A DNA stretch of 64,000 nt, from positions 70,928,001 to 70,992,000 of the forward strand of contig CM097885.1 in assembly GCA_044892525.1 (NCBI GenBank), in the 5' to 3' direction. This document shows positions 1-64,000 of the stretch, in pieces. Under the pieces are notes generated by a model. That model searched no databases, was not told where the DNA came from, and saw only the letters and a program-made list of their open reading frames with translations. Each line of letters begins with the position of its first letter. Within the stretch, counting starts at the first letter, position 1. The translations under genes and the position numbers were made by a program. Source of the stretch: Schmidtea polychroa (Eukaryota).

Positions 1-545
1 ACTAGCCCTGCCAACGAGGCAATTTAAACCTTTTTAGTTGATGTATATTTTTCGTAGTTTATTAAAATGGTACATGAGATATTTTGTTATATGATTGCTT
101 AAGGAATGAAAATTTGCGTGTGAGGGTTTGGGAAAACAATTTCGGTGAGGGACCTGAGGAAATCGGACACAAACCTTCTAACGGTAGTCCGTGGACTCAT
201 AGAGTACTCGACAATTATAGTGCCGTGGTGCGCTCACTTTTTGGGAGTACTCAACCCCTTGGTACAGTACCAACGTTGATTACTCAACGGGTACCAAGCG
301 GAAAACAATGTTGTATTTGGGTTACGCTGGTAACAGCACTAAATCGTAAACATCCGACCACCAGTAACCAACTTTATAGATTTGACGTCAATAATTTTTA
401 TTGAGTAACACGAAATACGTTAAGAATCACAAGTACGAAAATTATTGAAGAATCAACTGACGGGATACAGTCACACCATACGTTTAGAAAGGTAAATCTT
501 TGAATAGGGAATTGGTTTCGTTGGATTTGGCTTTGACTTATCAGA

Positions 546-1204
546 TCATATCGCCCTCAGCTATTAGGGCGTTGACGTCCACCTGAAACTGAGTATCATT
601 GCACAACGGGACGCTTCCGTAGAAATTATGCGGAAATTCTTCTGTGGAGTGGATACGGTTATCCTTGGAGCTTGTTCTTTATGGGTTGGGCAGCGAATAG
701 GGATGCTTCTTGAACCGTGAACGCATCCCTTCGTTTTTGATTTTTCTGGGCCCACGATGGGCGCTTTCGTTTCTTGGCCGTCGAGACGAAAGAGATACTA
801 TTAGAACCGGATATCGATGCAGCGGCTGTGGTGGCGGTATCAGTAGATGCCTGGTGTAACTCTTTCGATCCGGATAGAATGAGATCCTTCAATGATGGAA
901 AATGATTTCCATGGCTGCTACAATCTGTCTTTGTTAGTGGAAATTCGTCTCCTCGGTGATGAACCGGTGATGAACCGTCTTTTATCGGATACTCACGCAT
1001 CCGTCGTTGAATCTCTGTCTCAGTGTAGACTTTATGCAAAGCTTTAGACTGAGCTTTTATCGTTAGCCGTTGGCATCGGCTTTCTTCTAGGAGGCTGTCT
1101 CGACAGTGCTTAGTCGCAATACCTTCGTTTTCTCCTCCTTCATTTGGGCAGGAGAGAATCATGTACATTCGTAATGCTCAATTCGTTTCTTCTGATATCG
1201 GCAT
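546..1204 (-). pseudogene. Decayed unidentified accessory ORF, copy A (downstream of a Gypsy-like integrase remnant)
   Basis: ATG at 1204, early TGA, open 1168-659, frameshifted tail QFQVDVNALIAEGDMI near 597-546. Shares motifs with fragments at 43.1-43.6 kb (KRKRPSWAQKNQKRRD..EASLF vs KWKRLTRAEKSKHKRD..EASLF) and 57.5-57.8 kb (HCRDSL/HYRDSL, ALHKVY/ALYQVY). Confidence 0.55.
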
Positions 1205-1689
1205 TTTTATCCGCGCAAGAGAAACAGGGTTGAAGTCCCTTCGGCGGCAGATTGGGCTCACACACTTCTGGAAAATGAAGTAGTTAAAAAAACTAAATCG
1301 ACATATTATGGTAGACAAGACTGGTCGCTGACCGTTCGGTGAATTTCAACCTTAGGGCTGTTCCCCTCCTCATACCGTCAATTTATTTTTATTAACAGAA
1401 TCAAACTCGTCATCATTATCTTGCTTGGATTTCGATTAAGGTGAAATTTGATCAACAGCTCTATTTTCAAAATATTTCCTCCAAATGTAAGTTATTAGGT
1501 AGACGGTTTAAAAAAACCAATTTTTATTGTCTTCATGTACTGAATGCGTTAATTGCCTGATTAAGAGAAATAGTTAGACCTAAATAATAATAACTAATTC
1601 TAGATTTTTCAAGTGAGATTCTAAGTTTAATTATTTCAATAGTAGATGTATTATTCGGTGACCATTTTTATTATTTATGCCAAGCGTTT

Positions 1690-3335
1690 CAATCTGCCGA
1701 TGTGTAATTGATTTTGGTAAATTCATCTCAGATCCTTGTCATTCGGCGACGTGTAAATATTTACGCTTTTCCAGTAGATTCTCTTAATTCCAGTTTACCG
1801 CGAGTGTTTACATTGACATATGATTATGGATAAACAAGTCTGGCGGGTTTAGTCGAATCGAGTGATCGTTGATTCAAATTTGTTTTTATTATCTCCTTCT
1901 TTGTTTAGTGAAAATCTCATTACCGTCGAGCGGTGGGATTCTACTAGCCGGATGTTTATCGGCGAAATTTAATCGTTGTCGTTTGTGAATGAAGCGTTGG
2001 CGATGATTCGCGAATTCAGAGATGCTATTGCCGATCGTGAGAAAACTGTAGATCTTAATCTACATCGAATTTTGACTATTACCGTTATCGTACTGTTACT
2101 AAACGTTGGAAATATTTCGGTCGTAAATTATGCAGATTCTCCGAGTCGATTGGAAAATGATTGTCTGGTCAAAGAAGTAAAGATGGATAATTCTCCGTAA
2201 TTCAGTGAAGGTGAACTCTAAAACTGCCTCGGACGCTACTCTATCGAACGGAATTTTTTTAGATCTCTTTGGAATTTGTCTAGTAGGAAAAAATCTGGAA
2301 TCATATGAGATTTGACAATGTTTAGAGTTACAAAATCTTTCGCGAAAACGACCTCTATTGCTTCTCGATGAAAACACTTGTCATTACACTCGGTGGATTA
2401 TATAGTCATGGTTTCTCCGCTTACCAGGACCACCCAGATACTACCGGTATCCCTACCGACTGTTCTCTAGATCAGTGCTACTCAAAGTGTGGTACGCGTA
2501 CCGGTGCCGGTACGCAAGCAATAGTCTGCCGGTACGCGAAGAGATTTTCAAAGGAAAATAAACAAATGTAAAATTACATGCCATGAGAAACAGGTGGGTC
2601 ATGTGACTGATATTTTTTGTTTATTTATCTAAAAAGAATACAGCATGGTAGTAATTTAATTGGAAACAGTTATTGTATGCACTTTATTAAAAGATTTGAC
2701 TGATATTTTACTCTATGTCACACATCTGAAGACTTGCATCTGAAGACTTGCATCTGAAGACTTGCATGACAATGATTAGTGATCTTAAATTGAATAAGAC
2801 TTCATGCCATCATGATTAGTCGTCGCTTTTTTTCCCATTTCCCTCTTGCGATAGCTAGATTGGCTAGTCGCACCCTGTCGAATAAAAAAAACATCTGCCG
2901 GTACGCCACATCAGAAAGTTTGAGAAGCACTGCTCTAGATTGTCCTGATAGACAGAGTTCACCGCATTTATGCTATCAATAATAATAAGGAAATATGAAA
3001 ATCGAAATATTATTATCAGATAAATGTTATGAAAAATAAATATTGTTACAGAACATTCAATGTGGTTATCAATTGTCTACTTTTAATGATTAAACAATAA
3101 ATGAAATAAATTTACTCGACAACCATGCCCTTTGAAATCCGAGTATGATGTCATAACTGATGTTACTATGGTAATCTTTAAGCCATTCCGGTGACTACTC
3201 TGAGTACGCAATTCATATCATCTCCCTTCACTGCATAAATCTGGCATTTTGAAGTCATGGCATAGTTGAAATTCATATCATAATTGTAAAGCCTAATATT
3301 TTGCATACACATCACACTCGGGGTTTGCAGACGGA
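1690..3335 (-). mobile_element. Heavily decayed Ty3/Gypsy pol remnant (protease-like and integrase-like pieces), interrupted by a hAT MITE
   Basis: Stop-ridden minus frames: ISYDIILG (aspartic protease end, about 3150), LLDKFQRDLK (resembles LVERFNRTLK, about 2280), NLRPKYF (about 2120). Similar to the remnant at 43.9-44.6 kb. Confidence 0.4.
2473..2932. mobile_element. Non-autonomous hAT (Buster-like) MITE, 460 bp
   Basis: TIRs cagtgctactcaaag / tttgagaagcactg; perfect 8-bp TSD ctctagat at 2465-2472 and 2933-2940; internal 14-bp repeat catctgaagacttg x3. Confidence 0.9.
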
Positions 3336-4528
3336 ATCGTCGCCGGTTCCGTGAAGGAGAAAGGCAGGTGGTTAATAAAATAATATTTTCATTATAACAT
3401 TTTTACAATTCTAAATATCATTACAATTCATGAAGATATAACAAATTTCATAAATAAAATTCAACTAAATTACTTGGAAATTCAACAATTAGTTGCTAGT
3501 GAACTGAGTAAATTCGGGGTCAAATACTCTTTTCTCGTTTAACAATTCAGTAAGTAGAGCTTCGATGAGATCTACGAATCCTTGAATTATGCTTGCTAAT
3601 ATAATAATGTGGAATAGTTCTATAAGCCTTATGTGGTTCAAATTTATCGATTATAATAGATTCCTGATAGATTTTTCCTTGAATTAGTGATTTCCGAAAT
3701 GGTTGCTTGGTTTGGTAGTAGTTGGTACCTAAATTGATTTTGAAGTAAATCTCTATATTAAAAGTCCTTACCTAAATTGATTTTGAAGTAGTTATCTAAC
3801 TGATTTAGCGGCCGTCTTATATAATAAATTTTAACCAATTAGAATTGAGTCGGGTTGTTTTTTGGTTATTTTTTCTTTATTCTTTATTTTCTATTGTTTT
3901 TCTTATGTATTATTTTGTTTTATTTAGTTTTATTATCTTTCTTGTAATTTTGCGTTATTTCGCCTATTTTTGTTGTCTTTGGGTGTGACGGCTTATTTCT
4001 AGTTTTTCTTCAAATTCTAATTAATTTTCGTACTTTTATATACGTTTTTCCTTATTTTGTTTGGGTTTCATTTTTGTTATTTCCTAAATTTTGTTATTAT
4101 TGCGTCCTTAATTTATTTGTTGCTAACTTAATTATTTTATTTGTTCTTCCTTTTTCTGTTTTTCCTCGTTTACCTCAGTTCACAGTCACTAACCGTTTAG
4201 CAATTATTTTTCCGTTTAGCCCAACACTACTTTGAAAAGAGACGCAACGCACTCGAATCTATTAATAATACCGTGGACCGCTAGAATAAGAAAAATTCAT
4301 GCGTCCCTTATCAATACGTATACTTACATATGAACATGCATAGCCAAACATAGCATAGACAAATATAAACAAATTTGAATTAAAGAAAAAATTGAGTTAA
4401 CAAAAAGGTAATTAAATTGCACCATAAAGGAAAGTTTTTACAAAAATTGTTTTAAGCATCAATAATTCATTAACATATTTAATAATACATTCAAATAAAA
4501 GTTAAATACATATTGCAATCCAATGTTT

Positions 4529-4900
4529 ATTATGAGAAATTAATCTTTCTTGCTTTTACTTTTGCGAATATTTAAATTAATCTATCGACTTCAAGATTAC
4601 CTGCAATTTCGTGCTCAATTGATATTATTGCCAAACCAGTCAATCTTTCTTGAGCTATGGTCGAACGAGTGCATGCCATTATCAATTTCAATTTTGAAAA
4701 ACTTCTTTCTGAACTGACAACTGATACTGACAATGTGGCGAATATGCGCAACGCGACAAATAAATTTGGAACAATGTTTTCTAATTTATGTTGGCATATA
4801 TGTGAGAGGACATCAATTGCTGAAGTATTTTCGAAGTTCGTCTTTCTATTACTTATAATTCGTTACTTAAATCTTGTGAGGTGTTTTCACTTGAGAATTA
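4529..4900 (-). pseudogene. hAT transposase C-terminal dimerisation-domain remnant (Tip100/ZMYM1-like)
   Basis: Minus frame reads VPNLFVALRIFATLSVSVVSSERSFSKLKLIMACTRSTIAQERLTGLAIISIE, with an in-frame stop near the end. Confidence 0.8.
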
Positions 4901-5242
4901 AATATTTCAATAATTTATTAAGATAATTTCAGATGATAAATAATTGACTATTTAAAATAACTTTTAAAAACATTTTTAAATTGAATTTTTTAAATTGAAT
5001 TTTTTAAATTAAAAAATAAAACAAGCTTTTTATTAGTAAATCATTTTTAAATAAATATATTTTAAATATCAAAATTTTATTAAATGGTTTTTAAAATATT
5101 TTATTCAACGCTGAAAATTTGTTTGGAAATTATACAATATTTCATTAAATAAATACTTGAAATTACGATGTTATCTTTTGAACCTGATTTAAAAAATAAT
5201 TGAGAAGATGTTTTAGCAGCTTCCTTTATGGCGATCATGTCT

Positions 5243-6438
5243 ATGGATTTCTTCATAAAAAAGCTATTCCCAAATGATTTTCATATAGGAGATGATGTTG
5301 AAACATTCATTAAAGAATGCAATAAATATTTTTAAATGTTACTACTAAAATGTACTAAAATGTCTACTGCAATACAAAAAGTGATGATCGAATTACTGAT
5401 CGACAAACAGAGCAGAGAGATATATACAGGAGTTGATCAAAATATCAAATGTTACAAGGAAAGATTGCGAAAGGCATTCGTCAAAAAACAAGTTTCGCAG
5501 AAGATTTACAATCTACTGTGTCTTATAGACAGACTAGTGAAGAGTCCGATAAATATTTTGCTATGATAGACGAGTTAGTCGATAAAATATTGAGGCATGA
5601 GTTAAACAAGGAAAGTTTAACCGAATATCTGCTGGTACACTGTGCAGCCGAGAAGACTTTGAAACGAGAATTGTGTCTAAGTGACACCAAAGAAACAACG
5701 GAAGTGAAGAAAAAAATCAAGAATTTACATGAATCTCGTATAGTTGCAGAAGAGATCTACGCACTGAGAGAAAGAAGACCAGAACAGAATATAACAAGAA
5801 ATTACAGAGACACGGTTACAAATCAAGCAAGAAATATTGTATCACCAAGATATAATAGCGAGTCGAGAGAGTATCGAGAAGAAAGACCGATCAGAAATAA
5901 AAACGAATGCTGGACATGTAACAAGGTAGAACATTTGAGTAGAGATTGCATAACAAAGAAGGCAGTTACATGTTTTACATGTCGAAGACAAGGACATGTA
6001 AGAAGTCAGTGTCCACAGATGCAGAGAAAGGTAGTAGAATGTTATGCGTGTGGTACCCCGGGACACGTGAGAAGAGATTGTAAAAAAATATGGTGTACGA
6101 GGTGTAGCTTGGGAGGTCATAAAGAGGCAGATTGTTACACAAATTTGGAGACAATGAGATATCGGAGAATCAATGAGAATTCTGGAAGACAACAAGAACG
6201 ATACGAAGCAGGGAATGGTTATCAAGGAACGAGAAAGGAAACAAGACAAGCAGACAAGAGATGCGTAGCATTCATAGACGAACCAAATGATGAAAGAATA
6301 GAAGATAAATACAGAGAATACCCAAATATCAACGCCGATAAAAGAGATATTTGGGGCAGTGTATTAAACAGTAATGCTGACTCCCAAATTATTAATTATT
6401 ATACCTTCTGTTCATCAAAAATTAATTCGGTTAAGTAA
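5243..6438 (+). pseudogene. Ty3/Gypsy Gag with four CCHC-type zinc knuckles; premature stop and frameshift, no pol downstream
   Basis: CWTCNKVEHLSRDC, CFTCRRQGHVRSQC, CYACGTPGHVRRDC, CTRCSLGGHKEADC. The post-knuckle segment RCVAFIDE..EDKY resembles RIACIEED..EDRY of the gag at 63.7-64.0 kb. Confidence 0.8.
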
Positions 6439-7073
6439 AATAACTTTAATAAATTTTTCTTATCAATAACAATCCACATTTGTCCAACCCGAGCGAATAT
6501 AAAGGTCCAATTCCTCACACTTACACTCAAATTCTTCTAAATTAAGATGGTGAAGTCCCCATAATATTTTTGTCAGAAGACAAGGATAACTACACAGGTT
6601 GACTAATGATAAAAGATAATTTTTTGATCGAGTATCGGTGGTAGTGAATCTCCAATTTTTATTTTAATAGCGACAACATGGTTTTTTAACACAAAATATC
6701 CTTACGTATGGGATAATTTTCGGGTTAATGATCTAAGAATGCGACGATAAAGTAAATGTTATGTCAATGATGCGAGTTCTCCTCTGCGCGGGGGTGGGGG
6801 TAATTTGGTTTAGTATGCGTTCGTCATGATTTCTGTGAGTATTCAAGTGGAAAGCCAATCGCTCGGTCAAACGTTCTAAATCTGTTTATTATCAATGTGA
6901 TAATGCTGGTTCTTCTTTCTTTCTTTGTAGAAAATGTACAATCTCCCTTCTACGTCAGCGGCACTCAAGCCTTGTTTCTCCTGTGCCGACAAGAATTCGA
7001 TAATTAAAACTCTTCAAGCTCAGATCGGACTACTAAAGAAGACCATAGAGGTACATGGTTTTTCCCTTGTCAG

Positions 7074-7616
7074 ATGAAAGATATGAGAACGAAACTCTTC
7101 AGGGTGGAACACTACCTAGATAGCCTCATTGAAGATTGCTCGTCAAAGAACAATCAGGAGCACTATATAAAGTATCGGTGCAAGCAACTCTCACCAAAAA
7201 TATTGCAACCGTGCCTATCATTCGCTGATGTCGCCGATGTCGTGGTCAAATTAAACAGATACCCATGCCACACGCAGGCTGTGGAGATGTGCATCAAGGT
7301 GGTGACTGAGGCATCGCAGTCTGTGTGTGGTGAGAAACGACGAGACGGTTTTATCCGTACAAGACTGGAGTCTAGGGCAAAAATTCCCGTTTTCGACACA
7401 AAACGGGACTTCAATATGTGACAGTCATATCGACTCATTTGAATGTGTGTGTTTTTATTGAGACAATATATGTTAACACTGTGCCAAAACTGCCTAAAAA
7501 TGTTTCGGATAATATAGAAGCAAATTGTATCACTATTTTTCAGAATATTATAATTAAACATTTTCGGTAAAAAATGTCCAAATATTGTCATTTTCATCGC
7601 TCGTGGGGGAGCCTAA
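7074..7616 (+). mobile_element. 3' end of a DDE DNA transposon (hATm-like transposase C-terminus, candidate TIR)
   Basis: YPCHTQAVEMCIKVVTEASQSVCGEKRRDGFIR motif, typical of CHTQAVER-family transposases; candidate terminus gtgggggagcctaa near 7603-7616. Confidence 0.55.
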
Positions 7617-8689
7617 GATATCAACTTATCAAGTTGAACTTTTAATATCTTTTAGATGACAACACTCCACGTCTTTTCATTGCTATTCCTAGTAAAAACT
7701 CTCAAAATGATTTTATTTCTCACTTTTCACTCCACCCTATTGTCTAGATCTAATGTACCGTTAATTTATGGTAAAATTTATTGTCTACTTTAATTTAATA
7801 TTACTATTTATATTTATTTTATTTTTTAAAATTACTATAATAAGTATATGGTCTATATATAGTAATTGATTATACTATTTATATTTATAATACATTTTAG
7901 GTAATTATATAATTAATTATTTATACTATTATTATAATTATGCTATTTTTAGTAATATTTATTTATTTTACTTATTATTTTACCCTAATTAACCCTTATG
8001 GCTATTGTTTTCTCGAATCCAAACCCAACAATACTTTGGCTGCTTTACCGAGTCGGAATTTTTCTAAAAAAATTTACAAACCTTAAAATACTTTGACTTT
8101 CTAACGAGACCTTTGCTTTTAATTGCTTTTTTAACAAGAATCGGATTTTGTTTACAAAAAATCTCTGGAGTCATAATCATCCCCTAGCTATAGTTGTGAT
8201 TTTGAAAAGATATCCTGTAGCCCTCTGCAGAAATGGAAGAATCCTATTACCCTTCTGCAACACTTAGGGGATACACGGGATGGTCGTGCTGCAGAGGTAC
8301 ACTGATTACCTACTTAGTATCTGTAGATGAGTCCGACTGAACTGAAGGAAAATGGAAAAATAATAAAGTATAATAAATTGAAACAGATATTAAATAAATC
8401 GAAATTATACTTTAATAATTTAAATAATTTATATTCCATAATTAAATAATATTCTAATCACGATATGTAATATTTTTGTTTATATACATTTAATGCATTA
8501 TTTATGTAGTTACTGTTTAATTAGAAATTAACATCATAAAAATTAAGGAAACATTTTTACATATTGATTTTAAATGTTTTAAAAAGTTTCTTATGATTTC
8601 AAATGAATTATTTTTCAAATATTTTGTATTGAATTAGTGATTAACAATTTTGGTTAATTTAATGTAAATTATTTTGCAATTTAGATCGA

Positions 8690-10215
8690 ATGTCGACTAT
8701 AAATGAAAAATTGAATAAAATTTCCCAGTTGCTTTCAGAGCACAAATTTACAATTGTCAGTGATATAGCTGAGGATTACAAATGTGGAATTTGCAAAGGA
8801 ATTATCAACAATGCCCATCAAATAATATGCGGATGTAATTTTTGTATGGAATGTATTAATCAATATATTGGCAATGGCGGGGCTAAATGTCCAGCATGCC
8901 AATATGAAAATGTATTAGAGATTTCAAAAAATCACAAATTGAACATACAAATTTCTACAATTACCGTGAGATGTCCAAATAAAAATTGTGATCATGAATG
9001 CAAGCTCACAGAAATGGACGAGCATTTGAGATTATGCTCAAAAAGAAATGTGGAATGCCCGTTTGGTGGTATTGGCTGTCAGTTGAAGGAGATGAGCAAG
9101 GATAAATTGAATGAGCATTCCATCTCTAATATTGACAATCACAATAAAATCTTAATTGAAATGATCGGAGAATTGAGAAATGAAATGAATGAGCTAAAGA
9201 TAAATGATATGAGAAAAGATGAAGCAATTGAATCATTAAGAAATGAAATCAATGCGATAAAGGTAAATCAAATATCTGATTGATTTATTAATAACTGGCA
9301 TAATTCAGCAAGAAAATCAAGAGCTGAAAACCATAATGAGAAATAGCAATAATAATTTGTGGATCAAATTGGATCAGATGGATATCGAGATAAATGACAG
9401 GTGCAGAAATGATACGGTCACATCGATAAATGAGCAAATTGAATCTGTGAGAGAAATTAATTGATTGAATTGATCTGATCAATTGATTTATAAATATTCA
9501 GATCAATCAATTGAAATTGGAACAGCAAATGAAAATTGTCGACAGAAAATGCCAAGTGAGAATTGAGAGCATTTGATTATTGTTGATGATAAATTGATCT
9601 CAGGAATTGAATGGAAATGTGCAAATCATTCACCAGGTGAAGGCTGACAGTGATAGGATGGCGATGGAAATGCAGGAAATGAAGGGGGAAAGGGATAAAC
9701 TGACACGGGAAATGCAGGAAATGAAGGGGGAAAGGGATAAACTGACACGGGAAATGCAGGAAATGAAGGGGGAAAGGGATAAACTGACAAGGGAAATAGA
9801 GCGAATCAATAAATTCCTGAAAATGCGGCATAATGGGGAGTTGGTGTTGCTAATCGGTAAAATCAATGAAATGCAATTCATGTGCAGTGATGCATTCTAC
9901 GATTTCCAGAATCCATATGAAATGCATTTGGTGCTGACTAATGCAGCTGATAAATTGAATATTCAGTTTTTGATTAATTCTGCTGCATTTGATGATGATT
10001 TGCAATGGCCAGTGAAGGCAAAAATAAATATTAATATTTCATCATTAAATAATCTCAAACAATCAAAATCATTGACACAATCACTGACAATCAAAAAACC
10101 AGCAAATAAATCATATGAACGAAGTGATGCATTATCAATTGCCCATGCAGATCTGAATGCATTACAAATGCTTGATAATATTTGTATAATTGATTGTTAT
10201 GTTGAATTTGAATAA
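8690..10215 (+). CDS. TRAF-family E3 ligase/adaptor (RING, TRAF zinc finger, coiled coil, MATH), about 458 aa; exons 8690-9262, 9309-9446, 9502-9555, 9604-10215
   Basis: RING CGICKGIINNAHQIICGCNFCMEC..CPAC; zinc finger CPNKNC..EHLRLC..CPF..GC; MATH-like CSDAFY..FDDDLQWP. Three phase-0 GT-AG introns (46, 55, 48 nt) join the frames without stops. Confidence 0.88.
9667..9792 (+). repeat. Coding 42-bp tandem repeat x3 (EMQEMKGERDKLTR)
   Basis: Three near-identical units in TRAF exon 4; one mismatch in the third. Confidence 0.95.
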
Positions 10216-10879
10216 ATTTTGCCTGATTTCCATTTACCTTTCGGTTCGACTCTTGCAGGAAATCATAAATATAAATAACTAGCTAATTAATCCGCCTCCG
10301 CTCGCGATTCCAAACCGCATATAATAGTAATTCAAAATATTTAAAAATTGTTTTAATCGAACTATTTTTGGTTAGTTACATTTTTAGGCGGGCGTTGAGG
10401 ATAAGAGAGCAAAATTTGCGAAATAATATGAATTGTCTGGAGCCCATTGCAAAAATAATGTTACAGAAATGTTTACCTGTTAGTTTTTATTCCCATTAAA
10501 ATTTTATAAATTGACTTTTCATGTTTACTATTCACGTGCTTATTTTGATATTCTGAATTTGTTGCACACAATTTCATTACTTTGATTTTTGATGTAGAGT
10601 GCATAGGAGGGAGTTAGTTATCTGAATATTTATTTGGGAGGGAAAATAAGGTATTATTTTGGATCATTCCTAAAGTAGGGTAGTTTTTTCATCGAGTTCT
10701 AAAAAAAATAACGAACCCTAATGAAACTAATATTACCAATTGGTGGGTTATCTTTGGGGAGTCTTTCATTATTGTATGTTTCTCTATCCGATACTTTTGC
10801 CATGTTTCACTTTCCCCTAGCAAACATGCATAATTATTTTATTCGGCCGCTAAAAGCCCATCGCAAGCGACGTTAATGC

Positions 10880-10990
10880 TGCAATTTAGCGGTTGGCTGT
10901 CGGGAAAAGGTGAGCTCTACCATAATAGCTGCCACTGACCCAACGAGCCCTGGGTTCATGAGCTACTGTAGAAGGTTTAGCGCTCCATTT
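10880..10990 (-). pseudogene. Short fragment of the unidentified accessory-ORF family (copy F)
   Basis: ggtgagctctac (10909) and gggttcatgagctactgtagaagg (10952) match motifs and their 61-65 nt spacing at 19.73, 42.81 and 57.46 kb. Confidence 0.45.
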
Positions 10991-11029
10991 TTTATTGTGA
11001 TTGATTTTTTTTTAATTTGCTCTCATCTC

Positions 11030-12269
11030 CAAGGTATGGAACGCATTTATAGAAAATAGTCAAAACTGCTACAAACCAGGTGCAAATATTACTGTTGATG
11101 AACAGCTATTTGCGACAAAATTAAGATGCCGATTTACACAATATATGCCCAATAAACCCGATAAGTTCGGAATCAAGTTCTGGTTGGCATCGGACGTTGA
11201 ATGTAAATATGTTGTGAATGGATTTCCGTATTTGGGAAAAGATGAGACGAATCCATCGGCAATACCACTTAGTGAATTTGTTGTTCTCAGACGAAATATA
11301 ACCACCGATAATTTTTTACGAGCACATCCTTAGCAACAAAACTTTTATCAAAAAGAACTACCTTAGTAGGAACTCTTCGGGCGAATAAGAGGGAATTGTC
11401 CAAACCTGCAAAAGAAAAAAAAGACAAACTGGGACGTTTTTCAAAGTAGCTTTACAAATCAAACAATTTACAAAAGCAAACCGAACAAAAAAGTTCTCTT
11501 ACTAAGTTCAAAGCATAAATATGTAAAAATTGAAGAAACAGGGAAATGTATACCTGCAACCATTGCTTTTTATAATAACACCAAATTTGGCGTCGATATG
11601 ACGGATCAAATGGCTAGAAAGTACAGCACAAAATCTAAATCTAATAGATGGCCTGTCAAGTATTTTTCAACATTCTGGATTTAGCTGCTCTAAATGCTTG
11701 GATTTTATATAAGCAAACAACTGGAGAAAGGATATCACGACAAGAATTTTTATTTCAGTTGGCAGAGGAACTTGCCACCAAATACCGCAATATACATGAA
11801 CAAGAAAAAATGGAAAGTATGGCGACAACTTCAGCAGATTCCACTACAATTTCTGAAAAACGAAAAACTTGTCAAATTGGATATTGTCAAAAAAATAAAA
11901 CCATAAATATTTGTTCTACATGTAAAAAATATGTTTGTGGAAAAATTTACGGGAGAGACCCTCCATCTGTAAAAAGTTCGACAACGAATAAATTTTATTT
12001 TAGTTTGAATAAGGATATGTATGTAAATTACTGAAGTAACACATAATTTTTCAGTTTCGAGCCTTCTTTCTAAAAATGTACTCCAAAAGCCTGAAAAATA
12101 AATGTCTTTTAATTATTATATGATAATTATTTTGTGTTTATTGTTTATGCTAAATTCTGTATTAATTATAATCAACTGGAAAACACTATAATGTTTATTT
12201 CAAAAGTGGTCATTTGACCGCCATCGGTAGAAATAGGTATATATAATATGTCGGCAGGTTTAGTGTTAA
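11030..12269 (+). mobile_element. piggyBac (PGBD4-like) transposase pseudogene with right TIR and TTAA
   Basis: ITVDEQL..YMPNKPDKFGIKFW, TTDNF, VDMTDQM..RWP, Cys-rich tail CQIGYC..CSTCKKYVC; frameshifts and an internal deletion; end ...ggcaggtttagtg followed by TTAA at 12266-12269. Confidence 0.9.
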
Positions 12270-13689
12270 AGATACAATAAATTTAAATTTCCTGATATTT
12301 TTCATAATTTTCATATTACTACTTTCATATTATTTCCATTTAGCCCCCCAATAAATGATCATCATGTGATATTTCTTGCAATGCAGTGCAAACACAGGAC
12401 AAATTATATCTCAAAGGTTTCAGTGACTCAGTCCGACTTTCCCATCGTGTGTCACGGACTGGTTTAAGTGTAAAATTAGTTATGTGCTTTTTCAAATATT
12501 TCTATCGACGAGTCGAGCAGGAAAAATATACATACAAACGATGTACTGTATCGAAAAATACTGTGGCATCTAAACAATTAACAGTACAACTCACTACTAA
12601 ATTCAATGAATACACCAAACACCACTGAGATGCATTTCCTATAATATAACAAAAAAATCAATAATCTTACATTATAGAAACATACATACTTACTTTGATT
12701 TCACGTTGATGTTCTCATTTATAGCTCAATGAGATACATCTTATATTATAGAAATCTGAAAAGTGGAAGGAAAATTAAAATATGCACACAAGCACAAACC
12801 ATAATAAAAAACACATACAAACTTTTGATTCGTAAAATTGTAACGATGAGATACGTTTCTATAATAATTCTATTTTAGACAATTTTTAGAAAAAAAAGAT
12901 CGTTGAAAATTTTTTAAATTATATTTTTAATGAAAATATCAAGAGCAGATGAATTTGGTTCAAAATCTTTTTACTCCAGATTTGATTTCCTTTAAGAATC
13001 CCCTCATATTGAGCTCAGAAAAAAAATTACAAAAATTAAAAAAATTATTCTAATCAGCGATTTTTCCCAAAATGTTTTAAAAAAATACATTGATTGATTT
13101 ATTTAATTAATTATAATTAAAAATATATCGGACTCACATTTTTTCGAAATAATTCCAAAATACTTTAATAAAAGACATAAAATTCCTAAAAAAATGCCTG
13201 AAAATTAATTAAAAATAATTTATAATTATATTGTTGATTAAAAGTAATATTTAAGAACTTGAATAATGATCTCATATCCAAATGGATCAAAATTCAAGTC
13301 TTAAAATTTACTTTAAATTTAATATCTTACCTGAAAACCATTTCTAAAATGGCTAAAATAAATTTCATGATGTAAAACATACGTAAAACAAATTACTGAC
13401 AACTTTGCTAAACAACAATTTATCATCAACATCAGTAAATTGGTGAGTGAGCAATCGCTCTACACGCAAACCACCACTATAGAGAACGTATCTCAGTGGG
13501 GTTTGGTGTATGAACTGCATAGCTACACAGTGAAACGGTCAAAAACTTGAACTGCTAATTGTTTAATGAGAATATTAGTTGAAAATTGCATACAATACGC
13601 TTATTTTTTCAACGAATTCTACATTATTTTCTAAAGTGGTATCAAACTATCAACATTTGTCTTTGCTGTCTAAAAGTATAAATATTTTA

Positions 13690-14700
13690 TGTAACCGGTA
13701 CGTGGTAACGTACTAAATAAATACTTAAATAGTTTTAGTGATGTACTTACCATTTGTTTGTATTGTACAATTTTGTTGGGTTTTTATTTTCAAAGTTGGT
13801 TTTCTCTCTGACTCCTCGTGTTCTTATTCAAACAAATAAGTCTAACCACAACACAGAAAAACTTTATTCAATTTCAATCAAATTCCAATTTGTCACTATA
13901 TTTGCACCTTTCGCTCAATATAATTATTACTCAATAAGATAGATAACACAAGAGACAATAACCTTTTCTGGTAAGAGAATTAAGCCTCTTTTCGAATTAC
14001 TATATTTCTTTTTCAGATCACTGATCGCCTGTTTCACTGAGTTTCTCTTTGTTTCTTCGACCAACTGGCAGCTTGTCTGTTTCTGAGCTCTCTTTTTATA
14101 CTGTTTCTCAGAGAGCAATTATCTGCAGAATTGCAATTAATTATTTCACGGGAATCCTAGGTAAACATTTGAGGGTTTCCAAATTATTTTAATTTGTTTG
14201 TCCTAGATTGACTCTCGAAATATTCCCTCTCTTATCTGACCAATCGGGTCTCACTGCACATGGGGTTTTCTTCAGTGCTCGGGTTTCCAATTGACTCGGA
14301 CTTTCCATTAAAGATTAATTAATTTAATTTAATTTGTTTTTTTGCAATTACTTTCTCTGTGAACACTTTATTAAATTTTCATTATAATTTCTGAATTCGT
14401 CTATCAATTTGGCGCTCAACCATACCTGATACCTGATTTTTAGTAAGTTTTAATTAATTTTGCACTTTTATTGATTTTACCAATATTTGTTATGCCTTCC
14501 TTTTATATATACATTTTTTTGGTTGCTGCACTAACCCCAACTATTGTGAGTTTTTATTTGTTGTCGGTTAAAAGAATTGCCGGTTAGTTTGTGAAGAGAG
14601 TTTGTAGAGCCCGGCAAAGAAAGTGTCGGGACTGGCGGGATGCTTGTATGTATGATGGTGAAAAAATATATGAAACAACAATTAATAAAAATTACAAATT
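13690..14700 (+). repeat. Non-coding interspersed repeat, possibly LTR or retroelement leader; related to 59110-59760 on the minus strand
   Basis: Starts tgtaac, ends aataaaaattaca. Shares ttcttcgaccaactg, gggtttcc..ctcgg..ttccatta..ttaattaattt and aaccccaac.attgt with the inverted copy. No matching TSD seen. Confidence 0.4.
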
Positions 14701-16429
14701 TATTAACCAAAAAAATTAATACTTCGTAATATTGTCAGGTATGTTTACCAGGATTAGGATAGTAGAATGGTGTATGGAGTATTTCTGTTACAATTGGATT
14801 TTCGAATTATTTCTCTGTTTAATTTTCGGAGATTTATCATGGATCAAAATCGATAACTTTAGTATTAATTTTTACTGGTCTCTCGATTTCTTTTTTGGTT
14901 GCTGTACTAACCCCAACTATTTTAAATTCTATATTTCATTCAAAGAACCAGGCAACCAGAGTATGTATATTTGAATTGAGGCCTGGAGATGCTTCTTGTC
15001 GATTATACTAAGTAATAAGCGAAAGTATTAGACACTCGAACTATTGGAAAGTTATAAAAATCATCAGTCGACGGTTTCTAATGTTTCGTGGATGACAACG
15101 GTACCGTCGTAGCGGGCGACATGCACATTCAGTGCAGTCCTCTTTGAAACTAAAGGAAACGCAAAATTCGACCGGTAAATAAGTGAATAATGAATTTTTA
15201 GTTTCTTTAAAGCCTGAACGGTTCAGAACCAGAAATCCAATGAACGATTGGCATTAATTTCAAGTGTCCCAATTGTTCTAGTGCCCCTAGGCAGTCGCCT
15301 AGGTACGCCTATTGGTAAAACTGGCCCTGCCGCGGACATTTTAAAAACTGATATGGATAACTGGCTAGCAATCGAAAATATTAAACCAATATGCTTTATT
15401 TAAGTTTATGCACTCCTGCAAGAAGTGAAAAGTTGGTTTTTGAAAAATATATATTTAAATATTTATTTAAAACTAATGTATTTATTTTTTTTTCAAAAGG
15501 AAAGTGACATCACTTTAGATTTTATCTTCAACGGATACTTTCCAAACTCTGAAAATATTTCTACTTTTAATGGGGAAATCTATATCTTATGAGTAAATTA
15601 GTGATTCTTTCACAATGAAAAGCAACCCATATATAACGCACATCATTGAGTTAAATAATCAGCAATGACATAATATACAGACTCAGACAATAAAAATAAT
15701 CAATCAAACATGAAGACTTTCCTACTCATTAATTATGGGGGTTAATACAACATAAGTACACGAAAATTAAATATTTCAATAAAATTTAATCAGAGGGACA
15801 GTGGCAACTGCGGCTATAATAGCATGGGAAATTAACAATTCAAAACACTAACACTATGATGATTATTAATAGTATTACTTTAACATTTCATAAACTTTCA
15901 TTACGATAATTGATCAAACTTTTCTTTTCCCAAGTCCAACATGTTGGCCCAAGCCTTAAAAATATCCAAAATTTCTTAGTCGTTTTTCCTTCTTTCATTG
16001 TTTTATTTCAGTCAAAATTAAGAAGTAAAAAATCTGCTCTGACGACCCCATATAACAATGAAACCGTTATAAGAATACTTAAAATCATTTTAAACATTGA
16101 ATAAACAAAAATAAAAATAAATAATTAAAATAATAAAAATAATAAAAAATAATTCGCGTCTGTGTGCGCTTTTCTTTTCTTTGTTTTGGTTGTGTGCGCA
16201 CACAGACGCGTAAGATTGTGGATGGCAATAAAAAATAACAATCATAGGATACCTTTAAAGTTGATGCAACCGAATGTTTAATTTAGCTCAATCCGCGTCT
16301 GTGTGCGCATGCCTTTTGTTTTGAGTTATTTGGCATATTTTCGAATGGATTTAATGTTGAATTGAAGTTTTTGTCGAATGATTTGTATTTGAATTTTACT
16401 GAATATATTTTTTTGAATTTAACGATTTC

Positions 16430-16720
16430 TCTTCGATTTTGTTTGGAATTTATAATGGCAACATCTAAATATAACGGGGGATTGATGGATCTCGATGATT
16501 TAGTGGCAAGGTTGAATAGAACCCGCAGCAAAATGGAAATAGAAACTATTTGTAAAGACGATGTTATCAGATCTAGCAAATCTCTTAAAATTCTGGGTAA
16601 TGGATTCTCTCTAATCACATTATCTCGAGACCGACAATTAGTTCAATCTGTACCTGGTGAATTGAATATGGATCAAACAAATTTGTTGAAATGTGCTCAA
16701 GATCAAAATGGCCGAATCGA
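16430..16720 (+). pseudogene. SNF8: SNF8/EAP30 (ESCRT-II Vps22) internal gene fragment inside chimeric ORF 16362-16991
   Basis: NGGLMDLDDL..KDDVIRSSKSLKILGNGFSLITL..LVQSVPGELNMDQTNLL matches SNF8 (NGGLITLEEL..DDLIRAIKKLKALGTGF..LIQSVPAELNMDHT). N- and C-terminal thirds are absent. Confidence 0.8.
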
Positions 16721-17271
16721 TATTGTTTTGTGTTCAGAAAGGAATAATATGAGATCAAATTTATGTGTAGCTACACAAAGACAGGTTCCAAATAAAATGA
16801 TTGAGAAGAGTTCAGCTACGAGATTGTTTAATATTACTGAAAGTACTGGAGGTGTTATGACTGCTATGATCACTGATTATCAATCTCAAGTATGTAGTGC
16901 ACAAATGGAAGCAGCTCGATTTAGATATAAACATGGATATGAAAATAAAAGGTTTATGTGTTATTATGAATTCGCGATTGAACATAAATGAAACACGAAT
17001 AATAAAATGAGAAAAGTAAGCAGTTGCACATGAAACACATTTTAAAATACATAAAAATACAAAATAAATCGCCGAAAAAAGAAACACAACCACCTGTTCC
17101 ATGAGATAAAAATGGTGTGTAAAGACGATCATTCGATCAATCGGGCAAAAAAAAAGAAAAAATTTAATTTAAAAACAATAAATTAAAATAAATAAATAAA
17201 TGAACCAATCAGAATGATTGGAATTTGAAGGTTAAAAATGATTATTTAAACTGATCAAAAACACACTAGAT

Positions 17272-19038
<1,767 letters not shown>

Positions 19039-19679
19039 CATTAGATCAATCCTGATCAATAGAATGCATTTACAAAAAACTATATATGGGATAGTCGCAG
19101 CAGACACTTTACCACTTTTTATCTATCTAAACATTTTCTCACTATTTTATAAATCTTCACGGACAATTTTTTACTGATCTAAAAATTTTGTTTACTATTC
19201 TATAAACCTCAAGGGTTAACTTTTCTTAAAGAACTCTAACAATTTCAACCAACTTCAATTCAATCTTATTTAAATCGTTATCGACTAAATCCATTCGGTA
19301 CTAAATTTTGGAATCTGTAGTTTTATTGAAATCTTTGGAACAATATTTTGGTAATTTTTATTTATTATTGTCATGTTTAAACATCGGATTCGTTGTAATG
19401 TAGTTTATTCATTAAAATCTTATTGGTAAAACCTGATAATGATTTGGATTTTATAAATTTTGCAGAGCGACAAGGCAGGTACTGAACAGTACATTAGTTC
19501 ATTTGCTAATATTATAAGATTAAGGCTGAGATTGTGACCATCGACAATCTAACATGATCATCTCCCAGTTGGCGCTTAGGGGTGTGTCGTTTTAAATGTT
19601 TTAGGGGTACTTAGAAATTTTAAATAAACGTCTTCCTAATTGCCTTCATGATTATTGTACTTTAGACCATCTGTGTACC

Positions 19680-19900
19680 CATTGCGTCAACCATGTTGGT
19701 GTTGTACACAACGGCTGGAAATCCATGAGCTGGTGAGCTCTACTGCTAAAACTACTCCTCAGGATATTTTCATTTTCGGGTTCTGGACTACCGATATAAG
19801 GTCTTACGTCATCGTTCATTTTCTAGTTCTTTCTTAGATTATTGTCGTTTATTTAGTAAATTATGGTCCTCATTTTTGGATGTTCTTTTCCAAAATTTTG
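19680..19900 (-). pseudogene. Fragment of the unidentified accessory-ORF family (copy D)
   Basis: accatgttggt..ggtgagctc..aactact shared with 42.76-42.83 kb; gttctggacta.cg.ta.aaggtctta.gtc shared with 57.51 kb. Confidence 0.55.
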
Positions 19901-20945
19901 CGCAGGGATCCGCCCTTATTTCCAAGTTAATATATTTCGTTCTTGACTTTCTGCAATTCTGGAGGATATTCGACTCATTCTTTGAAAAATTTAGCAGGAT
20001 CTGCCTATATTTTTAATCCTGGTCCATTTGATATCATAACTACGCGTGGATTCTATAATATTAGTCAAACCTACACTTTCTCTATTTACAATCGATCTTA
20101 CTTTTCCTATTTCTAACTTAACTCACTAAAATTCATTAAAATGCATCAACGATTAATTACGATATCTTTGTGCTACTTATGCCCTACTAAAAATACTTAC
20201 AGCGACGGACTCGCAGGAGACCCTCCACCCCGAGGTCCGATCAACTGAAATGATTGAAGACTCCTGCTGTCCCACCGGTAGAAAGACATGACACTCGAAG
20301 GTCGAATTCAAATTTAACTTTATATATTTAAATAACTATATTTGACCTTAAATCAGGGTAGGCTAACATTTTTCATCATTCATCACACTTTTACAAGATA
20401 TAATTATTTTTTAATGGTCGGAGTAATTTAAACATTCTAATTATATCAATAAACAAACATTTTTCACTTTATTATCGGTAATATAGTAGACAAAAATTAT
20501 AATACGCTTGCAAAATTGACCAAACATGAAGCACGCTTAAACATAAAGGTCAATAACCTCTAGCACCAATTACGATCTGCAAAAGCTAAGTGAAAGAATG
20601 GCAAAACAAATATGACACTTGTATAATAAATATTTTTTAATGATTTCATTTATGTTTATATATTTTTTATATCTATTATATTATCTATGTTTACATGTAA
20701 GAATAATATTAAACACAATAATAACAACTCATTATGTTTCAACTTTTCACTCCAAAAAATGTCGGAAAACCATACCTGATCGTATTATAAATAAAATCTT
20801 ATTTATTTATTTAAAAAATTATTAATCGTTAAATAATTATTAAATAAATATTAATACGATTAAAAATGATAAATTGGTTGGAGAAAGTTACATAAATGTA
20901 TTTATTTTTCATTTAATTTATATAAAAATAATCCTGTATTTTATT

Positions 20946-21866
20946 CGGGGGTGAAACATATCTGATACAAATTCGGGAGGTGAAACATATCTGATACAAA
21001 TTCGGGAGGTGAAACATATCTGATACCAATTCGGGAGGTGAAACATATCTGATACCGATTCGGGGGTGAAACATATCTGATACCGATTCGGGAGGTGAAA
21101 CATGTCTGATACCAATTCGGGAGGTGAAACATATCTGATACCGATTCGGGAGGTGAAACATATCTGATACAAATTCGGGTGTTAAACATACCTGATACAA
21201 ATTCGGGAGGTGAAACATATCTGATACCAATTTGGGAGGTGAAACATATCTGATACCGATTCGGGGGTGAAACATACCTGATACCGATTCGGGAGGTGAA
21301 ACATGTCTGATACCAATTCGGGAGGTGAAACATATCTGATACCGATTCGGGAGGTGAAACATATCTGATACCGATTCGGGAGGTGAAACATATCTGATAC
21401 CGATTCGGGGGTGAAACATACCTGATACCGATTCGGGAGGTGAAACATGTCTGATACCAATTCGGGAGGTGAAACATATCTGATACCGATTCGGGAGGTG
21501 AAACATATCTGATACCGATTCGGGGGTGAAACATACCTGATACCGATTCGGGAGGTGAAACATGTCTGATACCAATTCGGGAGGTGAAACATATCTGATA
21601 CCGATTCGGGAGGTGAAACATATCTGATACCAATTCGGGAGGTGAAACATATCTGATACCAATTCGGGAGGTGAAACATATCTGATACAAATTCGGGTGT
21701 TAAACATACCTGATACAAATTCGGGAGGTGAAACATATCTGATACCAATTCGGGAGGTGAAACATATCTGATACCGATTCGGGAGGTGAAACATATCTGA
21801 TACCGATTCGGGAGGTGAAACATATCTGATACAAATTCGGGAGGTGAATCATATTTGATCCAAAAT
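20946..21866. repeat. Minisatellite, about 31 units of 28-29 bp (cgggaggtgaaacatatctgataccgatt)
   Basis: Direct head-to-tail units with no spacers; recurring variant units. Confidence 0.97.
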
Positions 21867-22148
21867 GTCTAGTCTATATCTAATATGGGGATTGTATATG
21901 CGGCCCATGGAGTTATGATGCATTTCCAAAGTGGCTCGCAAGATCATTTCGATTGTCAACTCATGTCTTAAATATATAAACTATATAGTTGAATCAATGC
22001 GCATTATCGACACCCATGCGGAACCTTGGTTATCATTGGTGCAAGTTCAAATATTGTGGGAAATCAAAATGGGAAATATTATACGCAACTCGATTGGTTT
22101 ATCACTTATTCAAACACAGATGAAAAATTACAAAAATCTTTACAAATT

Positions 22149-22926
22149 TTATTTCAACTTTTTGATAATCTCCTCGTCATATCGAACCATTTCTTCGTTT
22201 TCCTTCTTCCAAAATTCTTCATCTCTTCGAGTAGCAATTTCTTTTTCTCTCGAAATTCGCAATAATTCAACAATTGATTTACCAAACATCTCTGTATCTT
22301 CCATTCGATCTCGAGGCTCCAAATGTTCTTCTTTCACAGTATGGACTTCCACGCCAAGTTCATTTATTTTATACACTTCGTCAGGTCCATCAACATGTCC
22401 ATATTCAAGGCAATTGACAGCGTTATCTCTCTCTTCAATCACTTCTAACAAATTTTCCATGCTTTCTTCTACCTAAATAAATAAAATAAAAATAGAAGTG
22501 TTTCGAAAATATGGTGAAACAGTAATCGATTAAAGTTTTAGAACTTTTTTTAAAGTAAAAATAAATTGCCTTTTCAAATCTGTCAGAATTAGGATAATTG
22601 TATCCCATGCGATTATGTTCTTCCTCCATCGTCATTAACATATTCCTCTCTTTTAAAAGAACATACCACAACTGATGAATTTCTTCATTACTTTTATTTC
22701 TTAACTCATCGACACGCCAAGGTCTACCAGAGGGTATGATTGATAAACCCCAATTGCTCTTTTCATCAAAAAAATCATATAAACTACAATTAAAAACCGA
22801 CGTTTTATATGATTTATATAAAAATATCCTATGTTGATTTAAAATTAATCTACAGAAATATCTTTATAGCTTACAATATTATATAATTTCTTACTTTGAC
22901 AAAAAACTTTTACATATAAAAGACAT
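22149..22926 (-). CDS. MRPL47: Mitochondrial ribosomal protein uL29m/L47, about 211 aa; exons 22926-22895, 22849-22570, 22472-22149
   Basis: DFFDEKSNWG..SGRPWRVDELRNKSNEEIHQLWYVLLKERNMLMT..DRFEKVEESM matches MRPL47. Intron 1 is 45 nt GT-AG; intron 2 is 97 nt with a GC donor. Confidence 0.92.
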
Positions 22927-23334
22927 CGAAAAAAAATATTATTTAAACAAATGATCTAAGGTTAAATTCTGAAACCTTTAAATAATATATAATTAACTAA
23001 TAGGATATACAGCGTTAATTAATAGACCTTTCAGAATAAGGAAACCAGAATTGTTAATGTCTCAATAATTCTAAACTATACATCTTACTAATTCAATAAT
23101 TTAAATTGAATAAAATTAATTAAAATTTTATTGAGCAACCTTCAATACTGAAAATCAGGAAAATAAATTTTTGACTTTTAAGATTTAAGTTTTTCGTTTG
23201 AATAAATTAATAATTATATTCATAGCAACTATTTGTGTGCTATTTTGTATTGACAAATTACTTAATATTTATTTTATTTTATATTTTTAATAATAATTAG
23301 AAAACATTTTATTAAACGTTTCTAAAAATTTAAG

Positions 23335-23888
23335 GCTGCCAATGTTTTCGAAATTCAAGACACTACTTTAAACCATAATGAATATATCATTTTCGGAAAT
23401 TCTAATACTCAAACTCAAAATCTCTGCAGAACCTTTTGGCATAACGCCCAAATGTTGCCTCCAGCTCATGAATCAACATTAGTATCATATGGAATCAAAC
23501 AACGTATGAAACGATCAGGGGATCTCCCTGTGAATTATTCGCAAATAAGAAAAGTCCTTAATGAAGACGAAATTAAAAGAAATGAGAAATATTTAAAGGT
23601 AATTTATTTACAACAAGAAAATGACCAGGAGAACTATGTGAAATATATGACTAAAAAGCAAAATGAAATTCGCGATTTAATTAAGTAGAAATTTTAATAT
23701 TTAATTTATAGTATATAATAATTTTATCAAGGAAACAAATGCACACTAAAACAAATTACCAAAGAATTCAATCAGTTATTCCCAAATGTAATTCTCAACA
23801 ATTTTCAGATTCAAACATTGAATTATTTGCAAGCGACAAAATGGCCGGAGAAATATGAAAAATATTATGAAAATAAAATATTTTTATA
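23335..23888 (+). CDS. Unidentified spliced ORF (hypothetical protein); exon structure uncertain
   Basis: Open frame 23335-23688 after acceptor-like ttaag, and a second open stretch near 23731-23888; slightly higher GC than flanks; no recognisable domain. Confidence 0.35.
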
Positions 23889-24090
23889 AACTATTTCACA
23901 AAATTATTAAAAAATTCGGAGTATTTAATGACTAATTGTTTATTAATAAAAATGACACTTTTTACATCGAAAGTATTTCTACATAAGTATATATGATAAT
24001 AATGATAATAATAATAATAATAAAATTCACAACAAATTACATATCTATTATTTCAATAAATATCGAAATATTGACATCGCCGACACACAT

Positions 24091-26038
24091 TTACATGACT
24101 TTGGTTTTCTTGATAAGACTATCTGTTGCAGCTTGACTGGCAATTCTTTTGCTACGAGAAATTATTGTAATCGGTGTCCTTGGCGATGAAACGATTGGTC
24201 TTTTAGATTTTATTGGAGTTTTCCGTATTGGTGATGGTGATTGGCTGTTGCTACTGACAACGACATCTAATATGGAATTGTTCCGTGTAACCTTTTCCCG
24301 ACTCTTCTCCATATCCAATACAATCGACCTTGACTTACTACCGACCTTCAAAGCATTCACTGGAACATCTTTAACTTTACCGATCTTAATCGATGAAGCT
24401 TTTCTAGTCAAAATTGCCTTTGTCAATCTATTGAGAGTAACAGAATCTGAGCTAGTCGGTGTTCCTTGAGAACTTCTCGTGACTCTTCCAATCGACGATG
24501 GCGAAGAAATTGAGGCTGGTTTTTTCGATATCCTATTTGAACTCGAAGAGGAATTTTTCTTTTGCTTATCCTGAGATATTTCGAGTTTATTTTCCAATAT
24601 TTCCGGCGAGTGGACAATTACAACTTTTTTCGTTGTTTTCCCTTCAACTGCCGCCCGTTTCGATGGCATGATTTTCACTTGGTTTTCCAAACTATCGATA
24701 TCTTCTGAGGCCGAAAGAGATTTCTTTTTCCTTTCCACGGATTTTTTCAAAATAGAAGGCCGCCTATTCGGTTTATTTAATAACGATGAGGAAGACCTGG
24801 CAACTTTTGTCGTCATAGAATTTTGGGCCTTCGTACTCTTTATCGATTTCAGTGGAGTTTTCTTTTTGTTATTGACGATTTCATCGTTTTTCTCAACGTT
24901 TTCCAATGGAGTCTCCTCATCAAAGTTATCAGATGTGTAATCGTAGGTTTCCATTCGCTCCAGGTTGATAGAAACGGTTCCTTCGATCCTAACTGTAGAA
25001 TTTGATAAATCGTTTGTTTCATTGGCTGGTTCAGTAGAAGAGGATTGTGGCACGGATTTCTTTGTCAAACCAACCATATCTTTCATAACCCTGACATTTG
25101 GCTTGCAAACACGCCCGCGTTTCGTTACCGATAACGGGCTGGTTTCTAATTCTTCCAATTCCGCTATCGGGGATTCGCTGCGCTGTATCTTGCGTTTTGT
25201 TGGCATTTTGCGGGCATTGATTGGTTTCTTCAATTCTTTACTGTTGATATTGAGTTCGGATGACAGGGGGAATGAGACAGCTTCAGATTCGATTTCCGGG
25301 AGACCAACAACGATTTTTGCGATATGTTTTTTGGGTTTCGACACACCGATTGGTTTCTGAATGGGAACATCGATTTCTTCGGGGATTTTGTTAGCATTGC
25401 TAACCGTGGGTATGTGACCCTTTATAAGGGGGGCCGGCATGAAATTCATCATCATTTGTTTCGATTTGTGAGTCGGAGAGAATTGCACACGAACTTTCGG
25501 TGGATCATCACCGATCAGGATGTTTGCGAAATCAGGATTGAAAAATGTGTTAGGAGCAGGCAGATATCGAGTTCTGGGAAGCTTCAATTCAACTGGATAT
25601 TCTTTCAAATCGTAACTGGCCTGCTTGGAGATAAGCAGGCCCAGAGAAATGTCGCAGCAAATATAGAGTTTCTCATTAATAACTGTATTATTGGGATCTG
25701 TGGCGTCCTGGGCGTGCTTGATTTTCTCCAGGAGCTTACGGATGAAGCTGCTGTTTTCATTCATTTTCAGAATCGGTTCCATTACGAACCAGAGGCATTG
25801 TTTTACACGGAAGATCGATGCTTGGTCATCAACATCGAGCCAGTGCTTATCATGAGCAAGCATATGGATTATGAAAGCAAGGACATATTCCGGTAGCACA
25901 GCAAACAATAGCTCTACGATTGCAATAATACCAAAAATAAATAAATATAATATGAAAAAATAAAAATAACTACGTCAAAAAAATCAATACTATTAATTAT
26001 ATTTATCAAAAATAAGAAAAAATTATAAAGTTAAAAAC

Positions 26039-26115
<77 letters not shown>

Positions 26116-29100
26116 CAATTTTTTATCTTAATATTAAAAAATATATTAATAAATAATAACAATATAATAATAAAATTAAAAAAACATGAATAAAAATAAT
26201 AAACAAATATAATATTAATAAATAATTAAAATTAAAAAAATTAATAGTAAATACTAAACACGATTAATAATAATAATTTTTAAAAATAATAANNNNNNNN
26301 NNNNNNNNNNNNNNNNNNNNNNNNNNNNNNNNNNNNNNNNNNNNNNNNNNNNNNNNNNNNNNNNNNNNNNNNNNNNNNNNNNNNNNNNNNNNNNNNNNNN
26401 NNNNNNNNNNNNNNNNNNNNNNNNNNNNNNNNNNNNNNNNNNNNNNNNNNNNNNNNNNNNNNNNNNNNNNNNNCAAAAATCAATAATAATAAAATATAAA
26501 ATAAAAAACAAAAATAAATGATAATAATATAACTAAAATTAATAAATAATAAATATAATATGAAAAAATAAAAATAACTACGTCAAAAAAATCAATACTA
26601 TTGGGTTTCGACGGACCGATTGGTTTCTGAACCTTCGATTTCTTCGAGGATTTTTTTATATTAATTATATTTATAAAAAATAAGAAAAAATTATAAAGTA
26701 AAAACAATAATAATAAATAATAACAATATTATAATAAAATTAAAAAACCATGAATAAAAATAATAAATAAATATAATATAAATAAGTAATTAAAATTTAA
26801 AAAAATTATTATAAAAAATAATAATGGAAAAAAATAATAGTAAATACTAAATACGATTAATAATAATATATTTATAAAAAATTATTATTAAATATTAATA
26901 ATTAATATTCAACTAAACTAACACCGAAAATCAATAATAATAAAATAATATAAAAATAAAAAACAAAAATAAATGATAATAATATAACTAAAATTAATAA
27001 ATAATAATAATAAATATAATATGAAAAAAATAAAAATAACTACGTCAAAATAATCAATATTAATAATTATATTTATAAAAAATAATAAAGTAAAAACAAT
27101 AATAATAAATAATAACAATAAAATAACAAAAATATAATGATAAATAAAAATAATAATAATCAACTAAATAAAAATCAAAACTAATAATAATAAAATAATT
27201 AATAAAACATTAAATAACAAATAATTATCTCAATTTGTGTAAACAGATATGAATTGGTATTACTTGCATCAGTTTGATACTGAGGATTCCTTTCCAAAAA
27301 TTCTCGGCGCCTCGTAACATTAGCTGCAAAGAAATTCTTAGCCAATGCCAAATATTCCGGACTCTGAACAAAAGGGACAAAAGCAAACATCGCCATGTAA
27401 TCCAATGGCAATTGTAATCTGAAAAGGCCTTTATGGAGTTTTCTAAGGAATCCTTCCCGGACATAGCTGCAGGGATCCTGATGAGAATTACAGTCAATAA
27501 TGATAATCCACAATCAATAAAAGCGAAAAAACGCACATAGATCAACCCGGACAGGCGGTGTAACCATTTCACATCAAATATCGACAGAAACGATTGAACC
27601 TGTGCCAGTTTTAGCCAGCATTTCCCAGCAGCCAATCGGATTTGCGCCATATCTCCATCCCTGAATATCATCATCAAGATCATCAAAATCAACAACATCG
27701 TAACATTTGCCATAACAAACACCTACATTATATTCCCAGTGAAATTCGGGTTGCCATTTGATCCGATATATTTGCGCAATGCTATCATCACCGTGAGGAT
27801 CAAATTGCGATCGTCATCAACCTTCAATGTCACCATCCATTTACTCAGCATTTTCAGGGCTTGAATCTAATCGAAAAAAACGGAAATTATTACACCAATC
27901 GAAAGTTAATTATCGATAATCAATCACTTACGATAACTTGGGTTTTAGTGGCAATCGAATTATTGCTGCCCCAAGAACTGAGATTTCTCGGTTCATCCAG
28001 CTGGCTCGTCGAATCCGATTCATCGGATGTCAGCATACGCATCAATACCGTGTTTTGCACATATGAATGAATATCGGTTCCGTACCGCTGTCTCAGCTTC
28101 AAGCCCAGTTGGGATAGTGTTGACAGGCGAATCGATTGGTTGGCAGAGAACAATTCGCAGAGATTGGCGTTCTGAACCCGTGAGAAATTTACAATCGAAC
28201 ACAAAACCACAATTGCTACCTTCACCAAGTCTTCCAGTTGGTTTTCCAGCTTCTCCAAAATCTCGGATTTGTACACGGAAGATTTCAATCGCAATTCCTG
28301 TTGACAACCAACATAGAGACCAATCAGACATCTCGTGGCTAATTTAGCGATTCTGCAATTGTATTTCCAAAGGCAAAGTTCTCGATCGCCTTCATCCGAT
28401 TGGATGGGAAAGCTTTTGTGGTCTTTGTTTTTCGGTTTGTTATGCAAATGAATATTGGGAAACAGAATCGGATATGTGCTGCCAACAGTGGCACAATTCA
28501 TGAGATAATCGATAACCTGTAGAGTTTGAGTCAACAACGGTTCAGCTTCTTCTGAAAATAATCCCGACGTTTTCGATTGGTCATGGAAAGGTGAAAATTT
28601 ATCATCGTCACAATCAATGCCGGATTCTGAAGGTGAACGGCAGTCGATTATTCTTGCCAGAGTCTGCAATTGACAAATGAAAATTTTGCGGATGAAATCA
28701 CTATTTTCCAATTTACCAATAGGCATAATTCTTCAATCGATATCGGTAAATCCTTGAATGTCGATGACGCCTGTGTTGAGGCCACTGATGCAATCGATCG
28801 GGTAGAACTCGGAGTCAATTGTCTAGAGTCATCAATAACATCATTGCGTATCGTTTCTATGTGAGAACCCAATTTCTTGCTGTCAAATTTAGATATAATC
28901 GATGCAATATACTCATAGGCCTCGAGAGTTGGAACGGAATTCTACAACCGACAAATAAATTCCTCTGTCCAATAATCGATAGTCAATAAAACCCTGTAAA
29001 TGATAGCTATGCAATTGAGTAATTTCAACGCCCGACTTATATAGGCAGTATATTCTTCAGTGTTCCCCGGTGATTCCAGTGCTTCTTTTGATGACACCAA

Positions 29101-32100
29101 AATCGATATCAGCTCCTGACCGGAAGAAATATCCATTATTATCGGTGCACTCCTTTCCAGCAAACACTTGATCGTATTGACAAACACTTTCTTTTTCTGA
29201 ATGTTTGCAGGATTCGGTTCCGTTCCGGGTTTCGTTGTCGAGAAATGCCGTTTAATTTCAGGCTAGATGATTTCGAAAACCAAAATAAAAAATGAAAATC
29301 ACGAAGCCAATCCAAATTGTCTTACAATCGACTTAACAATGACATCACGACTTGAATCTGGATTTACTAGTTTCGAGACGACTTCCATAAGCTTTTTGTC
29401 GGTTCTAATTGAAACGAAGAACTTCGATAGACTTTCGATCTTTTCTTTATTTGGCAGATATTCTGAAAGTTATTTTGCAAGTTTGAATCAATGTTGAATC
29501 AAAAAATAGGAATAATATGTTTCTTTACCTCCAAGTCGTTTAACTTTATCTTTCAATTTCTGACTCACAGATGGTGACAACACCTTTTCGGAATTGGAAT
29601 CTTTAATCAGATGAACTGTCTCTCGCAATAGGTTCATGATTCTTAGAAAAATCGAATTGAAATTAAAAAAAAGTCGATTTAGGAACATTAAAACATTTAC
29701 ATCACTTGAGTTTTGAACAGTTCCTGAATCGACATCAATGAGGCCTCGTCACAGAGAATGAAACATTGCAGTAAAGCTTTCATTCGATTTCCCGAATCGA
29801 AATTATAGGGAACGAGAAACGTGTTGAATAAACGCTCTACGACAATTCTGTGTTGAAACTGGATTAAGTGGCATTTCATTACGGAAAATAATTAACTTGT
29901 CTTCGACTTCAGTCCTTAGGTAAAGCCGTAATATTTGAGTGAGTAATAACTCCAATCGAGTACGTTGCCCGGGTAGAAGATTCCCTAAGTCTAGAATCGT
30001 ATCGACATTTCTGTTAGAATCTCCAACACGTGCTTCCGATTCAGAAAGTATTCTACGATACAATTTCCCTAAACTGGCATTTGCTTCCTTTCGAACGATC
30101 ATACACTTATCCCGAGTCCTATCGACGAGTATTTTAAAAAGGGTCTCGTTAACAAAATCCAGTTCTTCATCGACAATGATGGATTTGCTTTTTTCAAATA
30201 TTTGCGAAATACAAAGAACCAATTGAAATCTAATGCTTTCTTCTTGATCATGTGACCGTTTTTGAAGAGCTCTAACCAAATCTTCTTTCGATGTTGGAAT
30301 GGACAATATTCCAGAAATGTCATCCCCGGTGATAGCTCGTCTCAATACATCTCTAGCAACACGGACACATATTTCACGCACTTCTACTTCAATGTCACAA
30401 AATCTGCCAAGAAAACACTCCCATAACGATGAGTGATTGCTGTTGCTACCAGGAATCTAAAATTGCAGGGTTTTAGGGATCTTTTCATCAAAATATAATA
30501 AGAAGTTGGAAATTTCATAGAAGCTATGGACATTTATAGGTTTATCAGGAAGCTTTCTTAGTTTTTTGATTTCGAATCGTTATTAATTCCTAATGTTCTT
30601 TAGCTTAGTATTAACCCTTGTGGTATTTTTGGTTGTTTTCAATATTTACATATCTTTTTCCAAAGGACAAAATTTCACCAACTCCGGTAATAAAGCTATT
30701 AGAGGGTTGAATTTTTATCTTGAGATAGAAAATGCCTGAATAGATCAATGAAATAAAGTGTAGAATTTTCTTTGTGTGAAGTATCAATCACAAAACATTT
30801 TTTTGCAAAAATATAAAATACTGGCAGATTATAGAACAGATTTACACCAATTATTACAACAGCAAGCAAGTAGCACTTATTAACATTCCGTGTGGTGTAT
30901 TTTGCAGTTTATTCACATTTAATAATATGTATGGCACGGTATAACCCTAGATTAATATACAGTAAGGAGTCCAACACGATACTTTAATATGTAAATAACT
31001 AAAAAATCGATTGGTAAAAAATAATTGATAATAACTGATAATTATTATTTATTAAAAGAGCTTGACTATGAATTAATAAATAAAGTAATAATAAAAATAA
31101 TTAATAATAATATTAATTGATAATAATAATTAATAATTAAAATAATTAATAAAAATAATTGATAATNNNNNNNNNNNNNNNNNNNNNNNNNNNNNNNNNN
31201 NNNNNNNNNNNNNNNNNNNNNNNNNNNNNNNNNNNNNNNNNNNNNNNNNNNNNNNNNNNNNNNNNNNNNNNNNNNNNNNNNNNNNNNNNNNNNNNNNNNN
31301 NNNNNNNNNNNNCATTAAGATAATGGAATTTTTAAATTTTTAATTCAATCAATAATAGATTTTATAAATAATATTAAATTCTATTTTTGGCATTTCTAAT
31401 TTATTATTACAATTTTGAGTTATAAATATTATTTCCAATTAAAGCAATTAATTACTAGAGTAAAAATAAAAATCCATTTTAAATTCAGAATAGCACTAGA
31501 ACCATTATTAGATTTCAGTTAGCCATTATTATTATTATAAATATGAAATAACTTACATAAGAGATGAAAAGTTTCCCCAGCAATCGACATGCACGCTTCC
31601 TATCCGTGACATTATTTGCTGACTTCAATTTCATTTCGATTGTCGATAAAAGAGGTATCACAATTGAGGCGCTAATTTTGAAAAGTTCATATACTAACTG
31701 GAATGTGTGGTCACAAGAGTATTCAATGCACGTCTCTATTGTATTCTTGTTCTTTTCTAATTTCTGGGGTTTCGGTTTGGATTTCTCCAGTTTTTGTTCG
31801 TGTTTCCTACTGATGATTCGAAATTCTGGCATTGAACAGAAATCATCATCCTCACAATCGGGTTCTTCATTTTCCGATGAATCAGATATATCGTCATCAA
31901 TTTCACTTTTAATTAGATAATTGCGAATGATCTGAATGGATTGAATTTCTTAATGACATTTCATTTCAGTTATTAATAGCTCCAAAATTTATTCTTTTAA
32001 ATTATTTTAAAACAACTTTCATTCTATTAGAAAACTCCGTTTCTATAAATCTTAATATTGATAAATCGTGTTATCTATTGAATGAAATATTAATAATATT

Positions 32101-35100
32101 GAATGAAATATTAATAATATTGAATGAAATATTAATAATATTGAATGAAATATTAATAATATTGAATGAAATATTAATAATATTGAATGAAATATTAATA
32201 ATATTGAATGAAATATTAATAATATTGAATGAAATATTAATAATATTGAATGAAATATTAATAATATTGAATGAAATATTAATAATATTGAATGAAATGT
32301 TAAAAATGACAATAAATGCAACGATAATATCATTAAAATAATTTTGTTTTTATTTAATCTGGTTTTTTGGCGATTTAGAATTTTATTTATCTTTTGCTGA
32401 CAATAAATGAAATTCTAAAACGATAGTAATATTAATAATTGCAATAATATAATTGAATAAAATATCACCAGCGTTGAATATGAAATTGAATACATGAGTT
32501 TCATAGAATTAAATGCAGTCGTGATAAATATAAATTGTAAGTTACCGTTTGTATTTGATCCTCCATTTTACTAAGACAACGACCGATAATATCTAATGAA
32601 AGCTGTCTCTGTTCTTTAGTGGCTGCTCTATCAGCGAGAAAATTAAGCATATATGAAACAACTTTATCTGGAACCGATATTTCGTGACTACTGAATAACA
32701 CAATAATTGCATCAGACAGTGTTTGAAATGGTCTGTTGTCTTCAGACCAATCTGGAAATTTCCTAATTTCATTTCATATTACACAACTATTCACTTATCT
32801 ATCGTGATTACCTGACAATACTGTACATCGTCCGCACATACTCGATGAATAAAGATTCACCATCTTCTGCTAGAGTAAAACTGTGAAATAAATGAGTTTC
32901 ACAACTGATCTGAAATTAAATTATCTATTAAATGGCTTCTCGAGTTTTCATTTATAAATCTGACAATTACAATATTATAGTATGTAGGTCAGAAAAGCGC
33001 GCTGAACACACGGAACTATAATTATTTCTGGATTGACTTCAATGTGCCTCTTTAGCGTACTGTCAATCGATATTATGTAGTTTGATTTAATTAGGAATAA
33101 TTTTGGCTAGTATTTAATTGAGCATTAACAATATATTGAATGAGCATTAATATAATAAAGATTTAGCATTAATTTAAATGAAAAAATACATTAATCAATT
33201 TAATAAAAAACATTAGACAAAAAAGACCATTATTTAATATTATTTTGAAATTGAAAAATCATAGAACATTATTTATAAAATTGTCATTGTTTAGCTTTCG
33301 AAGATCTTCCTTTCTTGCGCTTGGTTCCGATATTTTTGGAACCAAGCTTCTAATTAACCCAAACTTTTACTGGGTGTTCCATATTCTTTGCTTTTAACTG
33401 CGACAAAAAATTTGATAGTCGATGTTTCGTTGGAACTGGTAGTGACTTTTCAGGAAGAAGTTCTAAGACTCGCTTTGGTTTGAATTTCAGTTTGGATAAT
33501 TCGCAAATTTCTTTCTTTGTCTCTTCTTTAATGCCTGTTGTTCGTAGTTGTTCATTTTGATGTTCATCATTTGTAATAAACATAGTTAAAGTTTTATTTT
33601 CACTGATATATAGCAAATGAATAGCGGCTGGACATTGTTTTGAACGTCTTTTGACTTTATTTCACTTATTCTCTCTTGTCTTCACCTGTAATATTTGTCA
33701 TTGAAATGCTCCAGGTTTCATTACTCTATTTTTTTCTAAAGCTTGTTCATTGTTCTCGTTGGTTTGAAAAGGTACTCACTTTCTTCGAGTTTATTTTGAG
33801 CGTTTTGTATTAGAAGCTATGTTGTCTTGGGTGTTGTCTATCTCTTCTTCTGTATCGCTTGAATAATGTGCTACGCGTTGTGATTGAACTTTTTTTTGTG
33901 ATAGAAATTTAATGCTTATTCAATTTAATTAATGCTAAATTTCTTTAAAATTCATTTAAAAAAAATTAATGCTCATTTTAATATAATTAATGCTTGAAAA
34001 AGGCAGTGCCGAAAATTAGTGAGTAAATAAACATCGATATATTACTGATATATTGTCTTCAAACTCTCTTTTTAATAATTAATGCTTGTTTAAATATAAA
34101 TGAATAATTTTTAATATACTCGCTGTCCTAAAAATAACTGAAATTATTTTAAATCAACAAAACATTAGTGAGATGGTAAATATAAAATAAATAAAGCAGA
34201 CCATTTGTATAATAGTTGAAAATAATTGGAAATGCTATGATTTAACAACTTTTTGCAGTGACTTGTTTTTAAAACTTACGAAGTGTAATAACGTGTAATA
34301 AACAACTTCGTTTGAACTGGCTTTTAGGCCTTTATGGAACTTTCCCAAAATGCAAAGTTATATGATTGGTTCCAAGACGAGTGAAATTCATCTACTCAAG
34401 AATGGTTGATAAAGGAAAATTCGAGAAATTTTGAGCAGTACAGGTCGAGAATCCATTGTATTCAGTCTTGGAAATTTTAAAAACTTCCAAAAGAAGATAT
34501 AGGAAATTCAAAAAATGAAATGTAAGTTGAAAATATTTAATGGTTCGAAATACTTTTTAATAATTAAATAAAAACTAATATTTATTCTAATTAATAATTT
34601 ACCAAGTAAAGTTTTAAGATTAAAATAAATTTATATTAAAACTTTCTGTTTACTTTAAACTCAAAATGGAAAAATTTTATTACTATCGTAGTGAATACTC
34701 AAGAAGAGTAGGTATAAATGAAGAACAAACATCTCCGACAGTTTCTTCAATCAATATTGTTTTGAAAATGAAGACAAAAGTTCGCTTGTATTTGGGCAGT
34801 TTAAATTTAGGATTTACTTGGTATGAAGATAAGGATAATCATAATCCAAATTGTATTATTTGTGGTGACATATTGTCCAATGAATGAATGATATCCAGCA
34901 AGTTAAAAATACATTTTTTGACAAACCTACTAATCAGTATTTTGAAGGATGTTTACATTTACCGAATAAAGAAAGTTCAAATTTTAGTACAATGGTTAAA
35001 ATTTCTGGTAAAGCTCGTGAACTCAACTATTTAAATTCCACGCTGATGCCGAATAACTTATTCTTTTCGCTTGTCGTACTATAGTAAAGAGATTTTTTTG

Positions 35101-38100
35101 CAATGAAACAGAAAACGAAGTTAAAAATTACGTGTTTTATAATTCATTTAGTAAACGAGTTTGTGTTATATCTGCAGATATAGAAAATGTAGTTGTAGAG
35201 TGAAATTATTATAATTCAAGTAGATGAGTCAACTGATATTGGGTGAAAGGGAAATAAAAATAATAATAAACCAATATTTTTGCTGTAAAAAACTTGAGAA
35301 AACAATGAACGGCGAAGACATATATAATGTATTAAATTCCCATTTAGAAATTAATAATTCAAGTTGGAAATCATGTATAGAAATTCGTACATATTGTGCA
35401 CTATCAATGGTTGGTTCAGTGAAAGGATTTGTAACTTTAATTAGGAATGTTAATAGTGAGATCATAACAATATATTGCTTTCTTCATGATAAAGTTCTTA
35501 TTGAAAAGACAAATAATAGTAATTTTAAAAATTTTCTGGGTGCACTGGTAAAAATTGAAACTTATAAATAAATGTAACTACTTTAATTTGTGAGAAACTT
35601 GGTGCAAATTATGTTATTCTTTTTTTTTTAAACAGAAGCTGAAAAATGAAATGTATTCTTTTTTTACTACTGGTGAATAATAAGAATTTTGTATGCTACT
35701 TGTAGATCATAACTAATGCTCCAAATTGGCATATTTAGTTTATATATTTGAAGTTTTGAATAAACTTATCCCAAGCTTGCAAGGTAAATATTTTGTCTTC
35801 GACAGACATGATTAAATCCTTGAAAGATTGAACTTTTGGCTCAATGGTATAAAGAGGTGATGTACTAATGTTTCTACATGTTCCTACAATGGGTAATAAG
35901 AAAATAACACCATTAATTTGTGAACATCTTCAGGTATTATCCAAAACATTCAATTTTTTTTTCGAATTTGTGTATTGAAAACTATGAGTGGGTAAGAAAC
36001 TTATTCATTGAAGTATCATATCAATCCAAACTGAATCTAACGGAATAGGAGGAAAATTATTGAATTAAGAATTATTGAATTAAGAATTATTGAATTAAGA
36101 ATTATTGAATTAAGAATTATTGAATTAATGGAAATTAAATATTGGAATGTAAAGAAGTTGAAAACGATATATTTGGGAAAAAAGATGAATATCCCCATAT
36201 TTTAAAAAGAACTTTGAATATAGAAATCATTTTGTTATTCATATTGGGGTTATTGATCTTCAATATAAATTAGAGAAACAAGTTTGATTTCATCGCATCA
36301 TTTTTAATGAAAACATCAAATTTAAAAAGATGTTTTAAATCTAAAAATGTAAAAGACATTCTAGAATTAACAATGTTTAATTAGATGAAGCCCTAGAAAT
36401 TATAGAAACCACTTTGCTGATATCGTTTAGCATTTAGTGAAAACATCAGATTTAAAAGAATGTTTTCAAACTAAAAAATAATTGTAAAGGCCATTTTAGG
36501 ATTCAATGTTGATTTAGGTGAAGATAATCAATATTTATTCTTTAAAATAGTCAAAATCAAGTGTTAATAATGAGATGATATCTTTAATTTTAAATGAATT
36601 TAAGTTTCCAAAAATGGCGAATTAAGGACAAGGAATTTCGTACGGTAGCCAAAAATTATACATTAATGACCGACTATTAAACGACAAAAAGGTGATAGCA
36701 GAAAATAATATTAAAATTGAATCTATAATCTTTGTAATTTACTACAATCGCTTGGGAGTGTGAATTTCTGTTAGGGATGGGTGCAATATCCCTCCTGAAA
36801 GGAACCACGGTGGAGTTTTCAAATGAATGTATGTGGCAAGAAATCTATTTAGCCGAGATATCGGGTATGAATATCGAAACGAATGAAAATGAAGTAATGA
36901 AGTCACGTAGAACGCCGAATTCAGTTAATTACGTTTAGGACAAGAAATTTTTGACATGTTTCGACGGAGGCATGGTAAAATTGGATCAAGAACGTCCCAG
37001 AAGCGCTGATGAGTTTAATATCTCAGTATATAGTTCCTCGTATAGCCGAGGATGAATTTGATGAGGCCGTAGAATGTGTAATCAAGAACGAATGGTTGCA
37101 ACCTTATAGTAGTGCGATCAATGCAGTGCTTCATTATATGGCAGTAATTCAACAAAATAAAGACCAGTCTTGAACTATCAAAAAATAAACGGTTATGTCT
37201 CAAGCCATAATACACAAGCATAGATTTTGTGTTGGAGGTGGAGGTTGGGTGGAGATGTTACTGTCGTTGATTAGAAATGAGCATATCTACAGATACGGGT
37301 TGACGAATCCGTGTGGGTTTTCCAAAGAAATGCACTAAGAATTTATTCCAGGTGACACAACAGTTAATGTTGCATATAATCTTGAAGTTTTAGAACTCTT
37401 ATTTTTTTCCTATTTGTCGTGTTCAATCAGATGGTTATAAATAAAAATTACGCTGCAATCAGAGTTTATGGAATTATATATTCTTTTTTTAATGGAAATA
37501 TCATGAAATATTATACAAAAATTGAATACGCGTCGTATAAATTAGATTAATGCTAAAATAAATCAGTAATTAATTAATGTTAAATTAGTAATGAGGGTCT
37601 CGTGGTCTCAGCTACTTAGATTTTATACGATAATGTCAACTTGACGGTTATTCAGAAGTAGCAAATATAGTCATAGAATGAGAAACTATAATACAGAATT
37701 CAAACAGGTTCAACCTAACTCGCCTTGTTCTACTCCAAACGATTATCAAAAAAATAATTTAAACTTTTCTAGATATATTTCGATTTGCCATTTGCAATGG
37801 GCTGAACTAATTGAATTTATGATTTTACTTATATATAATGTATAAAAATTAATAAAATTAAATATTATTTCTTTATTTGCACTTTAAAGTATGGAAGTTT
37901 ATCGTAGCAACACCGTAAAGCAGTATTGTCTATAACAGCGTTTCCTAAAGTGTTATCTGGTACCGGGCCGAGGTCAAAAACGTTTGGGAAACGATGGTCT
38001 CCAACTTATAATCATATCATGAAATCAATTGAATTTGTAGCAGACTATTGAGTTGAACAAGTTCAACGTTTTTAAAAATAGAATTAAGGCGAATAATTAC

Positions 38101-39732
38101 AAATGAAAATGAATAAATTAAATTGACATAAACGTGTAAAAACGAATATTGTAGAATTATTTAGCATTTAGATTAGTAGTTTCATTAAAGTAGAAAGTCT
38201 TCCGTCAAAGAACTTTACTGTATTTTGAACAAAGTCGTAATATAATTCAGTCAGATGTAACAAACAGACTTTTCAGGATGCGAAAAGGTTCCGGTTTACA
38301 ATAATGTTTACCTAATAATGTTTAACTCGGAATTTTAAAATATTTGAGCATGAAATATAATTTATAAATAAAATGTCGATGTTAAATTCACATTTCAGTG
38401 ATATTCAACGATACACTTTCAGTCTTTTTCTAACACATTACGAAGAACTCTCATCCACAAACTCCATCTAACACAGTCAAGGAATAAAAAGCTGTTTTAT
38501 CCTAGCTATCCTGACACAGAGATTACTGGAAACTCAACTGGTTACTGCAAATTTCTCACATACAACCATACGACTCCAAAACTTATATAGGACTATCATA
38601 TTCATTTATACACAGAATGATATTGAACATAAAATCTGTAGTTAATTTTTAGCTTTTAAACAATGCCTTTAATATAACTTTAATTAATATTCTATAACAT
38701 TCAGTAGACTTGGTTTCACATATTTTTTTATAATATAAGCTCAGGACCCTTGAATCTTATATTTACATTTGGAGAACTCTTTATAATGTTGATTAAAATC
38801 ATAAATCAAATGCTGCTTATTATGCTATAATGTATTTACAATTAGTAAGTTTTATAGGAAACCACAATAAAGAATTTAACTCAATGTCAAACCCAGGTAT
38901 TGAGAAATTCTCATTATTATCAGAAATCTAAAGATAACGAACCTAAATCACCTACTCGTTCGAAAGTGAGAAAAACTGTGACATCTGTTTTCAAAAAACC
39001 CAAGTAAAAAATATAAATAAGAAACTCAATAATGTGTCAAAAAATATAACTTTTTTCATTAAAAATTAAATTATTAAAGCATTCAAAAATGTTATTTTAT
39101 AATACTTTGTAAGTATATTAAAATCATAACTTTCGTGTTAAATATTGTTACAATCAATTAAATATAAAGACATACCGAAAAAATTTTGTATAAATTGAGA
39201 AAATGTTTGTCTGACTTCGATTTTAATTTACACATTTCATTAAGGCACTTTAATAAGAAATCCAAAACTACCTATGACATCATAAAAATAATTGCATTAT
39301 TAATATGAAAACTTTTATTCTTGTCTTGGAATCAGAAAAAGCTAGAAACGGATTAGTAGGACAATATAATTTTAGTATATTGCAAATGCATACAGCTACT
39401 CGTAACTGTATATCTATTTCTTCATGATCAATGAACATCTCACTGGTTAAGTGTAATAATAGTCCTTCCATTTTCAAATCTTCTTTTACAGAAATATTAG
39501 CATCTGTATTATTTAATAGAGAATCTGTTGAAAAAGGTTTATCAATCTGTGTATCTTCTAATATCCTTATCAAATCCTGGGTTATTGAATTTTTAAATGT
39601 AAATTTTGTAATTAAAAAGGTTATAAATGGACTTACAGTCATTCTACGCCTAAGCTCATCTGACTTTAACCCTTCAGTGATCTCTTTACAACCTTCAGGA
39701 TATATAAGGTTGAACCCAATAATCTTTTTCAT
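24091..39732 (-). CDS. PDS5: Sister-chromatid cohesion protein PDS5, about 1870 aa; exons 39732-39637, 39576-39313, 39271-39176, [small exon not located], 32880-32812, 32762-32546, 31931-31557, 30456-29897, 29847-29701, 29641-29529, 29462-29326, 29262-28993, 28941-28717, 28663-27932, 27866-27727, 27660-27537, 27477-27264, 25913-24091
   Basis: Colinear matches to PDS5A/B: YPEGCKEI, LRVAVCICNILKLYCP, LWECFLGRF, RSHDQEESIR, RTRDKCMIVRKEA, VERLFNTFLVPYN, LLERSAP, IRLAAGKCWLKLAQ, VREGFLRKLHKGL..LPLDYMA, LPEYVLAFIIHMLAHD, NEKLYICCD. All listed junctions are GT-AG and phase-compatible except one gap. Confidence 0.93.
25925..27230. repeat. Intronic AT-rich low-complexity region: (AAT)n about 24 units at 26039-26111, three diverged copies of an AT-rich unit, and an N gap at 26293-26473
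   Basis: taaaaataactacgtcaaaa recurs near 25963, 26571 and 27032. Confidence 0.8.
31167..31312. other. Assembly gap (Ns) in a PDS5 intron
   Basis: Run of N flanked by AAT-rich sequence. Confidence 1.
32078..32298. repeat. Intronic 21-bp tandem repeat x10.5 (ttgaatgaaatattaataata)
   Basis: Perfect direct repeats. Confidence 0.97.
33055..34050 (-). mobile_element. Non-autonomous Mutator-like element with long imperfect TIRs and an N-terminal transposase remnant
   Basis: Arms near 33055-33190 and 33905-34050 are inverted (gagcattaa..tgagcattaat..atttagcattaatt). Internal KYYR..KVKRRSKQCPAAIHLLY..FITNDEH resembles a WRKY/GCM1-type finger. Confidence 0.5.
34790..36310 (+). pseudogene. Highly decayed Buster-type hAT transposase in a PDS5 intron
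   Basis: NPNCIICGDILSNE*MISSKL (BED finger), QVDESTDI, SMVGSVKGFVTLI, CFLHDKVL, YEWVRNLF; many stops and frameshifts. Confidence 0.75.
36055..36128. repeat. 15-bp tandem repeat x5 (aattattgaattaag)
   Basis: Direct repeats within the decayed hAT. Confidence 0.95.
36950..37230 (+). pseudogene. Gypsy reverse transcriptase N-terminal fragment
   Basis: QYIVPRIAEDEFDEAVECVIKNEWLQPYSS..LNYQKINGY resembles the start of Ty3/Gypsy RT. Confidence 0.45.
37936..37996. mobile_element. 61-bp miniature hAT derivative
   Basis: Ends cagcgtttcctaaagt and tttgggaaacgatg match the TIR of the 17272-19038 element; flanks gtctataa/gtctccaa (6/8). Confidence 0.7.
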
Positions 39733-40074
39733 AATATGAATACAATTTAAAATATAAGTTAAGAAAAATTGATATTTGAAATATAAGAAAATTTAAACAA
39801 AAGACAATAAAATATAGCCATTATTATTTTGGTTATTTCAAATGTTTAGTTGTATTAATAGCATTTCTAAAATTCGACTTTTTTGTTTTTAGTTAAAGGT
39901 TTAATAATAATTGCAAAGTAAACAAATTTCTTTGTGATTCACTATCGATTGGTTATTAATAATCTATTATTAATGTGTCTAACAAATTGCGAATGATAAC
40001 TATGACTCGAATGAAAACATTTAAAAAAATTTTAATTTATTCATTTCAACACAATTAGACAAAAGTTTGTTCTA

Positions 40075-41993
40075 TTATCGAATCCATTCTCTTTTAGGAA
40101 GCTGCAATTTCTTAGCTCTTCTCCTTTTTAATTTGGCTTCATCATCTCGCTAAATAACATTTTTATATATAGCTATGTCAAATATTCTATTTACAGGAAT
40201 CTCTTTTGTCACTCGCCCGATATCCCAATACCCTTCCGGGGTACTCGGAGGGACATATATAGCCCGATGTCTGCTGCATTGTTGGATTCTATTAACAATT
40301 TGACTGTCGGTCATTTCAAGAGCTCCATAATACTTGATAAAAATATTTAATCAACCGAAAAATGATAACGATCGCCTACATTCTTGCACTCGATGCAATC
40401 AAATCCTTTCAATCCCTGTCTATCAGCTTTCTTGCGTATTGTCGATCCGACGTACTTAATTGATTTATTTGCGTTTCTGTAATATTTTGATTAATAAGTA
40501 ATAATATCAATATCGATATATAGCTTGGGAACCAAAATGAACTGACAACCTTCCACATATCCGGTTCTCACAACCCCAATGGAGAAATCCAAAGATATAA
40601 AATGAAATGCAAAGTGGGAATATAATAACAGATTAATGAGGAATACATAGTGGAGCAATAAGAGCGAAGAACGTGGACATATCAATCGATTTGTAGCATA
40701 CCTCTCAATCTCGACCTGGCTTTCGTTTTCTTTATTTCTAAATTGATTATGATTAACGGACAGAGTTTACCACGGATTATGCGTTACTCATCGATGTCAT
40801 TGAAATCCTCCTCCAGTCTCGTTGCATCCAGATCAATCACGCTAGGCGGCTGAGACTGTTTGTCACTCACCAATATATCACAATCGTCATCAAAATCACA
40901 CTCCAACAGCGTCTCATCGGAATCTATTGCGTTAGTCGGCAAAGAAATGTAATCTCCTTCCTCCGATATCTGAGTGTCGATCTCAAACGGGTCGAGCAAA
41001 GATTTCTGTCGGCTGCATTTTACATTAATAAATAACCAAAAACCAATGTTCCCCTCCCAATTAGAAGCTGTGTGTGTGTGTGTCTCCACTCCCTCATACA
41101 ATCTTACAAAATCAATTTAAATACAAAACAGTAAAGTACTGAAAACCAGTTGCAAAAAACAAAAATTGAAGGAAAATTAAACCTATCTCAATCCTCGTGA
41201 AATATCATTTAATGAAATAAATTATTTTATAAAATAAACCCAATCGAATCATCAGGATATACTTCAAATATTTCAAATTAATAACTTGATCCAACTAACC
41301 AATTTTCAGTAAACTGAAATTGTGTCTCCAATATTGTCGTCAATTCGTCACCAGCTTGGTCAAATTTTTCTGTTGATTCTTTGATATAATTTCTTTCATT
41401 GAGGAACATATCACACGTATCATGTGCTAGTATTTCGTCATTCAACATGTTCGGACTAGGACAAAAATTACTAAATAACCGTTTCTTAGGTTCAACACAA
41501 GTAGTTTTCTGTGAATAGATAAGTTTCAGCTTTAATACATTTTTTATTACATACATGATTGGTTTTACCATATCCGTTAGCTAATTAAATTTATATCAAT
41601 AATAATTTTGCTACTAATAATCGTAACCTTCATTTATATGAGACAATTTCGTTTGCATAGAATTCAATTCATATTCTAAATATAAATCTAAATTAAATAA
41701 TAAAAATTGAAAATACCTTTCAATTTAATTTTAAGTAATTCATTCTCTTCCTGATTTTTAGCAAACAACTTTTTGTGTTCTTAAAAAAGGAATGAATATA
41801 TTATTGATAAAAATTGTACCATTCAGGAAATTAGAAACTGCTTTTTCAATATGAGAATTAAATTTACACAATGCATCTTGTTGTTCTAAGAAATATATTA
41901 GTTTTTGGAAATGGCAAATTATATCTCACCTTTATGAAAATTAGAAATTGTTTTTTCAATATCGGAATTAAATTTAGAAAAAAAACTCTCCAT
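40075..41993 (-). CDS. RBBP8: CtIP/Sae2/Com1 DNA end-resection factor, about 360 aa; exons 41993-41930, 41885-41820, 41779-41717, 41675-41628, 41580-41555, 41508-41286, 41261-41240, 41012-40788, 40737-40702, 40476-40380, 40332-40195, 40149-40075
   Basis: C-terminus IRKKADRQGLKGFDCIECKNYY..CSRHRAIYVPPSTPEGYWDIG carries the CxxC and RHR motifs and the PxTPxxYW box; N-terminal coiled coil. Introns are GT-AG, mostly 40-50 nt. The middle exons are less certain. Confidence 0.87.
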
Positions 41994-42744
41994 TTCAAAA
42001 ATATTTAAATATATATTCAATTATAATTATTAAATAACAATAGATTTTAATAAAAATGACTTTAAAATTAATAAAGAAATATATATATATTAAAACAAAT
42101 ATTTTATCAATAATATTGTGTGGTTTGAAATGTAAAGATATAGATTCTTTTTGTTTGTCCTACTATAGCAAAGAGATTATTTTGTAATGAAACAGAAAAC
42201 GAACCTAACCCAGAGTCTTATCAGGCCATTAGCAATTATTGTGATGGGGCTCACCTTTTGCTGACAGCCACCCGCTAAACCACAGTACCAACGTCGTTTA
42301 CGATGGGCGTTTAGTGGTCAAATAAAATAATTATGCGCGATTGCTAAGGGGACGCAAATAGAATGAAAGAGATGGGCAAAAGTTTAAAAAAGTGAATGAG
42401 TTTCCCCATTCGTAACTCACCAACATACTCCAAATACAGACATGTCATTCTCAAACTTTTGGATAACTTTGAGTTTCTGTTGAAGTGTTATCATTGCTTG
42501 TTTTCTCTTATCCATATTTTTAAAGGTTTAATTGAATTAAATATAATATTTATTGGAAGTATAAAGTGATGATTCATTGGTAGCAGTATTTAATATTTAA
42601 AATAATAAAGTGATATTTTAAGCATTGTAGGTCGCCTAAGAGTATGTCATGTTCAAAAAACAAGAACGAGCAGTGATAGGGGTAAATGTGGTTGCCTCAA
42701 CCTGACTCCTTCTGAGACGCCAATGTGACTATTGTTTTAACTAC

Positions 42745-42900
42745 TCATGTGCCCGGGGCGACGACCATGTTGGTACTGCACATAGTAGCTGAGGACCTAT
42801 GGACAGGTGAGCTCCTACGGTAGAACTACTCTCCATAACCTCCTCGTCTACGGGTCCATTAGTGCCGATAGAAGGCCAACATTCTGGTGAATAAAGACAT
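42745..42900 (-). pseudogene. Fragment of the unidentified accessory-ORF family (copy E)
   Basis: DNA match to 19.69-19.81 kb; LCAVPTW vs LCTTPTW. Confidence 0.55.
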
Positions 42901-43069
42901 TGATCACACTTTAAATAATTCAACAACCCTGGTCCGAGGGGTAATATTAATTGAATTAAATTCACCATTCCTCATATCTACCTATACATCAGAAAAGAAG
43001 ATAACAAGCAAAAATTCCATTTAAAACACTGATACATTTATTGCCACCATTCCGTTACAAATCAGCTCC

Positions 43070-44600
43070 AATCACATTCTACCGTCATTAGGGAAAATGT
43101 CCTTTACAGAGCAAGGTGATGTCAACGTAGCATCGCGAGTAGTCCAGATGTCATCTTCCACCTCTTGCAAGAGGAATTCGACGTCCGCCTCCAACTGAGC
43201 GTCGTGGGCTCAATGAGTGGCTGCAACAGGTACCATTCGAGATGTCGCTGATGGAGAAGGTCCTGGTACTGGTACCATCGGTTGGACCACTACAGGGACC
43301 ACAAAGAGGCTTGCTTCTGCTGTAGCGCGCTCGTCTCGCTTGTGTTTGGATTTTTCAGCTCTAGTCAAGCGCTTCCATTTTGGATGGCAGTTAACGTTGT
43401 TCGAGACGGGTAGATCACTGGAAGCTCAATTTGTGGCTGCAGGAGAGGTTGACCGATGAGGAGATCGACTGGTGCCCGTGTATACGATATCAGGTGTGGG
43501 GGAGGTGACTCCGACTTATGACTTCTGCAGGCCGATTTTGAAGGAAATAGCAGATCGTCGTGCAACCGATGTGCGGGAAAAATGTTATCCTGGTCACAAT
43601 TAATGACACAATTAGCATTTAAAACAAAACAAAGTAAACCGCCGAATTATACACAGAGGAAAATTCTCGTCGCCCGTAAGTTTTAAGGTAGGATGGAATT
43701 ATGTATTAATTTTCATCTACGTTAATCCCCTTAATTTTAAGAATGATTAGGATTTCGTTATTAAATTAACCAAACCATTTATTATTATTCCAAATTTTAT
43801 AATTTTTAGATTTATTCATTAACCCAGTACTGGTGATGGTTTATAATACACAGTTATCATTTGTTTATTCGTACAAAATGATCATTTATTGTTTTACGCG
43901 AGATTACTGTTTTTTTACGCTTCTCTCTGATCTCAGTCATGTAAATATACCTCAGTTAAATTCGCACTTGAATAGGTTTAATGTAAATACTCATCGTAAT
44001 TTATACATAATAGTTTTGACGGTCGTAATTCTCTATCAGGTAGTTGTTTTCGTCATTGATGTGATGCATAATGTATCTGATTCATGTTTAATAACACTAG
44101 GCGTGATAGATGTAAATCCAACCAACCAAACGTGGATTCTTATAATCACCGAAGAAGTTTGTGATCGCGATTTCTTAACTCGATTTGGAATTATGGAATG
44201 TGACTACTCGTATGACAATCTACAACAAGGTCTAAATTCGGTAAAATACTACTTGTGCTGTAAATCTAAGCGAATAAAAGAATTGTGTTTTCGCCGACCT
44301 GTCGCGAATCCAATGGTGGAAGCTACCTGTATTATATATCTTGCCTATTTGAAAATTAGAGATCGATTGGTCCATTTTCCATCGGAATGTATTTACTTAA
44401 CATGGGTAGAAGATTAAGTGTAAAAGAGTCTAACACCTGTGTATGACTATGGTATCGCCTGAGTGAAAGTTTACCGATCGACTTGGCTATGACGAATTCT
44501 GCTTCCTTGAAGATTGTTGGTAGCTAAATTGATCTCAGCGTAATTTTATCACTATGATTCTCTCTACACCTAGTTGGAGGAAGATTTATTTCTGCCGGCA
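43070..44600 (-). mobile_element. Decayed Gypsy-like integrase (44600-43900) followed by accessory-ORF copy B (43600-43070)
   Basis: YHSHTQVLDSFTLNLLPMLSKYI..ENGPID..YR..LLF..LPNLDL aligns to YHPQxxGxVERFNRTLLxMLSKYV..ENQxxWD..YR..LLFG..LPxDL. The downstream frame has KRLTRAEKSKHKRD..EASLF..QLEADVEFLL; aataaa near 43040. Confidence 0.55.
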
Positions 44601-44623
44601 TAATCATACAATATACTCTACTT

Positions 44624-47127
44624 CAGTGGTACGCAAACCTTTTACCTCCCGGCACAAAATAGAAAAAAAAAAGTCAAGGCACAAATAGAAAGAATGTATA
44701 TTTTATATAGAATTTTTTTAATAAAATGAAATTACATGTATATATTTTATTTAATGGGATGAGTGCGCTTGTTTTTTGTCGCAAATAAATTTTATACGTG
44801 GTTCGATTTTTGTTAAACAAACTCGCAGCTCATCATCCAACATTAGCAATCGCTCTCTCTTTTTAGATTTAATCTCTGTGAGTGCATAGAATCCGAATTC
44901 GCACAGATATGAGGATCCAAATGGCAGCAGAGATTTGATGGCTTTTAAACTTAAATCAGGATATTGACTTTTTACGAAAATCCAAAATTCTGGCAAGTCC
45001 TTCTCAGCAAGCGCAGCTTTCAAAACTACATCATTTTTCAATTCAATGAGTTCTTCTTCTTCTGCCAAAGACACATCATTGTGGCATATGAATGGATTTA
45101 TCACCCAACCATATTGTGAAGTATCAAGCGACGGAAAATATTTGGAGAAAGATGAAAAAAGATTTTGCAATGTTTCATAGATTTGGTTCATTATTTTGCT
45201 CTGATTTTGAGAAGCATGGACACCTGGCAAAAATTCAATGTTATTTTTTTTTGTCTGTCTGATCCAAAGTTGCAGTTTTTCATCGAATGCTTTGAGTTTT
45301 CCTGTAATTGTGATCATATTTTCTTTCTCACCTTGCAGACTTAAATTAAGTAAGTTCAATTTTTCAAATAAATCGTTCAGAAAAATAACTTCCAGCCACC
45401 ATATATCGCTTTCAAGAAACTCGAACTTACCACCTTCAGTAGAAAAATAGGAAATAATCTCAGTTCGCAAACTGACAACACGAGCAAGCACTTTCCCCTT
45501 CGAGAGCCATCGGACTTCTGTATGAAATAGTAAACTTTTGTGATCTGAATCCATTGCCTCACATAAAGACGTAAATATTCTTGTCCGAAGCGGATTTGAC
45601 TTGATGTAGTTCACTACATTGATTACTTCATTCATTGTTTGCAGAAGCTGAGTGGGCAGAGCTTTTGAAAGTAAAACTTCTCGATGAATCATACAGTGCA
45701 CAATTTGTACTTGTGGATTGCGATGCAAAACATAAGCAACAAAGCCTTTGTTCCGTCCTTGCATTGCTGGAGCTCCGTCAGTGCAGACACTAACACAGTT
45801 ATCCCATTGGAGTCCCTTTGATTGAACCTTTTGATTGAACAGCTCAAAAACATCTTTTCCCGTGGTATTTTTCGTCAGCTCACTACAGAAGAAAAATTGG
45901 TTTTTAATTTTTCCTTCTCTGATGAATCGTAGAAACGCAATCAACTGAGCTTTGCTACTGATATCAGTCGATTCGTCAATTTGAAGCGCCCAAAGTTTTT
46001 CAAGTTCATCTGTATTTGCTACGAAATGCTCATGAATCTGATTGTCAACGTCCTGCGACATGTGTTGAATTCTTCGAGAAATTGTATCAGCTGACAGCGG
46101 AATTTGCTTAATTTTTTCGACTGCTTGATGGTCGAACATTAATTCAACGGCAATTTCTAACGCTGGCAAAATAATCTTTTCGGCATCAGTATGTGACTTT
46201 TTATTTTTGCATAAAAGTTTAGCAATTTTATAGCTAGAAATTTGGGCTTTTTTAGGGATCGAACAAAATACCTTAATTTGTTTTGACTGCCTTTGTAAAT
46301 TAGTTCGGAGGTGGTCAAAGTACATTTTTGATTTATTCTTCATTTCTGGATGTTTTTTTTCCAAATGTCGATGAAGCTTACTTGGTACCATTGATTCATT
46401 CGCAAGAGTTTTTGAGCAAATTAAGCAAAAAGGAAGAGAACTATCATTTTCTGATGGAATAAACCCAATTTCAATATAGTCGTCTTGATATTTGATCTTT
46501 GCCAAACGGTTTGATTTCGCATTTGATTTTGGATTTGGATTTTGGACATTTTCATGTCCAGTTTTCTGAGTTCTTGATACAAATTTATCCATAAGGATGC
46601 CTTGTATTAAAATAAATTAGTAATGGCTGTTAAGAAAAAAAATATTAAATTACTTGCTTGGAATAACAACAATTTAGATCACTACCAATTAATTAATAAC
46701 CTTTGTCAAATCGAAGAAATATCTGGAATTTTTATCAGTTACTAATAATAATCGATAATAATAATAATGTTTTTATTAAATAACTTCTATTCACTTACGA
46801 TACAAACAAAATAATGAGTTCTACAAATTTCCCCACTATAAATTTTGAAATTTTTTACGAATGGCTTTATTCCAATCATAGTATTAAAAATTTCAAAGAA
46901 AAATAGCAAGCCTACTATGGAAAATTTAAAACAAATTTGAATTTTCCATAAAAAATTCAATTAAATAACGGTCACTTTTATCAATTATTGTTACTTCTTG
47001 ACAGTGTTTTGTTTTTATTATATAACTAAAAAAATATTTTCGTACTAAATATTTTCGCATTAGCGGCACATTTTAAATTCTTTTACGGCACACTAATATG
47101 CCGCGGCACATAGTTTGCGTACCACTG
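44624..47127 (-). mobile_element. Full-length Buster-type hAT transposon, 2504 bp, apparently intact
   Basis: Perfect 15-bp TIR cagtggtacgcaaac; perfect 8-bp TSD ctctactt (44616-44623, 47128-47135); uninterrupted transposase ORF. Confidence 0.97.
44751..46592 (-). CDS. hAT (TcBuster/ZBED8-like) transposase, 613 aa
   Basis: BED finger CLICSK..LHRHLEKKHP, catalytic QIDEST and VCTDGAPAM, CxxH in HCMIHRE, EVRWLS, SYLCEFGF, terminal KQAHSSH. Confidence 0.96.
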   Translation of the reverse strand: MDKFVSRTQKTGHENVQNPNPKSNAKSNRLAKIKYQDDYIEIGFIPSENDSSLPFCLICSKTLANESMVPSKLHRHLEKKHPEMKNKSKMYFDHLRTNLQRQSKQIKVFCSIPKKAQISSYKIAKLLCKNKKSHTDAEKIILPALEIAVELMFDHQAVEKIKQIPLSADTISRRIQHMSQDVDNQIHEHFVANTDELEKLWALQIDESTDISSKAQLIAFLRFIREGKIKNQFFFCSELTKNTTGKDVFELFNQKVQSKGLQWDNCVSVCTDGAPAMQGRNKGFVAYVLHRNPQVQIVHCMIHREVLLSKALPTQLLQTMNEVINVVNYIKSNPLRTRIFTSLCEAMDSDHKSLLFHTEVRWLSKGKVLARVVSLRTEIISYFSTEGGKFEFLESDIWWLEVIFLNDLFEKLNLLNLSLQGEKENMITITGKLKAFDEKLQLWIRQTKKNNIEFLPGVHASQNQSKIMNQIYETLQNLFSSFSKYFPSLDTSQYGWVINPFICHNDVSLAEEEELIELKNDVVLKAALAEKDLPEFWIFVKSQYPDLSLKAIKSLLPFGSSYLCEFGFYALTEIKSKKRERLLMLDDELRVCLTKIEPRIKFICDKKQAHSSH

Positions 47128-48685
47128 CTCTACTTCTCGTAAATCAGTTGTTGACACCGTAACAATTATACATATGAATTCCACCACGATGAAACTGCCT
47201 CTTTATATAGTGATTTTACGTCGACCGTCACTAGTCTATTCAATATGATTTTGTGTAACAAAATTTTTCGTCATTTCTCCAACCATCTTATGGGCATTCT
47301 CATTCACTGTGAAGGACCTTTACTCTGTATATCCAACTGATTTTACTGATTTCTGCTAATCAACGTTTCTCCTCGTATCACAACTGTCATAATCAAACTA
47401 TCTCACCAAAATGTCATAAAAATCGATGTTCCGAGCTGGTCAACCGTCTGCTGACTATTTTAAGCTTTTACCTGTAGGTTTGAAAATAACATTGAGAAAT
47501 CAATCTAAGATACGGGTATTTATATTATTTTCATTATGCTATTATCCAATCAGGATTAAGTGATGGTGTATTTTACTTCTTTTGCTATTTTATTTAGTTT
47601 TTCTCGTATTTTTTCTTAATTTTTAATGTTTTCTCGCTTTATTTTATTTGTTTTTATTTTTTCTAAACTATTTTATTTTAATCCTGATGGATGTTCTATT
47701 TCGGTGTCTTCTTTTGTTTTCATTGATTGTTAATTTTACTTATTTCTTTTGACTTACTGTTTTTAATTCTTAATTTTTATTTTTTATTGTCTATCTATTT
47801 GTTTTTCCTTTTTCGTCATTTAATTAATTATTATTTTCAATTTCTATCATCTGATTGATCTCTCAATGTCATCATTCCTACTCACAAATTATGAAAACCC
47901 TATATTTAACAACAGATAAAGAAATTCGCAATTATGTTTTATTGACATATTTTCCCCTTGGCGCAACAGCCTTTTGCTGCGAATAATGTATTTAATGAAA
48001 ATATCTTTGACAAAAAGAATTGACAATTACTATCTTATAGTCGAAAATATTTTCATTAAATACATTATTCTCAGCAAAAGGCTTAAATTATCACTTTATT
48101 GTTTTAAATATTTATTGGCTTATAAATTAAAATCTACTAACACAATGTACTAGCACGATATTTCATACGTGTCTATTTTATTCATTTTAAAGAAATAATA
48201 CTTATGCTACATAAGCCGAGAAATTAAATATATTTATATTTTAGAAGGATTTTATTACATATTGGCCGAATTTCGTAAAATTTTAAAAATGCATAAATTT
48301 TTGTCCAGTTTATCCGAAATCCGTTATATCGGGGTTATATCTAAGTTTAACTATAATAGAATTTCAATCTAAATTATGGATATTTTTAAATTCTAAATTG
48401 TTTGAAAATTTATTTAATGAAATTTAAATGAAACATTTATATTTTTAGCGATCTTAGATAAAAATACGATATCTATAATTATTAAAGGGAAGTTTTCCAA
48501 TTATTTACGTAAATAAATCAAATGTTAGGAGGTTAATTTTAATTAATTAATACTCTTGTTTTGTTTAAATTTGTTAAAAGGTTGTTACATTTTTGTACAT
48601 TGACAAAGTAATTTATCGTAATAAAATTTTATTTTTTAAATTATAAAAATTATATATATATAATATTAATATTAAAATTTTATAG

Positions 48686-51600
48686 ATGAAATCTTCTTTA
48701 TCAGAACAAAATAGACAATCAAAAAATAAAAAATCCCAATGCAATAGTAGTAAATCATCCAAATTCATTGAAAAAGAAAGTATAAGTGGTTTCTCTTTAA
48801 CTTTCTCAAATATACCTACAAGTTTATGTGATTTTATTCCTAAAGACCAAGATAATTTGTCTTATGAAATTGATTTTGAAATAGCTAAAAATTTACGAAA
48901 ATTGGAGAAAAAGGATGCCTTAACAAAGCTGAAATCATTAAATGATTTAATACAAATTTTTAATAACAAAGATGAAGCTTCGGTTATTTCAACATTAAAA
49001 TTCTGGCCCAAGTTATATAATAAATTATCTCTAGATGAAGATAAAAAGGTCCGAGAACAAACTCAACAGTTGATGGGTATGTATGCTCAGATATGTGGAA
49101 AAGAAATATCATCAGTTATTAAACAGTTGCTTCCAACGTGGATAATTTCTCAATCTGATTTGCATCTTCCAGCAGCAAATTTAGCGAAAGAGACTTTTGT
49201 TAAAACATTTTCAACAAAAATTAAACAAGAAAAGGCTTATTTACTGTGCTGGCATTCTATTTATGAGATAATATCAGCTAATTTATGTAAAAATCCTCCA
49301 AATATTAAATCAGAAAGTGGAGATTTTACAACACAAGAAGAAGCATATATACAAGATACTGTTGTTAATATGAGGACAATTATAACATTACTACCATTCT
49401 TGAGAGGTAACGATGAATCTGTAAAAGATTTAGTAACATTATTAAAATCAAAGCAATTTTGGTTGCATTCAAAGCAGAATATCAGTCTAATTCAGTCGGC
49501 ATATTTACAATTGGGGACAGATCTGTTAGATAATTTACCGGATCTTGTGATAGCAACACGATTCATTGCGTCAAACATCTGTGAATGTTATCGCTTGATC
49601 GATAACTATCACCCGCACCTGATTTCCAGAATCTGGACGAGTATTGTCAAATGTGGCGAACATCTACCTCAGGATGAAATCTGGAAATTCGTTAGTTTTA
49701 AATCATTCTTTCTTCCAAAATTTATAAAGTTACTGGAATGTGCAGCCGACGGTCATCTTTCACATATCTATTGCTGCATGTTACCGTTGTTCACTCAGTT
49801 ACCAATCGATCCAATGTCAGAGGAATCCAGTGTAATCTATGAGCAAATATTTACCGCCATGATTCGCGGTTCTGACACCAGCCGTGTCATGAATAATGAG
49901 CGAGAATCGAATTGCACTGTCCAAATGATATTCGAATGCTCCACATATATTATCATTGTCACTGGAAACAGAGCGGGCTCAACAATTGCCAACAAGTTCG
50001 TTGACAGTGTCATGTCGTTTACTTATCTCCGGTTCGCTGATCCAAAATTTAGAAAATCCACAAAAATTGTCTCTAATTTTGTCCATTGCTTTATTAAACC
50101 TCTCATCGTAAAAGATAGCATTAACGCAAAACAAATTATAGATTCGATTGCTCGTTGGATAGATTCTGATCATGACGAAAACGATCGATTCTGTGAAAGG
50201 ATAACCGAATTATTACTCGAACTCAATCAGTCAAACTATAAGCCCGTCAAATTGTTCCATGATAATATGTTAACACAGATTGAACCTATTCTCAAATTGA
50301 AAATAATGCACCAGCATCAATGCCTAGTACCATACTTTTATGCCTGTCACGCCATGCCCTCAGTTCATATTGATCCAGATCAAGCAGATATGATCTTGAT
50401 CAATTGCGGACATTTAATGCAAACATACAATCCGGATGTAATTCGTATCATCAGTCATGGAATCAGCCGCATCATTTCAAATAGTCATCATTCATTAATC
50501 AATAATTTTATTCAATCACTTTCCGATGATCAATTGAATAGTTTTTATATGAAATTCTATCGAGATATCATTTCCAATATCACGGATGCAGAAATAGTTT
50601 CTCAAATGGCATCGATATCTTTATCGATTTGGATAGGTATAATCGATAAATTGATCGAAAAATTATTGAACCAACATAACGATCCGATCACTAATTTATC
50701 CTGGCAATCGATATTTGACCTATGCCATGAATTACCTGCTCATGCCAATGATGATTCCATCATCATTTCTCATCTCAACTCCATCATCGAATCAACAATG
50801 GACAAATATATTTCCGCTGAAACTATTGATCGCCTTATTTCATTGATGAAGAATTGTATTATAAAACTTGATTCAGAATCTCGCCTCGAATTATTATCAT
50901 CATCATTTGCACGAAATTTATTAAAATTAATACTCTGTAATTCTTCCACGCTGGAATTGACCAATCACAATGATTTACAGCCGATCTTGACTTATGTCAA
51001 ACATTGTCAACCCGATAAGGCATTACAATTGTCAGTTGAGTTGATTAATGAGGCAATTTGCGCTCAAAATTGCTCTCAATTATCATTGGTCAGTCATTTC
51101 ATTCAATCAATAATCCAGTGTTCACCGAGTGATGAAATTCGCCAACAATTGACAGATAACATTTCCGCCCAGCTTGTCGATGATATGGTTTCAATCGATT
51201 CCGAGACGGCCAAACAAATCCAGTATTCTCCTGTTCCAGTTCACACAATGCATGAAAGCATTATCGGAATAATCCACAAAATCAATGTCATTCAGTCTAT
51301 TCCATCATCATCGATTGTCATTCAATCTCTATCTCCTGTCATCAATTCAGTATCGATACTCATCAATACCATATTATTGAACACATTCTCCAGTTGTCAC
51401 AATTCGAATTATCTCCTTGGTAAATGTGATAAAGTTTTCAAATCAGTCAATAATCTCGACATTTCCTACTATCAAGATCAGTTGCTTCAATCAGCAATGG
51501 GTTTAGCCTGTGAATTGGATGTTTTCAATCGTTGTCCGACTTTAGTGCTTAATTCTCTCTCCCAGCTTATACCTTCGAATTATTCGCTATGGACAGTTTC

Positions 51601-54600
51601 AATTCGTGATGCAGTTGATATGGCCATTAACAATTGGGCTGACAGTGAGTTGACTAACTCACAATTGATTCTCTTCATTCGTGTTCTGTTTCCGTGTGCC
51701 GTTAAAGCCAGATATATTGTCCAAGAGATAATACTTGCATCACTTGCATCCTATGTCAGTGAGGATACCAATCCTACTATAGGAAGCTGTAATCGTGCAT
51801 TTTCTATCATGGCTTGTCTTGTACGTGCTGATTCCAGCTATTTCCATCTTTGTTTCCCTTTAATAATGATCATGAAACCAATTTTTGAATTTTATATTGA
51901 TGAACTTCGTCCGGCTTGTTTTGATCAATCCTTACTTTCCTGTGACGTAGATTACTTTTCATTGGTCAACCTGCTTGAATTTCTATCAATTGGTATTGAT
52001 TCCAACAGCATCCTGTCACAAAGTGAATGGGAATTTGTATTCTGTCTCATTGATATTCTGATCAGAAGCCGAGCTTTTTCAGACGTTGGGAATTTTCGTT
52101 CTGATCCAATCACTTCTGACAAATTTGATCACATTCTCAATGCTTATTGGCTGCTGAAATTAGTTTCATCCACAACTGTTGCGCTCGCATCGGTAAAATT
52201 CGATTCCGTTATCGATGAATGGGATAATTGCTTTAGTGAATCGATATTTACAGCTATTCTCGACCAGTTTTCCCTGTATGCAGGTGACCACACAATCGGA
52301 AAGTTGATCCATGCAGATCTGTTCGTGTTCTATCTCGAATCACTTTCAGATGCAGTTTCTCTTTGTCCGGTTAATATCCTTCTTTCTCACAATTTCAACG
52401 GCCATATCAATATCAATGATCCTGTAGATTTACCGAAAGACTTTTTAATAGTTTTCAACAGTCTCCTGGAGTCAATGTCAAATTATTCTTTATCGATACA
52501 ATTGGCGGCATATAATTGCCTACTTAATCTTACTGAGAAATTATCTGAGCTTTTATTTGAACAAGTAAATGCAGCGGAGAAAATTGAAACTCTTGAATCG
52601 TTTACTATCAATTTGCCAACTAAATTACTTGAATACATGAATGTCGACGATATTGATCAGCACAACATTGATAAAACAGAAAATCAAATTATTCTCATCC
52701 GATGTTTTCTAACCTGGAATATTGTATTACAGTTATTTTCTGGTGCTCATTCAAAACTCCGCGCGGAAATCAGTACGTTTTTAACTCAAAACGATAGATG
52801 TTTCGATAAATTTCTTAATTTCTGCTTCACTCTGATGCCTAAAAATCCGATTGTTTGTAAGAAAGCGTTCTCATTTATTGACGCTAATAATTCCTGTAAT
52901 CTAATATCGGAAGAACCAAAAATCTTCTCACAGTGCACAGAAAAGCGATCGAAATTCATAATTTATCATCTGTCGGCTTATATATTTCGACGCTGCATGC
53001 AAGTTTTACCGAATCTTTGCCGGAATTGGTGGCGGTCACTCGATGCCAATTCACAACAATTGGTTGACAGTTATGTTCGTTTGTATTTGACTCGCGAATT
53101 GTTCAAGATCGAATTCGCTCAATTGAAAGAAATTGTCGACAAAGAATTCGATGAAAAATTGGAAATTAAAGCCATTCCGTTGATTGGGGAAGTGACAGTG
53201 AAATATAATCTTTCGTATGATCAGAGCTTAGAACAGCTTATTGCATTACCGAACAACTATCCAATTGGGAACATTCGTGTCGAATTCAAGAAGGAAATGA
53301 CTGTCAAAATTCAGCATTGGAAAAATTGGGTTGGACAAATGGCAATGTCCGTTGAAAATCAAGTAACATGTTCATTATACATTAATATATTAAAATTTGA
53401 TTTTAAGCATAGTAATCAATATTATGTTATTGATTTTAATTCTAAAATTCATTATACAATGAAAAACAATGTATCTTTCAGTTTTTAATTTAAAATTCAA
53501 GATGCTTAGTGGGCGCGTACTAACTTTAAAACTATATAAATCTACTCTGAATTAACTTATGAAGTAAATGACGCTAAGGAATTCTGGTTTTTAATTAAAA
53601 TTTGTATAATATTGATCAGCATTAATTAACCGAGAGCTACAGAATATTTCGGAGGATGCCAAATAAAATCTTATTTTTTGATAAGTGGCGGAAGGGAACA
53701 GTACTGCCAAAATTAAAAAAAATATGAAAAACAATTAAAATTCTATATATAAATTATGACAAAAATATAAATTCGCAGACATATTATGTTTAAATAGCAT
53801 AAATATATTAAAAATTATATCGATATTGATATCGTATAATAAATTATGTTTGAATAATAATAATAATTCTATTTTATACAAATGAAGAAGTTAATTAAAA
53901 TAGAAAAACGTAGATTTAATTATATAAAGGAACATCTATTGAGGGCGTCCCTCTTTTCCAGTATCCCTTTATATAATTCCAGGAGCCTACATGTCTCCTT
54001 AGGTGACCTCCTTAACGGATGCTCATTAAGTACTGTATATCTGAATTCAATCACATTTTCTTAGGTATGTATTATAACTACTTAAATCAATATTGAGTAA
54101 TGTGGTACTCAGTTCTCTCCGCTGTGCATCCAGGGACACAACATGATGCAATAAAATCTAAAATGTTGATTAAAAAGTGTGGGGCATCCAGAGCCGTGGC
54201 GTCCGTGGCGAGATTGAAATTTGGCGCACCTGGTGCCAAAAGAACCCACAACTCCAATTAATTATGTACTTACAGGAATGGAATTGATCTTGAAGAGTCA
54301 AATTAAGATGCAAAGCTATACAATGCTTAACCAAACTTATATTATAACGAAAACCAATTAATTATAAATATTTATTATACATGTGCATATACATTAATAT
54401 TGAAAATTTATTTACTCCTTATTTATTAAACCTAAGTTCAGAGTTTTGATCATTAAGTTCCTATTAAGGTTACTATTATAATATATTTGAAAAGATCAAG
54501 TGATCAACTTTTACATTTAACATTGAATTCTAAATAAAAGAAATTAAAGATAAATTAAATTAAAGATTATTATCAATTGTGCTTCCTTCTTTCCAACGAT

Positions 54601-56604
54601 TTTCAAGATCTTTCCAGGCTAAGTAGCATTTTCTATGCTCAAAACTGTTTTCATGATCAGTCACCTTCGGATTTAGTCGCCCGTTTGCAAAAACCTTTAG
54701 ATCGACCAGCAAAACAGTTTTGTTTTAGTTTAACTTTTGAAAACAGTAAACATGGAAAGCAGAATATAAAAATTTAATATGAATAAAAGAAAGAAAAGCA
54801 AAAAAAATTTAAATGATCATTTCACAGTTTTGGCGCATTTCGACTCGGCGCCCGGGGTAGTCACCTCATTCGCCACCCCCTAGCTACGGCTCTGGGGCCA
54901 TCGAATGAAAAGGGTTAAGAAAAACTGATTTGGATGTTCAAAACAAATTTATCGGGTTTGATAAATGCATAGAATGCATACACTAAACAGTTATTTTACT
55001 AGATATTGATACAAATAATACGTGAGTTTTATTAATTCAATAATTAGCATCCTAACCCTTTGCCGCATTAAAAAATATCTAAATTTTTGAAAAATTTTTT
55101 TATAAGAACTATATTTTCCAATTTCACTACTGATTTTTCCCCCATTCTTTTTATTAAAGAGTTTGAAGACTATAAATCAATAAAATATCGATGTTCTTGA
55201 TATATTACTGATTTATAGTCTTCAAGCTCTTTTTAATAAATCAAAAAAAGATTTTGCAATTATTATTTTAATTGACCATAATATTGCTGTTTAATGTAAT
55301 AATCAATCCAATAATTTATTAATTTCTCTGCAAAAATATTTTATAATCTGATGCAATGTTATAATAAAAAATTAGTTAAATTATAATTTTTTAATAAAAT
55401 TTTGGGAAAAAGTAAAAAATCATTAAAGGAAATGGAACTACATTTTGAAAATAATCCAAATATTCAGTTATTACGAAGATAATTAATATTTTTTCCGAAT
55501 AATTCTATTATTATTTTAATTGACCATAATATTGCTATTTAATTTAATAATCAATCCAATAATTTATTAATTTCTCGGCAAAAATATTTAAAAATTTTTA
55601 TAGCTATTTATATTTCTTAAATAAATGTAATAAGACTAAAATAATGACTGAGAAAAATAAATAAATATTTACAAACACTGTTCATAAAATATATATAATA
55701 AAACATACACAATCGGACGTTAAATAAGAGTTTTGACGTCTAACCTGATGCAAATTTTATAATAAAATTTTGGGGGAAAAATCACTGGGCAGGATTAAAG
55801 GAAATGGAACTACATTTTTGAAAATAATCCAAATATTCAGTTATTACGAAGATATTACATATTTTTTGCGAATAATTCTATTATTATTTTAATTGACCAT
55901 AATATTGCTATTTAATTTATTAATTTCTCGGCCAAAATATTAAAAATTTTTATAGCTATTTATATTTCTTAAATAAATGTAATAAGACTGAAAAAATTAC
56001 TGAGGAAAATAAATAAATATTTACAAACACTGTTCATAAAATGTATACAATAAAACACACACAATCGGACGTTAAATAAGAGTTTTGACGTCTAACCTGA
56101 TGCAAATTTTATAATAAAATTTTGGGAAAAATAAAAAAATCACTGGGCAGGATTAAAGGAAATGGAGCTACATTTTGAAAATATTTCAAATATTCAGTTT
56201 TTAATTCCATTATAAATTCTAAAAAATATTTTTAAAAATTCTTAATAAATTATAAACAGGAAAATTAATTACGAAATTGGTTAAAAAGTACTATTATCCT
56301 GCGACTTCGATATTTCTTTGAAATTTGCATTAATAACAATAAATTTCAGAATGGATCGATATTTGATGGGGTCAAATTGTGGAAGAAAAACCTTGACAAC
56401 TATTTCAATGGAATAGAAGAATGTATGATTTGTTATTCAATAATCCACGCCACAAAATATACTGTGCCATCACAGTCGTGTTACCAGTGCAGGAAGAAAT
56501 TCCACAAAGATTGTCTACAGAAATGGTTTCATTCCAGCACGAATCCGACTTGTCCCAATTGCAGAAATATGTTTTATGATGGAAGCCAAAAATCGATTAA
56601 ATAA
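48686..56604 (+). CDS. LTN1: E3 ubiquitin ligase Listerin, about 1643 aa; exons 48686-53362 and 56350-56604
   Basis: N-terminal LRKLEKKDALTKLKSL and FWPKLYNKLSLDEDKKVRE; RWD-like LPNNYPIG; RING ECMICYSIIH..CYQCRKKFHKDCLQKWFHSSTNPTCPNCR. Phase-0 intron caa|gtaaca..tttcag|aat gives ENQ|NGS. Confidence 0.95.
54189..54894. mobile_element. Non-autonomous hAT MITE in the LTN1 intron, apparently nested in a piggyBac-type end (aagggTTAA near 54910-54918)
   Basis: TIR cagagccgtggc / gctacggctctg; flanks ggggcatc / gggccatc (7/8). Confidence 0.8.
55250..56200. repeat. Intronic tandem triplication of a 250-370 bp AT-rich unit
   Basis: aattgaccataatattgct near 55270, 55519 and 55891; ggaaatggaactacatttt near 55428, 55801 and 56158. 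Confidence 0.85.
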
Positions 56605-57454
56605 AAAAATATTACTTATTTCTTATATTTATTGGTGAATAATTGATTTTTGTTTACTTTTATTTTTTCATTCATTTTTTTAATAATTTTTTTTGTTATT
56701 TTGCTGCTGGCCAATGAAAACACTGTTGCTGCATAATCGGCTTTTCATGGAATATTATATAAATTTTGCTTTTTATGAATCGCGTTATATATCTATAAGT
56801 TGGGGTAAGATTAAGGTTGAATTTTGATCAAAGCAATTATAATGTAAAAGAAAAAGCAAATAATTAATGAGAAAATTTTTGAGCTGAATCGTGCGATTAT
56901 TAATTAACTTTAACGAATGTAAGTAATCTGCTCAGACCAAACTAAATAACAAGGAAAAAAATTAATAAAACAAGTTATACAAATATAAACAACACAAAAA
57001 ATAAAACAATATAACATAAGAAAATCCAAGCAGTTGGACACGTTAAAAACATTAAATCACGGGTAAAGGACACGAAACAGCAGGAAAATATTATCTTATC
57101 CAAGGGGGTATAAAAGATAGTTCAATCAATCAGAGAAATAGGAAAAATAGAATAAAATAAAATAATTAAAAACAAAATTAAACTAGCCAAATGATTGGAA
57201 TTTAAATCGAAAATTGATCAAAAGTGATCAAACCTGATTGGTTGAGCCAACATACAAAATAATATATAAGCCGACGTTTTGACAGATCAATACCACTTTT
57301 CAAATCTTAAAAATACCTTTTGTCGGCGTTTAGGTCGATGTGAAATAGAAATGGCAGTTGTTGCCTAAGTATTTGAATACGCATGATTTTAAAACTCCGA
57401 TCAGCTGCCCATGACGATTATTATGTTGATCCTGCATACTGTCGGTGAAAAATA

Positions 57455-57880
57455 AAGAGCAGGTGAGCCACTGCCTTATTACTATTCCCTTTTTGTTTCG
57501 TGGGAGTTCTGGACTAACGTTAGAAGGTCTTATGTCCCCAGATCACTATCGCTTATTCAATATAACGACAGTGTCTCCATTCATGGTCTTATGCCGTGAG
57601 ACTCGAGTAGCCAGCTCTTTTGCCATGTAGACTTGGTACAGTGCTCCTGTACCTGAGCTCATTGCGCCCGATTTTCGGTTATGAGACTGTCTCGATAGTG
57701 CTCAAAGCGGAATAACTGCTTGTTCTTCTTTTTCATCTAGAGGGGATAAACCACCTCCCCTCAAGATGGTCTACTCTCGGAGAAGCCGATTCTCCTCTTT
57801 CAATTGGTGTTGGCAGCATTTTTATCTGCGCACGAATAACACAGCTTAAGCATGTTGGATTTTGATGCCATACTGTCTGT
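57455..57880 (-). pseudogene. Accessory-ORF family copy C with upstream splice acceptor
   Basis: tttcacag at 57877; gcgcagataaaaATG at 57819, matching gcgcggataaaaATG at 1204; HYRDSLITE and GALYQVYMAKEL motifs; stops and a frameshift. Confidence 0.6.
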
Positions 57881-59109
57881 GAAATAAATTAAAAATAAGA
57901 AAATATTTATTCGATGCGATTTTAGCGCCTGGGTGATTTTCTACCGAAGTCTATGATGGTGTTGGACACGCGAAAAAGGGTCTCCCTTTACGGTGACTTT
58001 AAGCGCCTACCCTGGCACACTGAAGATGTCAAAAATAACTCATAATATCACTATTCCCAATCTGAATACCGCGGTAATGATATTACCCATAAAAGTGGGA
58101 CGGTTTGCCTAACGATACATATAATCCTAATGGTACCCATACGAATGAAAAGGTTCTAATGACCGATAAAACTGTTACCCACGAGGGTGATCATGATTAT
58201 ATTGTGATGAATAATGATGGAGACTGCCAGGGTATCGATACTAGTGTTGGGCTAAAACTGATTTTTAGACTCAATGTTAGGATTGTGACGGAGTGTGTCG
58301 GTACATACACGCATACCCAGTATCAAGTAGAGCAAAAAAAAGTAACATAATAAACACCAAATACACAAATATAATTGAAAAGTATAATACACAAAATAAA
58401 ACAACCAAATAAAAAATCAATTAAAACACGAACAAGAAGATACAACCAAAAACACATGACAAAAATAAATAAATTTGAATTAAGGCGTTATGTAGAGATG
58501 AAGAAATTTCCCTAAAATTGCAATGAAAAGTAATTTAAAAACAGAATTGTGTAAAAATTTGAACAAAACCCTAGAAAAACCCATCAAAATCGCGAAATCC
58601 ACCATGGCCGCCAAACGACCTAATAAAATTTATAAAAATAAAATATATAAATTTCAAAATAAAAATATTCATAAAATGAATAAATAAAAGAGCAGTTAAA
58701 ATAAGAATTAGGGTAAAATAGCATGGAATGTTCTGGAATAGCCCATATCCATCATGGAGGCAAATTTAATAAAAAATAATTCGAAAATAAAATATAAAAA
58801 ATAAAAACAAAAACCATTGCATAAAAATCTCCATCACAATTGATAAAAATTAAGAATCGAATTGATTAGAATTAAAATAATTCGAATTTGTTTTACTGCA
58901 TCAGTGCACACATTCTAGCACAACGAAAATAGGGTATATATACAGACGAATTTTAGTCACAATTTACTCTTTATGCCAAATGGTTTTTGTCAAAAAATTA
59001 CGAGTAAAGATGTTCTATTGCTATTTTATTTCATGATATAATATATTAATGTTATATTTTATAATGCATTTGATGGGTTACATGTAATCAAACATTTTAC
59101 CCTTTCGTG

Positions 59110-60176
59110 CTGTTTCCAGCGTAACCCATATTACAATTGTTGGGGTTCAATAGGAGAGGCACAAAAATGAAGTGAAAAATCAATAAAAACACTAAATTCG
59201 CAATAAAAACTTAAAGTATAAAATATTAATTAAAAATCAATAAAAATTTTTTAAATGAATACTTTCCGGGGGAAACTGGTATGGGCGAATGCTAAATAAT
59301 GAGACGAGTTCAACTATAATAAAATAAAATCAATTACAAAAACAAAAATTAATTAATTATTAATTAACTAATGGAGAAACCGAGCTAATGGGAAACCGAG
59401 CTAATGGAGAACCCAAGCTAATGGGAAACCCAAGACAGTGGAAACCACGAGCGATTGGGGAGAACTTGAATTATCAAATTAGGAAAGGCAATCAAATTAG
59501 CCGACTAAAATTACATTGGAGCGAGCCGTCAAAGGAGACGAGCAATTTCCTTAAAGTGAATTAGAACTACAAGAGGAAGCCCGGGGAACGTTAGATCCAA
59601 ACTAATTTGTCAAAGTAAAATCAATTACAAAATGGGTATAAACGCGACTGACAAAAAAACAAAATTGTCAGTTGGTCGAAGAAAACGAAAACAAGAAGTT
59701 TAACGAGAGCGACAAAGGAAACGTTAAAGTTAGTAGCAATTAAACAATTTAAATCAAACGTACCTAAAAGGGACATCTCCCGTTGGAAGATTTGTTAGGT
59801 TCGATGGATATGTATTCGAACTAACATAAAACTTTTATCTGACTCCAAAAAATTATAACGCGTGTACGTAAATAAATAACAAATATGATTTAAAGATTTA
59901 TTAAAACTAAATACATTTGTACACAATTGTTGATATTATAAAAACAACCTAGCTGCTTCTTAGAGTACAGAAAACGGTTATACAAACCGCCCTAAAGAGT
60001 ATTACCAAGAATCAAGGCTGGCCCTAAATGCGCCAACAGCCCGATATAGGTGAACGGAAAAGAGATAGGGGAGTTTACCTAATTTTAACGCTATAGAGTC
60101 AACCCAGAAATCGGTTAACCCTTTAAATTATATCTGAAACGAGACAGCAACAGAAAAGATATGTGCTGACGTTACA
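59110..60176 (-). repeat. LTR-like segment (tgtaacg at 60176 to cgttata near 59856) plus leader-like sequence related to 14.0-14.56 kb
   Basis: Inverted termini TGTAACG/CGTTATA, followed by ttttggagtcaga (PBS-like); shared blocks with 14.0-14.56 kb. Confidence 0.4.
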
Positions 60177-60179
60177 GTT

Positions 60180-63100
60180 CCCTTCAATATAATATTTTTA
60201 GGTGATTGAATATATTTAATTGTTAATTCTCTTTCCGATCGATAAACTGAATGTCAAATTAATAAGAAATGTCGAAATCATTTGAAAGACCAATGAGATG
60301 GATGCTGGAATTTTTCTAAATCTAATTTTAACTGTTTCTTTCTACTATTCTTGATCGAGCCTGTCGTGTACGATTTTTCTCTTTGTCCCGGAACTCAACT
60401 TTTCGACTGGTATTTATACAGTTAAATCCATCATTAGATCCATCTTTAAATTTGCAGCAAAAATCTTGAAACTAACAATATATATTTAATCAAAGAATTT
60501 ATAAATAACAAGTTTTAATTAATTCACAAAAACCGCAAATTCCTAATTATTAAAACAACAAGATATCTAACTCTTCCCTTCTTAAGACTTTTTCCACTTC
60601 TTCAGCCACTCGATTCTTCTTTCTTTCGTTCCTTCTTGTGAATGTAGTTCGACTCGATGAGGTGATAGAAATCTGGCGATTTTATATGGGCCATCGTATT
60701 GCATACCATCTTTGTGCCTGTTCTGCGGCTCTTTACGAAAGAGTACCTCCTCCCCCACCTCGAAAACTCGAGTGCCCCTCTTTGTCTTATCCATGGCTCT
60801 CATAGTGTCTGCGGCTTTACTCGAGTTAAATCTCGCGTCTTTGATTCTTTCGCTTCTTGATATCTCGGCTTGTTTCAGGTTAGAGTGTAGGTTAACACTC
60901 CGTCCATAAATTATCTCAAATGGTGATAAACCTGTAGCACTTTGTCGACTGCTATTTATAGTGAACTCTATTCTGGGTAGAAGTTCGTGCCAGTTTCTCT
61001 TTTCACATCCGCCTGCTAATGTTGCTGTAATAAGTTCTCTTATCGTTCGTATTACTTTCGGCTAAACCATTTGATTGGTGCTGATAAGGTGAGCTGAATT
61101 CCTGTTTGATTCCAAGTTTCTGTAGCTTCTGTCTTAGGAAATTCCCTTCGAAATTTCGGCCTCTATCTGTTAAAATACTCTTCGGTTTTCCAAATCGATA
61201 GATCCAACTATTAAGTATTGTTTTGAAAATGGTCCCTTCGTCTTGCTTTGTGATTGCAGTTAAAGAAATCAGTTTGCTAAAACGGTCCACCATTACTACC
61301 ATATATTTTTTTTGGCGTTTATTTCCATGTAAGCCACATCTATAACACTCTGTTCTAGGAATTCAGAGCTATATCTAGGAATAAATGTTTCCTTGGTTCT
61401 TGTCTGATCGATCTTTCTCTTAGCGCAGATCTCGCAACATTGTAAACAGAGTTGAATTGTTTCTTGTATTTTCGGCCAATAAAATATCTTTTCCATATAA
61501 TGAAATAATTTCTTAACTCCAATGTGACATAGTTCTTCATGTAGCGTTGTTGTTAACAGGCCTGCAAATGTTTCTGGGACTAACATTAAGATATTTTTGT
61601 TCTTTTCTACTGTTATTAATCCTCCATCAATTTGTGTATTTTTTACGTTAAAAGGAAAACAATTCTTTTTCTCCCGTGTACATCCATTTTCCAATATCTC
61701 TCGCAGCTCTCGAAACCGAATGTCCTTTTGTTGTTGTTCCCATACTTTTTCCATAGCTTCTGTTCTTTGGATAGTATATATATCTAATCTTTGATTTTCC
61801 TTCCTTAGCTTCTTCATGTCTTGTTTGACACTGGGTGCAAACCATACTTTTTAATCTTGATAATCCATCTGCATTTGAGTGTTCTTCGCCTTTCCGATAT
61901 TTTAGTTCAAAATCATATTCCGACAGGTTAGCTAACCATGTTTGGAATTGCGGACTGATTGGCGTTTTTGTAGTGTTCATGAAAACCAATGCCTTGTGGT
62001 CGGTGCGAATTATGAATTTTTTTCCGTACAGATATTCTCTAAAATGCATGACGTATTCATGTACGGCGAGCAGTTCTTTCCTGGTTACACAGTATCCCTT
62101 TTCATGTGATGACATATGTCTCGAGCCATAAGCTATGACAGATTCTTCTCCATCTTCTGTAATTTGACTCAAAACTGCACCAATGGCTCCGAAACTAGCG
62201 TCTGTGTCTAAGATAAAAGTCCTATCTTCTCTTGGAAAATCAAGGATAGGTGCTTCGCACAACCGTCTCTTCAGAGTTTGGAAGCTCTCATTGCATTCTT
62301 TAGTCCAATTTATATCTTTATCGCATCCAGATGTTGCAGCGTATAATGGTTCGGCGATTTTGGCATAGTCTTTGATGAATCTTCTATAGTAGTTCGTTAA
62401 CCCGAGAAACGATCTCAATTGTTTTGAACATTTTGGTACTTCTGCTTTCTCGATCTCTTCCACTTTCTTCCTGTTTGTCTGGATACCCTTCTCATTAATT
62501 GTGTGACCAAGGAAACACAATTCTGTTTTATTGAATTTGCATTTTTCTGGATTTATCTTCAGTCCTGCCAATTTAATTCTTCTGAATATTTCCCTTAATA
62601 GCTCATCGTGGTCTTTTTGACTTTTACCATATACCAAGATATCATCTAGATAAACTACTACTCCCTTGAATAGCATTCCTTCTAGCACTGTGTGCATCAG
62701 TCTCTGGAATGTCGCAGGAGCTGTTGCTAAGCCAAACGGTAGTCTATTGAAGCAAAATTGTCCTTCTCTTGTACTGAATGCAGTCATTTCTTGAATTTCT
62801 GGAGCCAATTCCACTTGATAATACGCCTGACCTAAATCTATTGACGAAAATACTTTTGCATTCGCGAGACAGTCTAGTAAGAATTTGGTGTTAGGCATAG
62901 GAAATGACTCTTTTTCTGTTATGGAATTTAATCCACGATAATCTACACACATCCTGATAGATCCATCTTTCTTCCCTACTATCACTAACGGGGCATTCCA
63001 AGGACTCTTGCAACATCGAATAACATTTGCTTTCATTAACTCTTATCAGTTCTTCAATCCTTTTCTCCATGTGCATTGGTTGACGTCGAGGATGTTGCAT

Positions 63101-64000
63101 TATTGGGCCTCCTGTTATCCGCATCTCATGTCGAACTAAGTTTGTAAATCCCAGATCGAATTTCGATGCCATAAAAATTCCGCCGTATTCCCTGATCATT
63201 CCTTCAATATCTTTATTATTGTCACCTGCCATCGCCACTAGTGCTTTATTTATTCTTTCTTCATCAGTGTAAATTTTGTTTATCAATGACGTTTCTATAT
63301 TATTGATTTTCACTAACTTTACTCCAAACTCTTTCATTGTATCAATGCCCCCTATGAATTCGGGTTTGATCTCTTTTACCACTACTACTGTGATTATTTT
63401 GGTCTTCTGATTCCATGTGGCCGGTATAGTCATGTATCCCATTGCTTCTTCACCTCCAGTTGAAAAAACTCCGCACAATAATATCATACAACGTTTAAGT
63501 TCTGGTTTACCTATTTTCTCCCACAAACTCTTGCTCATGACTGTTACTGATGCTCCAGAATCCCATAACATCTCTGTTTCGGCATTATTCAACATTATTT
63601 TACTCCAATTTCTTCCATCTTTCGTCTGGTACATCTCTTCTTCTGCCTCGCCTCTTCGTCTTTCATTTCTTATTTCACAATTTATTGTCTTGACTCCACC
63701 GACGAAATGAAACCCATGGAGTCGCTGTTGTTTTTTCCGTCTTCTCTCAATATAGTATATTTTTCAGGGACATTGTATCTATCTTCCATGTCGCTGTGAG
63801 CAGTTCTGAAATCCTGGCTGTTCTCGGTGTAATCTCTTCTTTCAGATTTTATATCGTCTTCTTCTATGCACGCTATCCTTTGATATCGGTGTGGAACCTC
63901 TTTCCGTAATGAAAAACAATCTCGGAAACCGTGACCTTCCTTGCCACATATCAGGCATTTATTGCCCAGTGGACACTCATACCTTCTGTGTCCCTTTTCG
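60180..64000 (-). mobile_element. Ty3/Gypsy LTR retrotransposon: gag end, PR-RT-RH-INT pol with several frameshifts, PPT and start of 3' LTR; runs off the window
   Basis: CLICGKEGHGFRDC; LWDSGASVT; YLDDILV; DTDAS..ELLAV..RTDHKAL; HEELCH..CEIC; TDRGRNF..SNGLAE; YDGPY; PPT aagaagggaagag at 60583-60571; TATA-like tataaata near 60410. Confidence 0.95.
63692..63736 (-). promoter_or_regulatory. Programmed -1 ribosomal frameshift signal at the gag-pol overlap
   Basis: A_AAA_AAC in the gag frame (63736-63730), a 6-nt spacer, then a 7-bp stem gactcca/tggagtc; the -1 frame is open into the protease. Confidence 0.75.

What the first reader, a model, noticed from the sequence alone, without database searches (positions are those of the whole stretch)
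546..57880. Unrecognised accessory ORF family linked to Gypsy-like integrase remnants (at least 6 fragments)
Seen in sequence: minus-strand fragments at about 0.55-1.2, 10.9, 19.7-19.9, 42.75-42.9, 43.07-43.6 and 57.45-57.82 kb are linked by shared motifs. A and C share the gcgc.gataaaaATG start, H[CY]RDSL..E and AL[HY][KQ]VY. A and B share a basic K[RW]KR..W/R..K..KR[RD] patch, EASLF and Q[FL][QE].DV..L[IL].E. C, D, E and F share ggtgagc...gttc.g..cta...tagaagg at 61-65 nt spacing. In A and B the ORF lies about 0.3-1.1 kb downstream of an integrase-like remnant on the same strand. Inference: a Ty3/Gypsy lineage carrying an extra ORF3. It is basic (NLS-like) and shows no signal peptide or TM helix, so it does not look like a classical env. 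I cannot assign it to a known family.
Basis: partly seen in the sequence, partly recalled or inferred. Interest (0 to 1): 0.7.

Follow-up and report, generated by a model that had tools for sequence, protein, structure and literature searches.

The report
Orphan gene inside giant retrotransposon LTR
The fragments are decayed terminal repeats of a known giant virus-like jumping element, and each intact repeat carries a strongly conserved gene with no known relatives whose protein likely regulates the element's own RNA.

Summary
The family is real, but it is not an ORF3 behind integrase. The pieces are decayed long terminal repeats (LTRs) of Burro-type giant Gypsy elements. A ~250-aa ORF lies inside the 3.3-4.3 kb LTR: both LTRs of 4 of 4 full-length elements carry it, as do solo LTRs. 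It is under strong purifying selection (dN/dS 0.12; 0.04 in the N-terminal coiled coil) and sits behind a conserved splice acceptor (21 of 23 subfamilies; control 20 of 548). It has no match in Pfam, two large protein collections, PDB or viral folds. The 'ATG' is off-frame, and no integrase lies upstream. The 19.6-20.0 kb piece belongs to a non-autonomous family whose short LTR lacks the ORF but keeps promoter and tail, suggesting the protein acts in trans. A Rev-like RNA regulator is my likeliest reading (about 40%); expression and binding are untested. This scan noted the same family before on other DNA. The two primary Burro papers were not available.

The parts
370..4226 (-). Decayed LTR copy A: starts TGTTGGGC at 4226; similarity to relatives stops at about 370, so the 3' tail and hairpin are missing
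   Evidence: 82-91% identical to L002-L005, L010, L053-L055
3767..3840 (-). Predicted LTR promoter and first exon: CCAAT-like box 3840, TATA 3823, initiator-like TCAGT 3803, splice donor AG/GTAAG 3773
   Evidence: aligned with 13 other LTRs; positions; function inferred
2473..2933 (.). Short hAT-like inverted-repeat insertion inside LTR A (label from terminal repeats, recalled)
   Evidence: absent from relatives; CAGTG/CACTG ends
544..1268 (-). Broken LTR ORF of copy A, behind a pyrimidine-tract/AG acceptor at about 1268; start codon lost, several frameshifts and one stop
   Evidence: 67-75% aa identity to L004 and L006
6934..7219 (+).
   Evidence: iE 3e-13; 58-69% identity to clade-2 copies
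10738..10998 (-). Non-coding remnant of a divergent tail-motif family; link to the ORF not shown
   Evidence: no significant ORF profile hit in the 11 related loci scanned
19575..20016 (-). 3' part of the short, ORF-less LTR of a non-autonomous family, with hairpin and LTR end
   Evidence: 70-77% identical to L163, L167, L168
42625..47819 (-). Decayed LTR copy B, interrupted by a hAT transposon at about 44625-47125; promoter motifs near 47551
   Evidence: collinear with L133, L138, L077
43156..43595 (-). 3' half of the LTR ORF in copy B (basic patch and C-terminal motif); N-terminal half not detected
   Evidence: iE 2e-12
42650..42942 (-). Non-coding LTR tail of copy B with the covarying hairpin at about 42797-42839
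57320..58250 (-). Decayed LTR copy: acceptor and ATG at 57871, broken N-terminal ORF 57644-57871, about 600 bp deleted near 57560, tail 57332-57587
   Evidence: its relative L131 continues into the primer-binding site and RING ORF
42206..42423 (+). Second remnant of the divergent tail family
   Evidence: E 2e-44 to the profile of that family
149..372 (+). Third remnant with the tail motif, abutting the truncated end of copy A
   Evidence: E 1e-6; 84% identical to L170

Best explanation
The fragments are decayed LTRs of Burro-type giant Gypsy retroelements, whose 3.3-4.3 kb LTR contains a conserved ~250-aa accessory gene that is likely expressed by splicing from the LTR promoter and likely acts in trans, Rev-like, on the element's own RNA. 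Shown: position inside both LTRs and solo LTRs, purifying selection, conserved promoter, donor and acceptor motifs, a covarying hairpin in the LTR tail, and a derivative family without the ORF. Inferred: transcription starts about 400-560 bp into the LTR; a 1.5-2.5 kb intron is removed to bring a short non-coding leader onto the ATG; the protein oligomerises through its N-terminal coiled coil, enters the nucleus through the K/R patch, binds the tail hairpin, and helps the intron-retaining genomic RNA escape splicing or early polyadenylation and leave the nucleus.
For: Anatomy (about 0.95): of 20 tiles around intact ORFs, 13 are solo LTRs with TG..CA ends and 4-5 bp target duplications, 5 are 5' LTRs followed by a primer-binding site, 2 unresolved. 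4 of 4 full-length elements (24-38 kb, LTRs 99.7-99.9% identical) hold the ORF in both LTRs. The internal region encodes RING, gag with zinc knuckles, fusion glycoprotein, protease, RT, RNase H, integrase, ankyrin and RING/TRAF-MATH, matching Burro (PMC6431247 section 7). Selection: omega 0.121 on 23 subfamily representatives, lnL -11468 versus -12562 with omega fixed at 1; 0.10-0.17 in each of three clades; 0.044 for residues 10-115 and 0.118 for the basic region. Splicing signals: acceptor within 10 nt of the ATG in 21 of 23 representatives and 56 of 58 copies, against 20 of 548 control ATGs; its distance varies (mostly 0, 1, 2 or 9 nt), so the leader is non-coding. A CCAAT-like box is present in all 14 aligned LTRs, TATA in most, and an AG/GTAA donor in about 10. 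Protein: predicted helices 15-42, 49-101 and 182-213; 9-11 K/R in a 20-residue patch in 21 of 23 representatives. RNA: 9 of 15 hairpin pairs show two-sided changes, 96% of cells pair against 30-55% when slid. Trans action: 0 of 7 short-LTR places hold the ORF, 5 of 7 keep the tail motif, and the family has 366 LTR/primer-site junction matches.
Against: No transcript, splice junction, start site or poly(A) site was seen. No protein-RNA binding was tested. No sequence or fold similarity to Rev-family or any other proteins. The hairpin lies 150-300 bp from the primer-binding site, where a packaging or primer-activation structure is the ordinary explanation, and non-autonomous elements would keep that too. 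The most conserved part is the coiled coil, not the basic patch. The patch is lysine-rich in two clades, like a plain nuclear localisation signal. AATAAA/ATTAAA after the stop occurs in 45 of 58 copies but had no control in this AT-rich DNA. No LTR of window copy A's clade was found joined to an internal region. Intact copies were chosen for dN/dS.
Confidence: 0.42

Rival explanations
1. Same LTR gene, but a transcriptional transactivator: a dimeric coiled coil, a basic DNA- or chromatin-binding helix and an acidic-aromatic C-terminal activation motif that boosts the LTR promoter (Tas- or Tat-like).
For: Conserved acidic-hydrophobic C-terminus in 22 of 23 representatives, omega 0.113 for residues 206-253. 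The basic patch runs into a predicted helix, 182-213. Promoter motifs are kept in ORF-less LTRs.
Against: The helix after the basic patch is not conserved in clade 2. No bZIP or other DNA-binding family hit; the Atlas bZIP row scored 0.78, within chance.
Confidence: 0.25
2. Same LTR gene, but host-directed: it counters piRNA or chromatin silencing, or modulates apoptosis or ubiquitin pathways, like the other cargo of Burro. Solo LTRs would then supply it genome-wide.
For: The element carries RING, TRAF-MATH and ankyrin cargo. BURRO1 is repressed by SMEDWI-2 (PMC8532177, passages) and a Burro1 IAP region is reported to protect stem cells (second-hand, PMC13465017 passages). Omega within two young clusters that are mostly solo LTRs is 0.21 and 0.45.
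Against: No similarity to host proteins. Sub-1 omega within clusters is also expected from selection during replication of the source elements. All four coding remnants in this window are broken.
Confidence: 0.2
3. A structural or nucleic-acid-chaperone helper of the particle, needed to copy the unusually long (about 3.7 kb) minus-strand strong-stop DNA.
For: If transcription starts at about +500, R plus U5 is 3-3.7 kb. The family with a short LTR lacks the ORF. Basic patch and conserved Cys/His residues.
Against: Gag already has zinc knuckles. A separately spliced message suits a regulator better.
Confidence: 0.08
4. One reading: an ORF3 in the internal region just downstream of integrase.
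For: In a full-length element the 3' LTR, and so one copy of the ORF, does lie downstream of integrase, though more than 10 kb away.
Against: No integrase upstream of the window copies. The ORF is bounded by LTR ends and target duplications.
Confidence: 0.02

Closest known systems
Burro / GYPSM1 giant Gypsy-like LTR elements of planarians (PMC6431247, section 7 read whole)
   Same: About 30 kb, long LTRs, one huge polyprotein with gag zinc knuckles, env-like fusion protein between gag and protease, RT, RNase H, integrase, ankyrin and MATH/TRAF, plus accessory ORFs.
   Different: That text mentions accessory ORFs but no gene inside the LTR. Its Fig. 2A and the primary papers (Grohme 2018; Lee 2026, PMC13047482) could not be seen. 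No reference Burro sequence was available for direct alignment. In the copy scanned, MATH lies in a separate ORF downstream of the polyprotein.
MMTV sag/naf ORF in the LTR (PMC9412291, passages)
   Same: A protein-coding ORF lying within the LTR, so present at both ends of the provirus.
   Different: Sag lies in U3, upstream of the main start, and is a superantigen. This ORF lies downstream of the predicted TATA box, behind an intron inside the LTR, and has no membrane segment or sequence similarity.
Rev-like proteins with structured response elements: HIV Rev/RRE, HTLV Rex, MMTV Rem (PMC3856414, passages)
   Same: Small, basic, predicted to multimerise, predicted to come from a spliced message, next to a conserved structured RNA.
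   Different: No sequence or fold match. Larger, with an 85-residue coiled coil and a CxxC motif. Export signal and RNA binding untested. Those proteins belong to vertebrate retroviruses, not Gypsy elements.
Ogre elements of plants (PMC6431247, section 7)
   Same: Very long LTRs and extra ORFs of unknown function.
   Different: Ogre's extra ORFs are described in the internal region; here the ORF is part of the LTR.

Membership tests
LTR of a Ty3/Gypsy element | TG..CA termini with 4-5 bp target-site duplication | tested here: met
   13 of 20 tiles are solo LTRs with duplication; window copies are truncated and showed no paired duplication
LTR of a Ty3/Gypsy element | Direct repeats flanking gag-pol, primer-binding site after the 5' LTR, purine-rich tract before the 3' LTR | tested here: met
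   4 of 4 full-length elements; 768 tract/LTR junction matches genome-wide
LTR of a Ty3/Gypsy element | Order protease-RT-RNase H-integrase | tested here: met
   Pfam positions 2012, 2325, 2546-2571, 2783 in L041, one element scanned
Burro / GYPSM1 | About 30 kb with env-like fusion protein in frame between gag and protease | tested here: met
   PF24664 at 1483-1822, E 2e-70; lengths 24-38 kb
Burro / GYPSM1 | Ankyrin, MATH/TRAF and RING cargo | tested here: met
Burro / GYPSM1 | BIR and BCL2-like motifs | tested here: inconclusive
   no Pfam hit for either in the ORFs scanned at E<=0.05; not all internal ORFs were scanned
Burro / GYPSM1 | Sequence identity to the named Burro-1 to -4 references | not testable with these tools
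   no repeat library held
Envelope (ORF3) protein | Signal peptide, membrane helix, fusion-protein similarity, position after integrase | tested here: not met
   highest 19-residue hydropathy 0.9-1.1 in 3 copies; no Pfam hit; inside the LTR
Rev-like export regulators | Arginine-rich basic motif | tested here: inconclusive
   4-8 R and 2-6 K in 20 residues; R-rich in clade 2, K/R-mixed in the others
Rev-like export regulators | Structured cis element in the intron-retaining RNA | tested here: inconclusive
   covarying hairpin exists, no Rfam match; its role and presence in transcripts are untested
Rev-like export regulators | Sequence or fold homology | tested here: not met
Rev-like export regulators | CRM1-dependent export signal, RNA binding, multimerisation | not testable with these tools

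The most novel reading that the evidence does not exclude
Burro LTRs are self-contained gene units (promoter, intron, ORF, poly(A)) encoding the first Rev/RRE-type protein-RNA switch of a Gypsy element, evolved independently of retroviruses. Hundreds to thousands of solo LTRs and a large ORF-less dependent family would make it a genome-wide trans-acting system in planarian cells.
Probability: 0.3. Interest if true: 0.8.

Novelty: new variant of a known kind. Interest (0 to 1): 0.5.

Why it matters
Solo LTRs are normally treated as non-coding debris. Here they retain a complete gene conserved across at least 23 subfamilies (31-88% aa identity), in an element family that is abundant and reported to affect planarian stem cells. 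If the protein regulates the element's RNA, complex-retrovirus-style regulation arose in a Gypsy lineage as well. It also gives a concrete RNAi and CLIP target, and warns that reads and gene models from these LTRs may be misassigned.

Tried and rejected
Homology: 0 hits among 573 candidates in the 5.8-billion-protein set, near lengths only; 0 with a 17-sequence profile against 1.84 billion representatives; no Pfam family at its cut-off for 17 copies; Atlas first hits 0.85 and 0.88, leads only; no Foldseek match at E<=0.001 in PDB or viral structures, from a model with pTM 0.33; one weak PDB sequence hit at E 0.065, taken as chance; nothing in viral contigs. These libraries cover flatworm repeats poorly, so absence is not proof of novelty. 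Origin from the element's internal ORFs: best iE 0.53 over 10 ORFs, rejected. Conserved antisense ORF in the LTR: none shared between subfamilies. Rfam: 0 matches in two loci. Expression: no RNA holder listed. Contigs of two runs guessed to be RNA covered conserved LTR blocks only and showed no leader-to-ORF joint; a poly(A)-like loose end falls on an A-rich genomic stretch and was discarded. Remainder of copy A's 3' end left of the window: not found in 10 kb. One search's pattern was too narrow to count LTRs. Literature: searches listed no paper describing an ORF in the Burro LTR. Grohme 2018 and Lee 2026 were not held. PMC13524379 has no planarian passage in its main text (supplements not read). 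PMC11410931 and PMC13238120 passages only name Burro.
Full report
OBSERVATION. The shared frame reads P-C-F-S-C-A-D-K-N, so the proposed ATG is an off-frame reading of those codons. Profiles built from natural copies elsewhere in the genome place four coding remnants (544-1262, 6934-7219, 43156-43595, 57644-57868) and three LTR-tail remnants (42650-42942, 57332-57587, 19632-19814); ten shuffled windows gave no tail hit. The stretches upstream of the first and third coding remnants have no Pfam hit in 12 frames and no integrase similarity. They are LTR DNA shared with other copies.

WHAT IT IS. The 172-aa window piece returned the maximum of 150 scored matches from 3900 candidates in the 781-Mb genome, many with open frames of about 253 codons. 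A divergent copy returned 150 from 6302 candidates, many in pairs about 26 kb apart. Among 20 tiles, similarity ended sharply at TGTTGG and CCAACA: 13 are solo LTRs with 4-5 bp duplications, 5 continue into a primer-binding site, 2 are unresolved. The ORF ends about 490-555 bp before the LTR end. Four full-length elements carry it in both LTRs. The internal region of the one scanned encodes RING, gag, a fusion glycoprotein before the protease, RT, RNase H, integrase, ankyrin and RING/TRAF-MATH. This matches the Burro description, so the host is probably a planarian (inference from anatomy and genome shape). Relatives of the 43 kb and 57 kb window copies are joined to the same primer site and RING ORF, the former also to gag (L169, L131). 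For the clade of copy A no such junction was found; its link rests on shared ends, promoter, tail and the ORF tree.

THE GENE. From the loci held, 71 ORFs passed a motif and length filter, giving 58 distinct sequences in 23 clusters at 88% identity. Broken copies were left out. Omega is 0.121 overall, 0.044 for residues 10-115, 0.298 for the linker, 0.118 for the basic region and 0.113 for the C-terminus. Fixing omega at 1 costs 1094 log-likelihood units, and third codon positions vary about twice as much as first or second. The tree shows two deep clades and a subclade holding copy A's relatives. AlphaFold predicts long helices at 15-42 and 49-101 (pLDDT about 85-90), a disordered linker and a helix at 182-213. 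C14, C17, H63, C64, H87, H114, H115 and C125 are invariant in 23 of 23; zinc binding is a guess. No search found a relative.

EXPRESSION SIGNALS (inferred, no RNA seen). About 400-560 bp into the LTR, 14 aligned copies share a CCAAT-like box; most also have TATA, an initiator-like motif and a donor. A pyrimidine tract and AG lie within 10 nt of the ATG in 21 of 23 representatives, against 20 of 548 nearby ATGs. The variable distance implies a non-coding leader. AATAAA or ATTAAA follows the stop in 45 of 58 copies, without a control. The simplest reading is a short U3, a 3-kb R region holding intron and gene, and a 0.3-kb U5. A second, unseen promoter near the LTR end is not excluded.

TAIL MOTIF. 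In 20 sequences, 9 of 15 pairs change on both sides and 96% of cells pair. Slid controls give 30-55%; the count of covarying pairs alone is not beyond the shuffles (43 of 500), while paired cells and the covariation score are (0 of 500). The sequences are related and the structure was derived from them, so this supports but does not prove selection. Rfam has no match. The pieces at 10.7-11.0 kb, 42.2-42.4 kb and 149-372 form a more divergent family, weakly hit by the tail profile in 3 of 7 independent relatives (E 4e-5 to 3e-3) and without an ORF upstream.

ORF-LESS FAMILY. The 19.6-20.0 kb piece matches 1.5-1.75 kb LTRs with the same ends, primer site and upstream tract, CCAAT and TATA. 0 of 7 places have the ORF and 5 of 7 have the tail motif. 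In two internal regions examined only a gag-like ORF was found, in a third nothing. The junction pattern has 366 matches, of which I examined 7. The ORF is therefore dispensable in cis. This fits a trans-acting factor but does not say which kind.

MECHANISM. An element whose LTR contains an intron and a likely poly(A) signal must still produce a full-length unspliced RNA, the problem that Rev-like proteins solve in complex retroviruses. A spliced, basic, coiled-coil protein beside a conserved hairpin fits that role. I put it at 0.42, a transactivator at 0.25, a host-directed factor at 0.2 and a particle helper at 0.08. Before consulting earlier notes my reading was an unspecified nuclear regulator; the Rev framing came from note e1-9240899, is not independent support, and I tested only its sequence-level parts.

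COMPARISON AND VERDICT. The element is a known kind. An LTR-internal ORF has a precedent in MMTV sag, though in U3. In what I could read (PMC6431247 section 7 whole; passages of PMC8532177, PMC13465017, PMC11410931, PMC13238120, PMC13524379, PMC3856414, PMC9412291) this ORF is not described, but the two primary Burro papers and all figures were unavailable, so prior notice is quite possible. This scan has noted the same gene family on other DNA. The window itself holds only dead copies. New variant of a known kind; interest 0.5.

Noticed in passing
L163:3308-4951, L164:7231-8874, L167, L168; window 19575-20016: High-copy non-autonomous relative with a 1.5-1.75 kb ORF-less LTR and a gag-like internal ORF; some copies form tandem arrays at about 13.6 kb spacing sharing LTRs.
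   Followed up: partly
L171:8181-9933 (also L014): Two members of the ORF family lie in tandem 270 bp apart; could be a two-gene LTR or nested insertion.
   Followed up: no
L034 about 2107-2180 and other LTRs in alignment A2: The predicted first exon is repeated directly about 25 nt after the splice donor in most subfamilies; also noted earlier as e1-8146218.
   Followed up: no
window 8663-11009: RING-TRAF-like ORFs (label by eye) together with the 10.9 kb tail remnant form a block repeated at 91-97% identity at several places on the same contig.
   Followed up: partly
window 44625-47125: hAT-type DNA transposon (label recalled) with a 621-codon open frame, terminal inverted repeats and an 8-bp duplication, inserted in LTR copy B.
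   Followed up: partly
window 60582-63763 (-) and 5437-6438 (+): A separate ordinary Gypsy pol with integrase, and a gag zinc-knuckle remnant; unrelated to the LTR ORF.
   Followed up: partly
window 7250-7421 (+) and 11016-12034 (+): C-terminal remnant of a hAT-like transposase fused behind the 6.9 kb ORF remnant, and piggyBac-like transposase pieces (labels recalled, not tested).
   Followed up: no
window 20943-21864: Tandem array with a period of about 57-58 bp.
   Followed up: no
window 24091-39792 (-), 48686-56604 (+), 22149-22863 (-): Host genes that look like PDS5, listerin and a mitochondrial ribosomal protein (by eye, not tested); several LTR remnants lie between or beside them.
   Followed up: no
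L042:5077-7622: Three further unannotated ORFs (223-328 codons) between TRAF-MATH and the 3' LTR of the full-length element, with no Pfam family at cut-off.
   Followed up: no
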